DNA of 62,731 nucleotides from an uncultured Acetobacteraceae bacterium (GTDB lineage Bacteria; Acidobacteriota; Terriglobia; Terriglobales; Acidobacteriaceae). The notes below the pieces were generated by a model. The model had not been told where the DNA came from, did no database searches, and saw only the letters and a list, made by a program, of their open reading frames with translations. Each line of letters starts with the position of its first letter. Positions within the stretch are counted from its first letter, which is position 1. Shown here piece after piece: positions 1 through 62,731 of this stretch. The DNA lies in assembly GCA_964657465.1 (NCBI GenBank), contig CAZZVD010000002.1, positions 1 to 62,731 of the forward strand, given 5' to 3'. The translations under genes and the position numbers were made by a program.

Positions 1-150
1 TTTTCGCGAGATGTGGGATTCCAAGGCTGTCCACCGGCTACTCTCCCCTGGAAACCGCTTTTGAACGACGGTGGTATACACCTACCACTCAGGGGCAGAG
101 GTTGGTGGAATCCCACACCTCGCGAAAAACGAGCGAGATGTGGGGCACCC
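1..150. repeat. Palindromic REP-like repeat cluster (left edge truncated by the window)
   Basis: 1-22 (ttttcgcgagatgtgggattcc) is the reverse complement of 107-128 (ggaatcccacacctcgcgaaaa) with one G:U-compatible mismatch. A third partial direct copy (gagcgagatgtgggg) lies at 131-145. An inner hairpin gtggta/taccac lies at 71-88. No convincing CDS. Confidence 0.5.
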
Positions 151-202
151 ATCATCTGTTACGGGCGTTACGGGACGGGCGGTGAGAAGTGCGGAGACCA
201 AT

Positions 203-236
203 AGAAAAGGCCATGCCCAGGGGGATGGCCTTTTCT
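203..236. terminator. Stem-loop terminator, usable in both orientations, just downstream of the anti-sigma gene
   Basis: agaaaaggccat (203-214) pairs with atggccttttct (225-236). T-rich runs follow the stem on both strands. It sits 32 nt past the stop of the minus-strand CDS ending at 268. Confidence 0.5.
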
Positions 237-267
237 GTAGCTGTTCTCTGTATACCCGGGCGCCGGC

Positions 268-504
268 TCAGCAGCCCTTTTTGCACTTGGCCAAAATCGC
301 TACCTGCAACCGCTCGCGCAGGCCCTCGGGTAGTTCGTAGACCTCGTGGTTGCGGTAGATCTCAATCGTCTTCTGCGTAGTGCGCAACGTGATAACGCAG
401 TGATCGCACCCGTCGAGATGCATTTGCAGGTCGGCTACCAGTCCGGTGGGCACCTGGTTGTCAAGAAAATCACCGAGTTGCGCCAGAAACTCTGAGCAGT
501 TCAT
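268..504 (-). CDS. Zinc-binding anti-sigma factor (ZAS-type)
   Basis: 78-aa ORF with an H-x3-C-x2-C motif (HLDGCDHC). Its start overlaps the stop of the upstream ECF sigma gene by 4 nt. Confidence 0.75.
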   Translation of the reverse strand: MNCSEFLAQLGDFLDNQVPTGLVADLQMHLDGCDHCVITLRTTQKTIEIYRNHEVYELPEGLRERLQVAILAKCKKGC

Positions 505-1193
505 TTGGTCCCATCCTCATTCTTACGGAAGTAGCGGCTCAACCGCTCCCGCAACTGCAGCCGCGCCCGTAAGAGCCGCGACTTGACTGCTGGCACGCTC
601 AGACCGAGCGTTTCCGCAGTTTCTTCCGTCGAAAGGCCTTCTACATCGCGCAAAACGAACACTACGCGAAACCCCGGCGGCAAGCCCTGAATCGTTTTGC
701 GGAGAATCTCGGCCAGCTCCGATTGCCCGTACATCATTTCGGGATCGGGTCTCCACTCGGCGAGATCGCGGGGCATTGAGCCTTCTTCCGTCTCAACATC
801 CTCGTCGATCGACACCATGCGTCCGGTGCGCCGCTTGCGCAGACGCATTAGGGACTCATTTACCGCAATCCGGACCAGCCATGTATAGAATTTCGAGTTG
901 CCCTGGAACTGTTCCAGCTTCTCGTACGCTTTTAGAAAGGCATCCTGTACCACATCTTCCGCATCCTCTCGGTTTTGCGTGATGTGTTGTGCGATGCGAA
1001 ATACCTGGCGATCGTACTGTTTCACCAGCTGTTCGAAGGCTTGTACATCGCCCCCTCGCGCACGGTTAACCAGTAGGATGTCAGGGTGAACTTCTTCAGT
1101 CCCTGTTGCTTGGATGATGGGCATGTCAGTCGGGTTCAGAAATTCGGCCTTTCCACAGCATTCTCCAGTGGGCGCTTGTGCGAATGCGGGCAA
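501..1193 (-). CDS. ECF-family RNA polymerase sigma-70 factor
   Basis: Region 2 (DAEDVVQDAFLKAY) and region 4 (LSTEETAETLGLSVPAVKSRL) signatures. Translationally coupled to the anti-sigma gene. An alternative start is at 1124 (MPIIQ...). Confidence 0.85.
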   Translation of the reverse strand: MPAFAQAPTGECCGKAEFLNPTDMPIIQATGTEEVHPDILLVNRARGGDVQAFEQLVKQYDRQVFRIAQHITQNREDAEDVVQDAFLKAYEKLEQFQGNSKFYTWLVRIAVNESLMRLRKRRTGRMVSIDEDVETEEGSMPRDLAEWRPDPEMMYGQSELAEILRKTIQGLPPGFRVVFVLRDVEGLSTEETAETLGLSVPAVKSRLLRARLQLRERLSRYFRKNEDGTK

Positions 1194-1543
1194 GGGAGAG
1201 GGGCATCATTGCTTAACCGTTTCGGGAGCAACTCCGCATCCCCCTCATACTAAATGGGCATGGCGGCACACGGCAAAATGCGTAATCTGCGAATAGGGTG
1301 AAGTCACGGCTCCGACCAAAGTGCATGCCGGCCTGATGATCATTCGGGCGGGTTTCGGCCTGGTGGTAGAAGGTTGTAAAACGATACGCACCGGCGAGCC
1401 AGAAAGCGAACGCTGCCGTGTTTGACTGGGTTCCTGACAGGTTTGACAGGGCGGTAAACCATACCCGCAACCTAATTTTCCGCTTAGAGTCTTATTAGAG
1501 CAGAAATGCCGCACGCCACACGAGCAGGCAGGGAAGTGACACA

Positions 1544-4006
1544 GTGGCGATAGCAATGAAGCGAAAAACGACTGCTGTATTACGAACGACTTTGCCTTGG
1601 ATGGTTTTGCTTGCGGTGAGCGGGGTGCCCGCCCTGTCGCAAACAAGCCAGCCCGCCCATAAGCACGCGCCGGCACAACACCATGCAGGCACAACGACCA
1701 CAAAGAAGACGGCCGCGGTTCATGGCAAAGCCACGGGTTCCAAACCCCACGTGCGCCACGTAAAGACCCGGCGCAAGCCGCGCAGTGCACGCAGCATTGC
1801 GCGCAGCCGCAAGTTGCAACGGGCGTTCGTCGCCTCATCGCAGCTGCGGCCCATGGCGCAGGAGCTGACGACGATGCGCACACCGGCCGCTTACACCGGC
1901 GTAACCAACTACGCGCGCTCGCATACCGGCGAAGCGGCGTCTGCTGCTTACCTGGCCCTGGGCCACGCGTACCTGCAGGATCGCCGCTATGCGGAAGCAG
2001 CCAGCAGCTTTCAAAAAGCGAATGCCGCGGGAACCACCCTGGATGATTACGCTGATTTCCTGGCCGCTCAGTCCTTGATGGAAGCGGGCAAGCTCGCGGA
2101 TGCAGAGACGCTACTGAAAAACTTTGCCACGAAATATCCAGACAGCATTTTTGTCGATCGCATGCCGGTGATGATTGCAAACCTTTCTTTGCAGCAAAAT
2201 GATGCAACGACTGCGCTCAATGTGTTGCAGGCGCATGCAGCAGACGATGCGGCAAAACACGCAGACTTTCAATTGGCACTGGCCCGCGCCCAACAGATGA
2301 GTGGGAGCGTGGAAGAAGCTTCACGACTGTATCGCCATATTTTTCTCGGTTTCCCTCTCAGCAATGAAGGCGCGCAAGCCAAAGCGCAGCTGGCGATCCT
2401 GGGCGCGACGCCGCCGCTCACCGCCGCAGAACGCAGAGCGCTCGCGGACGCGCTCTATGCCGGGGGACGCTACAACGACGCGGGGGACGAATACCGCGCG
2501 CTGGCGAATGATTCTCAATCGGATGCAAAGGCACGGAGCGCGCTGCTGGTGGCAGCCGCTGCGTGTGACTTCAAGAGCAAGCGGCTCAGCAAGGAAGCAG
2601 TCGAGGCATTGCCTGATTCAGCCGATGAGAGTGGAGCCCGCCGCATGTACCTGGCCGTCGAGCTGGCGCGCAGCCACGACGACAGCGGTGCCCAACAATC
2701 CCTGGTCACCCAGATGGAACAGCGTTTCCCCTCCAGCCCGTGGTTGGCGGAAGCGCTCTACACCTCGGGCAACATGTACCTGCTGCGTAAGGATTATCCG
2801 CAGGCGATCATTTACTTCAACGAGCTGGCCACGCGGTTTCCCGATCATCATTACGCGCCCAGCAGCCACTGGAAAGCGGCGTGGTTGAACTATCGGCTGG
2901 GGAACTACTCCGCCGCGGCGGTGATGTTCGACCAGCAGATTGCGAACTATGCTGGCGGCAAAGAAATACCCGCTGCGCTCTACTGGCGCGGTAAGCTCTA
3001 CGCCGAACAGGAGCATCAGCCCGCGATGGCCGCGGCTTACTACCAAACGGTTTCGCGCACGTTTGAACATTACTACTACGCGCAGATGGCACGCGTGCGG
3101 TTAGCCGAGCTGGGCGTCGTGGCGCCGGCAGACGTAGCGATGTTGAACAACATCCACCGGGAAGAAATTCCTGCGCTGACGGACGATGTGCCGCAGGACG
3201 ATGAACATGTGATCAAGGCGCGGCTGTTGGCCAACGCGGGGTTGAACGAATTTATCCCGCTCGAGATTCAGGCCGCGGACGGCAGCGAGCAGTGGGGCGC
3301 TTTTGCCGAAGCCGATATCTACGCTTCGGATGGTGAGATTTACCGGGCGATGCGCGTGCTCAAGAAAGCGCTTCCGTTCTACGCTTCGGCGCCGATTGAG
3401 AGCATCCCGATGGGCTGCTGGAAAATTCTGTTCCCTCAACCATACTGGAGCGCGATTCAACAGCAAGCTGCCAGGAACGGGCTCGACCCATACATGGTGG
3501 CCTCACTGATTCGGCAGGAATCAGAGTTCAACCCCGGCGCGATCAGCGGCGCGAACGCGTGGGGCCTGATGCAGTTATTGCCTTCGGTGGGCCGCTCCCT
3601 GGCCAGGGAAGAAGGCATTCGCCACTTCAACGAAGGCGAACTGCTGAATCCTGAAACCAACATTCGCCTCGGTACGCGTTACCTGAAGCAGACGCTCGAC
3701 AAATTCTCCGGCGAGGCCGCCTATGCCTTTGCCGCTTACAACGCGGGCGATAGCCGCGTGACCGATTGGCAATCCATTGGGAAGTACCACGGACTGGACG
3801 AGTTTGTGGAATCGATTCCGTTTACTGAGACCCGCGACTACGTGCAGGCCATTCTGCGCAACGAAGCGATTTATCGTGAGTTGAACAAAGCCCGCCCGGC
3901 CGCGAAGGATATGCAGGCCAGCGAAGTGCGGGGGGGCGCTAGTGGCGCGGCTCCGGCCACTTCGAATACCATGGCGCAAGGCAAGCCAGTGGTCACGCAG
4001 CCGTAG
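1544..4006 (+). CDS. Soluble lytic murein transglycosylase (TPR-like N-terminal superhelix plus C-terminal SLT domain)
   Basis: SLT catalytic signature LIRQESEFNPGAISGANAWGLMQLLP and AYNAG. N-terminal signal peptide. An alternative start is at 1556 (MKRKTT). Confidence 0.85.
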   Translation: MAIAMKRKTTAVLRTTLPWMVLLAVSGVPALSQTSQPAHKHAPAQHHAGTTTTKKTAAVHGKATGSKPHVRHVKTRRKPRSARSIARSRKLQRAFVASSQLRPMAQELTTMRTPAAYTGVTNYARSHTGEAASAAYLALGHAYLQDRRYAEAASSFQKANAAGTTLDDYADFLAAQSLMEAGKLADAETLLKNFATKYPDSIFVDRMPVMIANLSLQQNDATTALNVLQAHAADDAAKHADFQLALARAQQMSGSVEEASRLYRHIFLGFPLSNEGAQAKAQLAILGATPPLTAAERRALADALYAGGRYNDAGDEYRALANDSQSDAKARSALLVAAAACDFKSKRLSKEAVEALPDSADESGARRMYLAVELARSHDDSGAQQSLVTQMEQRFPSSPWLAEALYTSGNMYLLRKDYPQAIIYFNELATRFPDHHYAPSSHWKAAWLNYRLGNYSAAAVMFDQQIANYAGGKEIPAALYWRGKLYAEQEHQPAMAAAYYQTVSRTFEHYYYAQMARVRLAELGVVAPADVAMLNNIHREEIPALTDDVPQDDEHVIKARLLANAGLNEFIPLEIQAADGSEQWGAFAEADIYASDGEIYRAMRVLKKALPFYASAPIESIPMGCWKILFPQPYWSAIQQQAARNGLDPYMVASLIRQESEFNPGAISGANAWGLMQLLPSVGRSLAREEGIRHFNEGELLNPETNIRLGTRYLKQTLDKFSGEAAYAFAAYNAGDSRVTDWQSIGKYHGLDEFVESIPFTETRDYVQAILRNEAIYRELNKARPAAKDMQASEVRGGASGAAPATSNTMAQGKPVVTQP

Positions 4007-4699
4007 TGTATGCATGTTTGGTGCGCCAGCGAAAGGAATTCATGCAGGCGGACGAAACGTGGATTGACGAAAGAGTGGCACGCCGAAAGAATGAGCCATG
4101 TTTGGTCGGCGGCCAGGAGAGTGCAGGGCATTTCATTTGACCGCGGCAGGTGACTCAGCCAATGGGTAAGTATTCGCAGGAGAGGTTCCCCCGGCTTGCG
4201 ATTGTGGGCTCGCACGGAAGACAGCAGGACGTAAGGCCGGCGGCAGATCGCTGGTGGGCCTCTGAGCGCACCTTTGCGTTGCGCTCCGGCGATGGGGAAA
4301 ATAGCCCCACTGGCTGCTACAGCGAGAGCAATCCTCGTATGGCGGTCATGCCAGACTCATCGCGTGGCTGGCTGGCGACCGCGCTCTTCACCCTTTGGCG
4401 CAAGGTAGCGAGCTATTTCGCCACGCCGGATTCACTGCGACGCCCCGCGGCCGTGCTCTCATTCCGGCGCCATGCGTTGCGCGGTCACCATGTTCGCCCG
4501 GAGTTTGCCGGCGAGACCTTCGCCAGCAAAAAGAACAATGGCAGTTTCCATTGGAGCCATGAGGAAGAATCGCCACGGGAGGGTGGCCGAGGATAAGCAA
4601 CGCACGATCGAGCAAGCGACAGTCAGAAAAGAAAGTGTTCCTGCACGCTACATAACAAGTGGTGGACCGCACTTCACAGGATCGCACAGGAGGAATGGC

Positions 4700-4963
4700 A
4701 TGTTGACGGATCTTGAGTTGCTTGGTGAGTGGATTCCAGAGCAAATGGAACCCGGAACCTTGTTTGTGCTGGAGAACACGGGAGCGATGGGCGAGGCGAA
4801 CAACCCATACGTCGCTGTGCTGGCGTGCCCGCAATGCGGCGCGCTGGGACTGATCACGAAAACCCAGTATGTTGGCATGGAATCGATGATCTGCGGTTCC
4901 GACAATTGTTCCTCGGAGTACTACCTGAACGACGAAGGCATCGAGTACCGCAAGCCGCACTAA
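4700..4963 (+). CDS. Small hypothetical protein with a Cys-rich zinc-ribbon-like motif
   Basis: AGGAGG lies 5 nt upstream of the ATG at 4700. Motif CPQCG...CGSDNC. The longer 4472 start has no RBS support. Confidence 0.45.
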   Translation: MLTDLELLGEWIPEQMEPGTLFVLENTGAMGEANNPYVAVLACPQCGALGLITKTQYVGMESMICGSDNCSSEYYLNDEGIEYRKPH

Positions 4964-5090
4964 GCGAAAGGTGCAGTGAGTTGAGCAACAGGTGCCCTGT
5001 TCTTCCAACGCAGTTGGTTGGGGAAGCAGGGCATTTTGCTGTTTGCGCAGAGGGCTTGCCAATTGCATGATGGGGAAGGAAGGGAAGTGT

Positions 5091-5906
5091 ATGCGCACGC
5101 CGCTTTATCAGGTCGATGCTTTCGCCAGCCGCCCGTTCCAGGGAAATCCTGCTGCGGTCATGCCGATGAAGCAATTTCCGGCGGATTCGACGATGCTGGC
5201 AATTGCGGAAGAGAACCATCTTTCGGAGACCGCCTTCCTGGTGCCTGAGGCTGGCGAGTATCGCCTGCGCTGGTTCACTCCCATGGTTGAGGTGCCCCTT
5301 TGCGGGCACGCCACGCTGGCGTCTGCCGCCGTGGTGATGGAGCGGCTCGAGCCTGGCCGCACGCGAGTTGTTTTCCATACCGCCAGTGGTGCGTTGACGG
5401 TGAGATCCAATGTGAGCAATGGGGGCGCCGGGTATGTGATGGATCTGCCGGCACGCCCGTCTCAACAGATCGAGACGCCCGTGGGTCTGGCTGCAGCGCT
5501 GGGGATTGTTCCCCGGGAGGTGTGGTCGAACGAATTCAATTACCTGGCTGTTCTGGAGGATGCCGATGCCGTGCGGCATCTTGCTCCGGACATGGCCGGA
5601 TTCGCCGAGGTAGACCGGCCCGGAGTGATCGTGAGTGCTGTTGGCGATGGGGGTTACGACATGGTGAGCCGCTACTTCGCGCCAAAGAAAGGGATACCCG
5701 AAGACCCGGTGACCGGCGCTGCGCACTGCATGCTGGCGCCTTATTGGGCGGCGCGGCTGGGGAAGGCGGAGCTTCGGGCATTTCAGGCGTCTCGACGCGG
5801 CGGCGAGATGCTCTGCCGCCTCCTGAACGATCGCGTGGAGTTGGAAGGTGGCTGCGTGTTTTACCTGGAGGGTGCGGTGGAGCTTGGGGCCAGCCACCTG
5901 GGGTAA
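5091..5906 (+). CDS. PhzF-family isomerase
   Basis: The N-terminus MRTPLYQVDAFASRPFQGNPAAV and overall length are typical of the PhzF family. The start was chosen at the internal ATG behind a GGAAGG RBS. Confidence 0.8.
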   Translation: MRTPLYQVDAFASRPFQGNPAAVMPMKQFPADSTMLAIAEENHLSETAFLVPEAGEYRLRWFTPMVEVPLCGHATLASAAVVMERLEPGRTRVVFHTASGALTVRSNVSNGGAGYVMDLPARPSQQIETPVGLAAALGIVPREVWSNEFNYLAVLEDADAVRHLAPDMAGFAEVDRPGVIVSAVGDGGYDMVSRYFAPKKGIPEDPVTGAAHCMLAPYWAARLGKAELRAFQASRRGGEMLCRLLNDRVELEGGCVFYLEGAVELGASHLG

Positions 5907-6001
5907 GCAGCCGTGAGCGTCGGGTTTTGAGTGCATTCCGGGGGCTATGCCATACTGAGGTGGCACGCCAGGATGCAGGCTCAAGGAGCCTTCATCCGCC
6001 C

Positions 6002-6090
6002 GCCCGGATGGCGAAATTGGCAGACGCAGCGGACTTAAAATCCGTAGCCCTTCGATGGGTGTGGGGGTTCAAGTCCCCCTCCGGGCACCA
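6002..6090 (+). tRNA. tRNA-Leu (anticodon UAA), class II with long variable arm, CCA encoded
   Basis: Acceptor stem gcccgga/tccgggc. Anticodon stem-loop gcgga-cttaaaa-tccgt. T-arm ggggg-ttcaagt-ccccc. 3' terminal acca. Confidence 0.9.
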
Positions 6091-6552
6091 TAGAAGACAG
6101 CTTGTAAGTCCTCAAAAATGAAAAGCTTATGAGATGCACAGTCTTTGCCGCTGGGCGGCATCTCGGTTCGAAAGACTATCTTCGGGTACAGAAACAGGTA
6201 CAGTCCGCATCATCTTTATTTCCATAGATTAAGAGAGGCGGGCTTTTCTGGACATCGGCTGGTTATGTTTGACTTGCCTTACTTACGCTAGATTACGGGG
6301 TGCGTAGCGGATTATAGGGAATCGCCTGTCGAGGAGTCATCTGAGCCTCGCTGGCAAGTTCAGAGACCCGGGCGCTTGCCTTGAAATAGTATCAGCGGTT
6401 ATTTCTAAATGCCTCATGCGGGTCGAGAATGTGAGAATCTTCAAAGTAAGCGTCCGAACTTCCCCTCTGGCGTAGGGCTGGGTTTCGAGCCTGAGCATAG
6501 CGTCATGGATCAACCAAAGGGAGTTGAACGTCTGTTCGTCAGCGCCTGGATT

Positions 6553-6708
6553 GTGGCGGCGGGCTGCGTCAGTTCGGCGAAGATGTTTCTGAGCAACTGG
6601 AGCGCATTCCGGCCACCTACAAGGTCATTCCAGCATGTGCGCCCGAAGTTTTGCCTGCGGGGCCTGCGAGCAAGTTGAAACAGAAGCTGTTAGCGCAGTG
6701 CCGATCTA
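6553..6708 (+). mobile_element. IS66-family transposase remnant (internal zinc-finger region, at least two frameshifts, both ends missing)
   Basis: Read across three frames it gives CGGGLRQFGEDVSEQLERIPATYKVI / QHVRPKF / ACGACEQVETEAVSAVPI. This matches the conserved IS66 Tnp block (...GEDVSE.LE..PA.FKVIRHVRPKYACR.CE...). Confidence 0.6.
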
Positions 6709-7277
6709 GAATTATTTGGGATCATCTGGGCTGTTTTCATCCGGAGGTTGTTCCCATATTGCTTCCGGGTCTTCGTCACTGGCACGAGCACCCGGTCTGG
6801 GGAAGTCCTTACGTCACTCGATTTGGAGTACGCCATGGCTTCCATCCTTCTTCTAGATGACGGCCTCAACCTCTGAGGTGTACGGTCGGCCTCTATTTTG
6901 TCCCGAGAGAGATGTGATAGACCTGACCTTCGAGATTTTTAAGATCTAAAGTCCACGGTGTATGTTGATGGTGGACGTAGTAAAAGGCTAGGGATGACGC
7001 AACGAGTATCGACAGGGCTAACCCAAGCGGCCCGATCAACGGTGAAGCCGTAATGCCCACGAATACGCTCCTCATCTGCCTTGTACCTTAACGGCGCGAG
7101 AGCATCGTACTGAGGGGCGTCGGGTGTAGAAGATAAACTCGCGAAGGGGGCTGCGGGTGCTGAAAGGGCACGCTTCAACTCTCGGCATCTAGCCAAGCGC
7201 ACCTGTTGCTTCCGCTGTGACCAAATGATCGCCATGCAAACAAATAGGATTTAGAGTATTCGAGGAGGTCGAAAAAT

Positions 7278-7838
7278 ATGGCATCAGTGCAGAGCGCAAT
7301 CGCTTCGATGGTGAAAAATATTGAGGAGAAAACAGGCAAGTCTCTTCCGAACTGGATTAATCTTTCTCGATCATCCGGCTTCAGTAAGCACGGCGAAATC
7401 GTCGCGTGGTTGAAATCAAAGCATCAATTAAGTCACGGCTATGCCAACTTCATCGCGAAGGAATCGCTGAAAGACAATCCAGGTTCAGAGACCCCGAGCA
7501 GCTTGGTGGATGCGCAGTACGCAGGCGGAAAAGCAACGCTGCGGCCGCTGTACGAGAAACTGATTGAAACCGCGAAATCCCTCGGGACAGATATCGAAAT
7601 CGCTCCGAAAAAGGCGAATGTAAGTGTCCGCCGCAACAAGCAGTTTGCCCTGCTTCAGCCGACGACACAGACGCGCATCGATGTTGGCTTGATACTGAAG
7701 GGGGTGAAACCGGCGGGCCGGCTCGAGGCTTCGGGTAGCTTCAATGCCATGTTTACCCACCGTCTTCGCGTCGAGACGATAAAAGACATCGATGTCGAGT
7801 TCAAACGTTGGTTGAAACAAGCCTACGACGAAGCATAG
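7278..7838 (+). CDS. DUF4287/DUF5655 domain protein
   Basis: GAGGAGG RBS. The N-terminal block KTGKSLPNWINL...HGEIVAWLKSKHQLSHGYANFI is typical of DUF4287. Confidence 0.7.
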   Translation: MASVQSAIASMVKNIEEKTGKSLPNWINLSRSSGFSKHGEIVAWLKSKHQLSHGYANFIAKESLKDNPGSETPSSLVDAQYAGGKATLRPLYEKLIETAKSLGTDIEIAPKKANVSVRRNKQFALLQPTTQTRIDVGLILKGVKPAGRLEASGSFNAMFTHRLRVETIKDIDVEFKRWLKQAYDEA

Positions 7839-7853
7839 ACTGACAACCGTCGC

Positions 7854-8417
7854 TCATGGTTGCTTTTGGACGGTGCCTGCGATGTAACTGGTAAAGCGTT
7901 GTGACGTCGCGGCTTGCGCAATCTGAAAATCGATGGCTAATCGACCGTTGGCCTGCTGGGCATAGGTGAAACGGAAGCGTGGAAAGCCGGCGGCGCCTTC
8001 CGTCGAAGTCATCACGACTTTAGCCGGAGATGAGCTGACCGACACGTTGAAGGTCAGAAAATGGCCCTCATTGTCAAATAGATCGGCGCGCTGCTTAAGT
8101 CCGTACAAATAGACGTACACGATGCTGCGGTAAGTAAATTCAGGCTTTCCCGCTTGCGCGGCGAACTGTTGCTGACTGGTAAACACAAGGACTTTGCCGT
8201 CCAGATCTTGTTTGAAGGTAAACTGTCCGGGACCCTCGCCGGCGAACCCTTTGCCGGTGCCCCCCCAGGTGCCCATGAGGAATTGCCAGTCCCGCCATTG
8301 ATACATGCGATCGCGCGCCGTACGGTAAGACAGATCCTGGGCGTCTACCTTTGGGTGCGGTGCCTGGGCCGGACATGCCATTGCAACCAGCAGTGCAGCA
8401 AGAGTAATCCGTTTCAT
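7854..8417 (-). CDS. Secreted hypothetical protein (paralog of 49963-50490)
   Basis: Signal peptide MKRITLAALLVAMACPAQA. Aligns along its length with the 49963-50490 product (GTWGG../GHWFA.., FDNEGH/FDNEGN, GRLAIDFQI/GKLAIKFEM). Starts 24 nt after the upstream gene's stop. Confidence 0.7.
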   Translation of the reverse strand: MKRITLAALLVAMACPAQAPHPKVDAQDLSYRTARDRMYQWRDWQFLMGTWGGTGKGFAGEGPGQFTFKQDLDGKVLVFTSQQQFAAQAGKPEFTYRSIVYVYLYGLKQRADLFDNEGHFLTFNVSVSSSPAKVVMTSTEGAAGFPRFRFTYAQQANGRLAIDFQIAQAATSQRFTSYIAGTVQKQP

Positions 8418-8441
8418 AGTTGCCTTTCATTCGCCAGCCAG

Positions 8442-9731
8442 TCACAGATCCAGGGTCGTAGAGTTGCGGTTGGGCAGTGTGCCTCGCTCATACGCTCGCT
8501 GGACGGTAGCGATCGATTCTGGTGTGTAGCGGCCGCTCAGTTTCGAACTCATGTCCGGCCGAGTGCGATACACGATTTCCTCAAGGTCCAGCAGGTGGCT
8601 GTGAAACGCAGCGGATAGGTCTTCAGCATGGCTGATCGCCGTTTCTCGGGCGATGTGTCGCGGGCCCAGGCTGGTGTGGGCGATCTCTGCAAACGACTGA
8701 AGTTGATGCTTTTTTAGCAGGGACGCGACCATTAGGTTTTTGCGGTCATTATGAATCTGTTGCGGTTCGTTAAAGGGGAAAAACATGTGGTAATTATGGC
8801 GATCACCGGTCACCGTGCGATAGGTGAGCATGGGAGTATCCGTCTCGCGTGCGGCGCGGACCAGATGCTTTTGGACAAAAAGCTCGAATTCCGGAACTGT
8901 CGGCATGTTCACATTCATCGATAGCTTTCGCCAGTAAGCACCGAAGCGAAAATAGCGCCTCTTGTTGAGAGGCGGCGCGTTGGTCACCTGGTCCCGATAG
9001 GCCAGGATTTTATCTGCCGCGGGCACGATGTATTTGTGGACGAAATCTTCAAACTCTGGCTCCACCCCCGGTTGCACGTAGAGATAAACAACGCGAAGAT
9101 ATCGTCCCAGATCATAGGGAACCTTCCCCGTCTCAGTCGCCGTCGCGCCGGTGTAGGACAACTCGGGCGCCACCAGGGCCACCGTTTTAGATTCCCCGAA
9201 CTGCATACCGTAGAGGTGTTTAAAGCGTTGCCATGATTCCGAAGCAGGGTCGAGTTCGTCGTCTCCCTTGTCCAGAGCCCACTGCACGCGCAGGGGCATG
9301 ATTTCGCTGTCGAGCTGATCGCCCAGGTTTTCAAAAGGAAACAACAGCGTGTACAAGTTGTCGCGCGCGGAGTCGCCGGTTTGATCTCTCAGGTAGCCTG
9401 CATTTGGGTTGTACTCCGACAGCTCGAGTTCGCAATCATCGAATGCATGATTGTGCAGATCGTAAGACATCTTGTGTGGGGCGGCGCCCGGAGGGCCAGG
9501 CTTGACCGCAGGAGGTTTGGGCTTTGTGAATCGTCTTTGCGCGGTAAGCCCAAACTGGGCTTGAACCGCTCCTCACGAGCCGCCGTCAGCCAGTTGCCGG
9601 AGCCGCGGCATAAGGTCCGAATTCGGACTGGGTACTGCCTTCTGTTTCTCAGGAACACTCTGACCCATTAGTCGGGAGGTTCCATATCCTAGAGCCGTCG
9701 TCGCAAGATGTAGAAAGGTTCGCCGTTTCAT
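8442..9731 (-). CDS. Candidate TAT-exported selenoprotein, uncharacterised family (in-frame UGA at 9573-9575 = codon 53); paralog of 36144-37430
   Basis: The ORF track splits it into 9573-9791 (MKRRTFLHL... twin-arginine signal) and 8442-9470. Both are in the same frame with no other stop between them. The sequence after the TGA (GAVQAQFGL) is conserved with the paralog. A SECIS-like hairpin lies 10 nt downstream. The gene lies directly downstream of selC-selA-selB. The conservative alternative is two separate ORFs. Confidence 0.6.
9541..9569 (-). promoter_or_regulatory. SECIS-like stem-loop downstream of the in-frame UGA
   Basis: Minus-strand reading: UGA-gga-GCGGT-tc-AAGCCCA-guu-UGGGCUU-ACCGC. 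The 17-nt upper hairpin (9546-9562) starts 10 nt after the UGA and has G-U in the apical loop. The lower stem has a 2-nt bulge. Confidence 0.55.
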
Positions 9732-9845
9732 AGTCACGACCTTTGTTGGTGAGCAAAACATAACATACAAATATCCGCAGCAACAAAACAAAGTTTATTA
9801 ATTACAATTTGCCCGCGCATCAACGAGCGGAGTCAATCGCTGTTG

Positions 9846-11774
9846 CTAAAGCACGAGACGCGAGTCACCATCGCGGCGAGTAAGTTTTGACTTGTCCAGG
9901 AACTCCAGCAAAGGGATGGCGTGCTTACGGGTTAACCCGGTCAGGTTTTTAAATTGCTGAACGTTGAGTGCCTTGCCTCTATAGGGCGCCAGCAGTGTGG
10001 CTAACCCTGAAACCGAGTCGTGGTGTAGGAACAGCGTGCCGTCTACCGGGATAAGAAGCCGCTCGCGCAACAGCGACGTCACCAGGGGCCTCACCGTCTG
10101 AGGGTCGAGACAGAGTTCTCCCAGAACTTCGGGAATGGAGCGCGCTGCCAGGGGAGATTTTTTGAAGGCAGCTAAAATGCTCAGTTGGATTCGCTTCTCC
10201 GCTACGCTTGCACCCACATGGTAGCCTGCCGGCGCGAGGAGGTCACCGGACACCCGCAACTTCTTATCCTGCATACCCTGAGCGACGATCGCGCCGAAAA
10301 TCCCGGACGGCAGCTTACTACGATTGAGCAACTCTGCCTTTCGCACCGCTCCTTCGTGCGGCCGAGCCTTAAGCAGCTGGGCCAGGTGTTGATCGAAGTG
10401 TTCGATGGCTAAGTGGTAGTGCGAGCTGGTTATCAGGCATTCTCCGCCGATGAGCAGGAGCCGCTGTTTTTGGGTGAGCGACGGCAACAATCGCTGCTTT
10501 ATCTCCTCCCCGGTGAGCAGCATCTCGCGGCAGGCCATGGACAGTTCGAGCCCCTGCATGCCTCGCCTTGCAGCGCGTTCGACTAACTCATCCGCGGGAT
10601 CCTTGATCTCTTGTAACTGCCGCAGCCACTGGTAGTTGTGCAGCTTCTTGATGCCAGGTAAGGGTTGGGCTTCAATCACGATTCCACCCCCAATGGTTCC
10701 AACGGGCGACGGCTGCCGCAGCACAAAGCGGTCGCCGCGGGCAACCAGTATGGGGCTCATCAATTTCAATCTGGCGAGGCCGCGGCTTCCTGCCGTCAGG
10801 GAAGTCTGGCTGTAGAGATTGACCCGCGCCACCACGTCTGTCGCGAAGACGTGCAAGTGCACCATGCTGCGATGTTTGAGCGTGGTGGCTCCCGGCGAGA
10901 GCGAAAGCTCAACATCGATAAGGTCCAGGGCTGCGATGGAATGCGTGGATACTAAGGTGTCGCCGCGCCTTACCTGATCGCGCTCGACCCCGGAGAGATT
11001 GAGGGCGACCCTGGTGCGCGAAGCTACATGCTGTACATGGCTGGAGTGGACCTGGATATTTCTTACTCGTACCTCTTTCCCCGACGGCTCCAGCACCAGC
11101 GATTGCCCCCTCGTCAGCTGGCCTGAAACCAGCGTCCCGGTAACGACGGTGCCGGCGCCTGTTATCGAGAAGGAGCGATCGATGGGCAGGCGCGCCGGTT
11201 GCCCTAGCCCTTGCGAAGGCAGGCCATGGGCCACTTTGCGCAGCGCAGCCTTAAGCTCGTTCAGACCAGTCCGCTGCAGGCTGCTTACGTGCAGTATGGG
11301 GTTGTGACGGCAGTCGAGGAATGTTCCGGACAAGAATTCCTCCACGTTCGTGTGCACCGTCTCTAGCCGATCCGGGCTTACGGCGTCGATCTTGGTGAGG
11401 ACGGTGATGCCGCGATCGATGCCAAGCAGGCTGCAGATCTCAAGATGTTCGACAGTTTGGGGGCGTATGCCATCGTCTGCAGCGATGACCAGAAGCACAC
11501 AGTTGATGCCGCCTGCGCCGGCCAACATATTGCGCACGAATAACTTGTGGCCGGGCACATCGACGAAGCTAACGCGTAGCGGAGAGCCATCGTCGAGTGC
11601 GTCATCCAGGAAGGCAAACCCCAGATCGATGGTGATGCCGCGCGCCTTCTCTTCCCGATGGGTATCCGTGTCGATTCCAGTAAGCGCCTTCACCAAGCTG
11701 GTTTTGCCGTGGTCGATGTGGCCGGCGGTACCAACAACCAGGTAGGTTGGATCGGTTTGCTGATGATTGATCAT
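9846..11774 (-). CDS. selB: Selenocysteine-specific translation elongation factor SelB
   Basis: N-terminal GTPase motifs (GTAGHIDHGKTSL, DVPGH, TKID) followed by a long winged-helix C-terminal extension. ATGA overlap with selA. Confidence 0.9.
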   Translation of the reverse strand: MINHQQTDPTYLVVGTAGHIDHGKTSLVKALTGIDTDTHREEKARGITIDLGFAFLDDALDDGSPLRVSFVDVPGHKLFVRNMLAGAGGINCVLLVIAADDGIRPQTVEHLEICSLLGIDRGITVLTKIDAVSPDRLETVHTNVEEFLSGTFLDCRHNPILHVSSLQRTGLNELKAALRKVAHGLPSQGLGQPARLPIDRSFSITGAGTVVTGTLVSGQLTRGQSLVLEPSGKEVRVRNIQVHSSHVQHVASRTRVALNLSGVERDQVRRGDTLVSTHSIAALDLIDVELSLSPGATTLKHRSMVHLHVFATDVVARVNLYSQTSLTAGSRGLARLKLMSPILVARGDRFVLRQPSPVGTIGGGIVIEAQPLPGIKKLHNYQWLRQLQEIKDPADELVERAARRGMQGLELSMACREMLLTGEEIKQRLLPSLTQKQRLLLIGGECLITSSHYHLAIEHFDQHLAQLLKARPHEGAVRKAELLNRSKLPSGIFGAIVAQGMQDKKLRVSGDLLAPAGYHVGASVAEKRIQLSILAAFKKSPLAARSIPEVLGELCLDPQTVRPLVTSLLRERLLIPVDGTLFLHHDSVSGLATLLAPYRGKALNVQQFKNLTGLTRKHAIPLLEFLDKSKLTRRDGDSRLVL

Positions 11775-13249
11775 GAAACTGACCGCGCGAGACCGATGGG
11801 ATGGCTGTTACCGATGACGGTTTTCAAATGGTTGATCAGAAGAGCATCGGACTCCGGCGTTATGGTCCGGAGGTCCAGAGCTACTGAGCCCTTGTAAGTC
11901 CTTGAGACTACTGGTGGGTCGAGTGACCGCAAAGCAGACGCGAGCGCGCCCGCGGTCCATGTCGGGTGATCCACGATCAGCAGAACGGTTTCGAGAGTTG
12001 CCCCCGGAGTCGTTCCTCCTCCGATCAGACTCGTGTCCGGTTGCAAATAGATCGTTGCGCCGGTCGTGCTCAGCGAGTCCCTGATATTTTCGGCCCGTGC
12101 CTGTAATCGCCCCAGCGTCTGTTGCAACATCCGGCTGATGGGAATATCGGGAGTTTGAAAGTCGAGGTACTCCTGCAGCGTACTGTCCAGCGCGGCGTAC
12201 ACCATTTTATCGACGCGGAACGTACGCAGCATGGGGTTTTGGCGGATACTCTCTATGGAACGGGACTGGCCGACAACGATTCCACACTGGGGACCGCCCA
12301 GCAACTTATCGCCGCTGCACACCACGATATGTACGCCGGCTTTGAGGCCTTTGATCAAGGTGTCTTCCCCAGAGATGCCATAGTCCTCCAGAACCAGCAG
12401 GCAGCCAGTGCCCTGATCTTCAAAGAGAATCTTGCCGTGTTCCTTGCACAGGGCGGCCAGGTCGGCTGAGGAAGGTGATTCCACGAAGCCGGTCATGGTG
12501 AAATTGGCGGGATGCACCCGCAAGAGCAAAGCGGTCTCCTCGGTGATCGCCTTGGCGTAGTCAGAGGCGCGCGTGCGATTGGTCGTCCCCACCTCGCGCA
12601 GGATCGCGCCGGACTTCGCGAGGATGTCAGGAATACGGAATCCGCCGCCAATTTCCAGAAGTTCCCCACGGGAGACGATGGTTTCCTTGCCGTCGGAAAG
12701 AGAATTCAGGACCAGGAAAGTAGCCGCCGCACAGTTGTTCACGACGATGGCGCGATAATCCTCCAGGAAATCCTGCAGCGGCAGACCGGCATGTTGTGCG
12801 AGCACGCGAAGCACCAACTGTTCAACATGGTCGTCGCGTTTGCCTCGCTCGCCAGTTGCCAGGTTGAATTCGAGATTGCAATAGCCGCCGGCAACGCGGG
12901 CAACATTTTCGAGCGCCTTTGCGCTTAAAGGAGCACGGCCCAGGTTGGTATGCAGCAAAACTCCTGTGGCATTCAGTACTGGCACCAGGGATGGACGGTT
13001 CGCGTCGCGGATGTGGTCGTGAATGGTCTGAGAGAGCCTGGATAACTCGGTTTCGAATGTATCCTCCTGTACTTCTCCGGAGGCGATTCGCTGGCGTAAC
13101 AATTGCAAACAGTCCCGGATGACGCGAATCACGAGATGCCGGGGGAAGTTCTTCAGCAGAGGTTTCAATTCCTCTGATCTTGCCAGTTCATCGATTGAGG
13201 GCAACCGGTGATAACTCATGAAGGCCGTTTTAGAGAGCGGGTCAATCAC
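11771..13249 (-). CDS. selA: L-seryl-tRNA(Sec) selenium transferase SelA
   Basis: N-terminal LPSIDELA motif, PLP-enzyme core and length fit SelA. The start is placed at GTG 13249 (GAGGA RBS 4 nt upstream); ATG 13219 is an alternative. The 13378 start in the ORF track would run through the tRNA-Sec gene. Confidence 0.85.
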   Translation of the reverse strand: MIDPLSKTAFMSYHRLPSIDELARSEELKPLLKNFPRHLVIRVIRDCLQLLRQRIASGEVQEDTFETELSRLSQTIHDHIRDANRPSLVPVLNATGVLLHTNLGRAPLSAKALENVARVAGGYCNLEFNLATGERGKRDDHVEQLVLRVLAQHAGLPLQDFLEDYRAIVVNNCAAATFLVLNSLSDGKETIVSRGELLEIGGGFRIPDILAKSGAILREVGTTNRTRASDYAKAITEETALLLRVHPANFTMTGFVESPSSADLAALCKEHGKILFEDQGTGCLLVLEDYGISGEDTLIKGLKAGVHIVVCSGDKLLGGPQCGIVVGQSRSIESIRQNPMLRTFRVDKMVYAALDSTLQEYLDFQTPDIPISRMLQQTLGRLQARAENIRDSLSTTGATIYLQPDTSLIGGGTTPGATLETVLLIVDHPTWTAGALASALRSLDPPVVSRTYKGSVALDLRTITPESDALLINHLKTVIGNSHPIGLARSVS

Positions 13250-13302
13250 GGCGTCCTCGATAATCAGGTTCTGGCATGTCGATGGTATAGAGGCAAGGGG
13301 CC

Positions 13303-13396
13303 TGGCGGAAGCGCGTGCGAGTCGAACACACCGTCGCCCGTAGGGACGACCACCGGTTTTGAAGACCGGGAGGATCACCGGAGCCTAAGCGCTTCC
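13303..13396 (-). tRNA. selC: tRNA-Sec (anticodon UCA)
   Basis: Minus strand: GGAAGCGC...CGGTCTTCAAAACCG...GTCGTCC-CTAC-GGGCGAC...GTGTG-TTCGACT-CGCAC-GCGCTTCC-G-CCA. It has an 8-bp acceptor stem, a 5-bp T stem, a 7-bp variable arm and a UCA anticodon. It closely parallels E. coli selC. Confidence 0.9.
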
Positions 13397-13468
13397 ATCT
13401 GTTGTCAGAAGTAATTAATACTATAGGTTTCGCTCCTCTCCGCAAAGAATGTGTCCTACGGCGCGAGC

Positions 13469-13918
13469 CTACACGGGATGGTGGGCGCCAGGGTGTGGAA
13501 CAATCTGGCAAAGCAGACGGGCTGCGCAATGAACATGACTTTCTACCTGAAACTCTCCGGAAATCTGGGCCGCGTAGTTGCGCAAGCCCAAAATCGTCGC
13601 TGTAATGGTTGCGCGATCGCCGGGCACGGGTGAGCCTGCGAAGCTGACCGATTCAATGGCTACCATGACCATCAAGCCGCCTTCTCTCGGAAGTGTCATG
13701 GTTGCCGATAACAGGACAGCACCTGCCTGGCCGATCGACTCCAGCATAAGCATTTCGGGTAATTCTCCTCCTCCACCGCAGTCACTAAAGGCCACATTCT
13801 TCAAAGCTGAAATACTCACACCGCGCTCTATCTGCAGGACCTTGTCTAGAAAAAGAAATGGATAGCGATGAGGGAGACTTTGAAGACTGATGGCGAAGCT
13901 GGAGGGAGAGCCGGCCAT
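13469..13918 (-). CDS. FabZ/FabA-like hotdog-fold protein (atypical active-site region)
   Basis: LPHRYPFLFLDKV and LESIGQAG motifs of 3-hydroxyacyl-ACP dehydratases are present. The GHFP histidine block is replaced by FSDCGGGGELP. The start was chosen to give FabZ-like length; longer starts at 13954 and 14098 are possible. Confidence 0.65.
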   Translation of the reverse strand: MAGSPSSFAISLQSLPHRYPFLFLDKVLQIERGVSISALKNVAFSDCGGGGELPEMLMLESIGQAGAVLLSATMTLPREGGLMVMVAIESVSFAGSPVPGDRATITATILGLRNYAAQISGEFQVESHVHCAARLLCQIVPHPGAHHPV

Positions 13919-14090
13919 GAAGTCATCGTCACTGTCTCCTGCGGTCGCAGTCATTAAATGCCCCAGACCGAGAGCATAGACCAGAAAAAGCGCACAGTGC
14001 TGGTCCGAAGTACAGTTGTCGCATAATCGCGTGTCCATTCTGCTAGAGCCTCGGGAGAACTCGGCGCCCTCAAAAGGTTGACTTCCACAA

Positions 14091-15533
14091 ATGCGCATTT
14101 TGCTTATACGGCCGCCTACCGAAACGTTTATTGTCTCGCCTCCGATCGGCCTGGGCTACCTGGCCACAGCACTTCGCTGTGCAGGACATCACCCGGAGAT
14201 ACTCGATTGCACGCTGACTTCGATGACGGCCAAGCAATTTGGCGAGTTTTTAGCGACGACGCCGCCGTTTCAGGTTTATGGCTTCCAGACTTATTCGTGT
14301 GAAGTAGATGTCGTGGAAAGCTGCCTGAAGGAGATAAAGCGGAGAGTTCCGAATGCGGTCACTGTGATTGGCGGCCCTCATCCTTCTGGTGGGCAGGAGT
14401 GCATGTTTGAGCTACCAGACGTGGATTTTGCGTTTCAGGGTGAGGCGGAGTTCGGCTTGCCGTTATTTTGCGACTTACTGGAAGCCGGTGACTCTCCAGA
14501 CCTGAGCCGGGTTCCTGGTCTTTTGTGGCGCGACGGCAATTGTGTTCGGGCCAATCCGAAGCACGCTGAAGCGGACCTTGATAAATTGGGGTTTCCCGCC
14601 TGGGATCTTATCGATCCGCGCAAATACCCAGTGGCTCCCCACGGAGGATTTGCTCGCTATTTTCCGGTTGCGCCTTTCATCATCTCGCGAGGCTGTCCGT
14701 ATTCTTGCACCTTCTGCGGAACGAAAAACGTGACCGGCATGAAAATGCGTTATCGCTCGATGGAGCACGTGATCGAGGAAATCCGCATGCTCCAGAACGC
14801 TTACGGGGTACGCGAATTGCATATTGAGGATGACAATTTCTCTGCTGTACGAAAAGAGATGAAAAAGTTTTGCAACAAGCTGATCGATGAGCAGGTGAAT
14901 ATTGCCTGGTATTGCACGAGCGGGCTGCGCCTCGACCTGATCGACGAGGAGCTGGCAATGCTGATGAAGAAGTCGGGTTGCTACACGGCAACGATTGCGA
15001 TCGAATCGGCGTCGCAGGCGACATTGAACCATATGAAAAAGAATCTCGACCTGGCCAAGGTTCCCGGCCAGGTCAGGTTATTGCGAAACGCCGGGCTCAC
15101 TCTGAATGCGCTTTTTATCCTCGGTTATCCTACCGAGACGCGTGGAGACATGGAGAAAACCATTCGCTATGCGATGAGCCTAGATGTGCAGCGCGCCCAG
15201 TTCTCGAACTTTCTCCCAATCCGCGGCACCGAGGCCTACGAATTTGTGAAGCAGCGGGGAGAAATCGAGGGTCTCGAACAGCGAAAGTTGCACACCGCGG
15301 ACAACCCGTACAGCCCACCCGGCATGACAACCTCAGAGCTGAAGTGGTTGCAGCGAAAAGGGTTTTTGTTTTTTCATCTGCGGCCAAGAATTCTTTGGGG
15401 TACGCTCACTAGCATCCGCTCCTTCTCGCAACTGTCATTCCTGCGGAAGAGATTGATCGAGTATTTGATTGGTCGAAAAAGAACGGGTGAACCCGGGATG
15501 CGAGAGAAAAACATCCTGGTCGAAGTCGTCTGA
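14091..15533 (+). CDS. B12-binding-domain radical SAM enzyme (class B type)
   Basis: N-terminal Rossmann-like B12-binding block (MRILLIRPP...PIGLGYLAT) and a CPYSCTFC (CX3CX2C) radical SAM cluster motif. Confidence 0.85.
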   Translation: MRILLIRPPTETFIVSPPIGLGYLATALRCAGHHPEILDCTLTSMTAKQFGEFLATTPPFQVYGFQTYSCEVDVVESCLKEIKRRVPNAVTVIGGPHPSGGQECMFELPDVDFAFQGEAEFGLPLFCDLLEAGDSPDLSRVPGLLWRDGNCVRANPKHAEADLDKLGFPAWDLIDPRKYPVAPHGGFARYFPVAPFIISRGCPYSCTFCGTKNVTGMKMRYRSMEHVIEEIRMLQNAYGVRELHIEDDNFSAVRKEMKKFCNKLIDEQVNIAWYCTSGLRLDLIDEELAMLMKKSGCYTATIAIESASQATLNHMKKNLDLAKVPGQVRLLRNAGLTLNALFILGYPTETRGDMEKTIRYAMSLDVQRAQFSNFLPIRGTEAYEFVKQRGEIEGLEQRKLHTADNPYSPPGMTTSELKWLQRKGFLFFHLRPRILWGTLTSIRSFSQLSFLRKRLIEYLIGRKRTGEPGMREKNILVEVV

Positions 15534-15578
15534 AGTGTTTCACTACCCCGGGCAGTAACCTGCATAACCTTCAATAGC

Positions 15579-17531
15579 TTGATGGAGAGAGTGATGTCTA
15601 TCTTGAAGCGCAATTTGCTGTGTTTTTTTACCGTGATCCTTTGGTGCCTGCCTTTCCATGCTCAGATAGTCAGGCACCTGCAGTATGCGGGTCTTTCGGG
15701 CGCGCGCTCAGCAGCCGCGGGTGAAACGACGTTGCCGGCGCGGGAACCGGACGCCAAGCTGAGTGCTTACCTGCATCGTTCGCTGGCAAAAGCTCCCGCG
15801 TCTTCGTTTGTACCCGGCAATCGTGTGGTGGGACCTGCCGCAGAGGCGATGAGTGCCCGCACTGCGCCCGCAAAGGATCCCGTGGCCCTGACGGTAAAAG
15901 GCGGCGGCCACGAATTGCGCGAGAGCTTCGACGGCCTGAATTATTATCAGCAACGAAACGCGAATGATGGAAACCAGTATGCCATCGAGCCGACCGATCC
16001 TGGACTGTGTGCCGGGAATGGCTTCGTGCTGGAAACCGTGAACGAAATACTGCGCGTGTTCGATACGCATGGTAACCCGGTCGCGGCTCCCCTGGATGTC
16101 TACACCTTTTACGGGTACCCACCTGCCATCAACCGTACCACGGGCGCATTCGGGCCGTCGATCACGGACGAACATTGTTTTTACGATAAATCGAGCCGGC
16201 GGTGGTTTCATATTGCCCATACTCTCGACCGGGATCCGTTGACCAACGGTATACCAGGCACGAACCACCTTGATCTGGCCGTCAGCCGGAGCGATGATCC
16301 TACTGGTAGCTGGAGTATTTACAAACTGCCGGTTCAGGACGACGGGACGGATGGAACCCCCAACCACGCTTGCCAGTACGGCCCATGTTTTGGGGACTTT
16401 CCCCAGATAGCTGTCGACAAAAACGGCATTTACATAACCACCAATGAATTTGCATTCTTTGGCCCCGGCTTTCATGGATCGCAGATCTATGCACTTTCAA
16501 AAAAACAGTTGATTGACGGCGAGTCAGATCCAACAGTGGTGCAATTCGACACCGCTGATGCTGCTTATCTCTTCGAGGGGAACCCGGGCTACTCCGTGCA
16601 GCCTGCCCTGGACTTTGCCCAGGACTCTCCCGGTGGACGGCACGGCACCGAATTTCTGCTGAGCAACCTTGCCGGCTTTAACACCGTCGATGACCGGCTA
16701 CAGATCTGGAGCCTGAAAAATACGGAGTCGCTGGCGGGGCACTCCCCGCAGCTAAGCCTCAAGATGGGCACAGTTACGGTGAAGAGCTATTCATCTCCAC
16801 CCGACTCAGTGCAGAAGCCAGGACCTTTTCCGCTAGGACAATGTATCAACGACACGACCCTGCCAACGCCTTACGGCGCAGGATGCTGGCGGAATCTACT
16901 ATTGGGGGCGGAACCCGCGCATAATGAGACCCTCTACAACCTTCCCAGCAACGATGGACGTATGACCGAAGTAGTCATATCCAACGGCAAGCTGTGGGGT
17001 TCTTTCGATACCACGGTTACAATTGCCGGCCAGCCAGTCGCTGGACTGCAGTATTTCGCCCTTTGGCCCTGGGTCAACAGTTCGGGACCGGGGGCGAAGG
17101 TATTGTTGAGCTCGAATATCGGCGTCAAGGGGAACAACCTGACGTATCCTTCCATCGCTGCGACCCCCTGGGGCAGGGCAGTTATCGCATACACCCTGAT
17201 TGGCCCGGACTATTACCCCGCTTCGGCTTACACAATGCTTGATGTTTTTGGAGAATGCGATAAGACGGTGCGCGTTGCTGCAGCCGGCAAGGGCCCACAA
17301 GATGGATTTGAAGGCTACGCAGCTTTTGGCAGCTCGCCGCGATGGGGCACCTACAGCTCGGCGCTTCTGGATGGCGACTCGTTCTGGATTAACACTGAAT
17401 ACATAGGGCAGTCCTGCACCTTGGCGGAGTACGCTTCCGATCCGCCTGCCAGTTTGAGCTGCGGTAAATCTCGAGCAACCCTTGCAAACTGGGGCACAAG
17501 GATCAGTCGGATTTCCCCCAATGTCTGGTAG
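15579..17531 (+). CDS. Secreted hypothetical protein, 650 aa
   Basis: Signal peptide (LLCFFTVILWCLPFHAQ). Long uninterrupted ORF with genome-typical composition. I recognise no family. Confidence 0.7.
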   Translation: MMERVMSILKRNLLCFFTVILWCLPFHAQIVRHLQYAGLSGARSAAAGETTLPAREPDAKLSAYLHRSLAKAPASSFVPGNRVVGPAAEAMSARTAPAKDPVALTVKGGGHELRESFDGLNYYQQRNANDGNQYAIEPTDPGLCAGNGFVLETVNEILRVFDTHGNPVAAPLDVYTFYGYPPAINRTTGAFGPSITDEHCFYDKSSRRWFHIAHTLDRDPLTNGIPGTNHLDLAVSRSDDPTGSWSIYKLPVQDDGTDGTPNHACQYGPCFGDFPQIAVDKNGIYITTNEFAFFGPGFHGSQIYALSKKQLIDGESDPTVVQFDTADAAYLFEGNPGYSVQPALDFAQDSPGGRHGTEFLLSNLAGFNTVDDRLQIWSLKNTESLAGHSPQLSLKMGTVTVKSYSSPPDSVQKPGPFPLGQCINDTTLPTPYGAGCWRNLLLGAEPAHNETLYNLPSNDGRMTEVVISNGKLWGSFDTTVTIAGQPVAGLQYFALWPWVNSSGPGAKVLLSSNIGVKGNNLTYPSIAATPWGRAVIAYTLIGPDYYPASAYTMLDVFGECDKTVRVAAAGKGPQDGFEGYAAFGSSPRWGTYSSALLDGDSFWINTEYIGQSCTLAEYASDPPASLSCGKSRATLANWGTRISRISPNVW

Positions 17532-17726
17532 TTCGCGAAACCTTGCTCGAGGCAGCGCAAAGCTCGCTTAGGCAACCGCCCAAATTGCTGAACTGGGCGC
17601 GCACAGGAGATCGAGATCTCACACGCAACCGTAAGCTTAGCCAACGTAGTCGAAGAGAAAATCCGTACTGCGGGGGAGTATGCGGTCGCGTTTGAAACCC
17701 GCGACCGCACATGGCTTTACGGCGAT

Positions 17727-19142
17727 TTGGCGGTCGCCATCAGCTGCACCGTGCACGGGCTTGAGGATGAGGGAATTCGGTGTGGTGACCTGGTACTGAT
17801 TGCGCTCCCGGATTCTATCCAATTCGTCACTGTGTTTTTGGCATGTATGAAGCTCGGAGCGATTGCCGTTCCGGTGAGTAACTACCATCGAGAGGATGAG
17901 TACCTCCAAATTCTCGGGCATCTTCAACCAAAGCTGATCCTGGCGGAACAAAGCAACCAGGCGGTAACGTTGGCAGCGGTGAGACACCAGGGTGCCCGAT
18001 TAGTATCGCTTTCCGTCGATGCTGAAGAGTACGATTCCTGGGATAGCTGGCAGACGGGGCCGAAGTCTCTGCGAGGTTCAACTGCTGCAGAAGACCAAGT
18101 AAGTTTTCTTCTGTGGACATCGGGAACGACGGGGCATGCAATACCTGTTCCGCACAAGAAGTCGGATTGGCTTATTTGTTGCAGCAACTATGGCGAAAAG
18201 ATCCTAGGAATGTCGCGTCATGACACCTTTCTCTCCACGTCGCGGATGTATCACGCCTATGGACTAGGCAACAGCTTGTTTTTCCCGCTCTATGCGGGCG
18301 CGCGCAGCATTTTAATTACAGAACGACCAGTACCGCGTGGATCTTTGCAGCTTGCGCAGAAAATGAAAGTGACGCTTTTGTTTTCAGTGCCTACGTTTTT
18401 CAGTTTGATGTTGCGTTGTAGCGAAAAGGACCACTCCTTGCAATTGCCGCAACTCCGGCTGGCTATTTCCGCGGCAGAACCGCTCGCTCCCCGGATCTAT
18501 AACGAGTGGCCGCAGCGGTTTGGCGGAGAAATTCTGGATGGCATGGGTTCGACGGAAGCACTGCACATCTACCTTTCCGCTCGGCCCGGCGCACATCGGC
18601 CAGGCAGCGTAGGCAGGTTGGTAGAAGGATATCAAGCGCAGATTCGAGACGCGGAGGAAATGGATGCTCAGCGCACGGTTGGCAATCTTTGGCTGAAGGG
18701 CCCGAGCCTGGCCGAGAAGTATTGGAAGAATGACGAAGCGACCGAGCGTCATATGCGTGGGGGCTGGTTCGATACAGGCGATAAGTGTTCTGTAGACGAG
18801 GATGGCTATTACTACTTTCATGGCAGATCCGATTCGATGTTCCGCATCTCCGGACAGTGGGTTTCCGCGGTAGAAGTAGAAGCCGCCCTGTCCGGGGTGG
18901 AAGGCGTCAGGGAACTGGCGATTGGTATGTGCCTGGACGAAGAGGGTCTATCGAAGCTGTGCCTGTATATGGTTCTCGACGCAACGACAGAATCAACTAC
19001 GCCCGTAATTGAAAGTCTGAAGCTAGCTGCTTCAGAGCGGCTTCCTGTTAGGAAACGACCAATTCGCTTTCAAGTGTTGGCGGAGTTGCCGCGCACCGCA
19101 TCGGGGAAAATTCAGCGGCACCGCTTGCAGTTAAAGGCGTAG
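17727..19142 (+). CDS. AMP-dependent synthetase/ligase (aryl-acid/benzoate-CoA-ligase-like)
   Basis: Adenylate-forming motifs LLWTSGTTG, YGLGN, WFDTGD and GKIQR. The first canonical start is TTG 17727, but homologous N-terminal sequence continues upstream (see findings). Confidence 0.8.
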   Translation: MAVAISCTVHGLEDEGIRCGDLVLIALPDSIQFVTVFLACMKLGAIAVPVSNYHREDEYLQILGHLQPKLILAEQSNQAVTLAAVRHQGARLVSLSVDAEEYDSWDSWQTGPKSLRGSTAAEDQVSFLLWTSGTTGHAIPVPHKKSDWLICCSNYGEKILGMSRHDTFLSTSRMYHAYGLGNSLFFPLYAGARSILITERPVPRGSLQLAQKMKVTLLFSVPTFFSLMLRCSEKDHSLQLPQLRLAISAAEPLAPRIYNEWPQRFGGEILDGMGSTEALHIYLSARPGAHRPGSVGRLVEGYQAQIRDAEEMDAQRTVGNLWLKGPSLAEKYWKNDEATERHMRGGWFDTGDKCSVDEDGYYYFHGRSDSMFRISGQWVSAVEVEAALSGVEGVRELAIGMCLDEEGLSKLCLYMVLDATTESTTPVIESLKLAASERLPVRKRPIRFQVLAELPRTASGKIQRHRLQLKA

Positions 19143-19171
19143 CCAGGTAAAAGAACATTGAGGAAATAAAA

Positions 19172-20242
19172 ATGGCAACCAGCGAGACAGTCCGATTGAC
19201 GCAACACACCAAAAGCGGAGGTTGCGCCAGTAAATTGGCGCCGGGCTCCTTGCAGGCCGTGTTAGCCAAGCTGCCACGACAGAAAGACGACATGATGTTA
19301 GTCGGTTTCGATACTTCCGACGACGCCGGCGTCTACCAGATAAGCCCCGATCTGGCGCTTGTCAACACTGTGGATTTCTTCACGCCACTTATCGACGATC
19401 CGTACACATTCGGTCAGGTCGCGGCGACCAACGCGTTGAGCGATGTCTACGCGATGGGTGGAAGACCGATTACCGCGCTGGCGGTGGTTTGCTTTCCAGA
19501 AGACGGAGACTTCGATGTGCTTGCTCAGATTATGAAGGGCGGCCTGGCCAAGATGGCGGAGGCGGGTTGTGCCGTGGTTGGCGGGCATACAGTCCGGGAC
19601 GCCGAGGTGAAGTTCGGCTATGCGATCACAGGTTTGATTGACCCGGCGCGCGTGTTTACCAACTCAGGAGCGAAGCCCGGCGACAAATTGATTCTCACCA
19701 AGCCCATAGGCACAGGGGTCATCACTACAGCGTTGAAGCAGAATAAGGCGCAGGAGTCCTGGGTAGCCGCAGCGATCTCACAGATGACGAAACTGAATAA
19801 GCAAGCCTCGGATCTGATTGTCAAGGAGTCATTCGACGTCCATGCAGTCACAGACGTTACGGGCTTCGGCTTGATGGGGCACGCGCGTGAACTGGCCCGG
19901 GGCAGCGAGGTGAGCCTGGAGATTCAGGTCGAAGCCATACCGTTACTCGAAGGAGCACTGGAGGCAGTGCATCTTGGAGCGGTGCCCGCGGGACTGCTTG
20001 CCAACCGGGAATTTGCAGAGTGCATTGTTTCCTGCGGCCCTGCATCCGACATTGCCGAAGATCTGAAGACCCTTCTGTATGATCCGCAGACCTCGGGCGG
20101 GTTGTTGATTTCGCTTAGCGCGCAAAAAGCCGACGAGTTGGTGACCCGGTTGCACGCTCTTGGTATCTTTGCCGCGATGATCGGCCGGGTGCTTGACCCG
20201 CAAAAGACCCGGACGAGGTCAGGCGAGATTCGCTTGGTGTAG
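19172..20242 (+). CDS. selD: Selenide, water dikinase (selenophosphate synthetase) SelD, Cys form
   Basis: N-terminal SGGCASKL loop (Cys/Lys equivalent to E. coli C17/K20) and an AIR-synthase-like fold. GAGGAA RBS. Starts 29 nt after the ligase gene. Confidence 0.9.
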   Translation: MATSETVRLTQHTKSGGCASKLAPGSLQAVLAKLPRQKDDMMLVGFDTSDDAGVYQISPDLALVNTVDFFTPLIDDPYTFGQVAATNALSDVYAMGGRPITALAVVCFPEDGDFDVLAQIMKGGLAKMAEAGCAVVGGHTVRDAEVKFGYAITGLIDPARVFTNSGAKPGDKLILTKPIGTGVITTALKQNKAQESWVAAAISQMTKLNKQASDLIVKESFDVHAVTDVTGFGLMGHARELARGSEVSLEIQVEAIPLLEGALEAVHLGAVPAGLLANREFAECIVSCGPASDIAEDLKTLLYDPQTSGGLLISLSAQKADELVTRLHALGIFAAMIGRVLDPQKTRTRSGEIRLV

Positions 20243-20278
20243 CGTCTGTGTTCTGATCCGGCACCGGCGGCACATCGG

Positions 20279-20752
20279 CTACTTGCCGGCTTGGTCGGCT
20301 AAGAATTGGTCGTAGGGGCCGTCGACAGTTACAAACAACACTGCCCCTTGCTGTGGCGATGTCGAGGTGCTGTGGGCCACGGTGGCAGGGGTGAAATTGA
20401 ATCCGCCGGGCCCGAGGAGAATCCTTTTGCCGGCCTCTTCGATGATAAGTGCGCCACTAATTACTGTATGCGTTTCGTTTGCGTGGTGCCAATGGCTGGG
20501 CACATGAAAATTCTTGGGCATGCGAATCATGAATTGAGTCAAATGAGAATCTGAGTCCTCGTGAAGCACCGCTCTCTCTGGAGAGGCTTTTCCGAGCGAT
20601 GGTTCCATCTTTTGCCAGTTCATCTGGGACCGATTGAGATTGATTGGTGAGGCCTGGCAGTTTGCAGATACCGGGATGTTTTCGGAACGAGTTACCAGGA
20701 CGACGAATGCGGCGGCAAAGAGTATACGGAGGGCAGGACGGGAAACGCTCAT
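20279..20752 (-). CDS. Secreted cupin-domain protein
   Basis: Signal peptide. Cupin motifs HWHHANETHTVISG ... GGFNFTPATVAH. Confidence 0.7.
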   Translation of the reverse strand: MSVSRPALRILFAAAFVVLVTRSENIPVSANCQASPINLNRSQMNWQKMEPSLGKASPERAVLHEDSDSHLTQFMIRMPKNFHVPSHWHHANETHTVISGALIIEEAGKRILLGPGGFNFTPATVAHSTSTSPQQGAVLFVTVDGPYDQFLADQAGK

Positions 20753-20781
20753 GGTAATTTCCTGGAAGTATAGGTAGCGTG

Positions 20782-22002
20782 TTAGCCGCGGAACCGGATA
20801 GCCTCAGCAATTCGCATACGGTTCATGTGAAACATCGAAGGAATGGCGCTGACGAGTGTAATGAAAACGCTGCATAAAGCGGCCATGAGAGCGCCGGTAT
20901 AGCCGAGATGGGTCGTACCGAGGATGTGGCCGGAAGGAAGCGTGGCGGCGGCCGAAAGAATAAGCTCGACACACGGCACGCTGAGCATGGCTCCTAACAG
21001 CGTAATCAGGCCCGCCTCGGATAGGGTAAGAGCAATTACCGCTGGTTTCGAATAGCCAAGAACTCGCATAATGGCGAGCTCGCCCAGACGTTCGCTTGTA
21101 TTGAGCGCAATGGTCGTAGCGGTTATCAAGAGCAGAGTAAAGGCTGTAGCAGCGGCGATCCAGGTCATAAACCGCTGAATGCTGCCCAAACGAGCAATGG
21201 ATTCCAGCGCATAGGCTGACTCCGTCTCGGTCCTGGTGGGTTGAGGAGCGTTGTGAAATTCCTGATCGATAGTGGCCATAACCGCATTGACTGAGGCAGG
21301 GCTGTCTACACGAGTAACAAAGATTCCTTCCAGTCCCTTGAGGTAAGGCACGGAATCGGCCAGAGGTTGCCAAGGGAAAAGAAGAGCATCCCAGCCATTC
21401 GGGGAATCGAAAATCGTACGCACGGTCAACTGTAAGTCGACCGGGGTGATGGTGCCTTTGAGCAGTATGCGGTCATTGAGTTTCCAACCGTAACGATCAG
21501 CGAGCAGGCGAGGCACAGCCGCGCCGGAAGGGTCCTTCTGGAAGGCTGCGATTTCGGCGGCGGGAGCTTTCCACTCAGGGTAGATAGTGAAGATTTCCAT
21601 TGGGTCCGTACCGTATTGAGGAAAAAAATTTGCGGCCGTACCGTCTTTGTAGGTGCCGCCAAAAAAATTAAGCTGGGCGATTGCAACAACTCCTGGGATT
21701 TTGCGGATGTGCTCGCGATAATATGTCAGTATCGGGAAGAACAGCGAAACGCGATTTCGGGTGAGAAGACGGACGCCCTGTTCGCCGCTGCCAGAAGTGC
21801 TGTAGAAGCGGCTCCAGACGCTCCAGAGCAAGCCGAGAACCACAAAAAAAACTGTAACGCTCGCCAGGTTGGAAGCACTACGTCGTGGGTTGCGGAACGC
21901 GTTTGTGAAAATCAGGCTGATCCACGTCATAAACGAAACAGCACCTGTACCCTGTCGTTCTCTTTGCGACTTCATCGTGTCATCAAAGGCATAGCAGGTC
22001 AA
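20782..22002 (-). CDS. ABC transporter permease, FtsX/MacB/LolC type
   Basis: An N-terminal TM helix, a large periplasmic domain and a C-terminal FtsX 3-TM bundle (RVLGYSKPAV...). Confidence 0.8.
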   Translation of the reverse strand: MTCYAFDDTMKSQRERQGTGAVSFMTWISLIFTNAFRNPRRSASNLASVTVFFVVLGLLWSVWSRFYSTSGSGEQGVRLLTRNRVSLFFPILTYYREHIRKIPGVVAIAQLNFFGGTYKDGTAANFFPQYGTDPMEIFTIYPEWKAPAAEIAAFQKDPSGAAVPRLLADRYGWKLNDRILLKGTITPVDLQLTVRTIFDSPNGWDALLFPWQPLADSVPYLKGLEGIFVTRVDSPASVNAVMATIDQEFHNAPQPTRTETESAYALESIARLGSIQRFMTWIAAATAFTLLLITATTIALNTSERLGELAIMRVLGYSKPAVIALTLSEAGLITLLGAMLSVPCVELILSAAATLPSGHILGTTHLGYTGALMAALCSVFITLVSAIPSMFHMNRMRIAEAIRFRG

Positions 22003-22110
22003 TTAAAAAGCCAGGATTTCTTGGTGCAGACTCGCGAAGTTTGATATAAAAACGTTGTCCTTTGTATTTCCCCTTTAGCTCGCCAACCAAACATTCCTTG
22101 TGGTGCTCTT

Positions 22111-22854
22111 GTGTCAGTTTCCGATAGCAGCGTGCCACTGTTACAGTTTGTCAGTGTTTTCCAGCGTATGCCTGCGTCTGCAGGGAACCTCATTATTGAT
22201 GCATCGTTCGCTTTGCACGCCGGCGACCGGATATGCATCACGGGCAAATCTGGAAGTGGCAAGACAACCCTTCTCAGCCTGGCAGGCGGATTGCAGGATC
22301 CAACGGGGGGAAGTGTTCTATATCGAGGGATCTCCTGGAAAGAAATGCCGTCAAAGGAGCGGGTGCTGCGCCGCGGTAAGTCCGTGGGATTTGTGTTTCA
22401 GAGTGCCAATCTAGTGCCTGTGATGACTGCATATGAGAACGTTGCCTACGCATTGATGCTTGGCGCTCCACACATTGGCGATGCGGAGCGCAGAGCGTTG
22501 ACCTTGCACGCACTGGAAGTGACTGGATTGGCGGACCGGCGGTCGGCGCGCCCGGGGACCATGAGTGGCGGTGAATGTCAGCGTCTGTCGGTCGCCCGCG
22601 CCATGGTGAAGTCACCGGCGCTGGTGCTTGCAGACGAGCCAACATCGCACCTCGACGACGAAAATGCTGAGCTGGTCATTCGATTATTTGAAGATTCGCA
22701 TCGCGCATATGGGGCTGCGTTTTTGATCGTGTCACACGATCGAAGACTTGTTTCCGTGTATCGAAAAACATTTTCGCTGCATAACGGCAGATTGGCAGTT
22801 GAATCCGCAACGTCTGCAGGAACATATTCCAAAGCGCTGCAGGGCACAGGATGA
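22111..22854 (+). CDS. ABC transporter ATP-binding protein (LolD/MacB-type)
   Basis: Walker A GKSGSGKTT, signature MSGGECQR, Walker B LVLADEPT. Confidence 0.85.
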   Translation: MSVSDSSVPLLQFVSVFQRMPASAGNLIIDASFALHAGDRICITGKSGSGKTTLLSLAGGLQDPTGGSVLYRGISWKEMPSKERVLRRGKSVGFVFQSANLVPVMTAYENVAYALMLGAPHIGDAERRALTLHALEVTGLADRRSARPGTMSGGECQRLSVARAMVKSPALVLADEPTSHLDDENAELVIRLFEDSHRAYGAAFLIVSHDRRLVSVYRKTFSLHNGRLAVESATSAGTYSKALQGTG

Positions 22855-24089
22855 ATTCGTTTCGACTCGCGATTCTGAATACATTTCGCAACCGCCGCCG
22901 CGCAGGCTTGACCATTGTGCTCATTGCCGTCGCGACTGCCGGCTTGGTGGATAACCAGGGCTTGATCTCGTTTATATTCGATGGGCTGAGAGACGAAGCA
23001 ATCTACGGCCGATATGGCCATGTTCAGCTTTATCGCGCTGGTTATGCACTCGGCCACCGCCATGCCCCCTACAGCTTCCTAATATCGGATCAGGACTTTC
23101 GCGAGGCGCAGGAAAAACTTCAGAAGACACCGGGCGTCGAGCAGGTTCACGCCGATCTCTCCATGCCGGCCGTGCTTTCTTCGGGCAGCCACAAAGCAAC
23201 AGCAATCGCTCTGGGCGTTGAACCGTCTGCGCTGCAAACCCTCTCGAAAGCGAAGCTGGTTGCAGGGAAAGAAGATCTTTCCGATGCAGGTGCGCAGCCA
23301 TCTGTTTTGCTCGGGCGCGGGCTGGCGGAAAAGCTCGAGGCTCGGCCTGGCGACATGATCAACGTGATGGTTGCCACCGAAGACGGCTCTTACAATGCCG
23401 CCGATCTGATGGTGCAGGGTATTTTTGAGGAGGGTTTCCGTGACTTCGACGACTGGTCGATCAAATTATCACTGCCTGCACTGCAACGCCTCTCCGGGCA
23501 AGCCGGCGTAGAAACGATCAAAATTCTTTTGCACAAAACCGCCGACACCGCCGCTCTGCAGCGCTCGCTCGAAAGCGACCCCGCATTTACACAGAGGCTG
23601 CACCTGGAAACCACTTCCTGGAAGGATATGGCGGTCTTCTACGGACAGGTCGTCGCCATGTTCGGGAAGGAACTGGCGGCTATCCGAATCATCATCGAAA
23701 TAATTGCATTTCTCGCTGTTGTGATTTGCATCACCTTGTCGTTCGCGGAACGCGAACGCGAAATGGCTGTCTTGTTAGCCATGGGGATGACACGTATGCA
23801 CCTCATGCTTCTGTTCACCCAGGAGACGCTTTGCCTGGGGGTTGCCGGAGCCGTTCTCGGCAGCTTGTTTTCGATCGTGGGCGCAGTGGCCATCTCCGCC
23901 ATCGGCATTTCAATGCCACCACCACCGGGCTCTACGGTTCCTTTCATCGCGCGGGACGAATTGTCCCTACAGGTCTTGTTGCAATATGCGTTGCTTGCAT
24001 TGGGAGTTTCCCTGCTGGCGTCGCTTGTTCCTGCGCTGTGGATCAGCAAGCTGAATGTAGCGAACGCGTTGCGCCCTGAGGAGGGGTGA
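22851..24089 (+). CDS. ABC transporter permease, FtsX/LolE type
   Basis: ATGA overlap with the ATPase gene. FtsX C-terminal domain (LLAMGMTRMHLMLLF...). Confidence 0.8.
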   Translation: MNSFRLAILNTFRNRRRAGLTIVLIAVATAGLVDNQGLISFIFDGLRDEAIYGRYGHVQLYRAGYALGHRHAPYSFLISDQDFREAQEKLQKTPGVEQVHADLSMPAVLSSGSHKATAIALGVEPSALQTLSKAKLVAGKEDLSDAGAQPSVLLGRGLAEKLEARPGDMINVMVATEDGSYNAADLMVQGIFEEGFRDFDDWSIKLSLPALQRLSGQAGVETIKILLHKTADTAALQRSLESDPAFTQRLHLETTSWKDMAVFYGQVVAMFGKELAAIRIIIEIIAFLAVVICITLSFAEREREMAVLLAMGMTRMHLMLLFTQETLCLGVAGAVLGSLFSIVGAVAISAIGISMPPPPGSTVPFIARDELSLQVLLQYALLALGVSLLASLVPALWISKLNVANALRPEEG

Positions 24090-24092
24090 ATT

Positions 24093-24881
24093 ATGGCGAT
24101 TGTTCAGGTGCTATTGGTCACAAGAAGCCCATTCTATGCTGACGTCCTTAGTCGTATCCTGACCCGCGATCGAAACATACGACTGAATGTTGCGCCGGAA
24201 TTCATGTTGGCCCTGCCCCCGAACTCGGCGGCCGGCGCCTCTTGGATTGTTATCTACGACCTTGATTCGACACATTTGACCTTCGATGCCTACATGAACC
24301 AGATTGCGTCGCGTCCCCATCGTCCAAAGGTGTTGCTTTACCAGGACAATCTGGTCGAAGACGACCTGCTCTACTACTTAAGCCGGGGCACCCATGGTTG
24401 TATCCAGGCCTCCAAGGTGAATACCCTGCTCCTCCCGGTGTTGAAACATATTGCCTCAGGGGGAGTATGGTTTCCGCATAAAGTGATCGCCAGGTTTATT
24501 GAGCGCGTTGTCTGTGAGATGAGCCAGGTGTGCCGTTTGTTCCAGAGTCATCCGCTGGTCTCCAAGCGCGAATGCGAGGTCTGGGCGTTGATCAGCAGCG
24601 GTGCTTCAAATAAAGAGATTGCCAGCAGGCTGTTAATTTCAGAGCGTACCGTTAAGTTCCACGTGAGCCATCTGTTCGAGAAACTGGATGCTTCGAATCG
24701 CCGGGAGCTGATGGTTTTGTTCGGACAGAATGAACCGCAGTTCGGGTCAGAGCAAACGCTCAAGAGTAGTATGGGCCGGGGTTCCGGGAGCAGTGAAGTG
24801 GGGTTTGGGGCAAGACTAAGTGGCGGAAAGACCTCCGTCAACCGCAATACACTGCCCGGTCAGATAGCTCGCGTCTTCTGA
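24093..24881 (+). CDS. LuxR/NarL-family transcription regulator with receiver-like N-terminal domain
   Basis: C-terminal HTH: SKRECEVWALISSGASNKEIASRLLISERTVKFHVSHLFEKL. Starts 3 nt after the permease stop. Confidence 0.8.
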   Translation: MAIVQVLLVTRSPFYADVLSRILTRDRNIRLNVAPEFMLALPPNSAAGASWIVIYDLDSTHLTFDAYMNQIASRPHRPKVLLYQDNLVEDDLLYYLSRGTHGCIQASKVNTLLLPVLKHIASGGVWFPHKVIARFIERVVCEMSQVCRLFQSHPLVSKRECEVWALISSGASNKEIASRLLISERTVKFHVSHLFEKLDASNRRELMVLFGQNEPQFGSEQTLKSSMGRGSGSSEVGFGARLSGGKTSVNRNTLPGQIARVF

Positions 24882-25568
24882 GAGGAGGAAGAGGCCGACG
24901 CGCACTGCTTCTGCGATGGAGCCGGTGCGCTTTAAGGGAATTTGCTGTGTCGCAATCTTCGTCTGTGCTTCGTTCAAGCTCTTCGCCATTCCGCCATCGA
25001 GTAAACCCGGTAAGAGGGCATTGACTCGTATGCCAAAACCCCCCATCTCGACCGCGAGCGCGCGGGTAAATCCCAGCAGTCCTGCCTTGGCCGTACAGTA
25101 ATTGGTTTGACCGGCTACTCCCTTCAACGCGCTCACCGAAGCGACGTTCAAGACAGCGCCTTTTCGTTTGCGCGCCATTTGCATGACAATCGGTTTGGTA
25201 AAGCTGTAAATCCCCATGAGGCTGGTCTCAATCACGGACTGCCACTCGTCGGGTTGCATCATCACTAAAAGTTTGTCGTGCGTAATGCCGGCGTTATTGA
25301 TGAGTATGTCCACGGAGCCCCAGTCCTTAGGCAGCAGGGCGATTGCCTCTGCCCCGGCGTCGGGATTCCGGACATCCGACCGAATCCCGAGCAAGCGGCA
25401 GGGTGCAGCGATTAAACTCAGGGCCTGGGCACTTTGCTGCTTCTGATGCCAGGTGAAGGCGACCCGCGCTCCTGAAGCAAGAAGGTGCTCGATGAAGCCA
25501 CGGCCGAGCGCACCCGTGCCCCCGGTTACCATCGCCGTGCGGTTTGCGAATACTGGTCTGTCCTCCAC
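24816..25568 (-). CDS. fabG: 3-oxoacyl-ACP reductase (SDR, FabG-like)
   Basis: TGGTGALG cofactor motif, NNAG, and the catalytic YCTAK (YxxxK). Confidence 0.85.
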   Translation of the reverse strand: MEDRPVFANRTAMVTGGTGALGRGFIEHLLASGARVAFTWHQKQQSAQALSLIAAPCRLLGIRSDVRNPDAGAEAIALLPKDWGSVDILINNAGITHDKLLVMMQPDEWQSVIETSLMGIYSFTKPIVMQMARKRKGAVLNVASVSALKGVAGQTNYCTAKAGLLGFTRALAVEMGGFGIRVNALLPGLLDGGMAKSLNEAQTKIATQQIPLKRTGSIAEAVRVGLFLLSEDASYLTGQCIAVDGGLSAT

Positions 25569-25617
25569 GCTGAGCCTCGACTCTCCCCCAATATAAATGT
25601 CTACCTGCGTTTCGTCC

Positions 25618-26664
25618 CTATTGGATCGTAGCTTTGCCGGGTTGATCCCAAAGAAGATGAAGGTCGGTATCGATGTATGTTTCCAGTCCCCGCGCTTGCT
25701 CTACGTAATGGATTAAATGCGCGTCATCCAAAGCGAGACGCTCATCGAGTCTTGCGTAACCGGGATAGTGCTGGCCGCCGATGCGCCACCATTCCCGTGC
25801 ACCGCGCAATAGCGAGGCACGCTGGCTGGAACTTACGCTGGTGTCGGCAGCCTTGACATAGCTGTCGCCGAGGGCGGTGTAGGCCTCCGCAAATATGCCC
25901 AGCCCCTGATCGCGAACCGAAGGTGCTTCGGAAAGGGCAATGCAGCGTTTGAGATCAGCGATGGCCAGAGGTAGCTTGCCGGCGAGGGACGGCCAATAAA
26001 GATAGTTCAACCCTCGTCCGTATAGGGCGCCAACCATATTGGGATTTTCCTGGATGGCCTGCGACAGGCGCTCGATCGAGAGGGAGGAAAGGCGTGCTTT
26101 TTGCTCCCGTCCTCCTTCGCGAATCATCAGGTCCACATACGAAAGGCCAAGCTGAAGATTCAATGCAGCGGATGCATCTGCGCGGGTCAGGTCGATGAAG
26201 GTCTTCACCGGCATGGCGGTTGCGGGATCGTTGTCCGCGGGGGCATCCTCAGTCAGGGCCAGTTGCTGTACGGTGCCGGTGGAATTTTGAGCAAGTCCGG
26301 CGAGCGGAGACGGTAGCGCTTCGGGTGAGATAGCGAACTGCTTCTGGAGGATGGTCAGAAACCGTATCCCCTGACGGTACTGGTTGCCTACACATAAGTC
26401 GTCGGGCTTGCTTGCGAGTTTGCGCCGCAGATCCTCCACGGTGTCTTTGAGATGGGCGAGGTCGTGATCGGGGCGCAGATCGCCGCAGGAAGACGATCCG
26501 ATCAGGACGCCTAGTCCCGCCGCATCCGGATAATTGGTAATCGCCGGCAAGGTCAGGATTTTTTGCTGTAATTGGCTTGGACGCCAGTAGAACAGGTAAG
26601 AGCCTGCGCCGAGAAAGAAGCACGCCAGGAGTGCCGCGGTCGTTCCGATGACCCGTCGTTTCAT
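25618..26664 (-). CDS. Membrane-anchored hypothetical protein (helical-repeat-like C-terminal domain)
   Basis: The start is at ATG 26664 (GAGG RBS, MKRRVIGTTAALLACFFLGAG TM anchor). The upstream 330 codons of the 679-aa ORF in the track overlap the DUF1702 gene in another frame and are discounted. Confidence 0.6.
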   Translation of the reverse strand: MKRRVIGTTAALLACFFLGAGSYLFYWRPSQLQQKILTLPAITNYPDAAGLGVLIGSSSCGDLRPDHDLAHLKDTVEDLRRKLASKPDDLCVGNQYRQGIRFLTILQKQFAISPEALPSPLAGLAQNSTGTVQQLALTEDAPADNDPATAMPVKTFIDLTRADASAALNLQLGLSYVDLMIREGGREQKARLSSLSIERLSQAIQENPNMVGALYGRGLNYLYWPSLAGKLPLAIADLKRCIALSEAPSVRDQGLGIFAEAYTALGDSYVKAADTSVSSSQRASLLRGAREWWRIGGQHYPGYARLDERLALDDAHLIHYVEQARGLETYIDTDLHLLWDQPGKATIQ

Positions 26665-26680
26665 ATGCATCCTCGCTTTT

Positions 26681-27700
26681 TCATCGTGTATAGGCTGGAG
26701 CGGCTTCATCCAGCAAAGGAGCCCGTTGCCATGCAAGCTCCGGTATGGCAGTGTTCCGCAGAGCCTCGCGCCATTCCATGTAAGTATGTCCCTGATCCCA
26801 AAGGGAGTCATAGAGCTCGCCGGCCCGGTGCGCACCTTCGAGCAGAGCAGGTTGTTGCTGCAATGACAGGGTTTCGCTAAGAAAGGAATGGTTGGTGTAG
26901 GAGCGGGCGAATAAGCCGATGAAGAGGCCCGTCGCGAAATCGCCCTTGTATTGTGTTTCGAGGGATTCCAGCTGTATGAGTGCGGCGTTCGCGTCCCGGC
27001 AACCAGCAAATCCGGCTGCAATACCGTAGCCCGTAGCCAAATCGACGGCATGCTCCGGAGCCAGGTCCCGGGCCATGGAGCTGAAATCAATTGCCGCCGG
27101 AAGAATAAACCATAGCGCCCTTCCGACACCTTCATAGTAGCCTTTCCGCTGTGCGGTGCCCCAATCGCCACGAGGCCGCATCGAGCGGCCCATACGGAAG
27201 CCGAAGATGGTTTGGGCAAAACCAAAGCCATCGAGCCACAGTGAGTCGAGCCGCGGATCAGGCAGGCTGCCGCGTTGGGTGGGGAGGCTTGGACGCAGGC
27301 GAGCCATGCCTGCGGCAAAGCCCAAGCCGATGGTAAGCAGAAAGTGATGGTTTTGATGGCGTTGCCAAAAAGTGGCGAGCGACTCGCGCTTGCGAAACGG
27401 GTCGATTTGTTGCCGCAGATACATCCCGCTGCAAATTCCCTCAAGGGTAAATGGACGTGAGAACGCGCTGCAATCGTCGGCCAATTGGTTAATGCGTGGT
27501 GTTTCGCGAAAAATCCCGGCGGCGAGCCCGCGTAAGAAATAGCCAACAACCTCACACCGCACACGCATCGCCGTTCGATCTTTGCCAAAGCCCAGCAGAA
27601 TGCGCGGATCAAAGTGCTCGAGCAGGTAAGGTGCAATGAAAAACCAGAGCGCGGCACCGATCACGATGAAAGCAGGAAGTAAAACGACTGGCCAACTCAA
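26681..27700 (-). CDS. DUF1702-family protein (enediyne-cassette E3/UnbL-like)
   Basis: Blocks DPRLDSLWLDGFGFAQ and YYEGVGRALWF match my recollection of the DUF1702 consensus. A TTG start at 27700 overlaps the upstream KS stop (TTGA); ATG 27730 is the alternative. Confidence 0.6.
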   Translation of the reverse strand: MSWPVVLLPAFIVIGAALWFFIAPYLLEHFDPRILLGFGKDRTAMRVRCEVVGYFLRGLAAGIFRETPRINQLADDCSAFSRPFTLEGICSGMYLRQQIDPFRKRESLATFWQRHQNHHFLLTIGLGFAAGMARLRPSLPTQRGSLPDPRLDSLWLDGFGFAQTIFGFRMGRSMRPRGDWGTAQRKGYYEGVGRALWFILPAAIDFSSMARDLAPEHAVDLATGYGIAAGFAGCRDANAALIQLESLETQYKGDFATGLFIGLFARSYTNHSFLSETLSLQQQPALLEGAHRAGELYDSLWDQGHTYMEWREALRNTAIPELAWQRAPLLDEAAPAYTR

Positions 27701-28980
27701 CGGGACGCCCCCTTTTGTCGAAAGACGCACGATGCATGAAAGCCTCCGAAGCCGGTAGATGCCTTGACCCAGGTTCTGATCCGCGTTTTGGTGTGTTGGG
27801 TCACTGGACGCAGAGACAGGCGTGGATCAGGCTCTTCGCAGTTCAGGGTGGCTGGTACGATCCCTTGTTCGAGGGAGAGCAAAGTGAGAATGAGCTCGAG
27901 GATTGCGCTGCCGGCGAGTGTATGCCCGATATATGGTTTGAGCGCCGTCGCGAGGAGGAGGTCGAGATGCGCGCCAAACACCGATGCGATGGCGTCGCTT
28001 TCGTATTTATCCTGCAGAGGACTGGCAGCGCCATGGGGAACGATCAGGTCAATTTCCTCGGCAGAGCATTGGGCACGATCAAGCGAATCCTGCAAAGCCA
28101 TGGAGTAGTAGTTAGGGCGCATGCAGGGAACCGTCAACTTCCACGCGTCGCAGGCGAACGCTCCCGAAAGGTACTCGGTGTAGGGGGTGCGTCCGCGGGC
28201 AGTAGCGTGCTCCTGCGATTCGAGAAGCAGCGCGCCTGCGCCTTCGCCTAGCAGAAATCCATTTCGCCGCCGATCAAACGGGCGCATGATTGGGTCGCCC
28301 GTACAGGCTTTGGCGGCATTGAGCCACAGGTATCGGGTGACCTGTCGTGGGCTGTCGCCCCCGACTACAAGCATGGCATCCACATGCCCGCCGCGAATCC
28401 AGGCGGCCGCTGTTTCGAGCGCGAATAAGCCCGAAGCACAAGCATTGTTCACGATTTGAGCGGGCCCGTGGGCGCCGAGCAGCCTGGTGAGGCGCTGCAG
28501 CAGAACGAAGGAGTGAGTCTCGTACCCCGCATCCTGAATTGTTTGATACGTGTCAGTGATAAAACGGAGCGCGCTCTCCGGAGGCTTGGCGAAGGCGCCG
28601 GATATCGACTGCCAGATCTGGCTGGTGTACTCATCGAAGCCGGGATTCTCATGGGCCACGACCACACCGATCCGGGGCATGGAATCGGCGGACAGTCCAG
28701 CATCTTCGACGGCCAGTCGACAGGCCGCAAAGAAAAGAGCCAGGTTCCGGCCATTCCGGTTGTTGATGGCAGGGCTGGAAAACTCGCTGCCGATAACATG
28801 CAACAGTTGTTGATCGTCGACGGTAGCCAGCGTAAATTCGCCCAGGCTGAAGCCGTCCAGGGTCTCTCGATGCACGGCAAAATTCTGCCGGCGGGCTTCG
28901 ATTGAATGCCAGACATCTTCCTTGCCCACGCCAATCGAGGTGACGGGCCCGAGCCCGCTGATCACAATCTCTCGGCTCAA
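27697..28980 (-). CDS. Beta-ketoacyl-ACP synthase (KAS I/II-like, catalytically complete)
   Basis: Active-site Cys (NNACASG) and both His blocks (VPHGAAS, YIGHTLAGS). A TTG start at 28980 overlaps the upstream stop (TTGA) and gives the typical N-terminus SREIVISGLGPVTSIG. Confidence 0.85.
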   Translation of the reverse strand: MSREIVISGLGPVTSIGVGKEDVWHSIEARRQNFAVHRETLDGFSLGEFTLATVDDQQLLHVIGSEFSSPAINNRNGRNLALFFAACRLAVEDAGLSADSMPRIGVVVAHENPGFDEYTSQIWQSISGAFAKPPESALRFITDTYQTIQDAGYETHSFVLLQRLTRLLGAHGPAQIVNNACASGLFALETAAAWIRGGHVDAMLVVGGDSPRQVTRYLWLNAAKACTGDPIMRPFDRRRNGFLLGEGAGALLLESQEHATARGRTPYTEYLSGAFACDAWKLTVPCMRPNYYSMALQDSLDRAQCSAEEIDLIVPHGAASPLQDKYESDAIASVFGAHLDLLLATALKPYIGHTLAGSAILELILTLLSLEQGIVPATLNCEEPDPRLSLRPVTQHTKTRIRTWVKASTGFGGFHASCVFRQKGASR

Positions 28981-30170
28981 TGAGTCTTCCTCGAAGCAGG
29001 CAGAGCCAGGGCAAGAACCCCGGCGCAATCCGCATAATCAAAAGAATTCACCAGAAAAGCGGGGTGCTCATAGGAGCGCGGCTTGCGCACCAGATCGATT
29101 GCGGGCAGCCGTGGGTCGTAGGCGGAGCGCCCCAGGGTGGGAGGGCACAGCCGCTGCGCAGAGGAGGCAACCACCGCGGCAATGGCCAGGTACGGACCAG
29201 CGGAGCCACATTCGCCCAGCGCCCCCTTCAACGCGGTGATGGGCGTTTCTTTGCCGAAAACATCTGCCAGAGCGATGGCCTCTTCGGCATCCGAGTCGCT
29301 GCCCCTGGCGCTCGCCATGACAGCGCCTATGTCCCCCGGGCGCAGGCTTGCGGCATCGAGGACCTCCCGCGTGAGTCGACTGTAGGCGCCGGCAGCCGGC
29401 TGGTTACTTGACACCGCCACTGCCAGGATCTCGGCCAGGACGGGTACCTTTCTGCGGCGTGCCTCATCAGCGCTCTCTACCAGCAAAGCTACCGACCCTT
29501 CTCCCAGGACATAGCCGCCCCGCGATTGGCCGAATGGATCTGCGGCTTCAGCATCGAATTCTTCGCGGCTCGAGAGAAAAGAGAGTAATTCGAGAGAGAT
29601 GTCTTCACTGGTGACACAAAGGCATTGATCGCACGCGCCGATACCAATCAGTTGCGCGGCTCGGCCGAGTGCGGCAAGGCCGGAGATGAGACCGTTGGAT
29701 ATCGTAAGGTTGAAAGCCTCTGCCTGAATGGCGATCGACAAATAGCTGGCGGAGGCATGCATGATAGTGTTGGGGAATTGCATGGGGCTGGCGCGGCCCA
29801 GACCATACTCACGCATCTCCGTGCGGTAATCATAGAGGGATTTCAGATTGCCGTGCATCGTGCAGTGAATGACTCCCAATCGCGAACGATCGAACTCAGT
29901 GCCGAGCCGCGCGCCAGCCAGGGAACGCCGGGCCGATTCCAAGGCAAGCCCCGTAGCGCGGCCAACAGGCCAACCCTTCGGACCCACGGGTTTGACTTTG
30001 GCTGGTGACGTTCCAAGCAACGTTTCGTTCGATTTTCTGCCCAGACGGCGATGCTGTAACCCGGACTGACCGGACAATAAATGGTTGGAGAAGGTCCGCG
30101 TGGTACAGCCAAGTGAACTAGTCAGCCCGATTCCGGTGATTACGAGCGGAGAATCCTGCTGGGAGTCCAT
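28977..30170 (-). CDS. KS-like protein lacking the catalytic cysteine (chain-length-factor-like)
   Basis: Thiolase-fold KS homology (PLVITGIGLTSSLG...). The active-site block reads ISNGLISG instead of xxACxSG. ATG 30170 lies 2 nt after the upstream TAA. Confidence 0.75.
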   Translation of the reverse strand: MDSQQDSPLVITGIGLTSSLGCTTRTFSNHLLSGQSGLQHRRLGRKSNETLLGTSPAKVKPVGPKGWPVGRATGLALESARRSLAGARLGTEFDRSRLGVIHCTMHGNLKSLYDYRTEMREYGLGRASPMQFPNTIMHASASYLSIAIQAEAFNLTISNGLISGLAALGRAAQLIGIGACDQCLCVTSEDISLELLSFLSSREEFDAEAADPFGQSRGGYVLGEGSVALLVESADEARRRKVPVLAEILAVAVSSNQPAAGAYSRLTREVLDAASLRPGDIGAVMASARGSDSDAEEAIALADVFGKETPITALKGALGECGSAGPYLAIAAVVASSAQRLCPPTLGRSAYDPRLPAIDLVRKPRSYEHPAFLVNSFDYADCAGVLALALPASRKTH

Positions 30171-30172
30171 GG

Positions 30173-31336
30173 TTAGCAGGTTCCGAGCACTATGGCGCAA
30201 TTGCTACCGCCAAAGCCGGCGGACATCTTTAAGACCCGGCTCACGCGCTCTTCTCTTGGTTCGTTCGGCACGCAGTCGATGTCGCAATCGCCGGCGGCCT
30301 TTTTGAAGTTCCACGTGGGAGGAATGCAATGGTGGACCATGCTCAAGAGGCAACCTATGGTTTCGATGGCTCCAGCGGCGCCCATGGTGTGACCCAATAC
30401 CGCTTTCAACGAATTCATAACTGGTTTCTGATTGCCCCCGGCGAACACCTGAGTAATGGCGATGCATTCGGCGCGGTCGTTCGCGAGCGTTGCGGTGCCG
30501 TGGGCGTTGGTGTAGTCCACGTCCGCAGGCGCGAGATGCGCCATCTCGAGCGCCTTCCTTAAGCTTGCAGTCATGCCGGCTGCCTTAGGGTGAGGGTGAA
30601 TGATGTGGTGACTGTCTGCACTCATACCAAAGCCAAGAACCTCCGCGTAGATCTGTGCGCCGCGCCTATGTGCCTTTTCTAAAGGCTCCAGGAGCATCAC
30701 GCCGGCACCCTCACCGACGAGAAAACCAGACCGGTCGGAATCGAAGGGACGGACCGCATCACTGGTGAGTACATTCAGGCTGGCGAAGCCGGAAAAGCAA
30801 ACCGAGGAGAGACCTTCCGTGCCGCCGACCAGCATCGCGTTCAGGCGCCCTCCGCCGAGTTGCAGGATTCCATCAACGACTGCCGAGGTCCCAGCCGTGC
30901 ACGCTACCGGAAGGGTCGATACAGGTCCCCAAAGCTGAAGGGTTTCGGCAACAATCTGCGCCGGCGACCGGGTGGGCGCGAACAAGCCATCGCCACTGAC
31001 AGCACGTTCGAAAAGCCTTTCCGAGTGGCCCGAAGCGGTTCCCAGGGAAATGCCGATCTCGCCGTCTTCATGGCTATTCTCAATTCCGCTGTCGTGCAAC
31101 GCCTCCTGCGCCGCCGCAAGAGCGTAGAGCGCGGCGTCACTGATGTCCCCATGGACGGGCAAGCGTTCCAGGCCATCAACGCGGCACACTGACCCACAAC
31201 GGCTGTTGCTGTCGGCAGCCCAGGGAAGCGATTGGATATTGGAGGCGCCTTCGAGAAGTCCGCGCCAGAAATCTTTTTTACCGGTCCCAGAGGGGCTTAC
31301 GACTCCGACGCCGGTGACGACAATCCTGCTTCGCAT
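30173..31336 (-). CDS. Beta-ketoacyl-ACP synthase II-like (FabF-like)
   Basis: MRSRIVVTGVGVVSPSG N-terminus, active-site VACTAGT, NAHGTAT and LGHTMGAAG His blocks. Confidence 0.85.
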   Translation of the reverse strand: MRSRIVVTGVGVVSPSGTGKKDFWRGLLEGASNIQSLPWAADSNSRCGSVCRVDGLERLPVHGDISDAALYALAAAQEALHDSGIENSHEDGEIGISLGTASGHSERLFERAVSGDGLFAPTRSPAQIVAETLQLWGPVSTLPVACTAGTSAVVDGILQLGGGRLNAMLVGGTEGLSSVCFSGFASLNVLTSDAVRPFDSDRSGFLVGEGAGVMLLEPLEKAHRRGAQIYAEVLGFGMSADSHHIIHPHPKAAGMTASLRKALEMAHLAPADVDYTNAHGTATLANDRAECIAITQVFAGGNQKPVMNSLKAVLGHTMGAAGAIETIGCLLSMVHHCIPPTWNFKKAAGDCDIDCVPNEPREERVSRVLKMSAGFGGSNCAIVLGTC

Positions 31337-31350
31337 GGCGTGAATCCTTC

Positions 31351-31602
31351 CTAGTGAACCTCTATCGTGCTGATCTCGCGGATCAGCTCAATCACTGAGC
31401 GCGGAGACATCATCTCGGGAAGTCGGCTATCGGGTATCTCGATATGAAACTCGCGCTCCAATCGCATAATCAATTCCAGAGAAATGATTGAATCGATTCC
31501 GGACTCGTAGAACGACTGATCCATATCGATCTGGTTCTGCATCGTCACTTTGCGCAGAGTGGTCAAAACCCGTTCGTCGATCGTATCGGTATGCAATGGC
31601 AT
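31351..31602 (-). CDS. Acyl carrier protein
   Basis: 83 aa with a phosphopantetheine attachment motif GIDSI in the helix II context (ESGIDSIISLELIMRLE). Confidence 0.8.
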   Translation of the reverse strand: MPLHTDTIDERVLTTLRKVTMQNQIDMDQSFYESGIDSIISLELIMRLEREFHIEIPDSRLPEMMSPRSVIELIREISTIEVH

Positions 31603-31801
31603 TCTCCTTTGCGTCCTCAGCGGGTCGGCCGAGACAGGTGATCTCCGTCATAGTACACATGCTTTTTTGCGATTCTTCGGCTGCGCTCAATGTCAAAGAA
31701 GAATGACTGTGTCATAATCTCTTTGCGTTGAACGGCTTGGCGCTTTTTGGGACAGGTAGAAGCTGTCCCAATGCTGTCCTTATAGCTGACCCTTAGTACA
31801 G

Positions 31802-33553
31802 TTGGCGCATCCCGCGCCCCATAGGAAGGTACGAAGCAGAGATATCCGGGGTGATGCGATCAGTTACACTTCCAGACTGAAACTAAGGAGCCCAAAGACC
31901 AGGGATTGCTTGTGGGTCTTGCTTCTTGTGACAGTTTCGGTAGCTTTTTACGCCGTGACCATCGATAGATCCTCTTATCTTTACATTCTGCGGGCGGACG
32001 AAGGCTACGGTTTTTCCGCCGCTGTGCGGACGGCAAGCGGTCAGATTCCGCAAAAAGATTTTAGCTATGCCTACGGTCCCATCATGCCTTTTGTCTATGC
32101 AGTCTCTTTTAAGCTGCTGGGCGTCAGCCTTTATGCGATGAGGGCGACCTGGGCGCTGCTGTACACGGTGAGCGTGGTTCTTTTCTATGGGATAGCCCGG
32201 CAGATTTTGCCAGCACTGCCATCGGCGACCGCAGCTATCTGCCTTGTAGGACAACTCCACCCACCGTTGTATTCCTACAACCATGTGGGTTTGGTCATCG
32301 CAGTGCAGGCGGCTTTATTGTTGGCCATGCGTTTGCTCGTTGAACCCGGCAGACTTCGGCTTTGGGCCGCGTTGTCAGCGATGTTTACGCTGGCCTTCCT
32401 GATCAAGTTCAACGAAGGGCTGGCGGTGATCGCGTTTCTTTCCGCCGGGTTCGGTTTATGGCTTACCCGCAAGGGCATCGGGCTGCCAAACCGGAAGGTA
32501 TTCATGCTCCGGTGGTTGGCTGTGTGTACCGTGCCGGTGTTGCTTTTTGCCGCCGTGACCTTTGGGCTGAATTACCAGCTTACGGCCGCCGAGTTCTGGA
32601 GAAATTTCCCGGTTCTGCCGGAGTATCACGCAAGTGTCGGCGGGTACCAGTTCGTTCTCAGGCTGTTGACTTCTCCCGTTCATTTGAAAATGGACGGAGC
32701 TTCCGCTTGGAAATGGTGGAGCTTGTGGTACGAGAACTACGTTCTCGCGGTGTTGGCAAGCCTTGCAGCCGGGATAGCCGCACTCCTGTGTCTCGGCGCC
32801 TTTTTCGCATTCAGACTGCGCGATTCTATGAGCGGCGATACCTGGAATGCCGTGTTGTTGGGTTGCTGCGTGCTGGCTCTTTATCACGAGTTTTATCTAA
32901 CCGGAAATCATTGGGCAACACCGATGTATCTGGGGTTCGCGGTCGTTTTTGGAGTGTGGCTCGTGTATCGACTCGCGGCGCCTCTCCCTGCGGTTCGCTA
33001 CGCCGCTCTCGCCCTGCTCTTTGGTGTCTCCGCCGCCTCATGTGTGACCTACTACATGGTTGGCCGAATGTATTTTTCGCAGTACGATTTGAGCTTACAG
33101 CGAGCTCGCATCCGGAGCTCGTCCGACAGCGATGCGTCTACTGTGCAGCAGGTGGTCGATTACATCCAGCACACCACGCCGGCGGGCACTGCGATGGCTG
33201 CTTTCCCGCACGACAGTCTTTTGCTGCACCTGGCCGGACTGCCGAACGGATTGCGTGATGACGACTACCAATGGATGCTGTTCCCTACGGAGGATTCCGA
33301 TGCACAGCTGACCGCAGAATTGAAGCGTAAACAGATCAGCCGGCTGCTCATCTCTAACTTCGTCGGCTTTCGTGGAAGAAAGCTTATGTTTTTCGGCCAG
33401 GACTATCTTCCTCAGACCTATCAGTACATCCTCTCTGCATATCACCCTGTTCAGACCTTTGACAATGGCCTCAGCGGATATGCTGTCACTTACTACGAAA
33501 GCAACACTTCTGGTTCCGCGGCCGTTGCTGCGTTGAACGGAGCGCAAAAATGA
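31802..33553 (+). CDS. Polytopic membrane glycosyltransferase, GT-C fold (ArnT/PMT, GT39/83-like)
   Basis: More than 10 predicted TM segments. An early-loop acidic motif (RADEGYGF). Large C-terminal soluble domain. The start codon is uncertain. Confidence 0.6.
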   Translation: MAHPAPHRKVRSRDIRGDAISYTSRLKLRSPKTRDCLWVLLLVTVSVAFYAVTIDRSSYLYILRADEGYGFSAAVRTASGQIPQKDFSYAYGPIMPFVYAVSFKLLGVSLYAMRATWALLYTVSVVLFYGIARQILPALPSATAAICLVGQLHPPLYSYNHVGLVIAVQAALLLAMRLLVEPGRLRLWAALSAMFTLAFLIKFNEGLAVIAFLSAGFGLWLTRKGIGLPNRKVFMLRWLAVCTVPVLLFAAVTFGLNYQLTAAEFWRNFPVLPEYHASVGGYQFVLRLLTSPVHLKMDGASAWKWWSLWYENYVLAVLASLAAGIAALLCLGAFFAFRLRDSMSGDTWNAVLLGCCVLALYHEFYLTGNHWATPMYLGFAVVFGVWLVYRLAAPLPAVRYAALALLFGVSAASCVTYYMVGRMYFSQYDLSLQRARIRSSSDSDASTVQQVVDYIQHTTPAGTAMAAFPHDSLLLHLAGLPNGLRDDDYQWMLFPTEDSDAQLTAELKRKQISRLLISNFVGFRGRKLMFFGQDYLPQTYQYILSAYHPVQTFDNGLSGYAVTYYESNTSGSAAVAALNGAQK

Positions 33554-35106
33554 AGGTGCTTCTGCTGTTTGCTAATACGCTCGCCGACCGCACTGCCCGC
33601 GAATCGAAAGGCACACGCATTGGCATCCTCCCCCCATTGGGTCTTGGATATATTGCAAGCGTTCTGCAGCGCGAAGGGCACGAAGTTCGCATTATCGATA
33701 CCCGCATCGATCCGATCACCCCAGGCGTGGCGGAGGAGATCGTAAGGTACGCACCTGGAGTCATCGGCATATCCATTTTCGTTATTTCGGAGATCGAGGG
33801 ATATAAGCTCGCCGAGACGATGAAGTCGCTGCTGCCCGACGTTCCCATCGTGATGGGCGGTCCGCAGGTCAGCTACTTTCCCCGTGCCCCTTTTGAACGC
33901 TGTGCGGCCGTCGATTTCACTGTTGAGGGCGAGGGAGAGTACACCATGCGCGACCTGGTGGCCGCCCTGGAAAACCACCAGCCTTTGGCGCCCGTAAAAA
34001 ATATTTACTATCGCGGTCTTGACGGTCAGGTTATTGCCACGGGAGGGCCGCACTCGATTCCCGATTTGGATGACCTGCCGCCGCCCGCGAGAGAACTATT
34101 CTCTCTCAAGCGGTATGCGCCTGAAGTCTACGAGTTTCGGTCCCTGCCCGCCACCAATATTCTGGCGACTCGTGGCTGCGCCTATGGACAATGCAGTTTC
34201 TGCTTCGAAGCGGGAAAGTTTCGTACCAAGTATCGTTACCTGTCGGCCCTGCGCCTTATCGAGGAGATCGAAAGCCTGCGTGATACGTACGGCTTTCGAG
34301 AGATAGTCTTCAACGACGATGATCTTTTGTCGAATGGCAAGCTTCTCATGGAGTTTTCTCGACTGGCCATCGAGCGGAATTTAGGTGTGCGTTGGAGCTG
34401 CTGGGGAAGGGTCACACCCTGCACCCGCAACCTTTTAGCCACGATCGCAAAAGCCGGTTGTTGGTTAGTTTCCTTCGGGATCGAGTCGGGAAATCAACAA
34501 TTGCTCGACAAACTGCAAAAGGGAATGACCCTGGAGAAATGCCGCCAGGTGGTCGGCTGGTGTCATGAGTTGGGCATCGAGGTGATGGGAACATTCATGT
34601 TGGCGATCCCGGGGGAAACTCCGGCAACGGCCCTGGAAACGATTCAGTTCGCCAAAGAGCTGGATCTTAGCTACGCGGCGTTTATCCCTACCCACCCGCT
34701 GTTCGGAACCCCGCTTTTCGAAACGTGTATTGAAGAGGGCAGGCTGGTGAAGTCGCCCTATCACCATGAAGCGGTAGAAACCCGATACCTTCCCAAAATC
34801 TCATTTGTTCCGGATGGATACAAGGATGAGCGCGAGGTAGAGCAAATGCTCAAGAAAGCCTACCGAAGCTTCTATATCAGGCCAGCGTATTTCCTTAAAC
34901 ATCTAAAAATGTTGCGGTCGTGGAGTGCAGTCAAAAAATACTATATCGGTGTGAAGTTTGCTTTGTCCCTTATGAACAATTGGGGTAATCCGCAGGATTC
35001 CCGTTACACGGTCCGCTACAGCAGTCTCCCGGAGTATGCCCCGGAAAAGGCGGTTTCCCTCGTCAATACGATAGGACCCGTAAAACTCACGCAACCTAAC
35101 TTGTGA
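33550..35106 (+). CDS. B12-binding-domain radical SAM enzyme, paralog of 14091-15533
   Basis: ATGA overlap with the upstream gene. N-terminal B12-binding block (PPLGLGYIASVL). The cluster motif is CAYGQCSFC (CX4CX2C). Confidence 0.8.
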   Translation: MKVLLLFANTLADRTARESKGTRIGILPPLGLGYIASVLQREGHEVRIIDTRIDPITPGVAEEIVRYAPGVIGISIFVISEIEGYKLAETMKSLLPDVPIVMGGPQVSYFPRAPFERCAAVDFTVEGEGEYTMRDLVAALENHQPLAPVKNIYYRGLDGQVIATGGPHSIPDLDDLPPPARELFSLKRYAPEVYEFRSLPATNILATRGCAYGQCSFCFEAGKFRTKYRYLSALRLIEEIESLRDTYGFREIVFNDDDLLSNGKLLMEFSRLAIERNLGVRWSCWGRVTPCTRNLLATIAKAGCWLVSFGIESGNQQLLDKLQKGMTLEKCRQVVGWCHELGIEVMGTFMLAIPGETPATALETIQFAKELDLSYAAFIPTHPLFGTPLFETCIEEGRLVKSPYHHEAVETRYLPKISFVPDGYKDEREVEQMLKKAYRSFYIRPAYFLKHLKMLRSWSAVKKYYIGVKFALSLMNNWGNPQDSRYTVRYSSLPEYAPEKAVSLVNTIGPVKLTQPNL

Positions 35107-35118
35107 TTGGAGTAAACC

Positions 35119-36147
35119 ATGAAGGCAGATCGGACGATAGGAGGGCTGGTGGTTCTGATGGGCGGTTTGCTCACTCAGTGCTCAGCTCAAACCTTTATCA
35201 GGGCGATTCTCCCCAATCCTTCCCCGCAGGAAGCTACGGGATATAAATTCCAAATCCTAACCCCGGGGGCAGTACAGACTGCGTCCCTGCGTAATAACGT
35301 TTTGGTGGCCAGGACCGGCGAAGCCAGAATCCAAACCGTTGCTTATTCCAAGCCGTCACAGCCAAAACTGGACCAGGCGTATCAGATTGCCGCCCACGAG
35401 ACGCCGTCCAGCGTCAAATTCGGATTCGACGATAAGCTCCCCGCGGATGGAAAGATCGATCTGCGGATTTCGTTCAGCCCCACGGATTACTGGAAGGTGT
35501 ATTTCAACGACACATTCCAATATGCCGACGGCCACAGCGAACGCTCCCGGATTCCCTATGCCGCGTTCTTTGTCAACTTTACGCCGACCAAGGATCCCGC
35601 AAAGGTCCTGGCAACGTTGACCGTCATTAACAACATCGCTTCAACGTACGGCATCGCCAGCAACGTGGTGAACGATGAAAAGCGACCGACCATCAACTTT
35701 AAGCATGCCACTGTATTTATTAACAACGATCTGCACAACTACAACCTGGAGCACTTTGACCAGGCAACCGGACAGAAGGTAGACCTGCCGGCTTCCTTTT
35801 CTCTGAAAAAAGGGGAGTCACAGGTATTCGATCTGGGAGTAGTGAACAAGGACAGCTATGTTTACACCATGTCTGAAGTGAGCTACGAGGGGCAGACCGA
35901 AACCTTCCCAATTGCCTGCGCTCATAGTGCCGACGCCACGGATACAAAGGGCGAAACGATGAGCGATGGACAGAACATGCCGGCGGGTTCGCTCTCCAGC
36001 GTGCAACTGAATTCCAGCGCATCCGCTAAGACCACGACCAGCGAAACCCAAAAACAGCAAACTTCTGATGTTCAGAACAAGCCGGGCGCCACGAGCGAAG
36101 TTCACCCAAAGCGAACGAATCCTGAAAAGAGCAAGGAGCAGAAATGA
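35119..36147 (+). CDS. Secreted hypothetical protein with low-complexity Ser/Thr/Lys-rich tail
   Basis: Signal peptide (LVVLMGGLLTQCSAQ). Its stop overlaps the next gene's ATG (ATGA). Confidence 0.65.
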   Translation: MKADRTIGGLVVLMGGLLTQCSAQTFIRAILPNPSPQEATGYKFQILTPGAVQTASLRNNVLVARTGEARIQTVAYSKPSQPKLDQAYQIAAHETPSSVKFGFDDKLPADGKIDLRISFSPTDYWKVYFNDTFQYADGHSERSRIPYAAFFVNFTPTKDPAKVLATLTVINNIASTYGIASNVVNDEKRPTINFKHATVFINNDLHNYNLEHFDQATGQKVDLPASFSLKKGESQVFDLGVVNKDSYVYTMSEVSYEGQTETFPIACAHSADATDTKGETMSDGQNMPAGSLSSVQLNSSASAKTTTSETQKQQTSDVQNKPGATSEVHPKRTNPEKSKEQK

Positions 36148-37430
36148 AGAGACGATTGTTCTTAAAATCCGGTAGCGGCGCTTTGTTAGCTGCAGGCTCC
36201 GGACTCCTCCCGCTTGTGGGTCAGCAGAAAACCGCGCCCAAAACGGCTCCATCCACCAATACCACGCCTTCGGCGACCGCCCCCAAAGCCGCACCCTCTG
36301 TAACACCGAAGCCCGCGGTTACCTCTTCGGGCGGTTCTTGATCGGCCAATTCAGCCCAGTTTGGGCTGCACGGCACACGGGACTTCCAGCAGAATTCGAA
36401 CGCAGCGAGTGTTGCTCCAACCGACTATCTTCTTGGATCAGACATTCGCAATTATCGCTTCAAAGTCGCCGAATGGAATCCGAATCAGGGCTACATTCAA
36501 AGCGGCGAGGCTGCGACCGCACGCAACAACCTGTATACCTTGCTGTTTCCATTTGAAAACCTGGGTGATCAGCTCGACAGCGAAATCATGCCGCTCAGAG
36601 TACAGTGGGCGCAGGATGCCGGCGAGAGCCACCTCGATCCAAACAGTGCTTCCTGGAAGCGGTTCAAACAGCTGTACAGCTATCAATTCCAGGAGCAGAA
36701 AACGGTTGCTTTGTTTGCGCCGGAACTCTCTTACAAGGGGCCGAGCGATATCAGCACCGATCAGTATGACTTCGGGAGATACCTGCGCATTGTGTATCTC
36801 TATGTCAAGCCCGATAAAATGCCTGAGTTTGAAGACTTTGTCCACAAGTACATCGTGCCGGCTGCGACAGAAATCCTTAAATATCGCGACAAAGTAGTGA
36901 ACGCACCCCCACCCGACCAACGTGAATACTTCAAGCTGGCGCCGCATCTTCGAAAGGTGTCCATAAACGTCAACATGCCAACCATTCCGGAATTCGAATT
37001 GTTCATCCAGCGGTACCTGGTTCCAGCGGCCCAGCGGACGAATACTCCCCTGCTCACCTACCGGACTGTTACCGGGGACAAACACAATTACCACATGCTT
37101 TATCCGTTCGAGGGGAAGCATCAATTCCACTACGACAACAAAAACCTGATCGCGTCTTCATTGTTGCGCGACAATCACCTGCAAATGTTGGCGGAGTCTG
37201 CAGGGGTGCCCAAGTTCACTTTGGCCTCCTACAAACCCAACGACAAAAAGCATGCCGTCGAACAAGCACTCGCCGAAGCCGACGAACTGGCGGCCGAATT
37301 CCATAGTCATGCCATTGAAATGGAAGAAATTGTCTATGTGACTCGACCCGACATGAGCTCTCTTCTAGAGGGGCGCTACACGAAGGAATCGGTAAAGCTG
37401 ATCAACGCGTCGTACACTGCCGGGATGTAG
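36144..37430 (+). CDS. Candidate TAT-exported selenoprotein (in-frame UGA at 36339-36341 = codon 66); paralog of 8442-9731
   Basis: The twin-arginine signal ORF (MKRRLFLKSGSGALLAAG) ends GGS-TGA. The same frame stays open into the 36540-37430 ORF. Homology to the paralog begins immediately after the TGA (SANSAQFGL vs GAVQAQFGL) and well upstream of the first Met. Confidence 0.6.
36352..36368 (+). promoter_or_regulatory. SECIS-like hairpin 10 nt downstream of the in-frame UGA
   Basis: CAGCCCA-guu-UGGGCUG. Position, length and loop are identical to the hairpin at 9546-9562. The outermost pair is C-G here versus A-U there. Confidence 0.55.
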
Positions 37431-37437
37431 GAGATGA

Positions 37438-37470
37438 GGAGCCGGACTTGTGAGCCCGGCTCCATTTTCT
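37438..37470 (+). terminator. Rho-independent terminator after the selenoprotein candidate
   Basis: GGAGCCGG (37438-37445) pairs with CCGGCTCC (37456-37463), followed by attttctcatttt. Confidence 0.6.
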
Positions 37471-37518
37471 CATTTTCGACTCACGAGAGTCATTGTTCTA
37501 CAAGGATGGAGGAAGTCG

Positions 37519-37971
37519 ATGGAAGGTTTGCAGGTAAGAAAGACGGAGCCGTTGCACGTCGTGAGCTTTAAGCATAAAGGTCCATATCAAAATCTGCCCA
37601 AAGCGTATGAGCAGTTTGGTGGTTGGCTGGGACAGTCGAAAGCGCCAACGGCCGGATATTTTCGGGAGATTGGATACGACAACCCAATGATGACTCCGCC
37701 CGAAGAATGCAGGCAGGAGATATGCGTGCCTCTGGCCGGTCACGTAGTACCAGGAAATGGTGTGGAGGTAAAAACGTTACCCGTCGTCGAAGTAGTCTCG
37801 ATGGTGCACAAGGGAGGTCTCGATTTTGAATCGGTGGGGCCCACCTACCAGGCGATGATGAAGTGGTCTGCCGAACAACAACGGCCAACCACGTACTCCA
37901 TCATTACTTATTACACATCTCCAGATGAGAGAACCAACGCTGAAGTAGAAATCGCACTGGTTCTTGCGTAG
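37519..37971 (+). CDS. GyrI-like small-molecule-binding domain protein
   Basis: GGAGG RBS 6 nt upstream of ATG 37519. Pattern ...VVSFKHKGPYQNLPKAYEQF...YFREIGYDNP...EICVPL typical of GyrI-like/AraC-effector-binding domains. Confidence 0.65.
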   Translation: MEGLQVRKTEPLHVVSFKHKGPYQNLPKAYEQFGGWLGQSKAPTAGYFREIGYDNPMMTPPEECRQEICVPLAGHVVPGNGVEVKTLPVVEVVSMVHKGGLDFESVGPTYQAMMKWSAEQQRPTTYSIITYYTSPDERTNAEVEIALVLA

Positions 37972-37987
37972 TGGGTGCGGGCAGGAC

Positions 37988-39472
37988 ATGCGCGGTCATC
38001 GAGTCTGGAACTGGATTGTCTTGCTTATCGCTTTGGGCGGCTGCGTCAATGCCAGTTCACAGCGAGTCGCAGGTGTACAGAATGCACGAACGGTCTTACA
38101 GCAGGTAACGAACGAGCTCAACCCCACGCGTGAGAGTGCCGCCAACCTGGTACTGAATGAACGTCAGGGTGGGGTCACGGTCAGAAGCGTGGAATACCTG
38201 GCATGGTTTCAGGGGCAACAGCGACTTCTGCTGCAAACTGTTGCTCCTGCCCGATATCAAGGACGAAAAGTACTTCTTTGCGAAAATAGTCTTTTTATAA
38301 ACCTTCCTGAGGCACGCAGGCCCATCAAGCTGCCAATGGATGAACGTCTCAACAGCGATATCAGCTACGCCGATATGGCCTGGGCCAATTTCAGCAGGGA
38401 TTACCGTTTACAATCGGTCGACGGTTTCGTCTTCCTACTGGTTGCGAAGAATCCGGCCATACCGTTCAAAAGCGTTGAACTCAAGTTGAACGAAAAGACG
38501 CACCGGCCCGAAAGTGCGACCTTCATTGCGGTGTCTGGAATAAAGTTCCGTTGTAGCTATACCGCCTACCGAAGAGTTGTCGGTCAGGATCGGCCCACGA
38601 TACTAATCTTCGAAAGCAGTTCCCGGCCGGGCATGCTCGTTGATTTGACGTTTCAAGAATGGCACGAGGCAAATTTCTCACCGAAATACTTTGCACCGTC
38701 CGGGTTGAACAAATTTATGGCAACAACAACTCCAGCGCGCTTCGAAGTTGTCGCTGTGGTCAAGCCAATGGCAGACCGCAGCGCAGACGAGCCCATGCTA
38801 AGAGTGCCCGGCGCACAGTTCGCAATGGGCAGGGACAATGGCTTTGTGGATGAAAAGCCCAAACACAACGTCGAGGTGCGCACCTTTTGGCTGGATACAA
38901 CCGAGGTGACGGTGCGACAGTATTCCAGGTTCCTGCATGCGAATTCATCCCGCGCCAATGCACCCGATGCGCCCGGCGATTCTTTGCTTCCGCGAGATTA
39001 TTTCCAGAACTCAAACTACGGGAGCTTTCCAGTCGTCAACGTAAGCTGGTACGCCGCATCTGCCTACTGCCAATCGGTTGGAAAGCGTTTGCCCACTGAA
39101 GAGGAGTGGGAGTGGGCGGCGCAAGGCCCGACCCAACAAACCTATGCCTTCGGCAACACCTGGGATGAAGGCGCTGCCGGATACCTCGAACTGCACCAGA
39201 TCGCTCCGGCCTTACGAAAAGTAGGGAGTTTTTCCAGCAAACAAGGCCCGTTCGGAAACCTCGATTTAGCCGGAAGTGTCTGGGAGTGGGTCTCTGACCG
39301 GTACGGCCCGTATCCCGGCAATACCGACCCCGGTGTCTCCTGGTCTACCGATCGTGTGGTGCGGGGAGGGTCGTGGCTGGCCGGGCCTTCCTCACTGACA
39401 AGCTTTGCCAGGGACTATTCCGACCCGGCCTACGGTTTTGAATCGATTGGATTTCGATGTGCGCGAGACTAG
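37988..39472 (+). CDS. Lipoprotein fusing a LolA-like (lipoprotein-sorting-like) domain to an FGE-sulfatase (SUMF1-type) domain
   Basis: Lipobox-like LIALGGC. The N-terminal half has the LolA_like pattern (...LNSDISYADMAWANFSRDY...). The C-terminal half has FGE motifs (FPVVNVSWYAASAYC, GSVWEWVSD, RVVRGGSW, GFRCARD). Confidence 0.7.
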   Translation: MRGHRVWNWIVLLIALGGCVNASSQRVAGVQNARTVLQQVTNELNPTRESAANLVLNERQGGVTVRSVEYLAWFQGQQRLLLQTVAPARYQGRKVLLCENSLFINLPEARRPIKLPMDERLNSDISYADMAWANFSRDYRLQSVDGFVFLLVAKNPAIPFKSVELKLNEKTHRPESATFIAVSGIKFRCSYTAYRRVVGQDRPTILIFESSSRPGMLVDLTFQEWHEANFSPKYFAPSGLNKFMATTTPARFEVVAVVKPMADRSADEPMLRVPGAQFAMGRDNGFVDEKPKHNVEVRTFWLDTTEVTVRQYSRFLHANSSRANAPDAPGDSLLPRDYFQNSNYGSFPVVNVSWYAASAYCQSVGKRLPTEEEWEWAAQGPTQQTYAFGNTWDEGAAGYLELHQIAPALRKVGSFSSKQGPFGNLDLAGSVWEWVSDRYGPYPGNTDPGVSWSTDRVVRGGSWLAGPSSLTSFARDYSDPAYGFESIGFRCARD

Positions 39473-39473
39473 C

Positions 39474-40169
39474 ATGATGGATGCCGCAATGGAGACGACC
39501 ACGGTAAGCGAGTTTGCCCGATGGAACGACGAGATGTTCGTTCGCTACGGCAACGAACGTCTTTATTTTCATTCCAACAAGATCATTCGCCATATACAGC
39601 AGTGCAGGGTGCGTACGATAGCAAGCTATCTGCAACTCGCTCCAGCCGATCGCCTGCTCGATGCCGGCACCGGAGAAGGATATCTCTTTTCGAAGCTACC
39701 CCGGGTCGCCAAACAAGTCGGCATCGATATCTCGGAAAGGGCTCTTTGCATTGCTCGTGCGAAAGAATACGAGAACGTGACATTTCTCCAGGCAGATGCT
39801 TCCAGGCTACCGTTCCCGGATGCGTCATTCGACAAGATCATTTGTTCCGAAGTGATTGAACACGTGCTGGAACCGAAGAAGGTTCTTTACGAGTTGGAAC
39901 GCGTTCTGCATCCTGGCGGCCGGCTGGTTATCACCATTCCTTATGAACGTCATCTCAACATGGTGAAGGATGTGTTCCTTAGTTCCAGCCTGGGACGGCA
40001 CTACTTCAATAATCTGCCCAGGAGAACCGAGTGGCATCGCACATTTTATTCGCCCGCTTTACTGGAAGACCAACTGAAAGACCAATTCAAAATCACTAAG
40101 AAATCCTGGTTACCGAACCGGCTGCTTCCTCTAGGATTGGCGGTTTGTTGTGAAAGGCTCTCTTCATAA
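39474..40169 (+). CDS. Class I SAM-dependent methyltransferase
   Basis: Motif I LLDAGTGEGYL, and post-I/II blocks (FLQADASRLPFPDASFDKIICSEVIEHV). Confidence 0.8.
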   Translation: MMDAAMETTTVSEFARWNDEMFVRYGNERLYFHSNKIIRHIQQCRVRTIASYLQLAPADRLLDAGTGEGYLFSKLPRVAKQVGIDISERALCIARAKEYENVTFLQADASRLPFPDASFDKIICSEVIEHVLEPKKVLYELERVLHPGGRLVITIPYERHLNMVKDVFLSSSLGRHYFNNLPRRTEWHRTFYSPALLEDQLKDQFKITKKSWLPNRLLPLGLAVCCERLSS

Positions 40170-40171
40170 CA

Positions 40172-40921
40172 ATGACGATGCCAAACGACAGGGAGCTCTG
40201 TGTTCTTTTTCTCTGCTATAACGATGCGGCGACGATCGAGTGGTGTGTTCGGCGCACGTATGCCACTTTGCAGGACGCGGTGAGCCGTTTGACGGTGATT
40301 GTGGTTAACGACGCGAGCTGCGACGGCAGCCAGGAAATCCTGGAGCGGCTGCGCAACGAATGCGAGGGAGTGATCATCGTGACCCACGCGAAGAATCTTG
40401 GATACGGTGCGAGTCTTTACGATGGAATGAAACATGCCACGGGCGATTATCTTCTTTGCTCCGATGGTGACGGCCAATTTGACCCGATGGATGGTTTGAA
40501 GCTGCTCGCAGCCATGGATGATGCGACGGATGTAGTAAGCGGCGTCCGGCGGCCGCGTGCCGACTCTTCCTATCGACGCCTGACCGGGCGTTTGTGTAAC
40601 TATGCCGTACGCAGGGTCTTGGCCCCAGAGCTGGAGGATGTAGATTGCGGCTTCAAGCTCTTTCGCATTCGATCGCTGCAGAGTCTTCTGCCGGTACGCT
40701 GCAACATGGCAGTCTGGGTTGAGATCTCTTCTCACGCTCATATTCTGAGCTACGTATTGAAGAGCGTGACTATCCAGCATCGCCCTAGGACTTCGGGCAA
40801 ATCTGCAGCGTTCACGGGACGCAACATTTGTCTCCTCCTTCGGGAGATCAGCGGTCTTTTCGCTGGCAGGATGTTTGCAGTATGGGCCCCGTTTTCTATC
40901 AAAGAAGCATACTGGCGGTAG
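40172..40921 (+). CDS. GT2-family glycosyltransferase (polyprenyl-phosphate sugar synthase-like, ArnC/DPM1-like)
   Basis: LCYNDAATIE...VIVVNDASCDGS...CSDGDGQFDP (DxD) pattern. Confidence 0.8.
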   Translation: MTMPNDRELCVLFLCYNDAATIEWCVRRTYATLQDAVSRLTVIVVNDASCDGSQEILERLRNECEGVIIVTHAKNLGYGASLYDGMKHATGDYLLCSDGDGQFDPMDGLKLLAAMDDATDVVSGVRRPRADSSYRRLTGRLCNYAVRRVLAPELEDVDCGFKLFRIRSLQSLLPVRCNMAVWVEISSHAHILSYVLKSVTIQHRPRTSGKSAAFTGRNICLLLREISGLFAGRMFAVWAPFSIKEAYWR

Positions 40922-40952
40922 CTGTCTGCCGGCCCAAGACTGCAGGAAAAAA

Positions 40953-41969
40953 ATGAATGCCGTATCAGCTCAGACGATATCCCGGAACGTGGTTTTTGGC
41001 GGGCGAGGCTTTCTGGGGTCGGCGCTGGTTCGAGCCCTGATAAATGCGGGCGAGCGGGTGCTGGTGGTAGATAAGCCCTACCGTGCCGATTCTGGAGTCT
41101 TATCAAGCTATGGCGAACTGGTCGAATTCCTGCCAGCTTCAACGCCATCCGATCCAGCGGCACTTGGCGCTTTGCGACCCGATGACACGTTGTTTTACCT
41201 GTGGTCCGGCGGTGAACTCAATACCCGGGCTGAAGACCTAGGAACACTGTTACAAAAGATCCTGGAACCCGCAACCAAGGTCCTGGCGGCAGCCTCGCGC
41301 GCCGGTATACGACAGGTCGTGTTTGCATCATCGGGGGGTACGCTGTACGGCCCTTCCTCTTGTGGCAACCTTCGCGAAGACCAGCCGGTGCACGCGATCA
41401 ACACGTACGGTATGCTCAAAGTTGCCTTAGAGCAGATGCTGTCTGTGTTTCGCGCGCAATCCGGCTTGCCCTACACTGTGCTGCGTATAGCCAATGCATA
41501 TGGCCCGGGAGCTCAACACTCACCCAGACAAAACCTCATCGCCAACCTGTGCCGGTGCGCCTACCAGGGCGTTCCATTTACGATTTGGGGCGACGGTTCC
41601 ACGGTTCGCGATTATGTTTACGTGGACGATGTAGCCTATGCATTCCTGCTAACCAAAGCGGCAAGACCGGATTCCGCCGTGTTTAACATCGGCACGAGCC
41701 GTGGAACCAGTGTTCTTGAAATAACCAGACTCGTGGAAAGCGTAGCTGGTACCCGCATGGATCTGAGATTCGAAGCTGCGCGAAGGTGTGATGTTGCCAG
41801 CAGCGTACTCGACGCGAGTAAAGCGTGGCGGGAGCTCTGTTGGAAGGCGCGAATACCGCTCGAAACCGGTATCTTGCGTACATGGAGACGAACTGTATCG
41901 GTGGATGACCCACTTGCAGCAAATCGAGGTGAGCAATGGCTAAATATGGGAATAGGCACAAATCATTGA
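40953..41969 (+). CDS. NAD-dependent sugar epimerase/dehydratase
   Basis: GGRGFLGSAL Rossmann motif and the catalytic YGMLK (YxxxK). Confidence 0.8.
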   Translation: MNAVSAQTISRNVVFGGRGFLGSALVRALINAGERVLVVDKPYRADSGVLSSYGELVEFLPASTPSDPAALGALRPDDTLFYLWSGGELNTRAEDLGTLLQKILEPATKVLAAASRAGIRQVVFASSGGTLYGPSSCGNLREDQPVHAINTYGMLKVALEQMLSVFRAQSGLPYTVLRIANAYGPGAQHSPRQNLIANLCRCAYQGVPFTIWGDGSTVRDYVYVDDVAYAFLLTKAARPDSAVFNIGTSRGTSVLEITRLVESVAGTRMDLRFEAARRCDVASSVLDASKAWRELCWKARIPLETGILRTWRRTVSVDDPLAANRGEQWLNMGIGTNH

Positions 41970-42442
41970 GTGTGTTCGCTGCCGCTTGTCTTTTACCAGG
42001 ATGGGGAGTGGTTCAGGTCGCGGCGCAGGAGAAAGAAGAAGCTGCGGTGGTGTTGGATAACAAAGACGCCTCAAAATTTGCCCAGGCCCCGGGATTAATG
42101 CCCCCGTGCTTTCAGGGAGCGATGCAACGCATCATTCCGGCGACAGGGGGCGCCGTATTCCTGGTGAAGGCTGCGGAAAGCGGTTGCGATGTGCCCTGGC
42201 ACTGGCACTCCTCGGGGGAGCAGATCACAGTGGTCAGCGGAGAAGTACAGATTGCGATGCGGGGTGAGCGCGCGATCACACTCAAGGCGGGGGGCTACGC
42301 CTACATGCCGGCCCACCATATTCACTCCTTTCGTTGCGCTGGACCATGCCAACATTTCGTGCAAAGCGATGGTCTATATGACATTCACTTCGTCAACGGC
42401 CAAGACACCGAAATCAGCATGGCTGAGGCGCTTAAAAGATAA
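41936..42442 (+). CDS. Secreted cupin-domain protein (second copy of the type at 20279-20752)
   Basis: Signal peptide. Cupin motifs WHWHSSGEQITVVSG ... GGYAYMPAHHIHSF. Confidence 0.7.
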   Translation: MAKYGNRHKSLSVFAAACLLPGWGVVQVAAQEKEEAAVVLDNKDASKFAQAPGLMPPCFQGAMQRIIPATGGAVFLVKAAESGCDVPWHWHSSGEQITVVSGEVQIAMRGERAITLKAGGYAYMPAHHIHSFRCAGPCQHFVQSDGLYDIHFVNGQDTEISMAEALKR

Positions 42443-42447
42443 GCGCC

Positions 42448-42885
42448 TCAGCTCACCAGCAATCGGTCTTCACGATAAATAGCAGCTGCTATGCCTGCTC
42501 CAGCAAAAGAGGATATAAGTCCGGCGATACACCCCCACAAGAGTAAGTCGTGCGGGATGTCACCCAGGGCGACTTGTTCAACGGCATTGAGAACCCATCC
42601 CAGGACCCACAAAGTGAGCGCTGTATAAAGAACCGCCTGTAGTTTGTGCGGGAATCTCCGCAGCAGCGCTGCATAGAGCCAGACAGCCGCCAATCCCCAT
42701 GCAAGTGCGACCACAGCCCACAGTCCCCGAGCTGCGTTCTGCGCCGGCGGTTTATCCAGGGGTCCTAATGCAGCAGCCCAGGCTGACCACCGCGCACCCA
42801 GAAAGATTCCATTTACTGCCGTCTCGACAATATTGATGACAACGCCGGCAACCAGGCCGCCAATAAGAATCCGCTTCAGGTTCAT
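42448..42885 (-). CDS. Small integral membrane protein, hypothetical
   Basis: Four hydrophobic segments. Last gene of the minus-strand ABC operon. Confidence 0.55.
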   Translation of the reverse strand: MNLKRILIGGLVAGVVINIVETAVNGIFLGARWSAWAAALGPLDKPPAQNAARGLWAVVALAWGLAAVWLYAALLRRFPHKLQAVLYTALTLWVLGWVLNAVEQVALGDIPHDLLLWGCIAGLISSFAGAGIAAAIYREDRLLVS

Positions 42886-42906
42886 TCCATCTCCTCATTC
42901 GGGGCT

Positions 42907-43587
42907 TTAAACGATCGATGTGACAGGCACAAGCGAAGCTTTCTCCAGATGCCGAATTTCATCTGCATACGATGCAGCTTCAGGGTCGTGCGTAACCATA
43001 ATCACCGTTTTGTTGTGATACTCGTTGAGCTTCTGGAAGATTTCAAGAATTTGCGATGCGGATGCGCGATCCAGATCGCCCGTGGGCTCGTCCGCAAGAA
43101 GGATGGCCGGGTCGGTTGCTATCGCTCTGGCGATAGCAACGCGTTGTTCCTGGCCTCCAGAGAGTTGTTTGGGAAGATGACCTGCGCGATCTACTACACC
43201 GACAAGTTCGAGCGCGTTGATTACATGGTCGCGACGGGTTTTCTTGTTTAGTCCGGTCAATAACAGCGGCAGTTCAACGTTCTCGAAGGCCGTGAGGACC
43301 GGGATGAGGTTGAACGTTTGAAACACATAGCCGATGTTACGATTTCTCCATTGAGAGGCACGGCCATCGTTCAAAGCGCTGATATCTTCACCCTCGACGC
43401 GGACTACTCCGCTGCTCGGACGATCGATGCACGCAATCAGATTCAGCAGGGTAGTCTTACCCGATCCCGAGGGCCCCATGAGCGCGAGGAATTCGCCGTT
43501 AGAAATATCGAGGTCAACGCAGTCTAATGCGAGTACGTCGAAGCTATCGCGGCGGAAGATCTTGGTTACTTTGTCCAGGTTGATCAT
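42907..43587 (-). CDS. ABC transporter ATP-binding protein (MacB/LolD type)
   Basis: Walker [10 protein letters not shown], signature LSGGQEQR, Walker [12 protein letters not shown]. Confidence 0.9.
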
Positions 43588-43608
43588 ACAATCGGGCTCC
43601 GGCGATAC

Positions 43609-44976
43609 TTAATGATGCGTTTTTGTTGCTGGCCCGTTCACTACGTGAACTGCGTTGCCGTTTTCGAGGTTCGGATCGGGGTTCATCACTGCCTCTTCGC
43701 CGGCATCCACGCCATCTAGTATCCATCCGTCGGCTCGCTTCTTTTTAAGATTTACCGTCCTCTGCTTTACCCGCCCGTCCTCCACCACAAAAGCAACGTC
43801 ACGACCTTCGCGGCTCACAAGGGCCCTGGCAGGAAGAAAGGACCGTTGGCGTACGACGCCGGCCGGCGCCCCGGCGGAGCCAACAAAATCCACTGTTGCA
43901 TTCATCTCCGGCCGCAGAAAGGCGTCGGGCTGGCGGATTTTAATGCGCACGTTGACAGTGCCTTTTTGACGGTCACCCTCGGGTGAGACCTCACGGATAA
44001 CTCCCTGATATTTACGATCCGGGTAGGCATCGGTATAAATAACGCAGTTCGGTTTGGACTGAATCACCGCAAGTTCTTCCTGGCCAATATCAGCGTCGAC
44101 TTGCAGATCGTTGAGATCGGCGAGAACGACGACCGACCCGCGTGGGCCGCCGGTATCGAGACCGCTGGCGAACTCCGCCGTAATCAATTCTCCGCGTTCG
44201 GCGGTTCGCTCCAGGATGGTTCCTGCCGTGGGTGCTTTGATCACGGTTGCAGCCAGCTGAGCTCTTGCAAAAGCCAGGCGGCCTTCGGCCGCGAGTTCCG
44301 TACCTCGTGCACGTTCAATCTCTTCGCGGCGGGAGCCGAGTTTGGCCAGCGTGTAGGTCTCTTCGAGCGAGCGGACGTGATGGGAGGAACTGCTTGCCTG
44401 GGCTTCCGCCTCTTCCAGCTGTTGCCTGGAGGCGATGTTGGCGTCAAAAAGGGCCTTGGCCCGGGCGAGGGTTTTTTGGTCGTTCTCGGCGACCGCCCGT
44501 GCTTGTTCCAGATCCTGCTGGGCGCGGTTGATTTCCTGGGAGCGCAGGCCGTTCTTGGTTTGCAGCATCGTGGCTTTTTCGCTCACCAATTCACCTTCAG
44601 CTTGCTGCACCTGGGCCCGGAACTCGTCGTCTTCGAGCCGGACAAGAACCTGGCCTTTACTGACGTTGTCGCCCTTTTCTACGCCGATCCACGCGACTCG
44701 TCCGGTGACCTTGGAGTTCACGTCGATGCGGTGATGGGGAACGATGTAGCCGGAAGCCGAAAGGATGGTGCCGTGATCAGGCGGGTTTTCTGGCTCCGCG
44801 CGGACAACGGTGACCGCCGCCCCCCGGCTGGCAATGCGGGTTGTCACAGCAACGATTGCTATCAATACGGAGATGACGAGCGCGATGACTACGCCGAGGC
44901 GGCGCCTTGCTCGCCGGCCCGTCTCCGGCGAGCGATGGAGCCGTAAATCGTTGAGCGCATCAGTCCTAATCGCCAC
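43609..44976 (-). CDS. Periplasmic adaptor (HlyD/MacA membrane-fusion protein)
   Basis: N-terminal TM anchor, a long coiled-coil (AQVQQAEGEL...QQLEEAEAQA), and barrel-sandwich motifs. Confidence 0.85.
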   Translation of the reverse strand: MAIRTDALNDLRLHRSPETGRRARRRLGVVIALVISVLIAIVAVTTRIASRGAAVTVVRAEPENPPDHGTILSASGYIVPHHRIDVNSKVTGRVAWIGVEKGDNVSKGQVLVRLEDDEFRAQVQQAEGELVSEKATMLQTKNGLRSQEINRAQQDLEQARAVAENDQKTLARAKALFDANIASRQQLEEAEAQASSSSHHVRSLEETYTLAKLGSRREEIERARGTELAAEGRLAFARAQLAATVIKAPTAGTILERTAERGELITAEFASGLDTGGPRGSVVVLADLNDLQVDADIGQEELAVIQSKPNCVIYTDAYPDRKYQGVIREVSPEGDRQKGTVNVRIKIRQPDAFLRPEMNATVDFVGSAGAPAGVVRQRSFLPARALVSREGRDVAFVVEDGRVKQRTVNLKKKRADGWILDGVDAGEEAVMNPDPNLENGNAVHVVNGPATKTHH

Positions 44977-44993
44977 ATTGCCTCACAGCATGC

Positions 44994-46154
44994 CTACCTG
45001 CGAATTGCCACTTTGATGTCGCCGGTGGAGGCTACGAACGCGGGGAACAAGCCTCCACACAGCCCGAGCAGGATGGCGAGCGACAGCCCGCATGCAAAAA
45101 CCGTTGGGCTGAAGCGCAACGTGAAGACAAGCTCACTGAAAGTAAATCCGTTGAATGTTCCGGTCGTGAGGTCCCAAAAAGGTGTGGTTTCCAGCACGCC
45201 CAGAACTGCGCCAACCAGTGCTATGGCCAGCGACTCAGTGAGGTATGCCGTCAAAATATCGCTCCGGCTAAAACCCAGAACCCTCAAGGTCGCAGTATCG
45301 GTTGTGCGGCTTGCAACAGTAGTGAGCATTGTATTCAAAATTGCAAAATAGCAGCCCAACGCCAGGATCGCCGCCGTAATGGCGGCTGCCAGTTCGACCG
45401 TGCTGCCTACACTTCTTTGCGCCCGATAGTAATCTGCCTCAGCCACTGCGTGCAGGTGCAGCCTGTTATCTGCCCTTAGGCGTTCCACGAGGTTCGCTTT
45501 ATCTTTGGGATCGTTCACTTTCAGTAGAAACGATGAGAACAGCGGGCGACCGAGGGCGTTGGCCACCATCTCCTGGCTCGACAACAGTTCCGATTCTTGA
45601 GCGGTGTTGGTTTCGCTGAAGACCCCCACGACGTTCCAGTCGCCTTTGCCAAAGTGGATGGAATCGCCTTCGTTCGTCCCGGAAAAGCGCCGCTGGATCG
45701 ACTCGCTGACCACAAGTTCCCGCACGCCCGGGTTAAACCATCGGCCGCTCACCAGCTTCAAATCCGGCCGAAGGTCGAAGCTGGCGGGTTGAATTCCTCG
45801 AACAGTGACATTGACGTCGCCTGTCCCGTCTTTTCGGGGAAGCAAAACGATGCTAATCGTTTCTCCGGCGAGTACGGGTTCCCCGTTCCGATCGCGTGCT
45901 ATGCCTGGCATATTCTTCACAATCGCCAAAGTCGATCGCGGAAGCATGCTCATGTATTCCGATTCTGAACCTGTGCGTGTGGCAATAACATTTGCCGGTT
46001 GGCCAGTGTGTGCAAAAATATCTCGGATGCTGGTGTACACGGCCAGCACGAGAAGAGTAACCGCCACGCTAAGGCTGATGGCGCAGCAGGTGGCTGCGGT
46101 GGCACTGCGTCTCAGCCACAGACTTTTGATGTTGTAGATCAGGGGAACTGCCAT
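44994..46154 (-). CDS. ABC transporter permease, FtsX/MacB type
   Basis: MacB periplasmic domain followed by an FtsX domain (LRVLGFSRSDILTAYL). Confidence 0.85.
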   Translation of the reverse strand: MAVPLIYNIKSLWLRRSATAATCCAISLSVAVTLLVLAVYTSIRDIFAHTGQPANVIATRTGSESEYMSMLPRSTLAIVKNMPGIARDRNGEPVLAGETISIVLLPRKDGTGDVNVTVRGIQPASFDLRPDLKLVSGRWFNPGVRELVVSESIQRRFSGTNEGDSIHFGKGDWNVVGVFSETNTAQESELLSSQEMVANALGRPLFSSFLLKVNDPKDKANLVERLRADNRLHLHAVAEADYYRAQRSVGSTVELAAAITAAILALGCYFAILNTMLTTVASRTTDTATLRVLGFSRSDILTAYLTESLAIALVGAVLGVLETTPFWDLTTGTFNGFTFSELVFTLRFSPTVFACGLSLAILLGLCGGLFPAFVASTGDIKVAIRR

Positions 46155-46424
46155 CGCACTTCCATGAGCGCTTCGCGCAAAAGACTAGCAGATCGGGGAC
46201 TGGCTACGTCGAAACCTTTCGCAAATGAATTATAGGTCGGTGTCTTCCCGCGCCAGGTGTCCTAAAGTACAGCTTGGCAGACGGTTTATGATCACTCCAG
46301 TTGGCGACACGTATCGTTTCCTCGATCGTGCACTTCGTTTCCTGGGCCCAGGCATCCATCTTCTTTCAAAGAACAGTGAACGAGCGCTTTTCGGGCGTCC
46401 GTACGCTGGCGAGAGGAAGTTCCA

Positions 46425-47294
46425 ATGTTCATTCTTAGAGCTCGTACGGCCCGCTCAATGGGCGCGCTATGCGTTTCGATGTTGATCATTCTGGCCGGCT
46501 GTAAGCAGCGATCGAGCGAGAGCCCTGCGATTCGGATTAGCATGATCCCGACCACGGACCCTGGCAAGCTCCTGCGGGCGAGTGCACCGGTCAAGCAATA
46601 TTGGCAAAACGCATTGCATCGCGACGTAGATCTAACAGTTCCCACGAATTATGCGGCCGTCGTGGAGGCGTTGGTCCATGGCCAGGTGGATATTGCCTAT
46701 CTGGGTGGCTTCACGTATTTGCAGGCATCGTCCCGAGCGAGCGTGGTTCCTCTCGTCCAGCGTGACGTGGATCAAAAATTTCATTCAGTGTTCATCACAC
46801 GTCCTGATTCCGGCATTCATTCTCTTCAGGATTTGAAGGGCCATACATTCGCTTTCGGAGATATCAATTCGACCTCCGGCCACCTCATGCCTTCATACTT
46901 CATGAGCAAGGGGGCAGTGGATCCTTCCGTGATTGAGAAGGCGATATACTCAGGCGGTCATGATGCAACTGCCCTTTCGGTCGAAAACGGAAAAGTCGAC
47001 GCCGGCGCAATGGACGAGTTGGTTTATAAGAAAATGATCGACACGGCGAAGCTCTCGCCGGCAAAGGTTGTTGTTTTCTATCGAACGCCTGAGTTTTTTG
47101 ACTATGTCTGGGTTTGCCGCAAGGATCTTGATCCTGCTGTAGCGGCTGCATTCGCTCAAGCGATGCTGGATCTCGACACAGCGAAAGATGCGGAGGCTCT
47201 CAAAGTGCTCAATGCCGGGCACTACGTGAAAGCTGCTGATGCTTCGTATGAACCGTTGCGCGAAGCCGCGAAGGCGGACGGGCTATTGCATTGA
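46425..47294 (+). CDS. phnD: Phosphonate/phosphite ABC transporter substrate-binding lipoprotein
   Basis: Lipobox LAGC. PhnD family pattern (VDIAYLGGFTYLQA..., GDINSTSGHLMP). Confidence 0.8.
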   Translation: MFILRARTARSMGALCVSMLIILAGCKQRSSESPAIRISMIPTTDPGKLLRASAPVKQYWQNALHRDVDLTVPTNYAAVVEALVHGQVDIAYLGGFTYLQASSRASVVPLVQRDVDQKFHSVFITRPDSGIHSLQDLKGHTFAFGDINSTSGHLMPSYFMSKGAVDPSVIEKAIYSGGHDATALSVENGKVDAGAMDELVYKKMIDTAKLSPAKVVVFYRTPEFFDYVWVCRKDLDPAVAAAFAQAMLDLDTAKDAEALKVLNAGHYVKAADASYEPLREAAKADGLLH

Positions 47295-48100
47295 TCTACC
47301 AATTGCGGCAGGTCTCGCGCACCTACGGCCCAGCAGTGCGGGCAGTCGACCACATTAATGTCGAAATCGAGGATGGAGAGCACCTAGTGTTCCTCGGCCC
47401 TTCAGGCGCGGGCAAGACAACGCTCTTGCGGTTGCTCAACGCAAGCGTGCGGCCGAGTTCCGGTCAGGTTGTATTCGACGGAGTCGATCTTGGACGGTTA
47501 GAGGGAGCCGCCTTGCGCAGAACGCGGTCTCGCATCGGCATGGTGTATCAGCAACACATGTTGATCTCAAATGTCTCCGTCTTGAACAATGTCCTGGTGG
47601 GGGCCCTGGGACGGTGGGATCTGTGGTTTACGATGCGATCGCTGGTCGCGCCCAATCGCCGCACTTTCGAAGAGGCTGAGAGCGCACTGGAAACAGTGGG
47701 CCTGCAGGATAAACTGCGATCTCGGGTCAGCGAACTCTCCGGCGGTCAACAGCAGCGTGTCGCCATCGCCCGCATGCTGATGCAAAATCCGCGGGTGATG
47801 ATCGCGGACGAGCCCGTAGCGTCTCTCGATCCGGCGCTCGCGGAAGAGATGATCAACTTGCTGAAGTCCCTGGCCATTAAGCATTCGAAAACCCTCTTGC
47901 TGTCGTTACACAATGTGGATCTGGCTTTGGGCTATGGCGACCGAATTGTAGGTCTGCAAAGGGGCAAGGTAATTCTGGACACGCCTCCACGGGGAGTGTC
48001 ACGAGCCGATTTGGAATACCTCTATAGGCATGCTGCCTCTGCACCTTCTCCACCGATCCCGGTTGCGGCTGTCCCAGGCAGGCAGGCATGTTCACGCTAG
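47291..48100 (+). CDS. phnC: Phosphonate ABC transporter ATP-binding protein
   Basis: Walker A GPSGAGKTT, LSGGQQQRVAIAR, IADEPVASLDP. The TTG start overlaps the phnD stop. Confidence 0.8.
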   Translation: MIYQLRQVSRTYGPAVRAVDHINVEIEDGEHLVFLGPSGAGKTTLLRLLNASVRPSSGQVVFDGVDLGRLEGAALRRTRSRIGMVYQQHMLISNVSVLNNVLVGALGRWDLWFTMRSLVAPNRRTFEEAESALETVGLQDKLRSRVSELSGGQQQRVAIARMLMQNPRVMIADEPVASLDPALAEEMINLLKSLAIKHSKTLLLSLHNVDLALGYGDRIVGLQRGKVILDTPPRGVSRADLEYLYRHAASAPSPPIPVAAVPGRQACSR

Positions 48101-49776
48101 ACCGAAGGTTGCGTTATCAGAACCATCCCGGCTATTCGTACATTCTCGCCGCTGTGTCCATATGGGCATCCTGGCATGTTTCCGAAATGCGATTGGGAAG
48201 CCTGATGTCGAGGCAGACGTTCTCAGCCATTGGCCATCTGCTGGCCGACTTGTTCCCTCCGGACCTTAGCGTTTCGTTCCTCAATGTGGGGCTCAGGGCA
48301 ATCGGGGTTACGTTGGCGTCCGCGGTGCTTGCGACCGGCATCGCTGTGTTGTTGGGTTTACCTCTTGGGATATTGGCGTCCGGTCAGCTTTGGGACGGTG
48401 GGGACTCGCAACTCACAGTTTGGAGAGGACGGCTGACTGCATTCACCGGCGTTGCCCCGCTGACGCGCTCGTTATTGTCCATCATTCGCTCCATCCCCGA
48501 TCTGGTGTGGGCTTTGCTGTTTGTGTCGGCGTTCGGCCTGGGCCCGCTCGCGGGTATTTGCGCCTTGGTGATTTGCTATACGGCCATTCTGGGTCGCGTC
48601 TACGGCGAACTGCTCGATGAAGTGGCCGGCGGTCCCATGCGATCGCTTGAGGCAATCGGCGCTTCCAGACTGCAACTCCTCACCGCCGTGCTGCTTCCCG
48701 AGGCCTTTCCGCGGTTGCTCGCGTATACGTTGTTTACGTTCGAATGTTGTGTGCGCAGCGCCATCGTTTTGGGATTTGTCGGTGCGGGTGGGATCGGTTA
48801 CGAGATCAGCCTTTCAATGAGGCTGTTCGAATACGGTCAAGTATCGACCCTTCTGCTGCTTCTCTTTGGAACAGTGTTATTGATCGATGCCTCGAGCCGG
48901 TGGATCCGGTATCTGATATCGCCGCAGGCGCGGCAAAGCGATTCTTTCAGCCCTCGCGGCAAACAAATTGCGGTGGCCACTATGGTGACGCTTGCGGCCG
49001 TAGGCGCCGCGTACGCTCCATTCGTTTTTGCGGATATTCGCTTTCGCGCAGATATTGGGGCGACGGCGGCCAGTTTTGTTCGACAGTTTTTCCCAATCGA
49101 TCTGAGTCATGTCTTTCTTCGTCATCTCGGTAAAGGGCTGCTCGAAACGTTGGCGATCTCTCTACTGGCAACCGTCTTTGGTACTTTAGGAGCCTTGGCC
49201 TTCGGGCCACTCGCTGCTGATACCAGGCGGCTGGATCCGGATGTAACCAGCACTGCAGCGTGGTCCACCGCCTTCCGCCACACGCTTTCGCGGGCCACGC
49301 GTGCCTTGCTGGCGATCGAGCGCTCCATCCCTGATTTGGTATGGGCGCTCTGCTGTATCCTCGCGGTTGGCTTCGGCCCGTGCGCGGGTACGCTTGCGCT
49401 GAGCATCCACACCATGGGTGTGATGGGTAAGCTGGTGGCCGACACTATCGAAGAATCTTCGCCGGGCCCCCCGCGAGCATTGAGGACGCTTGGAGCGACC
49501 CGCCTCCAGACACTGCTTTGGTCGGTATGGCCTGCGGTACGGCTTACCCTTTTCAATTACACAATGTTGCGCTGGGACATGAACCTGCGAGCCGCCACCA
49601 TCCTCGGCCTGGTCGGAGGCGGAGGGCTTGGCCAGCTTCTCTACAATTCGGTTCAATTGGGTTTTTATCAGCAGGTGGGTACCGCGATTGTAGTTATTTG
49701 CGTGGTAGTGTTGTGCAGCGATCATGTTGCGTCGCGATCAAAATACAGTTGCAGTAGCGTATGGCAAAGCATGTAA
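48088..49776 (+). CDS. phnE: Phosphonate ABC transporter permease, duplicated (fused) PhnE
   Basis: Two tandem PhnE-like halves, each with the IPDLVWAL...FG.GP.AG motif. Confidence 0.8.
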   Translation: MFTLDRRLRYQNHPGYSYILAAVSIWASWHVSEMRLGSLMSRQTFSAIGHLLADLFPPDLSVSFLNVGLRAIGVTLASAVLATGIAVLLGLPLGILASGQLWDGGDSQLTVWRGRLTAFTGVAPLTRSLLSIIRSIPDLVWALLFVSAFGLGPLAGICALVICYTAILGRVYGELLDEVAGGPMRSLEAIGASRLQLLTAVLLPEAFPRLLAYTLFTFECCVRSAIVLGFVGAGGIGYEISLSMRLFEYGQVSTLLLLLFGTVLLIDASSRWIRYLISPQARQSDSFSPRGKQIAVATMVTLAAVGAAYAPFVFADIRFRADIGATAASFVRQFFPIDLSHVFLRHLGKGLLETLAISLLATVFGTLGALAFGPLAADTRRLDPDVTSTAAWSTAFRHTLSRATRALLAIERSIPDLVWALCCILAVGFGPCAGTLALSIHTMGVMGKLVADTIEESSPGPPRALRTLGATRLQTLLWSVWPAVRLTLFNYTMLRWDMNLRAATILGLVGGGGLGQLLYNSVQLGFYQQVGTAIVVICVVVLCSDHVASRSKYSCSSVWQSM

Positions 49777-49962
49777 ATGCCTCCGTACTGTCGTTCTGGC
49801 CGAAGCACGATGAAGCCCGACTATCCTGTTGACCCGCAAGTGGCGTATTCCGCGAGTGTCCACATGCATGACCGTTTCAACGCCTGCCAAATGACTAGTA
49901 AGACACGTTCGTCCTGGAAGTCTTTAGTTTCAGCCTGCCAGTTTCTGAGGATTCAGTAGAGA

Positions 49963-50490
49963 TTATCGATGGGCCAGTCCCTGGGCCACAGTGGCAAAGG
50001 CGTTCGTGCTTCCCGGGGGTTCCATTTCAAACTTGATCGCCAGTTTCCCAGTCGGCTGCGAGGTATACGTCAGCCGGAGACCAGCATGCTCGGATGACGC
50101 CTCATTGGAAAACTGGACAGATTGTCCAGCTGTTGCAAAGAGCACCTTGAGGGTGGCGTTATTGCCCTCGTTGTCGAAATAAACCGCCTGCAGCCCCTGC
50201 TCGCGATCCTGATAGACAATCATTAGAATATCGTGAGGTGCGACCTCATGACCTGCGGAGCTTGGAACTTCAGTGTGGTCTCTGCGCACCAGGATGGTGC
50301 CTCCAAGTTCTTTGGAGAAGCTGAAGGTCCCTTTGTTCTGGGCTCCGCTGGCATCGGCGAACCAATGACCAACCAGCATGTCTAATTGGGAAAGAGAGTC
50401 CGCCGGCTTGAAGTTCTGCCCGGTTGCCCAGGGGTGTATCGAGCTAATCAGGAACAAGCTGAATAAAGCGGTTCGAAGAGTCTGCATCAA
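49963..50490 (-). CDS. Secreted hypothetical protein (paralog of 7854-8417)
   Basis: Signal peptide. Collinear similarity to the 7854-8417 product. Confidence 0.7.
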   Translation of the reverse strand: MMQTLRTALFSLFLISSIHPWATGQNFKPADSLSQLDMLVGHWFADASGAQNKGTFSFSKELGGTILVRRDHTEVPSSAGHEVAPHDILMIVYQDREQGLQAVYFDNEGNNATLKVLFATAGQSVQFSNEASSEHAGLRLTYTSQPTGKLAIKFEMEPPGSTNAFATVAQGLAHR

Positions 50491-50514
50491 AGGTGGTCTA
50501 TTGCCTCCAGTCGT

Positions 50515-51468
50515 TTAGTTTGCAGGCGAAACCAGCCCGTAAACTCGTGGCGGCTCCTGGGATGCTCCGCCGAGCGGGTCCTCCATAGGCGGCGCCGGCG
50601 TTTCGATTGGCCCAGGCAATGCAGCGTCTCGTCCGGGCCACCGGTTCACGGCGTAGGACATCCCACCCAACCCCAACAGAAGCATGCCGGAATCGACAAC
50701 GAAGAGGCTCAGGACGAGGGTGTTATGAATCCGCAACAGTCTGAGTACGAAATCAATGGCAACGATGCACCCCGCAAATAAAAATTGGAGACGGTTGGAT
50801 TTCGGGGTCGTCCTTGGATCGGTCAACATGAAAAATGTGAACAATTGAAAAGGGGCTCCAGTGAGAATACCGAAGGCCAGGCTGGCCGGTTCCATCCCCA
50901 GAACAACTCTCAACCCAGCTGATACCAGAAATAGCCCGAAAAAGCTTCCTAATAAAACCAGGCGCCGCACACGGGTCAAAAGCATGAATCCCAGGCTGAG
51001 CACAATCCATAAAGCGGTAGTCCCTCCGCCCCATTCATATCCCGGTGTGAGTGTACCCAGGTTGAGCAGAATGAGGATTGCCAGAGCGAATGCAGACGGG
51101 TTGTAGAAGTGCTTTCCCTGAAGACGGAGGGCATATTTCGATCCGATGCAGAGGATACCCGCAAATAAAAAAGGAAGCACGCGTGTGCCAGAATCCAGAA
51201 GCAGGCACAATCCGAGTCCGGAAATTATGCCGCTAAGCGGCAGTCCGATGGTGCGCGAGTTGAGAAACGTCAAGAGAACATCCAGTACCGTGCAGGTACC
51301 GAGGGCAACTGCGATTTGTATCCTGTTCTGAGTGAACCCTAAATAAAGCTGCGACAAAGTTACAAAAAAAATCAAAGAGCAGATCATCGTAACCCGCGGG
51401 TCGCGAATCGATGGTTTGACGAATGTGATGGCTGAACCGGTCAAACGGTACCCCTTCATTGCTCCCAT
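50515..51468 (-). CDS. Polytopic membrane protein, UnbU-like (inference)
   Basis: About 8 hydrophobic segments. Starts 3 nt downstream of the CRTAC1/UnbV-like gene. Family assignment rests on context and size only. Confidence 0.5.
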   Translation of the reverse strand: MGAMKGYRLTGSAITFVKPSIRDPRVTMICSLIFFVTLSQLYLGFTQNRIQIAVALGTCTVLDVLLTFLNSRTIGLPLSGIISGLGLCLLLDSGTRVLPFLFAGILCIGSKYALRLQGKHFYNPSAFALAILILLNLGTLTPGYEWGGGTTALWIVLSLGFMLLTRVRRLVLLGSFFGLFLVSAGLRVVLGMEPASLAFGILTGAPFQLFTFFMLTDPRTTPKSNRLQFLFAGCIVAIDFVLRLLRIHNTLVLSLFVVDSGMLLLGLGGMSYAVNRWPGRDAALPGPIETPAPPMEDPLGGASQEPPRVYGLVSPAN

Positions 51469-51471
51469 TTG

Positions 51472-53634
51472 TTACTTCGCCGACTCTTGAATGTCGTTGT
51501 AGGTATCCACACGCCAGCTGTTCAATGGTTGTTGCCGCCCGTCTGGCCATCGAATCGATACTGAATCTATGCGAGCGAGCTCACCCAGGCCAAAATGGAC
51601 TCGAGGATCGCTCTGCGAGGCAAACCCGTTGCCCCGCGAAACCTCTGCAATCTGCTTTCCCATCGCGGTCACGACTTCGATCCTGGCTCCGATAGCGTCG
51701 CGGTTTGAAGTGGTTCCATTTCCGGATAAACGAAAGCCGACCCAGTGCGGGCAGCTGGTGCCGTCACATGTCTCATACAATTTGTTGCGATAAACCAATG
51801 CGGGTCCGTCTTGATTGCTTACAATAAAATCGATTGATCCTGAGTTGGTTAAATCCGCCGTCGCGACCCCCCGGCCGTCGTACTGGTCGACGATCCCTGC
51901 CGATTCAGCTACATCGGTGAAGCTGCCTCCTTGACGCACAAACATGCAGCTTGGCTGGTAGCCCGAGAGGCTTTTGTTCCCCATCACCGGCCATCGGGCA
52001 GCATCTTCTAGGATGGTCCGGTAGTCGCTCGCCATATTCTCCAGTTCATACCAGTAGTCTTCCGTTCGACTGGCGGAGATAAAGCCATTGGCAACAAAGA
52101 TGTCGTTCCAGCCGTCATTGTTTACGTCGGCGAACTTAGCCCCCCAGCTCCACCCACAGTCAGTGACCCCCATAGATTCCGCATGATCATCAAAGTTCCA
52201 ATTACCTGGCTTGGATCGATCCGGGCGCCCTGTCCATAGGATGTTGCCTTCGGGCAAAACACGTTTGTTGGTGATGTTGGTCACGTAGACGCTTAAATTG
52301 CCATTATGGTCCACGTCGGCAATGTCTACGTTCATGCCTTTCTTGGTGTCGCGTCCTACCTTATCTGCCGTGAAGCCGCCCTCCACACGCACGAACCTGC
52401 GGCCACTGTTGGCTCCCGGCATGTTGACATAATAGTCGTCGGGTCCGAAGTCGTTAGCCACGTAAAGATCGGGCCAACCATCATTGTTGAGGTCCGCGGC
52501 GCCCAAAGCCAGCGCGAACCCGGTGTGGATCATTCCCAGGCTGGCGTGCACCTCGGTGAAGCGGCCGTCGCCTTCGTTGTGATAGACAAGAACGCCGCCG
52601 CCGTTCCGCGCGTTGTTGAAACTATCAGGCATAATGCGCGTATCGCGCAGGTGGTTTAGATCGAGCCGGACGTTCCCCCCGGGCAGCGTGGGGTCAGTGA
52701 GAATTCGCTTTTGATAAAAGGAGGGAAAGTAGTTAGCGACCACCAGGTCCAGTTTGCCATCGCGATCGTAGTCGAACCAAACGCCCCCGACTCCATAGCC
52801 CAGGTTGCCGGTACCCGAAGCGGCAGTCACGTCGACAAACTTGCGCTGCGGTACGCCGCGGTCGCTGATAACCTGACGTCCGCTCGCATCCAGAAGTGGT
52901 ACGTTATGAAAGAGCAGGTTACTCGCGCCGGTGCGCATGACGTATAGATCGGGGAAGCCGTCGTTGTCGTAGTCTCCCCAGGCGCTCGCCATTGACACGC
53001 TGCCCGCATTCAGGCCGCCCAATCCAGCAGGTACGGTTACATTTGTCAGGTGCGGCTGCCCGTTGACGATGCCGTCGTTTTGGTACAAGGCGTCGTCGCT
53101 GCCCAGGCTCGAATCGGTGAAAAAGACTGACACACGCCCGGAGCGATCATAGTCAGCCGCCGCGACCGAAGCACCTACCGAGACCAACCAGGGCATTATA
53201 TTCGCAACCTTGGGGTCGAACTGCGGTTTGTGGTTGCGGAACGAAATCCCCATCTGCGCTGCTTGCTCCGCGAAACTGACATTCTTCTGCAAGTGGGGCT
53301 TGGTAGATCTGTTCCAGATCGCGATGCCAGCGATGGTGCCCAAAAGAAGGACAAGACAAACCGGTGTGAGTCGCCCGGCGAGGCCACCTCCCGGCGTGTT
53401 CACGGTGGCCGCAGCCTTGGTCAATCCGAACGCAAACAACGCAAAGAAAATTAAGACAGCGGGGACAGTCAGCAGCACTAGCAGCCAGCGCATCTGTCCA
53501 TGCGCGCCGGCGAACCATACGCCCATTATCCCGGCCGATGCGAGGATAGCTATCAGGGCTACTATCCCTTTACGACGCCCATGTCGCGGCAACGATTCAC
53601 GTGTCTGTCGGGGCTCAATCTCTGTGATCGGCAA
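51472..53634 (-). CDS. CRTAC1-family protein: FG-GAP/VCBS repeats plus C-terminal ASPIC/UnbV domain
   Basis: Repeated D.D.DG..D(L/I)(Y/F)V.N motifs (DYDNDGFPDLYV, DLNNDGWPDLYVAN, DVNNDGWNDIFVAN). C-terminal block RDAIGARIEV...FASQSDPRVHFGLG...VSIRWPDG. Confidence 0.85.
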   Translation of the reverse strand: MPITEIEPRQTRESLPRHGRRKGIVALIAILASAGIMGVWFAGAHGQMRWLLVLLTVPAVLIFFALFAFGLTKAAATVNTPGGGLAGRLTPVCLVLLLGTIAGIAIWNRSTKPHLQKNVSFAEQAAQMGISFRNHKPQFDPKVANIMPWLVSVGASVAAADYDRSGRVSVFFTDSSLGSDDALYQNDGIVNGQPHLTNVTVPAGLGGLNAGSVSMASAWGDYDNDGFPDLYVMRTGASNLLFHNVPLLDASGRQVISDRGVPQRKFVDVTAASGTGNLGYGVGGVWFDYDRDGKLDLVVANYFPSFYQKRILTDPTLPGGNVRLDLNHLRDTRIMPDSFNNARNGGGVLVYHNEGDGRFTEVHASLGMIHTGFALALGAADLNNDGWPDLYVANDFGPDDYYVNMPGANSGRRFVRVEGGFTADKVGRDTKKGMNVDIADVDHNGNLSVYVTNITNKRVLPEGNILWTGRPDRSKPGNWNFDDHAESMGVTDCGWSWGAKFADVNNDGWNDIFVANGFISASRTEDYWYELENMASDYRTILEDAARWPVMGNKSLSGYQPSCMFVRQGGSFTDVAESAGIVDQYDGRGVATADLTNSGSIDFIVSNQDGPALVYRNKLYETCDGTSCPHWVGFRLSGNGTTSNRDAIGARIEVVTAMGKQIAEVSRGNGFASQSDPRVHFGLGELARIDSVSIRWPDGRQQPLNSWRVDTYNDIQESAK

Positions 53635-54235
53635 AGCAATCCTCGTGACTGGCAGGAAACAAAACCGGAACTCCAGCCCTTGCTTACATCACCACGCTGG
53701 GCGATTATTTGCCAACTGAACCGAAGGACAGGTCTGCTCGTCAGGACGCGCGAGAGAAAAACGCACCATCAGCTATCTGAGAAACACCAACATCAGGACT
53801 ACGAACGATAGTTCCGAGCAATTACAAACGGGCTGTCTCTCACTGCACCGCTTGGTTGGCGTTGCCGACGCCCCCTTTCAGCCATCGCAAAGATAAAGCG
53901 ATCGAACAAATAGGATTGCGTGGTTCCGAAAGTGAAGCCATGCACACCCAATCGACCTGCGGCGATCATTGCATGCGGCGCTCACGCTGGGCGTCAGGTC
54001 GAAACTGTACTTTGGGGCAGCGTGCTGTCCCTAGGTCCAGTTGTCTCACCCCGCCAGAATGTGATCTTCTTCTGACTGATTCGACGAGGCCCGCGGATAT
54101 CCGGGCCGGGTACGTGTAATACCTTGTTTTCCATTGCTGGATAATTGCAACCATGGTGATACCGCTTGAGAACCAGCCAACCAGAGGGCCGCGGTTTTGC
54201 ACGATCCAGATTAAGTTATTTGCGAAAGGAGCATC

Positions 54236-55393
54236 ATGGTAGGCGCAGGAGTGGTTCATGATCCAGTCTCGAGTGCGGCCGCGATCGCACACGAGGTTCT
54301 AGCTAAATTTGCAGCCGAAGTGGACAAGTCTGGACGCTTCCCGATTGAGTCGGTGGCGGCCCTTAGGAACGCTGGGTTGCTTGGACTCTGCGTCCCCGTA
54401 GAATTTGGTGGACTGGGTGGAGGTCCCGAGGCATTTGTCGCGGTAACAGAAGTAATTGCCCAGGCCTGCCCATCCACAGCAATGATTTTCGTGATGCACA
54501 CGGCCGGGACGCGATCTATTCTGGCTTCCACACGGCTCCAACGGAGAGTGAAGATTGCGAGCGATATCGCGATGGGACGCCACCTGACCACGTTGGCCTT
54601 CTCCGAGAAAGGCTCCCGGTCACAATTCTGGGCTCCCGTGTCTCGTCTTTCCCCAGATGGTAAAGATTATTCCTGGAGCGCGACGAAATCCTGGGTCACG
54701 TCGGCCCACTACGCTGATTCCTATGTGTGCAGCGCCCAGAAGCCTGAGGCTGCATCACCTTCGGAGTCGGTGGTGTTTCTCCTGGACCGGCGCGAAGATG
54801 GCGTCGACTGTCAGGGTCAGTTTGACGGCATGGGGCTTCGCGGGAACGATTCTTGCCCTGTCGAGATCCGGTGCGCTCGGGTTGGCGAGGAGAGCTTGTT
54901 GACAGAACCCGGAGAGGGCGCAGCTTTTATGCAATTTGAGGTTCTCCCGTGGTTTGCAATTGGCAGCGCAGCTGTAGCCAACGGTATTGCCCAGGCTGTC
55001 ACCGATGCGACGGTGAGGCACCTGGAGACAAGCAAACTGGAACATACGGACAGCGCGCTGCGTGATATTCCGGTGCTCCGCGTGAGGGTGGCCCAAATGA
55101 GCGTGCTGACAGAACAGGCGCGGGCACTCCTAAAAGCATGTGTTCAGGAGATGATGGCAGGCAGTCCTACCGCGGGTCTGCGTATTTTACAAAGCCGGCT
55201 CTCTTCAATCGAGGCCGCGGTGTGCGTGACCGACCTCGGTATGAAGGCGGCGGGTGGCGCAGCGTTTTCAAAACATACTGGAATCGAGCGAATGTTTCGA
55301 GATGCCAGAGCCGGTTGGGTGATGGCGCCGACTGCCGATCACTTGCAGGACTTCATCGGTCGCGTCTTGACTGGGCTACCGCTGTTTTCCTGA
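54236..55393 (+). CDS. Acyl-CoA dehydrogenase family protein
   Basis: AAGGAG RBS. ACAD N-terminal, middle and C-terminal domain pattern (LLGLCVPVEFGG..., KSWVTSA..., ERMFRDARAG). Confidence 0.8.
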   Translation: MVGAGVVHDPVSSAAAIAHEVLAKFAAEVDKSGRFPIESVAALRNAGLLGLCVPVEFGGLGGGPEAFVAVTEVIAQACPSTAMIFVMHTAGTRSILASTRLQRRVKIASDIAMGRHLTTLAFSEKGSRSQFWAPVSRLSPDGKDYSWSATKSWVTSAHYADSYVCSAQKPEAASPSESVVFLLDRREDGVDCQGQFDGMGLRGNDSCPVEIRCARVGEESLLTEPGEGAAFMQFEVLPWFAIGSAAVANGIAQAVTDATVRHLETSKLEHTDSALRDIPVLRVRVAQMSVLTEQARALLKACVQEMMAGSPTAGLRILQSRLSSIEAAVCVTDLGMKAAGGAAFSKHTGIERMFRDARAGWVMAPTADHLQDFIGRVLTGLPLFS

Positions 55394-55914
55394 GGCAAAC
55401 GACGAGGGATAGTGATCTTGGTTTCTGTACGTTGCTGTCCGCCTCTATCAATGTCACCGTAAGTGAGCAGTATTGCAGGGATGCCTCCTTTCATGAGGTG
55501 GTAGGCGCACCAGGCTCCTGCGATCCCGCTGCTGACAAGGACCACGGTGGTACGCAAAGGGCATTCCATTTCCGATCTTACCGGCTCTTTCTGATCGGGG
55601 AACATGCACATGAAGGCTAGGGAGCGTTCACCGCAGAAGCCAAACACAACCCTGGCACCGATGCGCCCTGGTCAGTCCTTCACTAATGTAGATAAGAAAA
55701 GCAGCACTCTGCCAAGCTGTACTTTGTCACACATCACGCCGGGAAATCCCACTCTATACTTGCCTGAAAGAAATCTGGACGCAGCCCGGGCCCCGATCAC
55801 GAACGCGTATGGGGACAGCCATAGGAGTGCGATCTCCGTGCCCCTCATCCACACGAGCCTTCCGAAACGCCCACCGATCATGCGGCTCGCAGCCGCAACG
55901 GAAAAGGAGAAAAG

Positions 55915-56769
55915 ATGCACACACAGAACGCGAAGACGGTATTACTCATCGGGGCAGTCGCCTACGACCCGAAGGTCGTGACCATCTGGGAAGGCTTCAA
56001 AGAGTATTTCGCCGAGATGGGCTTGTCCATCGACTACACTCTCTATTCAAACTATGACTCGCTGGTCGATGCAAACTTGAAGGGCGAGGTCGACCTTGCA
56101 TGGAACTCACCGCTTGCCTGGGTAAAAAGCCAATTCGTGAGCGGGGGAAAGTGCCGCGCGATTGCAATGCGCGATTCCGATCGCGACTTAACCACAAAGA
56201 TTCTCGTCCGGAATCACTCAGGTCTCACCTCACTTAGGGATCTCCGCGGAAAGCGAATAGCGGTGGGAGCCTCTGATTCGCCCCAGGCAACGCTGATCCC
56301 TCTGGGCATGATTGCCGATTCTGGAATAGTCCCTTCGCTCGACTGTGAAGTCGTCTTTCACGAGGTGATGGTTGGCAAACACGGGGATCATGTCGGCGGC
56401 GAGCGTGATGCCGCGCGGGCGCTTGCCGCCGGGCAGGTGGATGCCGCATGCGTCCTGGATCACAATTATCCAATGTTTATTGACGAGGGAACGCTGGATC
56501 CAGGAACGACGACAGTGCTGGCTACGACTCCTCCGTTCGATCATTGCAACTTTACCGTCGCAGCCGATTTGCCAGATGAAAATGTTAGGCCATTTGTCGA
56601 TCGTCTTTTGGCTATGTCGTTCCAGGATCCGCGAGTCCGTGGTCTCATGGAACTCGAGGGTTTGAAGCGTTGGCTGCCGGCTCGAACATCCGGATACGAC
56701 CAGCTGGAAAAAGCTGTTCAGACGTTGAACTTTTTCGATGCGAAGGATCAGTTAGCCAGGGCGTACTAA
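55915..56769 (+). CDS. PhnD-like periplasmic-binding-fold protein without signal peptide or adjacent ABC partners
   Basis: Similar to phosphate/phosphonate SBPs (GEVDLAWNSPLAWV, RIAVGASDSPQATLIP). The N-terminus is not hydrophobic. Confidence 0.6.
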   Translation: MHTQNAKTVLLIGAVAYDPKVVTIWEGFKEYFAEMGLSIDYTLYSNYDSLVDANLKGEVDLAWNSPLAWVKSQFVSGGKCRAIAMRDSDRDLTTKILVRNHSGLTSLRDLRGKRIAVGASDSPQATLIPLGMIADSGIVPSLDCEVVFHEVMVGKHGDHVGGERDAARALAAGQVDAACVLDHNYPMFIDEGTLDPGTTTVLATTPPFDHCNFTVAADLPDENVRPFVDRLLAMSFQDPRVRGLMELEGLKRWLPARTSGYDQLEKAVQTLNFFDAKDQLARAY

Positions 56770-56807
56770 CTGCAAATACCCCAACCCGGTGCCAGGTCGT
56801 GACTGCA

Positions 56808-57980
56808 ATGCCACCTAAGATGCTTGTCGAACTTGATGACCTGGCTCTGCATGAGGGAGCTGGGGTGCTATTGCGCCGGGCTCTCCAACTGGTTCAAGCC
56901 GGTGACAGCATCGAAATCCATGCGGATTCTGAAGGACTTCAAGACCAACTGGGCGCATGGTGCCGCCAGGCTGGTCATTCGTTCACTGCACAGCAAGGCA
57001 ACAAAGGCGTCTACTCAATAGAATCGGGCGGACACTCCGTAGTCCCATCCATCTCAACGAGTGAAATTGCGGAGGAAGCAGATCCTGCCTGGGGTCTGGC
57101 GCCGCGCGGTGCTCAAATCGAAAAGGGTGGACCCGCCCTCGGCTTCACCCTGTGCCAGAAACGTGATGTCTGGGCATATGAGCTCGACGCAATTTATAAA
57201 CAATCCGTTGCCAACCAGTGGTCGGTCGCGCGCGATCTTTCCTGGAAAGACCTGCCTCGCCTGCCCGAAGAGGTGGAACGTGCGGTCGCCCAGATAATGA
57301 CATTTCTTACCGAAAATGAATACGCTGCCCTCTATGTGCCGGCGCGCTTCATCCCGCGAATTCACCCCCACTATCGCGAAGTGGTGCAAGTGCTGGCCAT
57401 GCAGGTCGCTGATGAGGCTCGTCACGCTGAAGGATTCACACGGCGGGCAGAGGCGGCTGGAGCCGGGCTGGGCACTACTGCGGTGAGCGGTCAGCTTTCC
57501 TTGAAGACGTTATTGGAAGAACCGGATTTCACAACGGCGACGTTTTTGCTGTGTGTCATGGGGGAAGGTACATTTCTAACGCTTCTGAACTTCCTGAGTG
57601 AGCGCGCACCGGACCCTGTTACCGCCGCGCTCATGCGCATGGCGCATCGCGACGAAGCACGCCATGTGGCTTTTGGGATGGAGCACATGCGCTACGTCTT
57701 TGCCCGGGAACCCGAGGTCCGAATGTCGCTGACCGCTGCCGTTGAGCGCCGCAGTCGGATGTTGGCCTCCATCTCAGGTTTGAGTCCGCACGTCCACGAC
57801 GCGTTGGTGCTCTACGCCGGCGGAGGCAATTCGGTCGCGCAGATTCGCGAAGGCGCCAGGCAGGTCGCGTGGTTGCAGAGAGAGATGAACCGGGTGCGAC
57901 AGGACAGATTGCAATCGTTGGGCTTTGAACCCGCACAGGCCGCTGCCATGTCAGCCCACCACACGAAAAATTTTATGTGA
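56808..57980 (+). CDS. Ferritin-like di-iron protein with N-terminal TusA-like (Cys-less) domain
   Basis: Two E...ExxH blocks (QVADEARHAEGF and HRDEARHVAFGMEH). The N-terminal ~75 aa resemble the TusA/SirA fold but lack the CP cysteine. The start was placed at ATG 56808. Confidence 0.55.
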   Translation: MPPKMLVELDDLALHEGAGVLLRRALQLVQAGDSIEIHADSEGLQDQLGAWCRQAGHSFTAQQGNKGVYSIESGGHSVVPSISTSEIAEEADPAWGLAPRGAQIEKGGPALGFTLCQKRDVWAYELDAIYKQSVANQWSVARDLSWKDLPRLPEEVERAVAQIMTFLTENEYAALYVPARFIPRIHPHYREVVQVLAMQVADEARHAEGFTRRAEAAGAGLGTTAVSGQLSLKTLLEEPDFTTATFLLCVMGEGTFLTLLNFLSERAPDPVTAALMRMAHRDEARHVAFGMEHMRYVFAREPEVRMSLTAAVERRSRMLASISGLSPHVHDALVLYAGGGNSVAQIREGARQVAWLQREMNRVRQDRLQSLGFEPAQAAAMSAHHTKNFM

Positions 57981-58631
57981 ATGTTGATCGCGTTAGATCC
58001 GACTCAGTTAATTCGACAAGTAAAACTTCACAGCTATCGCCACTGCAAGTTATTCGACTGCGATTTCCAGCTGCTCCAATGAATCGTCATTCCCTTAGGA
58101 AAAGAGCTTCGCTGCCGTTACTGGCGCGCAGCTAATGGCCCAAAGCCGTTCGGACTTCCCGTCTATGACGCTGCAATCGCGAGCTACCGTGAAGCTGGTC
58201 TACTTCTGGTATAAACGGTGCAGGCCCGTAAGAGGTCCCGGATTCTGTCCTTCCAAGCGGGCCAGCGGGCGGGAAACTTTGCCTGTCACCGCACTTGCAA
58301 GCAAATGCGCGATGGGCACCGCTGGGGAACTCTTCAACAGCTCGCCCTACTGTTCGTGTTGCGCCTGAGGCCGAACCCGCGTCCCATTGTCAGTAGCTTG
58401 GCTAGCGTCTGGCGAGCTGGCTTGGCCCACTACGGCAGTTTGTTTTGGCCCACCCCTGGTACGTTCAAGACTTGGGAAATTTTCATCCCGTAGTCGCCGT
58501 GGCAGTGGGGAATGTGGGACTCGCTGTTCTTGCGATTTCCAAGGTCTGTGGGAAAGGTGGGAAAACAGTTTCACCGTTTCCCCATGCTGTCCATAGACTG
58601 TCATTTCCACCACCTCTTTCGAGTGATTTCG

Positions 58632-59019
58632 CTACGCAGGCGTCGTCGTGTTGCTGGATGACTGCTTTTGCTCCTTGCTGCGTGTTCTACGGAACCGGTA
58701 GGACTCGGAACCTGTTCCGATGATGTGCGCCTGACCGGTAAGCCGGTTCAGCACCGCTTTGCAGGGCCGTGCATTGGTAAACACTTGCGGCCACTCAGAG
58801 AAGGGCAGGTTGGTGGTGACGATGATGACAGCTTTTTCCGCGGTCTGCGATGACCTGGAAGAGTAACTCCGCGGCAACTTCAGCCAGTGGCACATAGCCG
58901 AGTTCATCGAGCACGATCAACTCGATCCGCGCCCAGCGTGCCAGCATACGGCTGAGTGTCTGCTCCCGTTGTGCTTCCACGAGTTGATTAACCAACGCCG
59001 CAGCCGTGATGAAGCGCAC
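58632..59019 (-). mobile_element. IS21-family IstB helper ATPase remnant (5'-truncated, frameshifted)
   Basis: Two overlapping frames give [20 protein letters not shown]...[14 protein letters not shown]...[10 protein letters not shown] and [18 protein letters not shown]...[22 protein letters not shown], i.e. the Walker B to C-terminus part of IstB. No Walker A and no istA. Confidence 0.7.
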
Positions 59020-59197
59020 ACGTCTGCGCTGTCGGCGACGGCATCACTCTCCTGCGCGGTCAGCCGATCAGGACAGTTTCTCCATCCGGGGATCGGGAAA
59101 GAGCGTGTGGCAGGCATGGCGCTCCGCTCGACCATCACCGGGGTATATTGAGTGCAGCCGCGCCAGGCGATCCAGCGGGAAGGGAGATGCTGCTTGC

Positions 59198-61738
59198 ATG
59201 GGAACTGAGCCGTTCAATCCTGACACGGAAGCGACCTCCATCCCTCCAACTTCTCCCGGTGTGCCGACCCTCGCGTTTTCTCCCAACGGCGCCGCCACCG
59301 GCGTGGTCATCGGTCCGTATCACCTTCTCCAGATGATCGCAGAAGGGGGAATGGGCCAGGTGTGGCTGGCGGAGCAAAAGCAGCCGGTGCGCCGTCGCGT
59401 GGCCGTCAAGCTGATCAAGATCGGCATGGATACGCGCGAAGTGGTGGCGCGGTTTGAGTCAGAACGCCAGGCGCTCGCGCTCATGGACCATCCGGCCATC
59501 GCCAAGGTTTTTGACGCGGGCTCCACTGCGGAAGGACGCCCCTACTTCGTGATGGAGTATGTCGCCGGGCTGCCCATCACCGACTATTGCGACCGGCACA
59601 AACTCAGCACGCGGCAGCGCATGGAGCTCTTTATTCTGGTTTGCGAAGGAGTGCAGCACGCGCACCAGAAAGCCATCATCCATCGCGATCTCAAGCCTTC
59701 AAACATCCTTGTAACCGAAGTTGATGGCAAGCCGGTTCCGCGCATCATTGACTTCGGCGTCGCCAAAGCAACCGCGCAGCAACTCAATCCAGGAACCATG
59801 TACACCCGGGTCGGCGCCGTTGTCGGCACTATGGGCTACATGAGCCCGGAGCAGGCCGACTCCGGTGGCGAAGATATTGACACTCGCAGCGACGTGTACT
59901 CGCTGGGAGTGGTTCTCTATGAGTTGCTGGTGGGCGCGCTGCCCATCGAATTCGCCAAGCTGGCGTATGACGAAGTGCTGCGCCGCCTGCGCGAATCCGA
60001 TGCGCCCAAACCGAGTACGCGGCTCAAAATGCTGGGAGATACGTCGACGATCAAGGCCCAAAATCGTGGCGTCGATGCGGTGGCACTCACCCGGCAGCTG
60101 CGCGGCGATGCCGATTCGATCGCGCTAAAGGCGCTTGAGAAAGATCGCAAGCAGCGCTACGCTTCGCCCTCGGATCTGGCTGCCGACCTGGGCCGCTACC
60201 TGCGCAACGAGCCTGTGGTGGCGCACCCGCCGAGCCTGCGATATCGGGCGGGCAAATATGTTCGCCGCCACAGACTGGGGGTCGCGTTCAGTGCCGTGAC
60301 CGCGATGCTGCTTGCCGGGCTGGCTATTGCCCAGACGCTCCAATTGCGTGAGATTCGCCAGCAACGGGACCGGGGGGACAGGATCACGGAGTTCATGACC
60401 AATATGTTCAAGGTGTCAGACCCCAGCCAGGCGCACGGCAATGATGTTCGCGTCCGCGAAATACTCGATAAGGCTTCGTCGCAGGCGCTGAGTGGGTTGG
60501 ATAAAGATCCGCAAGACCAAGCGCAGCTGATGCAGGTGATGGGTGACGTTTATAAGAATCTGGGCCTGTATCCACAGGCAGAGTCTCTGGTGAGCCGCGC
60601 GCTGGCCACTCGCGCCCAGCTGCTGGGAGAGAAGAACGAAGACACGTTGAAGTCGATGTACAGCATGGCCAGTCTGTTGCAGGAGCAAAGCCGCACCGCG
60701 GAAGGCGAAAAGCTGGCCCGGCGCACGCTCGAGCTGCGCAGTCGCACCCTGGGCCCCGAGGCTCGCGGCACCGTGCAATCGATGAGCCAGCTGGGCCTCA
60801 TCCTTAACGATGAGGGCCGTTACCCTGAGGCCGAGGCCGTCGACCGCAAGGCACTTGAAATTGCTACCCGGAAGTACGGACCCAAAGATACGGTCACTCC
60901 TTCAGCGGCATCCACGTTGGGGGTCGATTTGGCGTACGAAGGGAAATATCCTGCGGCTGAAGAACAATTTCGCGCGGCCCTGCAGATGGATCGAGACAAC
61001 CTTGGCCCCGATGACCCGAAGACGCTGGCCGCCGGAATCAACCTGGGTGCGATTCTTTTGCAGCAGGATAAGTATCCCCAGGCTGAAGAACAGATGCGGG
61101 GCCTTGTGGAGCGGGAGCGCCGCGTCCTGGGACCTGACCATCCGACAACGTTGTTGACCATGGGGAACCTGGGCCTGGTTTTGTCGCAGGAGAAACGGTA
61201 CGCCGAGGCAGAACAACTTTTTCGGGAGACGTTGGTCATCAAGCGTAAAAAGCTGGGTGCTGAGCATCGTTCGACCCTGGTGACCGCCGGGAACCTGGCG
61301 GACGCGCTGCGCGAACAGAAGAAGTACGCTGAAGCTGAAGCCCTGACCCGGGAGACACTGTCTACGGAACGCCGCACCCTCGGCAATGACCATTCCGATA
61401 CTCAGTTTACCGTGCAGGCCCTGGGACAGGTGCTGACAGCGGAAGGTCAGTACGCAGAAGCGGAACGGCTTTTGCGCGAAGCGTATGACACCAGGCTTCG
61501 GGTCCAGGGCTTAGACCATACCAACACCGCGGAAGCGGCCTATAACCTGGCTGCTTTGTACGCCGTGCAAGGCCGGAAAGCAGAAGCCATTGCCCGGCTA
61601 TCGAGCGCCGTCGACCATGGCTTCTCAGCAAAATTCGACCTGGATTTGGCAACGGATGACGACTTTAAGTCGCTGCACGGCGATCCAGCGTTCGAAGCTT
61701 TGCTACTCAAAGCCCGGCAAGATGCGCAGGGACGGTGA
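59198..61738 (+). CDS. Ser/Thr protein kinase with TM segment and C-terminal TPR array
   Basis: Hanks kinase motifs (VAVKLIK, HRDLKPSNILV, DFGVAKA, YMSPEQ) followed by repeated TPR_12-like units (...YPQAE/YAEAE...). The start was placed at ATG 59198. Confidence 0.85.
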   Translation: MGTEPFNPDTEATSIPPTSPGVPTLAFSPNGAATGVVIGPYHLLQMIAEGGMGQVWLAEQKQPVRRRVAVKLIKIGMDTREVVARFESERQALALMDHPAIAKVFDAGSTAEGRPYFVMEYVAGLPITDYCDRHKLSTRQRMELFILVCEGVQHAHQKAIIHRDLKPSNILVTEVDGKPVPRIIDFGVAKATAQQLNPGTMYTRVGAVVGTMGYMSPEQADSGGEDIDTRSDVYSLGVVLYELLVGALPIEFAKLAYDEVLRRLRESDAPKPSTRLKMLGDTSTIKAQNRGVDAVALTRQLRGDADSIALKALEKDRKQRYASPSDLAADLGRYLRNEPVVAHPPSLRYRAGKYVRRHRLGVAFSAVTAMLLAGLAIAQTLQLREIRQQRDRGDRITEFMTNMFKVSDPSQAHGNDVRVREILDKASSQALSGLDKDPQDQAQLMQVMGDVYKNLGLYPQAESLVSRALATRAQLLGEKNEDTLKSMYSMASLLQEQSRTAEGEKLARRTLELRSRTLGPEARGTVQSMSQLGLILNDEGRYPEAEAVDRKALEIATRKYGPKDTVTPSAASTLGVDLAYEGKYPAAEEQFRAALQMDRDNLGPDDPKTLAAGINLGAILLQQDKYPQAEEQMRGLVERERRVLGPDHPTTLLTMGNLGLVLSQEKRYAEAEQLFRETLVIKRKKLGAEHRSTLVTAGNLADALREQKKYAEAEALTRETLSTERRTLGNDHSDTQFTVQALGQVLTAEGQYAEAERLLREAYDTRLRVQGLDHTNTAEAAYNLAALYAVQGRKAEAIARLSSAVDHGFSAKFDLDLATDDDFKSLHGDPAFEALLLKARQDAQGR

Positions 61739-61881
61739 TGCCGTTTTTTTTGACGATGAGAAGGCCGCGCTTCCTGGTGGAAAAGGGGCGGCCAGGCCGC
61801 ACAGGTAAGATGACGGCATTGCTGTTGCAAAATTGATTTCCTGGGCTCGTGTCAAAAATCCAACATCGAAAAGGACTCAAG

Positions 61882-62379
61882 ATGACGAAGCTCCAACTGA
61901 TGACGATGTTCGCCGCTTTGGCTACTCTGCCGTCTGCCGCTCACGGACAGGGTGTTGCCGTGAAGCATTTACAGCCCAACGAAAAGTCCCCTATCGCCAC
62001 CGGTGTCTGGGCGGGCGATACGCTTTACCTGAGTGGACAGCTGGCCTCACCGGTCACCCCGGCTGACCCGGCGAAAGGCGTGGAAGCGACCTACGGCGAC
62101 ACTAAGACCCAGGCCCTTTCGGCACTGAACAAAATACAGGCGCTGCTCAAGGAACAGGGTTTGGACATGAAAGACGTAGTCAAGATGACGGTCTTTCTGG
62201 CCGGCGATCCGGCGATGGGCAACAAGCTCGATTTTCCTGGCCTTCAGGCTTCGTACACGCAATTTTTCGGCACCAAAGACCAGCCGAATAAGCCGGCCCG
62301 CAGCGCCTTTCAGGTGGCCGCTCTGGCCGCACCCTGGGCGCTGGTGGAAATCGAAGTCATCGCCGTCCGCGCAAAATAG
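61882..62379 (+). CDS. RidA/YjgF-family protein with signal peptide
   Basis: AAGGA RBS. C-terminal RidA pattern (VKMTVFLAG...PARSAFQVAAL...LVEIEVIAV). Confidence 0.75.
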   Translation: MTKLQLMTMFAALATLPSAAHGQGVAVKHLQPNEKSPIATGVWAGDTLYLSGQLASPVTPADPAKGVEATYGDTKTQALSALNKIQALLKEQGLDMKDVVKMTVFLAGDPAMGNKLDFPGLQASYTQFFGTKDQPNKPARSAFQVAALAAPWALVEIEVIAVRAK

Positions 62380-62555
62380 TCGGCAAGACGGTGTTTGGGT
62401 AGATCTTGTCCCACTGGGCGTCCCCATTCATCTGTTCCGATGAACTTTCGCGCCGGCCTTCCACTTCGGTCGAAATGATAAAAGGCGCGCGCTTACTCCG
62501 CCGCACGAAAACCTGTTACGCGCCCCCACCGCGGAACAGGAAGCGCCGAGCTGGG

Positions 62556-62731
62556 ATGGAGTTGGAACGTTGGAACAACTGCAGCGTGAAGGGAAGGGAA
62601 CCGCCAGGGCCGGAAGGCGCCCAGGTGCTCAAAGCTAATAAGGCCATCGGTGCTCTGCTCATGAACCAAACCGTGTTTACGCAGATCGGTAACATCTACC
62701 GTGTCGAATTACTGTACCCGGCGCAGCAGAA
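62556..62731 (+). CDS. Fpg/Nei-family DNA glycosylase H2TH-domain fragment, runs off the window
   Basis: KAIGALLMNQTVFTQIGNIYRVELLYPAQQ matches the H2TH block (..LLDQ..v.GiGNIY..E.Lf.a.i). No N-terminal catalytic domain is recognisable upstream in this frame, so it may be truncated or frameshifted. Confidence 0.4.
   Translation, partial: MELERWNNCSVKGREPPGPEGAQVLKANKAIGALLMNQTVFTQIGNIYRVELLYPAQQ

Follow-up and report, generated by a model that had tools for sequence, protein, structure and literature searches.

In Proteobacteria, selA-selB-selC operons are found flanked by the gene of a client selenoprotein, fdhA (Zhang et al., 2006, PMC1794560). With the sel genes beside a client, the Sec trait and the client could be inherited or transferred together, and transfer of selABC with a client gene has been described (PMC1794560). 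The SECIS of the E. coli fdhF type has a minimal upper stem-loop of 17 nt (PMC11431864). Here we analysed a 62.7-kb stretch of DNA (the window, 62,731 nt in full). As in the proteobacterial sel-fdhA loci, sel genes form a cluster on one strand and a selenoprotein gene is directly adjacent. We consider it likely that this is a canonical bacterial Sec-decoding cluster (selC, selA and selB, with selD 5.8 kb off) and that the gene directly downstream, probably co-transcribed with it, encodes a client from a small selenoprotein family of Acidobacteriota that had not been annotated before. The type of arrangement, sel machinery beside its client, is known; the client family appears to be new.

The candidate selenoprotein gene and its UGA

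The candidate gene is located at 8442-9731 on the minus strand and comprises 429 codons with a single internal stop. The reading frame starts at ATG 9731, runs through an in-frame TGA at 9573-9575 (codon 53) and stops at 8442. The predicted product has a twin-arginine signal (MKRRTFLHL), a linker, the segment RLRQLADGGS-U-GAVQAQFGL and then an alpha/beta domain of ~375 aa. This gene belongs to subfamily A, and its true paralog, of subfamily B, was found at 36144-37430 on the plus strand (51% identity), with a TGA in the same position (36339-36341) and a hairpin at 36352-36368; it encodes MKRRLFLK, a T/P-rich linker and GGS-U-SANSAQFGL. The window therefore contains two client genes of the new family. 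In both window copies (W1 and W2) and in ~18 other distinct loci, each gene carries exactly one TGA, at position -6 from a Q/R-F/Y-G motif. Upstream of the TGA the loci share M(K/N)RRxF(I/L), and in subfamily A R(L/I)QQ(L/V)A(D/E)GGS immediately precedes it; downstream there is a conserved strand. Protein conservation extends on both sides of the TGA, up to the RR signal, across these ~20 distinct loci at 43-65% identity.

Gene callers treat TGA 9573-9575 as a true stop and annotate a 342-aa protein (P0001), and an ATG is present at 9470. On that reading, the DNA would specify a 52-aa peptide and, from ATG 9470, a second, cytoplasmic protein of 342 aa, or else be a pseudogene. We regard this as highly improbable. 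ATG 9470 is kept only in the closest clade and the called starts vary widely, whereas conservation continues through the TGA to the RR signal and the hairpin downstream covaries. In addition, the ORFs of two Sec-less homologs are uninterrupted and share this N-terminal architecture, and selABCD are encoded alongside in the genome. In nearly all of the 42 database clusters, gene callers start the protein after the TGA. Because almost all public copies are thus annotated as a truncated 'hypothetical protein', the signal peptide and Sec are invisible in databases.

A SECIS-like hairpin was found downstream of the UGA, at 9541-9569 on the minus strand (fold -22.9 kcal/mol, z=-3.1). Its upper stem-loop (9546-9562, AAGCCCA-GUU-UGGGCUU) starts 10 nt after the UGA and consists of 7 bp and a 3-nt loop, 17 nt in total, while the lower stem is poorly conserved and weakly supported. 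The hairpin was present in 18/18 aligned sequences; the G and U of the apical loop are invariant, and the G lies about 20 nt from the UGA. Two pairs covary, pair 25-37 (GC in 10 sequences, UA in seven and UG in one) and pair 29-33 (AU in 13 and GC in five), with 8 and 5 double changes, respectively; neither pair has an unpaired cell. The covariation score was 0.291 compared to 0.154 in shuffles, none of the 500 shuffles reached 0.291, and slid registers scored <=0.09. The compensatory changes shift the encoded residues jointly (AQFGL versus SRFGI) and therefore indicate constraint on the RNA. Furthermore, no other in-frame TGA of the window is followed by a fold nearly as stable as those of the two family copies. 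No Rfam family matches the hairpin. A hairpin shortly after the UGA, an apical G and covariation together make it a predicted SECIS element.

Taken together, the TGA position, the two-sided conservation, the RR signal and the covarying hairpin strongly support the candidate as a selenoprotein into which Sec would be inserted at the UGA. The earlier note had counted operon adjacency as support for the same call; the call holds, but it is the comparison of ~20 loci and the covarying hairpin that support it, not the adjacency. By the canonical mechanism, a ribosome would reach UGA 9573-9575, SelB-GTP with Sec-tRNA(Sec) would bind the 17-nt hairpin 10 nt downstream, and Sec would be inserted at codon 53.

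The sel genes, their layout and their relatives

Both ARAGORN and Rfam RF01852 identified selC at 13303-13396 on the minus strand, a predicted tRNA-Sec with the anticodon UCA, an encoded CCA end and Sec-type architecture (full-length Rfam match, 71.7 bits, E=1.5e-13, gathering score 47). selA, for L-seryl-tRNA(Sec) selenium transferase, is at 11771-13219 on the minus strand (Pfam SelA, E=1.4e-115, and Se-cys_synth_N; TIGR00474, 495.8 bits versus a cutoff of 267.9); it starts at ATG 13219 or, alternatively, at GTG 13249, preceded by a better AGGA, and stops at TGA 11771-11773. selB, for the Sec-specific elongation factor, is at 9846-11774 on the minus strand (Pfam GTP_EFTU, GTP_EFTU_D2, Beta-barrel_SelB and SelB-wing_3; TIGR00475, 334 bits versus a cutoff of 242), and its SelB-wing_3 match, the C-terminal winged-helix SECIS-binding domain, has E=2.6e-15. 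A Cys-type (SGGCASK) selenophosphate synthetase gene, selD, lies at 19172-20242 (Pfam AIRS/AIRS_C; TIGR00476, 379 bits versus a cutoff of 125), downstream of an acyl/aryl-CoA ligase gene. The predicted Sec-decoding proteins SelA, SelB and SelD thus all score above curated cutoffs, but the earlier view that the unit holds the full decoding machinery does not stand, since selD is 5.8 kb away on the plus strand, outside the proposed unit. A FabZ-like hot-dog gene (13469-13954, minus strand; NCBIfam FabZ E=3.4e-21, below cutoff) is located 72 nt upstream of selC; its start is uncertain, and the longest ORF reaches 14098, where it would overlap a divergent radical-SAM (rSAM) gene.

The five genes are on the minus strand and separated by short gaps, just as first described. 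The 3' end of tRNA-Sec (13303) is 83 nt from selA ATG 13219 and 53 nt from GTG 13249; the selA TGA and the selB ATG overlap by 4 nt as ATGA (11771-11774, a gap of -4); 114 nt separate the selB stop at 9846 from the selenoprotein ATG at 9731, and 24 nt separate the selenoprotein stop at 8442 from the ATG of the partner gene at 8417. A crude consensus scan found no terminator-like site in any intergenic spacer of the unit, and a crude scan for sigma-70-type promoters alone, acidobacterial promoters being poorly defined, found no minus-strand site in 7600-13700. The AT-rich 114-nt spacer between selB and the selenoprotein gene (9732-9845, minus strand) likewise had no match in either scan. From the common strand, the gaps and these scans, co-transcription of selC, selA, selB, the selenoprotein gene and the partner gene is plausible.

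The genes might instead form separate units, with selC under its own promoter, selA and selB as one operon, and the selenoprotein-partner pair as another, driven from the 114-nt spacer; their adjacency would then stem from rearrangement or from loose clustering by function, and the five genes would not be one operon. It is common for tRNA genes to be processed or transcribed independently, and TATAGT/TAGTAT-like hexamers were read by eye ~20-25 nt ahead of the 5' end of the tRNA. The AT-rich spacer could also hold an unrecognised promoter. In addition, the pair has no upstream sel gene in L001, L003, L004, L006-L012 and L024-L027, and, because about 12 informative loci show no sel synteny, the pair can work as its own unit. 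In the contig of a close relative (P0003), IS remnants stand between selB and the pair. On the other hand, the scans found no promoter or terminator match, selA and selB share 4 nt and just 24 nt separate the last two genes. Separate units are a realistic possibility, though we lean towards co-transcription.

Recurrence of this synteny, which the earlier note proposed as a check, found little backing among these relatives. SelA, SelB and SelD had no match in L001-L027, and ARAGORN, run on 14 of these loci (10 longer ones and L024-L027), detected no tRNA-Sec. The only exception is the P0003 contig, where selB is about 3 kb upstream of the pair. In most relatives, the pair lies in a conserved cluster of B12-radical-SAM enzymes, ketosynthases/ACP, MacB exporters and a LuxR-type regulator, with no sel genes. 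As judged from these loci, the link between the sel genes and the selenoprotein-partner pair is specific to the lineage of the window.

Alternatively, selC-selA-selB, together with the FabZ-like gene, might be a recently acquired or relocated cassette that entered between the B12-radical-SAM and selenoprotein genes of an older cluster and gave this pre-existing cluster its own Sec machinery. In L001, L004 and L008, an rSAM homolog of 67-68% identity is found no more than a few kb from the selenoprotein gene; L001 and L008 have it directly upstream in divergent orientation, and in L001 a cupin is the only gene in between. Against two comparison genomes only, SelA and SelB of the window were 46-49% identical to other acidobacterial ones, which share 57-59% with each other; by contrast, SelD was 63-69% identical to acidobacterial ones. 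No database SelB exceeded 47% identity to that of the window, IS remnants adjoin selB in the P0003 contig, and the usual acidobacterial order is selC / selD-selA-selB. However, GC content is 0.52-0.60 throughout with no compositional discontinuity, neither mobile-element genes nor repeats were observed on either side of the sel genes in the window, and the best SelB matches are still from Acidobacteriota. We consider a recent cassette insertion rather unlikely.

The predicted product and its partner

An N-terminal RR was present in 19 of the 20 family members inspected (KRRTFLH, KRRLFLK, KRRTFIQ, NRRRFLE and others), and the remaining one (L003) has RK. This twin-arginine motif suggests that the selenoprotein is probably exported, folded, to the periplasm by the Tat route. 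A confident AlphaFold model of the part after the UGA (pLDDT 86.4, pTM 0.85) predicted tandem alpha/beta units, and the first beta-strand begins right after Sec, which would put Sec at the N-terminal edge of that strand in the ~375-aa domain. The protein had no Pfam, NCBIfam or PDB sequence match. Foldseek returned insignificant ABM/Dabb-like matches (2pgc, 5f9p, 3f44 and 9lmn; best E=7.6e-3, query TM 0.19, target TM 0.32). An assignment to the ABM or dimeric alpha-beta-barrel (Dabb) fold was rejected, with Foldseek E>=7.6e-3 and no Pfam or PDB sequence match.

Cys-containing homologs are the usual hallmark of selenoproteins, and this family does not show it: neither the 42 clusters and 27 loci nor a full HMM search over 1.84 billion representatives yielded a homolog with Cys aligned to Sec. 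Lacking a Cys form, the family would escape pipelines that depend on pairs of Sec and Cys homologs. The two Sec-less family members carry Asp at the Sec position. One may speculate that the protein acts in the periplasm as a redox or metal-dependent enzyme whose active or metal site is formed by Sec/Asp and family-specific conserved histidines, and the Sec/Asp alternation and these histidines offer a concrete, testable metal- or catalytic-site hypothesis. A bolder proposal, to which we give only a slim chance, is that Sec is a metal/cofactor ligand or catalytic residue that alternates only with Asp, rather than a Cys-replaceable redox residue, in a new Tat-exported periplasmic enzyme that acts on what a conserved acidobacterial lipid/polyketide-like cluster produces, and that this cluster captured its own divergent selC-selA-selB (with selD nearby). 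If this were true, Sec decoding would be an accessory function of a cluster for specialised metabolism, and not a housekeeping trait linked to formate dehydrogenase.

The gene at 7854-8417 on the minus strand encodes a 187-aa protein with the signal-like N-terminal sequence MKRITLAALLVAMACPAQA. The earlier note took it for a secreted paralog of the selenoprotein; the signal-like N-terminus is there, but the paralogy is wrong. When each protein was searched against the window by tblastn, no cross-match was obtained at E<=10, and the predicted folds also oppose paralogy (alpha/beta for the selenoprotein versus an all-beta barrel). Genes for homologs of the 187-aa protein directly follow those of subfamily A, frequently as a tandem pair, and on this comparison the protein is a conserved partner of the selenoprotein family. 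The partner matched Pfam THAP4_heme-bd (PF08768) at 17.3 bits (E=0.0054; gathering threshold 25). Its low-confidence model (pLDDT 62.6) has an N-terminal helix followed by ~10 antiparallel strands, and Foldseek gave nitrobindin (best, 0.59) and Rv2717c for this low-confidence model at target-normalised TM 0.49-0.59. This fold likeness, suggestive only, indicates that the gene 24 nt downstream probably supplies a secreted beta-barrel of the nitrobindin/calycin type that would bind a small ligand. The helix and ~10-strand layout is that of the nitrobindin/THAP4 heme-binding beta-barrel and of FABP-like calycins; unlike these, the partner is predicted to be secreted, and its Pfam score is below cutoff.

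Comparison with known selenoprotein systems

Compared to the proteobacterial sel-fdhA loci, the order here is selC-selA-selB, selD is nearby on the other strand, the client belongs to an unannotated family rather than to the formate dehydrogenases, and the synteny is not kept among the relatives of the client. Within the same phylum, Silvibacterium bohemicum (L028) and a metagenome contig (L029) have the same sel genes as the window, but there selD heads the operon (selD-selA-selB). In L028, selC stands apart on the other strand, and the L029 stretch yielded no tRNA-Sec. Directly after selB, L029 has genes whose in-frame TGAs fall in known selenoprotein motifs, CMD/AhpD-like CPYU and deiodinase-like SYTUPPF. 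These clients are of known thiol-oxidoreductase-type families with UxxC/CxxU-like motifs, whereas the client in the window has neither a redox motif nor a Cys homolog. With L029 as a second example, sel-gene neighbourhoods of Acidobacteriota are good places to seek unrecognised selenoprotein genes.

The predicted SECIS differs from that of fdhF in its 3-nt loop (GUU/GUC/GUA across the new family), which is not of the GGUC type with a bulged U, and in a lower stem that is not conserved; both are hairpins within the coding region just after the UGA, with a 17-nt upper stem-loop and an apical-loop G. By its motif, the new family extends the Tat-exported selenoproteins beyond formate dehydrogenase, and it places selenium use in soil and peat Acidobacteriota beside a conserved radical-SAM, ketosynthase, exporter and regulator cluster. 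The catalytic subunits of periplasmic formate dehydrogenases, FdnG and FdoG, are Tat-exported selenoproteins, and in the Mo/W enzymes of their superfamily the metal ligand can be Sec, Cys, Ser or Asp. The client in the window, with its ~375 aa of tandem alpha/beta units, is not a molybdopterin enzyme of ~1000 aa and has no sequence or fold similarity to one by Pfam, PDB or Foldseek; it is like FdnG and FdoG in its twin-arginine signal and predicted UGA-encoded Sec, and their range of ligands resembles the Sec/Asp alternation of the new family.

Comparative evidence for a selenoprotein

The candidate gene on the minus strand (ATG at 9731, end at 8442; 429 codons) is an open frame with a single internal stop, TGA 9573-9575. 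A database search returned 42 clusters of homologs, each unnamed or annotated only as 'hypothetical protein', with Candidatus Sulfotelmatobacter, an acidobacterium, as the sole named source organism; nearly all were called as proteins of 280-375 aa that start 3' of the TGA. We fetched 27 homologous loci and read the sequence 5' of the called starts. In ~20 distinct sequences (43-65% identity), the frame runs through exactly one TGA, which always precedes a Q/R-F/Y-G motif by six codons; upstream of this TGA, the N-terminus reads M(K/N)RRxF(I/L). Members of subfamily A, including the window gene, share R(L/I)QQ(L/V)A(D/E)GGS-U-GA(I/V/L)Q(S/A)(R/Q)FG, and those of subfamily B share a T/P-rich linker followed by U-xxxxAQFGLxGxRDF. 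Because the sequence is conserved on both sides of the TGA, a genuine stop at 9573-9575 and a pseudogene were both ruled out.

Furthermore, every sequence carries a 17-nt hairpin 10 nt 3' of the UGA (AAGCCCA-GUU-UGGGCUU in the window, 9546-9562), a spacing that agrees with the E. coli case. Covariation was scored in an 18-sequence alignment, with 500 shuffles and slid registers as controls. The hairpin scored 0.291 versus 0.154 for the shuffles, none of which reached 0.291, and the slid registers scored ≤0.09. One pair was G-C in 10/18 sequences, U-A in 7/18 and U-G in 1/18, and the closing pair was A-U in 13/18 and G-C in 5/18, both with zero unpaired cells. The compensatory changes shift two codons jointly (A..L versus S..I), and at the sequence level these paired codon changes have the look of an RNA constraint laid over the coding sequence. 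The apical-loop G was invariant, and the lower stem was weakly supported. The size of the hairpin agrees with that of the minimal SelB-binding stem-loop of E. coli, which is 17 nt (PMC11431864). No curated SECIS family in Rfam matched positions 5500-15000 at E ≤ 1, two tRNAs being all the matches. Strong downstream folding was found at two of all the long in-frame TGAs in the window, 9573-9575 and the TGA of a second copy of the gene. These results collectively give strong comparative support to the candidate as a selenoprotein, and the earlier note's call was borne out by the TGA at one position in ~20 sequences and by the covarying hairpin.

A tblastn search of the window with the candidate protein revealed the second copy, a true paralog with 51% identity, at 36144-37430 (+). 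It has MKRRLFLK, GGS-TGA-SANSAQFGL (UGA at 36339-36341) and the same hairpin. In addition, the one GTDB species-representative genome that has the family, an Acidobacteriota MAG, holds two copies ~15 kb apart. The ATG of the second copy overlaps the stop of a 342-aa gene (35119-36147, no Pfam match), the conserved upstream partner of subfamily B genes, and a B12-radical-SAM gene (33550-35106) lies upstream of that. On the 3' side are a GyrI-like gene (37450-37971) and then a LolA-like plus FGE-sulfatase/EgtB-like gene (37964-39472).

The sel genes and the proposed transcription unit

The tRNA-Sec gene selC (UCA; 13303-13396, minus strand) was found by ARAGORN and scored 71.7 bits with the Rfam tRNA-Sec model, against a gathering score of 47. 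On the same strand, selA (Pfam SelA, E = 1.4e-115; TIGR00474, 496 bits) starts 83 nt from the tRNA 3' end at ATG 13219 or 53 nt from it at GTG 13249, the start with the better AGGA upstream. The selA TGA and the selB ATG form an ATGA overlap, and selB (Pfam GTPase domain, beta-barrel and C-terminal winged helix; TIGR00475, 334 bits) stops at 9846, 114 nt before the candidate ATG at 9731. The partner gene starts at 8417, 24 nt after the candidate. All five features of the proposed operon, with these gaps, were read in the sequence on the minus strand, but its description as the full decoding machinery proved incomplete. The Cys-type selD (SGGCASK; TIGR00476, 379 bits) lies outside the proposed unit at 19172-20242 (+), 30 nt 3' of a benzoate/acyl-CoA-ligase-family (acyl/aryl-CoA ligase) gene at 17727-19142. 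All four sel genes fall within ~10.4 kb of the window in two orientations.

A FabZ-like hot-dog gene (13469-14098, minus strand) lies 72 nt upstream of selC on the same strand. Its longest ORF overlaps the start of the divergent rSAM gene, a B12-radical-SAM gene at 14091-15533 (+), by 8 nt, so translation probably begins at Met 13954 or Met 13918. A crude scan of 7600-13700 detected no terminator-like site in the intergenic spacers and no sigma-70-like site on the minus strand, and its totals were not above shuffles. The run of sel genes, selenoprotein and partner is therefore compatible with one transcript, which may also include the FabZ-like gene, and on these sequence features co-transcription is plausible.

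Several loci carry a tripartite DNA element, conserved in many genomes, CTGTnC-n6-7-CTGnnC-n3-4-GTACAGTTG / GTACAGTT(G), 57-176 nt upstream of subfamily A genes. It occurs in the window at 14010 (+), 31796 (+) and 54010 (-), and in nine homologous loci (L003, L004, L005, L006, L008, L009, L011, L019 and L022), upstream of several cluster operons; GTACAGTTR occurs twice in the window versus 0.29 expected. The element may be the site for the GerE/LuxR regulator of the cluster, or a special promoter. A displaced copy upstream of the sel genes was considered and dropped, as the copy at 14010 (+) faces the rSAM gene. The 114-nt spacer does not contain the element, and since the closest clade (L024-L027) lacks it too, it is uninformative on co-transcription.

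Partner gene, synteny and origin of the sel genes

The 187-aa product of the gene at 7854-8417 (-) had been called a secreted paralog of the selenoprotein. This was rejected: the two proteins have no mutual similarity at E ≤ 10 (tblastn), and their predicted folds differ. Downstream of subfamily A genes, the 187-aa protein is the conserved partner; it is often encoded in two tandem copies and has a signal peptide. It gave a sub-threshold Pfam match to the nitrobindin/THAP4 heme-binding barrel, and the best Foldseek matches of its low-confidence model were nitrobindin, Rv2717c and FABP-type calycins. Our best guess is a secreted small-ligand-binding barrel.

Besides the partner gene, recurrent neighbours of the family were a B12-radical-SAM gene (67-68% identity; in L001 and L008 it lies upstream in divergent orientation), a cupin, ketosynthases/ACP, MacB-type exporters, a GerE/LuxR regulator, and GyrI-like and LolA-FGE-sulfatase proteins, together with an upstream 270-340-aa protein in subfamily B. 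The same neighbour cluster is present in the window. Positions 25618-31336 (-) contain three ketosynthase genes in tandem and a 679-aa gene without a family match; their homologs adjoin the selenoprotein family in L001, L003, L005 and L008, with DUF1702 and FG-GAP/UnbV_ASPIC genes, and together they form a conserved cluster. The TGA that closes the rSAM gene (15531) shares its frame with a neighbouring 650-aa ORF (15579-17531, no family match). Recoding of this TGA was considered and rejected; it is probably a normal stop, because the sequence after it folds only weakly (-8.2 kcal/mol) and the homolog in L001 stops at this point too, with no extension.

No tblastn match to SelA, SelB or SelD was found in the 27 homologous loci (L001-L027), and no tRNA-Sec was found by ARAGORN in the 14 loci scanned. 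Recurrence of the synteny, which the earlier note had raised as a check, thus failed in these loci and held in part in one further contig. This 22-kb contig of P0003, a close relative with 62% identity, has the order rSAM, SelB, IS remnants, selenoprotein, partner and DUF5655, which mirrors the window. There (JGI 3300047160, 3051-9624 in locus coordinates), SelB lies ~3 kb from the selenoprotein-partner pair, with integrase/transposase (rve_3) and ABC fragments between them, and room for selA is lacking between the rSAM gene and selB. Because the linkage to sel genes is absent from L001-L027, with the P0003 contig as the exception, it is lineage-specific among the loci compared here, confined to one small clade.

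The sel genes look as if they had been inserted between the selenoprotein gene and the rSAM gene, and the divergence of SelA and SelB is consistent with this. Compared with Silvibacterium bohemicum (L028) and an acidobacterial metagenome contig (L029), the window SelA and SelB share only 46-49% identity with their acidobacterial orthologs and are markedly more divergent than SelD (63-69%), while SelA/SelB of L028 and L029 are 57-59% identical to each other. No SelB above 47% identity to that of the window was found among 5.8 billion proteins. However, the composition profile revealed no compositional break and no island signature, and we consider an insertion rather unlikely.

Predicted function and comparison with known selenoprotein systems

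For the part after the UGA, the AlphaFold model was confident (pLDDT 86.4, pTM 0.85) and consists of repeated beta-alpha-beta units, the first strand beginning directly after Sec. Foldseek of this model against the PDB found tandem ABM/Dabb-type proteins, none of them a significant match, and filing the family as ABM/Dabb, VAO or sulfur oxygenase reductase was dropped for want of a significant match. The selenoprotein family has invariant histidines in an HNY and an FHSH motif. The distant relatives P0043-P0048, secreted proteins among them, have neither the Sec motif nor these histidines, and the signal peptides of P0047 and P0048 are of the ordinary type. Two Sec-less members (L002, 8001-9251; L021, 856-2106) have Asp at the exact Sec position (PPAG-D-xxxxxQFG), with Tat signal and conserved histidines intact; no Cys homologs were found in an exhaustive HMM search. 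Proteins that fold or take up a cofactor before export typically have a Tat signal. The lack of a Cys form, the Sec/Asp alternation, the absence of the histidines from distant relatives and the Tat signal suggest that the selenoprotein could be an enzyme of the periplasm that depends on a metal or cofactor and in which Sec/Asp serves as ligand or catalytic residue. We speculate that it and its barrel partner might act on a hydrophobic compound made by the surrounding cluster. If the Sec/Asp site were a new kind of selenium-dependent active site, the importance of the family would be higher.

Neither selenoprotein copy (U changed to C) matched a Pfam family or an NCBIfam (June 2026) family, and a PDB profile search with the selenoprotein gave 0 matches. 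The exhaustive HMM search of 1.84 billion representatives returned 12 proteins at E < 0.001. The family does not appear in the accessible tables and text of recent selenoproteome reviews and tools, and literature searches on acidobacterial, Tat and Sec/Asp selenoproteins turned up no matching family. The usual acidobacterial layout is selC / selD-selA-selB (L028, L029). In L029, selD-selA-selB is directly followed by two genes with an in-frame TGA (9967-11296), both split into fragments by gene callers, whose motifs (CMD/AhpD-like ...NRCPYU... and deiodinase-like ...GSYTUPPF...) are known selenoprotein motifs. Operons of selA-selB-selC flanked by the client gene fdhA have been described, as has the idea that the Sec trait moves together with its client (PMC1794560). 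We conclude that the genomic arrangement in the window is of a known kind and that the client selenoprotein family is new.

Follow-up and report, generated by a model that had tools for sequence, protein, structure and literature searches.

Periplasmic formate dehydrogenases of the FdnG/FdhA type carry a Tat signal and a selenocysteine (Sec) residue encoded by a UGA, which is followed closely by a SelB-type hairpin; sel genes are often located near them. In the Mo/W-bisPGD family, the Sec position can be occupied by Sec, Cys, Ser or Asp. The 62.7-kb window considered here (the whole stretch of DNA that was analysed) encodes two predicted proteins, SelenoA and SelenoB, that resemble these enzymes in signal, UGA, hairpin and nearby sel genes, and their family displays a Sec/Asp exchange parallel to that of the Mo/W-bisPGD proteins. 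They nevertheless differ from formate dehydrogenases in lacking both a molybdopterin and an Fe-S domain, in showing no similarity of sequence or fold, in bearing Sec on an N-terminal arm, and in their genomic context, which is biosynthetic rather than respiratory. Their hairpins have the spacing and the loop G/U rule of the minimal E. coli SECIS (fdhF type), but with a three-base loop and a stem without the bulged U.

On the biosynthetic side, highly reducing type II polyketide synthases (PKS) and aryl-polyene-type systems (e.g. ishigamide Iga11-Iga12, 6kxd; 9s5h) pair an active ketosynthase (KS) with an inactive CLF-like partner. The locus has the same pairing, and likewise discrete acyl carrier protein (ACP), ketoreductase (KR), dehydratase (DH) and aryl-acid-type adenylating enzymes, but adds an extra active KS, B12-binding radical SAM proteins (B12-rSAMs), enediyne-type accessory proteins and the selenoproteins. 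An enediyne warhead cassette comprises PKSE, TE, UnbL/E3, UnbV/E4 and UnbU/E5. DUF1702 (UnbL), UnbV_ASPIC (UnbV) and a membrane protein adjoin the ketosynthases in all complete relatives of the locus, whereas the cluster contains neither an iterative type I PKSE nor the cassette thioesterase, having discrete KS/CLF genes instead. Selenium genes also lie beside biosynthetic genes for selenoneine (SenABC) and for Sec-containing RiPP precursors (selenobacteriocin/selenobiotic); here, however, selenium takes the form of ribosomal Sec in a folded protein of 430 residues, rather than of a small-molecule donor or a modified peptide. The SelD of the cluster is canonical and is accompanied by selA, selB and selC, and the FGE-sulfatase domain encoded in the cluster has weak EgtB/SenA similarity (93 bits for SenA, where the cut-off is 420). 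None of the papers searched joined a selenoprotein, a biosynthetic gene cluster and a ketosynthase, in agreement with the initial annotation; the cluster would then be the first case in which selenocysteine is tied to fatty-acid/polyketide-like biosynthesis.

SelenoA (429 aa, Sec53; 8442..9731, - strand, TGA at 9573-9575) and SelenoB (428 aa, Sec66; 36144..37430, + strand, TGA at 36339-36341) are 58% identical. Each has a twin-arginine signal, then a single in-frame TGA, then a hairpin; the Tat signals noted earlier, called from the motif alone, are present in both, and both proteins are predicted to be exported. The Sec arm is N-terminal, about 30-40 residues past the signal peptide, and the only cysteine in the pair is a non-conserved one in SelenoA (SelenoB has none). 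The hairpin is 17 nt long (7-bp stem and 3-nt loop) and begins 10-11 nt 3' of the UGA; it lies at 9546..9562 (- strand; GUU loop on a 7-bp stem, 10 nt past the UGA) in SelenoA and at 36352..36368 (+ strand, 17 nt) in SelenoB. Both the TGA and the hairpin are conserved across 25 related loci (22 distinct sequences and three independently found contigs), in all of which the in-frame TGA occupies the homologous position after the twin-arginine signal. The stem is 96.8% paired across relatives, with compensatory changes (GC<->UA, 12:9; AU<->GC, 16:6), the first two loop positions are invariantly G and U, and the covariation score was reached by none of 500 shuffles. A lower stem was unsupported (48.9% paired), and the hairpin is covered by no Rfam family. 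Three relatives encode Asp (GAC/GAT) at the Sec position, with a degraded hairpin and the QFG peptide motif still in place; Sec is, therefore, not indispensable to the family. The family has no sequence match in Pfam, NCBIfam or the PDB, and is missing from the 2026 inventory of 119 prokaryotic selenoprotein families (PMC13188914). It is also very rare, with 42 clusters among 5.8 billion proteins, 12 matches when 1.84 billion representatives were searched exhaustively with a profile, and an occurrence in one of 185,579 species. A MAG named Candidatus Sulfotelmatobacter sp. is the source of one member. The conserved TGA and covarying SECIS-like hairpin bear out the earlier call of these genes as candidate selenoproteins, and the two look, at the sequence level, like genuine paralogs of a previously undescribed selenoprotein family.

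All four Sec-decoding genes attributed to the region were found: selB (Sec-specific elongation factor; 9846..11774, - strand; Pfam GTP_EFTU, Beta-barrel_SelB and SelB-wing_3), selA (selenocysteine synthase; 11771..13219, - strand; Pfam SelA, E 1.9e-115; start inferred at MSYHRL), selC (tRNA-Sec, anticodon UCA; 13303..13396, - strand; ARAGORN; Rfam RF01852, 71.7 bits) and selD (selenophosphate synthetase, Cys form; 19172..20242, + strand; TIGR00476 at 379 bits, cut-off 125). The selC-selA-selB genes are directly upstream of SelenoA and constitute, with SelenoA and sec187, one co-directional run, and selD is located within the cluster, between the AMP-ligase and cupin 1. The embedding of this machinery in the cluster holds for this window only: among the other contigs examined (30 loci and the gene table of the P0003 contig), none had selA, selD or tRNA-Sec less than 10 kb from the selenoprotein, and one had selB.

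The core of the cluster consists of an ACP (31351..31602, - strand; Pfam PP-binding), an active ketosynthase, KS1 (30173..31336, - strand; Pfam), a CLF-like inactive KS partner (28977..30200, - strand; Pfam), with the catalytic Cys and both His replaced on inspection of the sequence, and a second active ketosynthase, KS3 (27697..29028, - strand; Pfam, PDB and NCBIfam comparison), with Cys-His-His present. The best PDB matches of KS1 (chain B, 285 bits) and CLF (chain C) are two chains of one heterodimer, 9s5h. Next to these genes are those for a DUF1702 protein (UnbL/E3 family; 26681..27730, - strand; Pfam PF08012, E 1.2e-26), from a family annotated as enediyne biosynthesis proteins (PMC7692728), for TPR340 (25618..26664, - strand), a cluster-specific orphan and marker of the KS/Unb sub-cluster with just 20 homologues among 5.8 billion proteins, on selenoprotein-bearing contigs, and for a FabG-like KR (24816..25568, - strand; Pfam adh_short_C2/KR; NCBIfam FabG below cut-off). 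A UnbV_ASPIC/FG-GAP protein (UnbV/E4 family; 51472..53634, - strand; Pfam), with orthologues (55-60% identity) between DUF1702 and TPR340 in relatives, and an RnfD/NqrB-like integral membrane protein (50515..51468, - strand; weak Pfam match), a possible UnbU/E5 counterpart with orthologues (50-57% identity) adjoining TPR340/UnbV, are encoded further along. The cluster also encodes a FabZ/FabA-like dehydratase (13469..14098, - strand; Pfam FabA; NCBIfam FabZ 75.6 bits, below cut-off) and a benzoate-CoA-ligase-family adenylating enzyme (17727..19142, + strand; Pfam AMP-binding; TIGR02262 at 324 bits, under its cut-off of 375) that may, judging from its family, be a candidate for starter activation. 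The KR, FabZ-like, AMP-ligase and 650-aa orphan genes have no counterpart in the visible stretches of relatives, and the exact enzyme set, hence the product class, is uncertain. A fatty-acid desaturase and a CMAS-like methyltransferase are encoded in relatives.

Tailoring and regulatory genes were identified by Pfam. The B12-rSAM 1 gene (14091..15533, + strand; rSAM1 orthogroup) has orthologues, 66-69% identical, adjoining LuxR/cupin/SelenoA in relatives, and the LuxR/GerE-family regulator (24093..24881, + strand) is conserved next to rSAM1 in relatives. B12-rSAM 2 (33550..35106, + strand; rSAM2 orthogroup) has orthologues of 66-69% identity in loci L002, L009, L026, L031 and L032, and the GT-C-type (PMT_2) membrane glycosyltransferase (31802..33553, + strand) has orthologues of 41-45% identity upstream of orph342/SelenoB in L005, L018, L025 and L028. 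A GyrI-like small-molecule-binding protein (37450..37971, + strand) and a secreted/lipoprotein LolA-like and FGE-sulfatase-domain fusion (37964..39472, + strand) are both conserved in L003, L021, L031 and L032; a SAM methyltransferase (39405..40169, + strand) and a GT2 glycosyltransferase (40172..40921, + strand) are conserved in L002 and L026, and are followed by an NAD-dependent epimerase/dehydratase (40875..41969, + strand).

Several secreted proteins accompany the selenoproteins. The 187-residue sec187 (7854..8417, - strand) is a nitrobindin/FABP-like beta-barrel according to AF2 (pLDDT 69) and Foldseek, which matched it to nitrobindin and to the polyketide spirocyclases OssO/OlmO (probability 1.0, TM 0.5-0.65); in most A-type loci its gene, often present twice, immediately follows that of the A-type selenoprotein. 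The orphan orph342 (35119..36147, + strand) is the B-type partner: its stop codon overlaps the SelenoB ATG (ATGA), and in 12 loci an orthologue (44-54% identity) immediately precedes a B-type or Asp-type member. Secreted cupin 1 (DUF4437/Cupin_2; 20279..20752, - strand; Pfam) has orthologues (46-58% identity) adjoining the A-type selenoprotein, and secreted cupin 2 (41936..42442, + strand; Pfam) has orthologues in L003 and L021. A 650-aa secreted orphan (15579..17531, + strand) has no Pfam or NCBIfam hit and no match in other loci. Two export systems were identified by Pfam, where three FtsX-type ABC systems had been counted; there are three FtsX permeases. The LolCDE-like system (FtsX-ATPase-FtsX; 20782..24089, mixed strands) consists of an FtsX permease (20782..22002, - strand), an ATPase (22111..22854, + strand) and an FtsX/MacB_PCD permease (22851..24089, + strand), and is conserved in L001, L003, L005, L024, L025 and L028. 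The MacAB-like system (42448..46154, - strand) consists of an FtsX/MacB permease (44994..46154, - strand), an HlyD-family adaptor (43609..44976, - strand), an ATPase (42907..43587, - strand) and a 145-aa membrane protein, and is conserved in L001, L004/5, L017, L024, L025, L028 and L030.

The initial annotation described a ~38-kb supercluster of duplicated modules between two secreted paralogs (7854-46154). All the genes that it listed lie where it had placed them, according to Pfam and NCBIfam, but both boundaries were wrong, as the DUF5655, RnfD-like and UnbV genes are outside them yet conserved; the right boundary, at 46154, is that of an FtsX gene and not of a secreted paralog, and the true second secreted paralog of sec187 is p175 (49963..50490, - strand; blastp 27% identity, E 1e-11). 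The conserved cluster extends over ~7.3-53.6 kb of the window, broken by a phosphonate-type ABC operon unrelated to it. At its edge is a DUF4287/DUF5655 protein gene (7278..7838, + strand; Pfam), copies of which (60-65% identity) adjoin the selenoprotein module in L005, L018, L025 and L028; the gene is also present in the P0003 contig and L029. The rSAMs, selenoproteins and cupins are indeed paired, but not as recent copies: rSAM1 and rSAM2 are only 28% identical and the orphans following them are mutually unrelated, so these are two old sets of paralogs, types A and B, which also co-occur in a two-copy layout in a related MAG. The relatives are all metagenomic contigs, some of them fragmented. 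Outward from the selenoprotein, KS-CLF-KS-ACP, DUF1702/UnbL, UnbV, B12-rSAM, cupins and FtsX/MacB exporters recur nearby and, in a reverse search from the independent marker TPR340, the selenoprotein gene was found within ~5 kb on all three new contigs. The proposed selenoprotein-KS/CLF-rSAM linkage is thus conserved in both search directions, and in the contigs examined the modules are not scattered independently; the gene order around them is shuffled between relatives. We infer from this sequence evidence that the region represents, in this window, a rare and conserved cluster of soil bacteria (Acidobacteriota), whose product would be fatty-acid/polyketide-like.

The AF2 model of the selenoprotein (pLDDT 84, pTM 0.84) consists of an alpha+beta domain of ~330 residues with a ferredoxin-like (NIPSNAP/ABM-type) core, following the flexible N-terminal Sec arm. 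The beta-alpha-beta units resemble those of the ABM/NIPSNAP dimeric alpha+beta-barrel superfamily; one domain matched NIPSNAP in Foldseek (probability 1.0), with weaker matches to ABM-type polyketide proteins (anthrone oxidase-like 5f9p and WhiE-ORFI, 9lmn) and sulfur oxygenase reductase. However, SelenoA/B have no profile-level sequence similarity to that superfamily, are predicted to be exported with a Sec arm, and are much larger, with ~330 residues of fused units. The structural matches are weak (best E 4.6e-3, whole-chain TM ~0.2), so an ABM-like tailoring enzyme is only a lead. The reading that we prefer, with a probability of about 0.6, is that of a rare conserved acyl-chain cluster with new selenoproteins acting outside the cytoplasm on the product. 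By family membership, the KS1-CLF heterodimer, KS3, ACP, KR and FabZ-like dehydratase would build an unsaturated/polyene-type acyl chain, from a starter unit possibly activated by the benzoate-CoA-ligase-like enzyme. This chain would be modified by the two B12-rSAMs, the methyltransferase and the glycosyltransferases, and processed further by the enediyne-cassette homologues (DUF1702/UnbL, UnbV and the RnfD-like membrane protein), and the LolCDE-like and MacAB-like pumps and LolA-like carrier would take the product across the envelope. It is plausible that the selenoproteins act on the exported product in the periplasm; working with secreted partners (the nitrobindin/FABP-like barrel for type A, orph342 for type B, and the cupins), they may perform redox or covalent tailoring, or quenching, of this hydrophobic product. 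The Sec arm may fold back into the barrel domain, and the probable role of Sec is that of a nucleophile, or of a ligand within a His-rich site, given that orthologues without Sec have Asp in its place, not Cys, and that no cysteine is conserved.

The selenoproteins may instead be protective, as periplasmic redox scavengers or covalent sinks shielding the cell or an oxygen-sensitive polyene/enediyne-like product, a form of self-resistance co-inherited with the cluster. Redox and antioxidant proteins make up most of the known bacterial selenoproteins (PMC13188914), the selenoprotein genes always adjoin efflux pumps and a LuxR regulator, the single Sec, on an exposed arm, has no resolving Cys to partner it, and the enediyne-type accessory genes hint at a reactive product. 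This role is nonetheless improbable, given the lack of a thioredoxin-like fold and of a UxxC/CxxU motif and the replacement of Sec by Asp rather than Cys, a poor fit to a thiol-peroxidase-type scavenger; the pairing with a spirocyclase-like ligand-binding barrel fits an enzyme and its substrate carrier equally well. Alternatively, the cluster may remodel the envelope: Lol-like transport, the GT-C/GT2 enzymes and the methylation of acyl chains by B12-rSAMs would yield an unusual glycolipid or lipoprotein anchor, a process served by the selenoproteins as periplasmic metalloproteins. The best KS scores are with FabF models, and the KR and DH score best against FabG and FabZ, consistent with such a role, as are the LolCDE-like, LolA-like, GT-C and GT2 genes and the desaturase and CMAS-like methyltransferase of relatives; but every FAS-type score is below the curated cut-off, DUF1702 and UnbV are otherwise linked to enediyne clusters, KS-CLF heterodimers are typical of PKS-like systems, and a single species in 185,579 is far too few for a core envelope function, making this explanation rather doubtful.

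Whether the Sec machinery is dedicated to the pathway is a closer question. The sel genes often adjoin the main selenoprotein gene of a genome, and the embedded selABCD would therefore be nothing special; the link would be an ordinary gene neighbourhood, with other selenoproteins possible elsewhere. The odds of this are only slightly short of even. It is favoured by the absence of selA, selD and tRNA-Sec near the selenoprotein on every other contig examined, by the recurrence of selB alone, on one contig, with IS fragments between selB and the selenoprotein, and by the reordering of module surroundings among relatives. The co-directional run from selC to sec187 and the wedging of selD among cluster genes argue against it, and no further selenoprotein caught the eye in an unsystematic look at ORFs of the window. 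A neighbourhood effect would, in any case, weaken only the word "dedicated", leaving the conserved presence of the selenoproteins in the cluster unaffected. That the TGAs are true stops, separating a short signal-peptide-like ORF from an in-frame downstream ORF, is very improbable indeed: every database entry shows the gene broken in two at the TGA by the gene caller, but the downstream part alone has no signal peptide, the frame, TGA position and covarying hairpin at fixed spacing are kept in the 25 loci, the Asp variants read through as uninterrupted ORFs including the Tat signal, the Sec machinery is adjacent, and the window contains two instances of the pattern of TGA, spacer and hairpin where chance would give 0.13.

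Read-through of a single TGA fuses a twin-arginine (Tat) signal peptide to a large downstream open reading frame in both of two paralogous genes, SelenoA (8442–9731, minus strand; 429 aa, Sec53) and SelenoB (36144–37430, plus strand; 428 aa, Sec66), the ATG of SelenoB being overlapped by the stop codon of the secreted orphan orph342. The same hairpin (AAGCCCA-GUU-UGGGCUU) lies 3' of both TGAs, and the window has exactly two occurrences of TGA, 12 nt and hairpin core in succession, versus 0.13 expected by chance. A homologous in-frame TGA following an RR signal, with the frame open on both sides, was found in 22 distinct sequences and in three further contigs reached via a different gene, TPR340 (L031–L033). 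In the 22-sequence alignment, the 7-bp helix (columns 26–32/36–42) is 96.8% paired, the loop begins with an invariant G33 and U34, and compensatory changes are present at three pairs (those listed being GC<->UA, 12:9, and AU<->GC, 16:6). The covariation score was reached by none of 500 shuffles, and slid-partner controls scored far lower. Some compensatory changes swap the encoded amino acids (QSRFGI versus QAQFGL), so the RNA structure, and not only the peptide, is under selection. A longer SECIS with a lower stem (columns 19–22 with 44–47) was rejected, as these columns are only 48.9% paired. In its behaviour, the recoding element resembles a minimal bacterial SECIS of the fdhF type. With selA, selB, selC (tRNA-Sec) and selD all within the window, this comparison establishes both genes as candidate selenoproteins with a recoded UGA and a covarying SECIS-like hairpin. 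Their N-termini (MKRRTFLHL and MKRRLFLKSG) were judged to be Tat signals by eye, from the motif and the hydrophobic stretch, and the RR pair is kept in all relatives but one, L002 (about 9689–9865), which has KRK. The combination of export and selenocysteine (Sec) is reminiscent of periplasmic formate dehydrogenases, to which the protein itself is unrelated.

This family is very rare. In a homologue search of 5.8 billion proteins, 42 clusters were recovered, nearly all of them cut short at the UGA by gene callers, and when 1.84 billion representatives were searched exhaustively with a profile, 12 hits were obtained, only two with E <1e-30. The remainder comprises fragments and remote relatives; among those remote relatives that were examined, a Sec-type signal peptide is present in two and the Sec arm in none. 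A single one of 185,579 species genomes, an Acidobacteriota MAG with two copies, contains the family, and a MAG named Candidatus Sulfotelmatobacter sp. is the source of one member. No match was obtained in Pfam (full protein and all 42 members), in NCBIfam or in a PDB profile search (E up to 10). Most of the selenoproteins known from prokaryotes are either redox proteins of the thiol type or enzymes of respiration and fermentation. Nothing comparable to the present family is listed in a 2026 inventory that covers 119 prokaryotic families (PMC13188914). A literature search found no paper combining a selenoprotein with a ketosynthase-type biosynthetic gene cluster, and no description of the cluster emerged from searches on Acidobacteria together with enediynes, aryl polyenes or type II polyketide synthases (PKS); a search on UnbL, UnbV and UnbU gave unrelated papers only. 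Here, known biosynthetic parts are combined in a new way and enclose a new selenoprotein family.

In three relatives (L003, 10001–11251; L021, about 4351–5442; and L022; proteins P0040 and P0042), the TGA is replaced by GAC or GAT (Asp) in a continuous open reading frame. These variants retain the Tat signal and the QFG motif, have a degraded hairpin and lie in a GyrI-FGE-cupin-orph342 gene context. A cysteine aligned with Sec in homologues is usual for selenoproteins, although not obligatory; no Cys-for-Sec homologue was present among the orthologues found, the non-Sec orthologues always having Asp. SelenoB contains no cysteine at all and SelenoA a single, non-conserved one, and the conserved motifs of the family include HNY and FHSH. 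Given the Sec/Asp exchange, the lack of any cysteine that could partner Sec, the conservation of histidines and the prediction of Tat export, it can be proposed with modest confidence that Sec either is a ligand in a metal- or cofactor-binding site or acts as a covalent nucleophile, and is not half of a thiol-type redox couple. The AlphaFold2 model of the part of the protein following Sec is of high confidence (pLDDT 84, pTM 0.84) and is made of beta-alpha-beta units. One of its domains was matched by Foldseek to the NIPSNAP protein 5ixu in the PDB with a probability of 1.0, but with an E value of 0.01 and a whole-chain TM of about 0.2; other weak matches were to ferredoxin-like barrels (an anthrone-oxidase-like ABM protein, WhiE-ORFI, sulfur oxygenase reductase and chlorite dismutase), and these whole-chain matches are taken as indicative of fold class only, not of function. 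The secreted partner of the A-type selenoproteins, sec187, is predicted to form a nitrobindin/FABP-like barrel in a model of moderate quality (pLDDT 69), because the homologue search yielded only five sequences; the structures closest to this model are nitrobindin, the polyketide spirocyclases OssO and OlmO, Rv2717c and retinoic-acid-binding proteins.

The longer selenoprotein-bearing contigs carry the same gene families nearby, though not every family on every contig. In these relatives, A-type genes are followed by sec187 and B-type genes are preceded by orph342, with rSAM1 or rSAM2 (B12-radical SAM enzymes, 66–69% identical to the window copies) in the surroundings of the selenoprotein. Cupins, a LuxR regulator, both ABC systems, GT-C, DUF5655, GyrI-like and LolA-FGE proteins are also recurrent neighbours, and several contigs carry the block ACP-KS-CLF-KS-DUF1702-UnbV-TPR340-RnfD-like-thiolase. 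The reverse search made use of TPR340, an orphan specific to this KS/Unb block. It has only 20 homologues, at least eight of which are on contigs already known for the selenoprotein, and on each of the three new contigs fetched, a Sec-type gene, complete with TGA and hairpin, lies no more than about 5 kb away. One of them, L031, contains the whole cluster in compact form; in L032, the CLF, UnbV, RnfD-like, thiolase and selenoprotein genes are in fragments, which look like assembly frameshift errors rather than biology. A MAG also carries an A-type and a B-type copy with transporters between them, as in the window. According to the initial annotation, the adjacency would be coincidental if the modules occurred independently in other genomes; they co-localise in both search directions, from the selenoprotein and from TPR340. 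Genes for a fatty-acid desaturase, a CMAS-like methyltransferase, a third B12-radical SAM enzyme and a thiolase are found in relatives (L002 15672–16577, L026 15659–16456, L001 12344–13543) and are missing from the window, and the window's ketoreductase (KR), FabZ-like protein, AMP-ligase and 650-aa orphan were seen in none of the relatives. The enzyme set varies between lineages, and the product probably does so too.

The placement of the Sec machinery follows a different pattern. In the window, selC, selA, selB, SelenoA and sec187 form a single co-directional run, with selB at 9846–11774, selA at 11771–13219 (both by Pfam/NCBIfam) and tRNA-Sec at 13303–13396 (ARAGORN; Rfam 71.7 bits), all on the minus strand, and selD (19172–20242, plus strand; TIGR00476, 379 bits versus a cut-off of 125) lies between the AMP-ligase and cupin 1. 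In 30 fetched loci, inspection out to 10 kb from the selenoprotein revealed neither selA, selB nor selD, and no tRNA-Sec. The exception is the contig of P0003, the closest relative (62% identity; JGI 3300047160), known from its gene table alone, on which selB lies about 3 kb from the selenoprotein; the two are parted by IS/integrase/transposase fragments (rve_3) and selA is not called, which suggests a recent rearrangement around the sel genes. A conserved role of selABCD as a component of the cluster was rejected, since selA, selD and tRNA-Sec were absent and selB was present on one contig only among those examined elsewhere; the position of the machinery inside the cluster is, therefore, particular to the lineage of the window.

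ORF mapping and Pfam/NCBIfam scans bore out the gene content initially listed (tailoring genes, cupins, selABCD and KS core). The window encodes B12-binding radical SAM enzymes and secreted cupins (two genes of each), ACP, KS, CLF and KS in one block, with DUF1702, a FabG-like KR and a FabZ-like dehydratase, an adenylating enzyme of the benzoate-CoA-ligase family, FtsX-type transporters, and GT-C, GT2, methyltransferase, epimerase, GyrI-like and LolA-like+FGE proteins. Some of its organization had to be revised. The pairs of radical SAM enzyme and orphan had been considered duplicates, but the two enzymes share only 28% identity and there is no relationship between the orphans, so this duplication was rejected; the three FtsX-type ABC systems are, in fact, three FtsX permeases belonging to two systems, one LolCDE-like and one MacAB-like with a HlyD-family adaptor. 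The cluster, which had been placed at 7854–46154, extends further. UnbV (51472–53634), an RnfD-like membrane protein (50515–51468) and a second sec187 paralog (49963–50490) are 50–60% identical to genes adjoining DUF1702/KS in relatives, and DUF5655 (7278–7838) is a recurrent edge gene. The conserved cluster is split by a phosphonate-type ABC operon (46425–49776; binding protein, ATPase and double-length permease) with no counterpart in the relatives, which looks like an insertion.

The biosynthetic core resembles several known systems in part. KS1 has the motifs ACTAG...HGT...GHT, and inspection of the CLF-like protein at the same places reveals SNGL..., no HGT and GEC; the Cys-His-His triad is kept by KS1 and KS3 and lacking in the CLF. 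An active KS with a non-catalytic paralogous partner and a discrete ACP are features shared with type II PKS-like KS-CLF systems. The best PDB matches of KS1 (30173–31336) and CLF (28977–30200) are chains B and C of 9s5h/9s5i; the KS pair is closest to the 9s5h heterodimer, followed by FabF and the ishigamide KS, and 9s5h may be the nearest characterised KS-CLF heterodimer. An aromatic (actinorhodin-type) PKS differs in that its cyclase/aromatase families appeared in no Pfam scan of the cluster and its act KS/CLF rank well below FabF-like matches. Against the models for housekeeping fatty acid synthesis (FAS) enzymes (FabF, FabG and FabZ), all scores are under the NCBIfam equivalog cut-offs (KS1 316/494, KS3 199/494, KR 231/298, DH 76/113).

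Two more specific identities were also rejected. UnbL (DUF1702, PF08012, E 1.2e-26) and UnbV (PF07593, E 4e-22), the genes for which adjoin each other in relatives, are shared with the enediyne cassette, and a conserved 317-aa membrane protein, which gives only a weak NQR2_RnfD_RnfE match, is a possible counterpart of UnbU; however, the type I PKS(E) and thioesterase of enediyne clusters were found neither in the window nor in the related loci. The presence of selD together with a glycosyltransferase and an FGE domain evokes a selenoneine-like (SenABC) pathway, but the match to the SenA model (93 bits versus a cut-off of 420) covers the FGE domain only, EgtB scores 96 bits, far below its cut-off, and SelD is canonical and accompanied by selA, selB and selC, a full Sec-decoding set. 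The FGE domain of the LolA-like fusion (37964–39472) is a possible lead to C-S/C-Se chemistry in a cluster linked to selenium.

A scheme can be proposed in which the discrete KS-CLF system, with KR and DH, would build an unsaturated or polyene-type chain, which would be modified by B12-radical SAM enzymes, methyltransferase, glycosyltransferases and UnbL/UnbV/UnbU-type proteins and exported through the Lol/MacB-type systems. Outside the cytoplasm, the selenoproteins may then act on the product, with sec187 (as a barrel for hydrophobic ligands), orph342, the FGE-like protein and the cupins as partners. The most far-reaching reading, to which we give a probability of about 0.3, is tentative: this would be the first family of selenoenzymes for the maturation of a polyketide/lipid product, Tat-exported and with a mobile Sec arm interchangeable with Asp, in which Sec, as a metal ligand or covalent nucleophile, would act on a reactive polyene- or enediyne-like lipid made by the discrete KS-CLF and UnbL/UnbV/UnbU-type proteins. 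If so, selenium availability would control product chemistry, and the cluster would offer a simpler, non-actinomycete setting for the still-unknown roles of enediyne E3/E4/E5.

The strict association of the family with a KS-CLF/enediyne-accessory/B12-radical SAM cluster would make it the first ribosomally made selenoenzyme inside a polyketide- or lipid-type cluster. With its new fold context, predicted Tat export, absence of a Cys partner and Asp relatives, the family widens the known uses of selenocysteine. These findings are relevant to specialists in selenium biology and natural products. Truncation of database entries at the UGA means that genome-mining tools currently miss both the signal peptide and Sec; the covarying hairpin is a clean SECIS variant, and compact relatives, such as L031, provide a defined target for heterologous expression.

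Other genes lie around the cluster. Another phosphonate-binding-like gene is found at 55915–56769, and weak signals of TusA, a sulfur carrier, and of a DUF455/AurF-like di-iron oxygenase coincide in an open reading frame at 56670–57980, with an acyl-CoA dehydrogenase gene nearby (54236–55393). The flanks also contain genes for a Ser/Thr kinase with TPR repeats (59006–61738), an SLT-domain TPR protein (1544–4006), an ECF sigma factor (501–1193) and tRNA-Leu(UAA) (6002–6090), which appear to be unrelated to the cluster.

Follow-up and report, generated by a model that had tools for sequence, protein, structure and literature searches.

Bacterial genes decoded by SelB through a bSECIS element combine an in-frame UGA with a stem-loop in the coding region, which presents a G-U apical loop at a canonical distance from the UGA, and the genomes that carry such genes also encode the selenocysteine (Sec) machinery. 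FdnG and FdoG, the alpha subunits of formate dehydrogenases, are exported by the twin-arginine (TAT) route, and they receive their Sec in the cytoplasm, prior to this step. The model of the bSECIS element specifies an apical loop of 3–9 nt that starts with G followed by G or U, an upper stem of 4–16 bp, and a distance of 16–37 nt between the UGA and the loop (PMC13188914). The current catalogue of prokaryotic selenoproteins contains 119 families and subfamilies, which are defined by Pfam, NCBIfam/TIGRFAM, or cd models (PMC13188914, Table 1). Computational finders that rely on Cys/Sec pairs cannot recover families without Cys homologues, as has been acknowledged (PMC12013277). Selenoprotein A of glycine reductase (GrdA) belongs to a selenoprotein family without known Cys-containing homologues (PMC1794560). 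GrdA is small and cytoplasmic, has a CxxU motif, and is part of an enzyme complex that has been characterised.

The window, which is the whole 62,731-nucleotide stretch of DNA analysed here, contains two paralogous genes (copies 1 and 2) that share all of the listed features with the genes decoded by SelB. Judged from sequence, the in-frame UGA in both copies is very likely to encode Sec by canonical decoding, and the two genes very probably represent a rare and hitherto undescribed family of Acidobacteriota selenoproteins with predicted TAT export. The original prediction of a selenoprotein with a TAT signal beside selB is supported by the conserved TGA, by coding signatures on both sides of it, and by a covarying SECIS-type hairpin. 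The decoding mechanism is already known, and it is the family that is new. Its nearest analogues in logic are FdnG and FdoG; there is no relation in sequence or fold to FdhA. The predicted Sec is not part of a known active-site motif; it is positioned in an extension at the N-terminus and directly precedes the first β-strand of the domain. Comparison by Pfam and NCBIfam models gave no match to the 119 catalogued families and subfamilies, all of which are tied to known domains, and the family would be an addition to them. It resembles GrdA in the absence of Cys homologues; however, the proteins described here have predicted export, a lone Sec, and a sister clade in which Asp takes its place. 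Computational work continues to uncover new selenoprotein families; the distinctive features of this one are its orphan fold, predicted TAT export, the presence of two paralogs, the embedding of a copy among sel genes, the lack of Cys forms, and the alternation of Sec with Asp.

Table 1 Features of the two candidate selenoprotein genes and of their surroundings, in window coordinates
Feature	Position	Strand	Basis or remark
Candidate selenoprotein gene, copy 1, full length	8442..9731	-	52 + Sec + 376 = 429 codons, plus stop
TAT signal peptide of copy 1, MKRRTFLHLATTALGYGTSRLMG	9660..9731	-	Motif; cleavage site approximate, by eye
In-frame TGA of copy 1, predicted Sec codon, residue 53	9573..9575	-	TGA in 17/17 distinct sequences
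SECIS-type stem-loop of copy 1	9539..9571	-	Pairing, compensatory changes, shuffles
Post-Sec part of copy 1, 376 aa	8445..9572	-	Predicted model, pLDDT 86.4, pTM 0.85; without PDB relative
Conserved downstream partner, secreted 187-aa protein	7854..8417	-	Separated from the copy 1 stop by 24 nt
selB	9846..11774	-	TIGR00475, 334 bits (cutoff 242); SelB winged-helix domain; 114 nt upstream of copy 1
selA	11771..13378	-	TIGR00474, 495 bits
tRNA-Sec (selC)	13303..13396	-	Anticodon UCA
selD, Cys form, GGCASK	19172..20242	+	TIGR00476, 379 bits
Conserved upstream partner, secreted 342-aa protein	35119..36147	+	Without family match
Paralogous candidate selenoprotein gene, copy 2	36144..37430	+	428 codons plus stop
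In-frame TGA of copy 2, predicted Sec codon	36339..36341	+	Translation
SECIS-type hairpin of copy 2	36352..36368	+	CAGCCCA-GUU-UGGGCUG

In-frame TGA codons, hairpins, and selenocysteine machinery

The list of open reading frames contains 9573..9791, starting with TTG, and 8442..9470, which share one frame. The original prediction had joined them across the TGA that separates them, and translation confirmed the arrangement together with the coordinates and the lengths of 52, 342, and 429 residues. The realistic start of copy 1 is the ATG at 9731–9729 rather than the TTG at 9791. The 52 codons from this ATG to the internal TGA encode MKRRTFLHLATTALGYGTSRLMGQSVPEKQKAVPSPNSDLMPRLRQLADGGS, beginning with MKRRTFLH, and the 376 sense codons that follow begin with GAVQAQFGLTAQRRF and end at a TGA stop at 8444–8442. 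An earlier translation by hand had correctly found the frame to be open after the internal TGA; its ending, APHTR, was wrong in the last three residues, and the true sequence is ...APHK-M. The predicted Sec-spanning peptide of copy 1 reads ...QLADGGS-U-GAVQAQFGLTAQR.

The ATG of copy 2 overlaps the stop codon of the upstream 342-aa gene (ATGA). The paralog has the architecture that had been claimed for it, with GGS-TGA-xAxxAQFGL retained across the stop: the TGA context is GGS-TGA-GAVQAQFGL in copy 1 and ...SSGGS-TGA-SANSAQFGL in copy 2. Related DNA comprises 20 loci, two from one Acidobacteriota metagenome-assembled genome (MAG) and 18 from metagenomes. Fifteen sequences from these loci and the two copies from the window make up 17 distinct sequences bearing the TGA, which is always located at the same position of the alignment and follows a codon for S or T. 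At each of the loci that has kept its upstream sequence and has a stop in it, this stop is a TGA.

Both TGA codons are followed by a SECIS-type hairpin, and within the window this combination occurs only in the two gene copies. In copy 1, nucleotides 9569–9565 pair with 9545–9541 to form the lower stem (GCGGU/ACCGC), and AAGCCCA (9562–9556) pairs with UGGGCUU (9552–9546) to form the upper stem, which is closed by the loop GUU at 9555–9553. The calculated folding energy is -18.2 kcal/mol (z = -2.85). In an alignment of the 17 sequences anchored on the TGA, columns 14–20 pair with columns 24–30 and enclose the loop G21-U22-N23. The 7-bp upper stem starts 10 nt after the UGA, the 6 bp that are invariably paired start 11 nt after it, and the G-U-N apical loop, in which G21 and U22 are invariant, begins at a distance of 17 nt. 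Pairing at the six inner positions is complete in all 17 sequences, the outermost pair, 14:30, is present in 12 of them, and overall 95.8% of the alignment cells are paired. Compensatory changes are found at three pairs: GC and UA alternate at 16:28 (with one additional UG), AU and GC at 20:24, and AU and CG at 14:30. The covariation score was matched by none of 500 shuffles, and the pairing collapses when the 3' partner is shifted by 1–3 columns. A loop of 3 nt that starts with G-U, a stem of 6–7 bp, and a distance of 17 nt fit every constraint of the bSECIS model quoted above (PMC13188914). A scan of positions 9400–9700 against Rfam (E ≤ 10) identified no SECIS match and only a spurious lncRNA; however, this null result carries little weight, because few models represent the SECIS elements of bacteria.

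Two four-fold-degenerate sites of the hairpin, C18 in an Ala/Ser codon and G27 in a Gly codon, are unchanged in 17/17 TGA loci. The homologous loci without the TGA keep the QAQFG segment, encoded as GCG CAG TTC GGC; their C18 and G27 positions differ, and the stem is destroyed. Therefore, these synonymous sites are constrained only where the TGA is present.

A complete Sec set, selC, selA, selB, and selD, is encoded within the window. The genes for tRNA-Sec, selA, and selB precede copy 1 in this order on the same strand, and selD is 9.4 kb away. The predicted adjacency of copy 1 to selB was confirmed by the TIGR00475 match. The mechanical start of the selA open reading frame overlaps tRNA-Sec, and the true start of selA is probably further downstream. 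No known selenoprotein gene was detected among the 35 open reading frames of the window that were scanned with Pfam or NCBIfam, in agreement with the original prediction. None of the other loci for which flanking sequence exists has sel genes next to the family member, and the embedding among sel genes is specific to this genome.

The UGA could alternatively be read through by a near-cognate Trp, Cys, or Arg tRNA, with stimulation by the hairpin, or could be locally reassigned, and the lack of Cys homologues means that there is no independent chemical hint of Sec. Nevertheless, insertion of another amino acid is very unlikely, because the geometry of the hairpin and its G-U loop are the signature of a bacterial SECIS, and because tRNA-Sec, selA, selB, and selD are all present, three of them next to one another. 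Furthermore, the interrupting codon is TGA in 17/17 distinct sequences and never TAA or TAG. Copy 1 itself ends in a genuine TGA stop, and therefore TGA is not reassigned in the host.

Continuity of the reading frame and the TAT signal

Decoding of the UGA as Sec would join a TAT signal peptide to the domain encoded downstream. The upstream open reading frame with the signal motif RR-x-[FLI]-[ILM] is in frame with the TGA in 16 of the 17 sequences. The exception is L002, a relative from the MAG, whose RR signal is one base out: a disruption of the frame separates the TAT start from the TGA, and a one-base correction is needed to connect them. In this frame, the third codon position has accumulated the most substitutions among the related loci, both before and after the TGA, with counts of 53/34/89 at the three codon positions upstream and 38/28/53 downstream. 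The four TGA-free homologues (P0040, P0042, L018, and L019) are each encoded by one unbroken open reading frame comprising the TAT signal and the domain; therefore, the fused architecture is real.

The textbook TAT motif claimed for copy 1 (KRRTFLH) is supported by the motif RRxF/L-I/L/M in 23/23 recovered upstream regions, which belong to 19 TGA-type loci and the four TGA-free homologues. By motif inspection, all loci have M[KND]RRx[FLI][ILM], and their signals have endings of the AFAQ, ANAQ, or GAQQ type. Among the 23 upstream regions, the RR motif of L002 is out of frame.

Automatic gene callers divide these genes at the TGA: the annotation of the contig bearing copy 2 contains a 65-aa and a 280-aa gene in its place, and truncated proteins are annotated elsewhere. 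Accordingly, the TGA might terminate a TAT-like peptide of 52–65 residues, and translation of the domain might begin internally, for example at Met 9470, an arrangement with which the failure to find a full-length Cys-aligned homologue is compatible. However, the existence of two separate genes is highly improbable. The gene calls in databases begin at varied ATG, GTG, and TTG codons after the TGA, some of them directly on the TGA (for example, 'VAAQAQFGL' in P0022), and because these starts are inconsistent across loci, an internal start is not conserved. Conservation does extend to the peptide that separates the TGA from the first Met, and residues 2–13 after the TGA (AVQAQFGLTAQR) are modelled as the first β-strand of the domain with a pLDDT of about 91; therefore, a protein starting at Met 9470 would lose this strand. 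It would also lack a signal peptide of its own, as had been claimed, since there is no hydrophobic N-terminus from Met 9470, whereas the TAT signal peptide would be left without cargo. The original prediction had considered that homologues might be two genes in different frames or might lack conservation after the stop. This is not so, because the two parts are in one frame in 16/17 sequences (L002 being shifted by one base), the post-TGA peptide is kept, and the TGA-free homologues are fused. Despite the frame disruption in the MAG sequence L002, the probability that the genes are pseudogenes, or that errors in sequencing or assembly produced the TGA, is negligible. These readings are effectively refuted, because the TGA occupies one alignment position in 17 distinct sequences, which come from independent metagenomes and include both paralogs, and because its flanks are under purifying selection.

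Predicted fold and members of the family

The Sec residue would be located at the start of the folded domain, after a linker of 20–40 residues that is rich in K/P/Q or T/P. The structure of the post-TGA part was predicted from an alignment of 42 sequences. In the model, a linker of low confidence connects the first β-strand to a tandem β-α-β (α+β) core. A Foldseek search of the PDB with the model gave nothing significant. The top matches were ABM/Dabb-type tandem ferredoxin-like proteins (PDB 2pgc, 5f9p, 3f44, and 9lmn), which have a similar repeated β-α-β pattern; however, these matches are not significant (best E 8e-3, TM 0.18–0.32, rmsd about 15 Å), and a profile search of PDB sequences with hmmsearch gave 0 matches. 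Neither copy matched Pfam-A or NCBIfam r20 at E ≤ 0.01, and all 42 members together gave no consistent match to Pfam or NCBIfam at E ≤ 5. Most of the polar residues that never vary are Arg, Tyr, Glu, Gln, or Asn, together with H379, and none of the invariant alignment columns of the family is occupied by Cys. R148, E180, Y304, H312, and H377 are among the invariant residues. A CxxU or UxxC redox motif was considered and rejected, because there is no conserved Cys in the family, in which the predicted Sec is the sole chalcogen residue to be conserved.

The relatives form 42 clusters among 5.8 billion protein clusters. All of them are annotated as 'hypothetical' and have no Pfam domain, and nearly all are 280–375 aa long as annotated, starting after the TGA position. 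Public records likewise contain N-truncated hypothetical proteins, such as MGA7219526.1 and MGA7220114.1 (GenBank) from a MAG of Ca. Sulfotelmatobacter, which lack the signal peptide and Sec. Recognition of the family would correct this systematic mis-annotation. An exhaustive HMMER scan of 1.84 billion representatives gave 12 matches, two of which represent the family described here. The remaining ten are distant and for the most part shorter, and the N-terminal QAQFGL segment is missing from all that were inspected. The distant full-length relatives with a visible N-terminus, P0047 and P0048, have ordinary signal peptides. A description of the selenoprotein family was not found in a search of the literature.

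The original prediction had proposed a search for homologues with Cys aligned to the TGA and had regarded their absence as evidence against a selenoprotein. Such homologues are the customary bioinformatic criterion for selenoproteins, although they do not strictly define them. There are none in the 42 clusters and none in the 12 HMMER matches from the 1.84 billion representatives. However, the missing Cys homologues do not refute the assignment; they are an unusual property for which GrdA provides a precedent. With no Cys homologue found, the family would be missed by methods based on Cys/Sec pairs, and it would be a concrete case of their blind spot (PMC12013277).

The residue aligned with Sec in the TGA-free clade (P0040, P0042, L018, and L019) is Asp, the GGS motif is absent, and the hairpin is degraded. 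Neighbour joining, with the distant relatives as root, places the Asp clade as sister to all TGA forms, a topology compatible with a change between Sec and Asp in either direction. The presence of Asp indicates that Sec is dispensable to the fold.

Putative function and gene neighbourhood

The anatomy of the genes suggests that the mRNA hairpin after the UGA would recruit SelB carrying Sec-tRNA(Sec), which would be charged through SelA and SelD, encoded in the same window. Sec would be inserted at residue 53 of copy 1 and at residue 66 of copy 2. The product would probably fold in the cytoplasm, where it might also acquire a cofactor, before its export by the TAT route, the usual path of proteins that bear cofactors. 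Cleavage of the signal would leave Sec in the mature protein, in which the flexible linker of 20–40 residues would lead to [S/T]-Sec and Sec would directly precede the first β-strand (xxQAQFGL) of the orphan tandem α+β domain. The protein probably acts in the periplasm together with one or more nitrobindin-like barrel proteins and the secreted 342-aa protein.

Because Asp occupies the position in the sister clade, there is no partner Cys, and the TAT route is predicted, Sec most likely, although speculatively, acts alone, either as a nucleophile or as a ligand to a metal or cofactor, and not within a redox pair of the CxxU type. Enzymes with Mo-bisPGD have a series of Sec, Cys, Ser, and Asp ligands. 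Confidence in any specific biochemical role is low. It is conceivable, although doubtful, that the protein is an obligate selenoprotein in which Sec, as a ligand or catalytic nucleophile, was never a replacement for Cys and is evolutionarily interchangeable with Asp, as in the Mo-bisPGD series; that the family, with its two copies among the sel genes, is a main reason for the retention of the Sec machinery in these Acidobacteriota from soil or peat; and that, in the periplasm, the protein and nitrobindin-like barrels act jointly on a ligand that is hydrophobic or a tetrapyrrole. Acidobacteriota, a dominant and poorly understood phylum of soil bacteria, would gain a candidate exported selenoenzyme with an orphan fold, and the dichotomy of Sec and Asp together with the neighbourhood of sel genes makes the role of selenium directly testable.

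One or two copies of the gene for the 187-aa partner follow the copy-1-type genes in 6/6 loci with downstream sequence. The partner is predicted to form a 10-stranded β-barrel, according to a model of moderate confidence (pLDDT 75.5) built from six sequences, and has a weak match to the Pfam family THAP4_heme-bd. The predicted model matched the structure of Arabidopsis nitrobindin with TM 0.59/0.70 and a probability of 1.0. The likeness to barrels of the nitrobindin/THAP4 type is limited to this partner, and the sequence identity is 12–13%.

The gene for the secreted 342-aa protein precedes the copy-2-type genes, including the Asp-type L019. Genes for B12-binding radical SAM proteins, a GyrI-like gene, and a fusion of LolA-like and FGE-sulfatase parts are also located nearby. 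The 187-aa and 173-aa open reading frames downstream of the two copies were considered as paralogs, which was rejected; the shorter of them, with 173 aa, resembles GyrI. The idea that the LolA-FGE protein encoded nearby modifies Sec in the manner of FGE-sulfatase, and a link to lipids or hopanoids through the B12-radical-SAM neighbours, had no support beyond co-location. In L003, the sets of neighbours of the copy-1-type and copy-2-type genes are joined in one cluster.

Organization of the selenocysteine genes

The tRNA-Sec gene (selC) and the mechanically called selA ORF share about 75 nucleotides; the TIGR00474 match in the selA ORF begins no earlier than residue 57. The true start of selA is probably located downstream of selC, which would result in a compact selC-selA-selB unit. 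The start of selB is overlapped by the stop codon of selA (11771-11774).

The region contains many genes of the lipid or polyketide type. The 650-residue-long secreted protein encoded in the same region has no match in Pfam and NCBIfam.

Features of the window and of two related loci
Feature	Position	Strand	Remarks
selA, mechanical ORF	11771-13378	-	start GTG 13378
tRNA-Sec (selC)	13303-13396	-	
FabZ-like dehydratase	13469-14098	-	immediately upstream of selC
B12-binding radical SAM paralog	14091-15533	+	near copy 1
650-aa secreted protein	15579-17531	+	between radical SAM gene and CoA ligase
Acyl/aryl-CoA ligase	17727-19142	+	adjoining selD
Three ketoacyl-synthase-like ORFs	27697-31336	-	
PMT_2-type (protein O-mannosyl/ArnT-like) glycosyltransferase	31802-33553	+	
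same, L002	2895-4622		
same, L016	1731-3458		
B12-binding radical SAM paralog	33550-35106	+	near copy 2
GyrI-like small-molecule-binding protein	37450-37971	+	3' of copy 2
LolA-like/FGE-sulfatase fusion	37964-39472	+	3' of copy 2
Third paralog of nitrobindin-like 187-aa partner	49963-50490	-	about 25% identity; FDNEG motif

Conserved neighbours of the selenoprotein genes

The best matches of both B12-binding radical SAM paralogs are BchE, HpnJ, and ApyD, all of them sub-threshold. Homologues of the two paralogs are found together with the selenoprotein family in three related loci outside the window (L001, L003, and L005). Genes of the copy-2 type are adjoined by a PMT_2-type glycosyltransferase, which is kept across the window, L002, and L016, and the linkers preceding their selenocysteine are rich in threonine and proline, as in TTTTTPPTTTTTTTTDTASS-U. 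It may be speculated that such linkers are O-glycosylated. The GyrI-like gene and the LolA-like/FGE-sulfatase fusion, the latter with weak, sub-threshold similarity to EgtB and the selenoneine synthase SenA, are also linked to the TGA-free, Asp-type homologue (L019, 355-2422).

Frame-shifted copy and distant paralog

In the copy from the Acidobacteriota metagenome-assembled genome (L002, 5823-5990), the twin-arginine start (MNRRNLLK...) is displaced by one base from the TGA-containing frame. The offset probably reflects a homopolymer indel of the assembly, or else a decaying copy.

The more distant paralog of the nitrobindin-like partner, positioned elsewhere in the window, retains the conserved FDNEG motif. 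It is adjoined by a 317-residue ORF, homologues of which flank the selenoprotein family in L002 and L005.

Follow-up and report, generated by a model that had tools for sequence, protein, structure and literature searches.

The window analysed in this work, meaning the whole 62,731-nucleotide stretch of DNA, contains two genes that are each interrupted by an in-frame TGA, with a small hairpin starting 10 nt further on. These loci raise the question of whether the hairpins are bacterial SECIS elements, or whether they reflect the encoded peptide, the end of a gene, or another type of regulation. The answer favoured here, with a probability of about 0.9, is that both hairpins are SECIS elements, and that the in-frame UGA would be read as selenocysteine (Sec) in two paralogous proteins predicted from their sequences to be secreted. 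Confirmation of a SECIS element is unsurprising in itself, as the mechanism is textbook knowledge, and the value of the result lies in what the hairpin marks. The RNA is of a known kind, and the selenoprotein family appears to be new, having been missed by both current catalogues and gene callers.

Two interrupted genes beside the Sec machinery

Gene 1 (8442..9731, reverse strand) comprises 429 codons when read through the UGA, and gene 2 (36144..37430, forward strand) comprises 428. The candidate Sec codons are at 9573..9575 on the reverse strand, in the motif ..DGGS-U-GAVQAQFGL, and at 36339..36341 on the forward strand, in the motif ..SSGGS-U-SANSAQFGL. Both TGAs are in frame, with long open reading frames (ORFs) on either side, and each links a short signal-peptide ORF to a conserved domain of ~340 residues. 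The predicted product of gene 1 starts with an RR-type signal peptide, followed by Sec53 and a predicted ordered beta-strand, and then by a linker that leads into a conserved alpha+beta domain; the peptide across the UGA position is QLADGGS-U-GAVQAQFGLTAQR.

The full Sec-decoding machinery, tRNA-Sec, SelA, SelB and SelD, is encoded in the window. The tRNA-Sec gene selC (13307..13396, reverse strand), with anticodon UCA, was found by ARAGORN and matched Rfam RF01852 with 71.7 bits. It is overlapped by the ORF call for the Sec synthase gene selA (11771..13300, reverse strand; TIGR00474, 495.5 bits), the true start of which is uncertain. The product of selB (9846..11774, reverse strand; TIGR00475, 334 bits) has the C-terminal winged-helix mRNA-binding domains (PF09107), with its C-terminal domain at residues ~430-642. 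These three genes are directly upstream of locus 1, with selD (19172..20242, forward strand; TIGR00476, 379 bits), encoding a selenophosphate synthetase of the Cys type (GGCASK), 10 kb away. TGA is also the commonest ordinary stop in the window, ending 14 of the 30 long ORFs, with selA and gene 1 among them. Genome-wide reassignment of UGA was therefore rejected and, with TGA a normal stop elsewhere, decoding must hinge on local context, as a SECIS element provides.

Soil metagenomes and Acidobacteriota metagenome-assembled genomes (MAGs) yielded 26 distinct homologous genes, which constitute a small family from a single bacterial lineage. The in-frame TGA is followed by 10 nt and then the hairpin, with no indel, in every one of them, such that the hairpins keep the same register across the family. 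Searching 1.84 billion representative proteins with a profile gave only 12 matches, and the distant relatives P0043-P0048 do not have the Sec region; a scan of genome contigs detected only two loci, both in one MAG. Only two non-Sec homologues (L019 and L020) were recovered. These are close relatives of one another, and both are full-length, with the codon GAC (Asp) at the Sec position. No homologue with Cys in place of Sec, which is what selenoprotein calls usually lean on, was found in the database and profile searches for the family.

Of the alternatives to the SECIS reading, the one that survives best, albeit as a very improbable explanation, treats the UGAs as real stops, separating two genes or marking a pseudogene, or as sites of readthrough or reassignment without Sec, with the hairpin acting as a pause, coupling or stability element. 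This would agree with every gene caller having split the family's genes at the UGA, and with 40 of the 42 database entries for the family being the C-terminal ORF alone, with neither signal peptide nor Sec residue, as well as with the frequency of TGA among ordinary stops and the tandem TGA codons present in one lineage. However, a signal peptide and linker are all that the upstream ORF encodes, whereas the downstream ORF has no signal peptide, and the conserved residues QAQFGL, RDF and WNPNxGY come after the TGA but before any codon at which translation could restart, with the first in-frame start of gene 2 being 67 codons past the TGA. Additionally, the full-length non-Sec homologues are each one continuous ORF, the TGA is kept in 26/26 genes with saturated synonymous sites, and selC, selA, selB and selD are adjacent. 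Under the SECIS reading, the 40 database entries instead represent a systematic truncation at the UGA, an annotation error that can now be corrected.

Hairpin structure and the SECIS consensus

The SECIS reading can be evaluated against the structure of the hairpins, the positions and pairing of which were given correctly at both loci by an earlier, sequence-only reading of this DNA. At locus 1, the 10-nt spacer (9572-9563, reverse strand) precedes hairpin 1, AAGCCCA-GUU-UGGGCUU (9546..9562, reverse strand), with its 5' arm at 9562-9556, the GUU loop at 9555-9553 and its 3' arm at 9552-9546; the 17-nt RNA sequence is AAGCCCAGUUUGGGCUU. The conserved 6-bp core spans 9547-9561, with the G and U of the loop at 9555-9554. 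At locus 2, the spacer (36342-36351, forward strand) precedes hairpin 2, CAGCCCA-GUU-UGGGCUG (36352..36368, forward strand). RNAfold reproduced the locus 1 structure with an energy of -16.9 kcal/mol for 35 nt (z = -3.98), which was equalled by one of 200 shuffles. The energy of the locus 2 hairpin, -11.2 kcal/mol (z = -1.06), is unexceptional by thermodynamics alone, being no stabler than the shuffles. The sequence-only reading had also extended hairpin 1 with a lower stem, GCGGU (9569-9565) paired with ACCGC (9545-9541) below a 2-nt UC bulge, for an extended structure spanning 9541..9569 on the reverse strand. This stem is in the minimum free energy (MFE) fold of locus 1, but is peculiar to that locus, and is absent from the RNAalifold consensus of the family.

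The core motif CCCRGTNYGGG occurs four times in the window, relative to an expectation of 0.5, and none of 100 shuffles reached this number. The two matches outside the hairpins, at 6791 and 51741, were dismissed, as neither has a correctly spaced TGA. When the whole window was scanned in bSECIS style, the only matches were both hairpin sites and a single off-frame site, at 29050 on the reverse strand, which was dismissed as being in the wrong frame within a ketoacyl-synthase ORF. Across 312 kb, comprising the window and the homologous loci, the motif occurred 35 times, always at family genes.

The bSECIS model of Zhang and Gladyshev (bSECISearch; PMC13188914 Fig. 2A) describes a stem-loop in the ORF just 3' of the Sec-UGA, in which an upper stem of 4-16 bp carries an apical loop of 3-9 nt, with a UGA-to-loop distance of 16-37 nt, a G in one of the first two loop positions, usually then G or U, and an MFE of no more than -7.5 kcal/mol. 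The hairpins agree with every part of this description. They are within the ORF, immediately 3' of the in-frame UGA, in 26/26 homologues; they have a 3-nt loop, in which G is the first base and U follows, on a 6-bp core, with a seventh pair in 19/26 homologues; and the UGA-to-loop distance is 17 nt in all 26. The MFE of the UGA and 47 nt ranges from -11.6 to -21.7 kcal/mol across the homologues, within the limit of the model, while that of the bare 17-nt hairpin ranges from -6.1 to -10.4 kcal/mol, with 5/26 weaker than -7.5 kcal/mol. The family differs from the consensus in being at its compact extreme, its loop being the smallest that the model allows and its spacing exceeding the minimum by one, and in having no conserved lower helix back to the UGA. 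At the gathering threshold, only tRNA-Sec and one tRNA passed an Rfam search of the whole window, and at E <= 10 nothing relevant was found around either hairpin; no SECIS family of any kind was among the matches of these searches. This null result says nothing against a SECIS element.

The sequence-only reading had equated the hairpins with the minimal Escherichia coli fdhF SECIS, a 17-nt upper stem-loop (nt 15-31) located 11 nt from the UGA, in which the U17 bulge, G23 and U24 are essential (PMC8659212, citing Liu et al. 1998). This correspondence was upheld in part. The size is the same, at 17 nt, as is the spacing, with the hairpin starting 10 nt, and its conserved 15-nt core 11 nt, after the UGA; the apical loop contains the GU dinucleotide, and SelB is the presumed reader. 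However, where fdhF has a GGUC tetraloop, this family has a GUN triloop, and the pair that closes it covaries between A-U and G-C; the bulged U equivalent to U17 is absent in 26/26 homologues; the GU occupies +21/+22, which is 2 nt nearer the UGA than the +23/+24 of fdhF; and the stem sequences are unrelated. The likeness is therefore an analogy of size and spacing, and not an identity.

Structures of the winged-helix domains of Moorella thermoacetica SelB bound to SECIS RNA are available (PDB 1WSU, 2UWM and 2PLY). The C-terminus of the SelB encoded in the window aligns with this protein over WH2-WH4 (E = 3e-16; 1LVA/1WSU), and its terminal motif, TRKHAIPLLEFLDKSKLTRRDGDSRLV, is closely similar to the M. 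thermoacetica counterpart, a likeness of sequence alone. By the proposed mechanism, when the UGA enters the A site of the ribosome, the stem-loop 10-11 nt downstream would sit at the mRNA entrance, where the SelB encoded by the neighbouring gene would use its C-terminal winged-helix domain to bind the apical G and U. The complex of SelB, GTP and Sec-tRNA(Sec) would thereby be tethered to the ribosome, and outcompete RF2. Following the insertion of Sec, translation would proceed through the hairpin, which would melt and be decoded as Gln-Ala/Ser-Gln/Arg-Phe-Gly-Leu/Ile.

Constraint on the stem, the loop and their codons

As loci 1 and 2 are paralogous, the likeness of their hairpins to one another is inherited, and the real test is whether conservation exceeds the demands of the coding sequence, which it does. 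Across the 26 homologues, 96.2% of cells are paired, compared with 85.5% in shuffles, none of 500 of which was as high; all 156 cells of the 6-bp core are paired, the stem is uninterrupted in every homologue, and pairing falls to 48-62% if the partner is shifted by one column. The G and U of the loop, in alignment columns 33 and 34, do not vary among the 26. The third loop base varies between U, C and A, turning Phe into Ser or Tyr. Hence the freedom of this base next to a fixed G and U places the constraint on the RNA, and not on the Phe residue.

Compensatory changes are seen in two core pairs. The loop-closing pair (columns 32-36) is A-U in 20 homologues and G-C in six, and this covariation marks it as a real pair, with the change having occurred in at least three lineages on the protein tree. 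Pair 3 (columns 28-40) is G-C in 17, U-A in eight and U-G in one, with the change from G-C to U-A confined to a single clade, representing one event. The covariation noted originally was that of the outer pair, which changes from A-U at locus 1 to C-G at locus 2, through the replacement of CAA (Gln) by TCA (Ser) on the 5' side, and a synonymous change from CTT to CTG (Leu) on the 3' side. These substitutions are as that reading described, and the C-G pair arose twice, but conservation is lower at the outer pair than at any of the other six (A-U in 17, C-G in two and unpaired in seven of the 26), and covariation is strongest at pair 3 and at the loop-closing pair 7.

Codon usage is informative about the more improbable idea that the hairpin is a functionless by-product of the conserved peptide Q-A-Q-F-G-L and codon bias, with UGA decoding dependent on something else. 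The QFGL peptide is indeed conserved, even in the non-Sec homologues, and is predicted to form an ordered beta-strand, with a pLDDT of about 90 over residues 1-10 after Sec, such that the conservation of nucleotides is partly due to coding; furthermore, hairpin 2 is thermodynamically unremarkable. Yet the third base is invariant in only three of 344 aligned codon columns, and all three are hairpin codons (+5, +6 and +8). The Gly codon in the hairpin is GGG in 26/26 homologues, compared with 18% GGG elsewhere in the same genes, and the 39 other invariant columns of amino acids with at least four codons each use between three and six different codons. The switch between TTT and TTC occurs in step with that between CAG and CGG (6/6 and 17/17), and amino acids change while pairing is kept (A to S, L to I/V/M, Q to R, and F to S/Y). 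Conversely, the non-Sec homologues L019 and L020 keep the peptide as TQFGL, and lose the pairing, with the codons GGC and CAA breaking the stem, and L020 also having no loop G. Whether homologues keep the peptide with codons that destroy the pairing was the test by which the sequence-only reading proposed it might be refuted, and the outcome, with the stem decayed in the two non-Sec homologues, instead favours a SECIS element. A by-product of coding is therefore largely refuted by the codon, pairing and non-Sec homologue data.

Least probable of all is that the coding sequence happens to contain a transcriptional or regulatory element, for example one that would act in intrinsic termination or attenuation, as an RNase site, or as an operator bound by a protein. 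Although the stem-loop is GC-rich, and its reverse complement can also fold, the terminator and promoter readings were rejected, with no such site in either region and no T-run after the stem, and the fixed 10-nt distance from the in-frame UGA and invariant loop GU would be left unexplained. The original interpretation of these hairpins as SECIS elements is thus supported by the Sec machinery, the fixed register, the covariation, the frozen synonymous sites, and the decay of the stem in the non-Sec homologues.

The protein family marked by the hairpins

Read through the UGA, the two genes would specify paralogous proteins of ~430 residues and about 45 kDa, each with an RR-type signal peptide for export, a flexible linker, and a single Sec just ahead of a short strand predicted to dock onto the conserved alpha+beta domain. 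The twin-arginine signal of Tat-exported proteins is S/T-R-R-x-F-L-K, followed by an h-region and AxA, and the pattern M-K/N-R-R-x-F/L-L/I is visible at the N-terminus of all homologues. The Tat-signal model TIGR01409 scored 16.0 and 15.5 bits for two homologues, below its cut-off of 16.7, and did not match the N-termini of the window's own two proteins. Based on these N-terminal sequences, both paralogues would be secreted via the RR-type signal, probably through Tat. The proteins contain conserved histidines, in the motifs HNYH and FHSH, and the alpha+beta domain of the two paralogues has no significant sequence or structure match. Neither full-length protein, with U replaced by C, matched a Pfam or NCBIfam family at E <= 0.1, and their AlphaFold models (pLDDT 83.8 and 85.2) had no Foldseek match in the PDB at E <= 1e-3. 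The weak top matches (TM about 0.2) were to ABM or dimeric alpha+beta-barrel proteins, chlorite dismutase and sulfur oxygenase reductase; as none was significant, no fold family or function is assigned.

Prokaryotic selenoproteins have been catalogued as 119 families and subfamilies (PMC13188914 Table 1), with 111 in BSepDB (PMC13326102). The absence of a Pfam or NCBIfam match means that this is none of the catalogued families carrying such identifiers. It resembles them in having a single Sec near the mature N-terminus, a canonical bSECIS, and genes near the Sec machinery, but differs in having no thioredoxin-like fold, UxxC/CxxU motif or Cys homologue. The dependence of homology-based selenoprotein pipelines on Cys/Sec pairs is a stated limitation (PMC12013277), and a family without Cys homologues is consequently invisible to them. 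Nothing relevant to this protein family, or to bacterial tandem-UGA decoding, was found in literature searches.

Remnant SECIS-like structures occur in non-Sec homologues of selenoproteins (PMC1794560, Fig. 4), and L019 and L020 similarly hold a degraded hairpin at the homologous position, although the residue replacing Sec is Asp, rather than Cys. Judging by these sequences, the replacement of Sec by Asp only, and never by Cys, may be more in keeping with a residue that binds a metal or cofactor than with one of the thiol-type redox kind. As the family is beside the whole selC-selA-selB-selD set in this genome, the Sec machinery here may mainly serve this family. Both the replacement by Asp and the linkage to the Sec machinery are testable leads on selenium use in an abundant soil phylum.

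Two subtypes are conserved within the family, each accompanied by a partner gene of its own, in what may be a lipid- or polyketide-like gene cluster. The partner of type-A members (7854..8417, reverse strand) encodes a secreted protein of 187 aa with no family match; its homologues are immediately downstream in at least 17 loci, and a family search with this gene returned no confident family. The partner of type-B members (35119..36147, forward strand) encodes 342 aa, also with no family match, and is preceded by a B12-binding radical SAM gene (33550-35106). Taken together, it is rather likely that these genes represent an undescribed selenoprotein family of soil Acidobacteriota, secreted, with a single Sec that is replaced only by Asp, and divided into two subtypes with partner genes in a lipid- or polyketide-like cluster.

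Being free of indels and saturated at synonymous sites, the 26 sequences also constitute an unusually clean natural data set, in which the SECIS nucleotides constrained far from E. coli can be recognised: the 6-bp core, and the G and U of a triloop located 17 nt from the UGA. This pattern of constraint should be useful for widening bSECIS search models and for the design of minimal SECIS elements. In one lineage, TGA TGA occurs in tandem before a single hairpin, which would imply two adjacent selenocysteines decoded from one element.

Two paralogous genes probably read through an in-frame TGA

At each of two paralogous loci a TGA connects two open reading frames in frame, and is followed, after a 10-nt spacer, by a 17-nt stem-loop. 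At locus 1 the TGA (9575-9573, minus strand) precedes the hairpin AAGCCCA-GUU-UGGGCUU (9562-9546), which is extended below a 2-nt bulge by a lower stem, GCGGU/ACCGC, ending at 9541; at locus 2 the TGA (36339-36341, plus strand) precedes CAGCCCA-GUU-UGGGCUG (36352-36368). The sequence-only reading had placed both hairpins correctly, although that of locus 1 is read on the minus strand. The 52 or 65 codons 5' of the TGA encode an MKRR-x-FL start, a hydrophobic stretch and a linker with GGS as its last residues, and the frame remains open for 376 or 362 codons 3' of it, giving readthrough products of 429 residues (gene 1; 8442-9731, minus strand) and 428 residues (gene 2; 36144-37430, plus strand). 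In gene 2 the earliest possible restart codon lies 67 codons past the TGA, beyond conserved residues, and hence the downstream part cannot be a separate gene. Elsewhere TGA works as an ordinary stop: 14 of the window's 30 long ORFs end in it, among them selA and the full-length gene 1, and hence it must be local context that governs how the two internal TGAs are decoded.

Both hairpins were reproduced by RNAfold. That of locus 1 was clearly stabler than shuffled sequence (-16.9 kcal/mol, z = -3.98), and that of locus 2 was not (-11.2 kcal/mol, z = -1.06), hence thermodynamics by itself would not carry the claim of a selenocysteine-insertion signal (SECIS). The core motif CCCRGTNYGGG occurs four times across the whole window, against 0.5 expected; in the two further matches no TGA stands at the appropriate distance. 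Neither hairpin coincides with a terminator-like or promoter-like site.

Selection on the hairpin as RNA

For comparison, 34 homologous loci were fetched, from which 26 distinct Sec-type sequences align without gaps between 12 nt 5' and 47 nt 3' of the TGA. Pairing was found in 96.2% of stem cells, compared with 85.5% in column shuffles, none of which (0/500) reached the observed value. The orthologue covariation that the sequence-only reading had proposed as a check was present, with variation on both sides of three of the seven pairs, and the 6-bp core paired in all 156 cells. Sliding the 3' partner by one column reduced pairing to 48-62% and abolished every double change. Independent events were counted on a protein-domain tree built by neighbour joining: pair 28-40 (17 G-C, eight U-A, one U-G) reflects a single change from G-C to U-A, whereas the loop-closing pair 32-36 (20 A-U, six G-C) was never broken and changed from A-U to G-C in no fewer than three separate lineages. 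The outer pair, at which a compensatory change had originally been noted, was A-U in 17 sequences, C-G in two and unpaired in seven, and its C-G form arose twice. The lower stem of locus 1, also remarked upon initially, is not a family-wide feature, as the RNAalifold consensus retained the 6-bp core alone.

The strongest evidence for selection on the RNA is the codon control, in which constraint on the RNA can be told apart from constraint on the peptide. The glycine codon within the hairpin is GGG in 26/26 sequences, compared with 18% of glycine codons elsewhere in the same genes, while all 39 other invariant columns for amino acids with at least four codons use three to six codons, none of which exceeds 73%. 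The third base is invariant in only three of 344 aligned codon columns, all of them hairpin codons: +5 (GCC/TCC), +6 (CAG/CGG) and +8 (GGG). The phenylalanine codon swaps between TTT and TTC exactly in step with CAG/CGG on the opposite side of the stem. The loop G and U are invariant, and the third loop base may be U, C or A; since this change turns Phe into Ser or Tyr, the constraint acts on nucleotides rather than on that residue.

A natural control is provided by the only full-length non-Sec homologues, the database entries P0040 and P0042 (loci L019, 6001-7251, and L020, 2868-4136). In both, GAC (Asp) takes the place of the Sec codon; the peptide TQFGL is retained, but its codons, ACC CAG/CAA TTT GGC CTT, create a C-C mismatch in the stem, and L020 has also lost the loop G. 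Retention of the peptide with loss of pairing had been named in advance as evidence against a SECIS, yet it was seen only in these UGA-less genes, and hence supports one, as pairing persists only where a UGA needs decoding. Replacement of Sec by Asp instead of Cys is unusual among selenoprotein families. The same upstream partner gene is retained at both loci, as are neighbouring genes for Cupin_2, GyrI-like and FGE-sulfatase proteins.

Probable membership of the bacterial SECIS class

The bacterial SECIS consensus comprises an apical loop of 3-9 nt, an upper stem of 4-16 bp, a G in the first two loop positions followed by G or U, a UGA-to-loop distance of 16-37 nt and a minimum free energy of -7.5 kcal/mol or lower (PMC13188914, Fig. 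2A). The family has a 3-nt loop with an invariant GU, a 6-7-bp upper stem, a 17-nt spacing and energies of -11.6 to -21.7 kcal/mol (UGA plus 47 nt), all within these limits. Together with the RNA-level constraint and the loss of pairing in non-Sec homologues, this supports the SECIS interpretation of the sequence-only reading, and we put the probability that both hairpins are bacterial SECIS elements at about 90%. Scanning the whole window for these features with flanking in-frame ORFs returned only the two loci and one off-frame match, at 29050 (minus strand), which passes a simple SECIS-style filter (6-bp stem, 8-nt loop, 29-nt spacing, -9.5 kcal/mol); its TGA lies in an alternative frame inside a ketoacyl-synthase ORF (28977-30200), and it is probably a false positive.

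The resemblance to the minimal E. coli fdhF SECIS holds for size and placement, but not in detail. That 17-nt stem-loop spans nt 15-31, at a distance of 11 nt from the UGA; its U17 is bulged, and its G23 and U24 are essential (PMC8659212). The family stem lacks the bulged U, its GU lies at +21/+22 rather than +23/+24, and its GUN triloop is closed by a pair that covaries and is therefore real. Hence the element belongs, in compact form, to the general bacterial class rather than to the fdhF type; no Rfam model matches either hairpin. It most likely acts through the canonical mechanism, for which we infer SelB binding and Sec insertion: with the UGA in the A site, the apical G and U would be bound by the last winged-helix domain of SelB-GTP-Sec-tRNA(Sec), Sec would be inserted in competition with RF2, and the hairpin would then be unwound and translated by the ribosome.

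The window encodes a complete set of selC, selA, selB and Cys-type selD within ~10 kb of gene 1. Directly upstream of gene 1 on the same strand (9846-13396, minus) lie tRNA-Sec (13307-13396; ARAGORN, Rfam 71.7 bits), selA (TIGR00474, 495 bits) and selB (TIGR00475, 334 bits; SelB winged-helix domain PF09107). The selA ORF, called from a GTG at 13378, overlaps the tRNA gene, so its real start must be further downstream. The SelB C-terminus aligns to the SECIS-binding domains of Moorella thermoacetica SelB (1LVA, 1WSU; E = 3e-16), for which the structure of an RNA complex has been solved. On one other contig, selB is also near a family gene. The selD gene (19172-20242, plus strand; TIGR00476, 379 bits) is preceded by a benzoate-CoA-ligase-like gene (17727-19142).

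A rare, probable selenoprotein family

The RNA element itself is of a known kind, and the added interest lies in the apparently uncatalogued selenoprotein family that it reveals, in this family's lack of Cys homologues and linkage to the Sec machinery, and in a tandem UGA-UGA variant in one lineage. Searches of Pfam and NCBIfam gave no match for either paralogue, whereas the 119 catalogued prokaryotic families carry Pfam, NCBIfam, cd or PTHR identifiers (PMC13188914, Table 1), hence the family appears uncatalogued. It is rare: among 5.8 billion proteins it forms 42 clusters, which carry no Pfam domain and no functional name, the label being 'hypothetical protein' wherever one is given, and a profile search of 1.84 billion yielded 12 representatives; neither search found Cys-containing homologues. 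As homology-based finders rely on Cys/Sec pairs (PMC12013277), such a family would have been overlooked. It comes from soil metagenomes and from MAGs of Acidobacteriota, among them Ca. Sulfotelmatobacter, which provides the single NCBI-named entry ('hypothetical protein WBX38_14490 [Candidatus Sulfotelmatobacter sp.]'). Gene calls are systematically truncated: 40 of the 42 entries (P0001-P0039 and P0041) hold the C-terminal ORF only, starting at an internal ATG, GTG or TTG 30-70 codons past the TGA, at which the gene callers must have stopped, and the signal peptide, Sec and the first conserved strand are all missing from them. Every Sec-type locus with enough upstream DNA shares an RR-type signal, a linker, the in-frame TGA and the motif xxxQ-[A/S]-[Q/R]-[F/S/Y]-G-[L/I/V/M]. 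The signal peptide is Tat-like in appearance, with a sub-threshold Tat HMM score.

AlphaFold models of both proteins are confident (pLDDT 83.8 and 85.2) and consist of tandem beta-alpha-beta units. In the PDB, Foldseek gave nothing at E <= 1e-3; the highest-ranked of its weak matches (TM ~0.2) were ABM/dimeric alpha+beta-barrel proteins, chlorite dismutase and sulfur oxygenase reductase. The 13 residues after Sec in gene 1 (GAVQAQFGLTAQR; 9534-9572, minus strand) are predicted as an ordered beta-strand (mean pLDDT ~90 for residues 1-10), after which comes a ~35-residue disordered linker, and hence the hairpin nucleotides are, on these models, doubly constrained, as SECIS stem and as structural strand. 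The Sec-to-Asp replacement and conserved HNYH and FHSH motifs invite the speculation that Sec serves as a ligand.

In one lineage of the gene 2-like subtype (type B), two consecutive in-frame TGAs (..TSGS-U-U-SAQQAQFGL) precede a single hairpin, 13 nt after the first and 10 nt after the second. The identical sequence occurs in three separate assemblies (L032, 2994-2999; L033, 2195-2200; L034, 615-620), with an intact 374-codon downstream ORF. A single SECIS may here serve two adjacent Sec residues; alternatively, a TCA codon may recently have undergone a nonsense mutation to TGA. Among the 119 catalogued families there is no 'UU' motif (PMC13188914).

Downstream of the gene 1-like subtype (type A; motif DGGS-U-G) lies a gene for a secreted protein of 180-190 residues, in a single copy or, often, in two, represented by the ~187-residue gene at 7854-8417 (minus strand), which has a weak, sub-threshold THAP4/nitrobindin-like match (E = 0.005). 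Type B has a Thr/Pro-rich linker and is preceded by a gene for a 280-344-residue protein (35119-36147, plus strand) and often by one for a B12-binding radical SAM enzyme (33550-35106). Neither of the two conserved partners belongs to a Pfam or NCBIfam family. Neighbours recurring in the window and other contigs are three ketoacyl synthases, ACP, DUF1702, FG-GAP/ASPIC and RnfD-like proteins, as well as Cupin_2, GerE, GyrI-like, FGE-sulfatase and MacB-type ABC exporters. What looks like a lipid or polyketide modification cluster recurs around the selenoprotein genes (13469-17531, 25618-35106 and 50515-53634; also loci L025-L030), containing three ketoacyl synthases, a FabA-like protein, two or three B12-binding radical SAM enzymes, a PMT_2 glycosyltransferase-like protein, FG-GAP/UnbV_ASPIC and an RnfD-like protein, with ACP, DUF1702, methyltransferases and a fatty-acid desaturase additionally present in other contigs.
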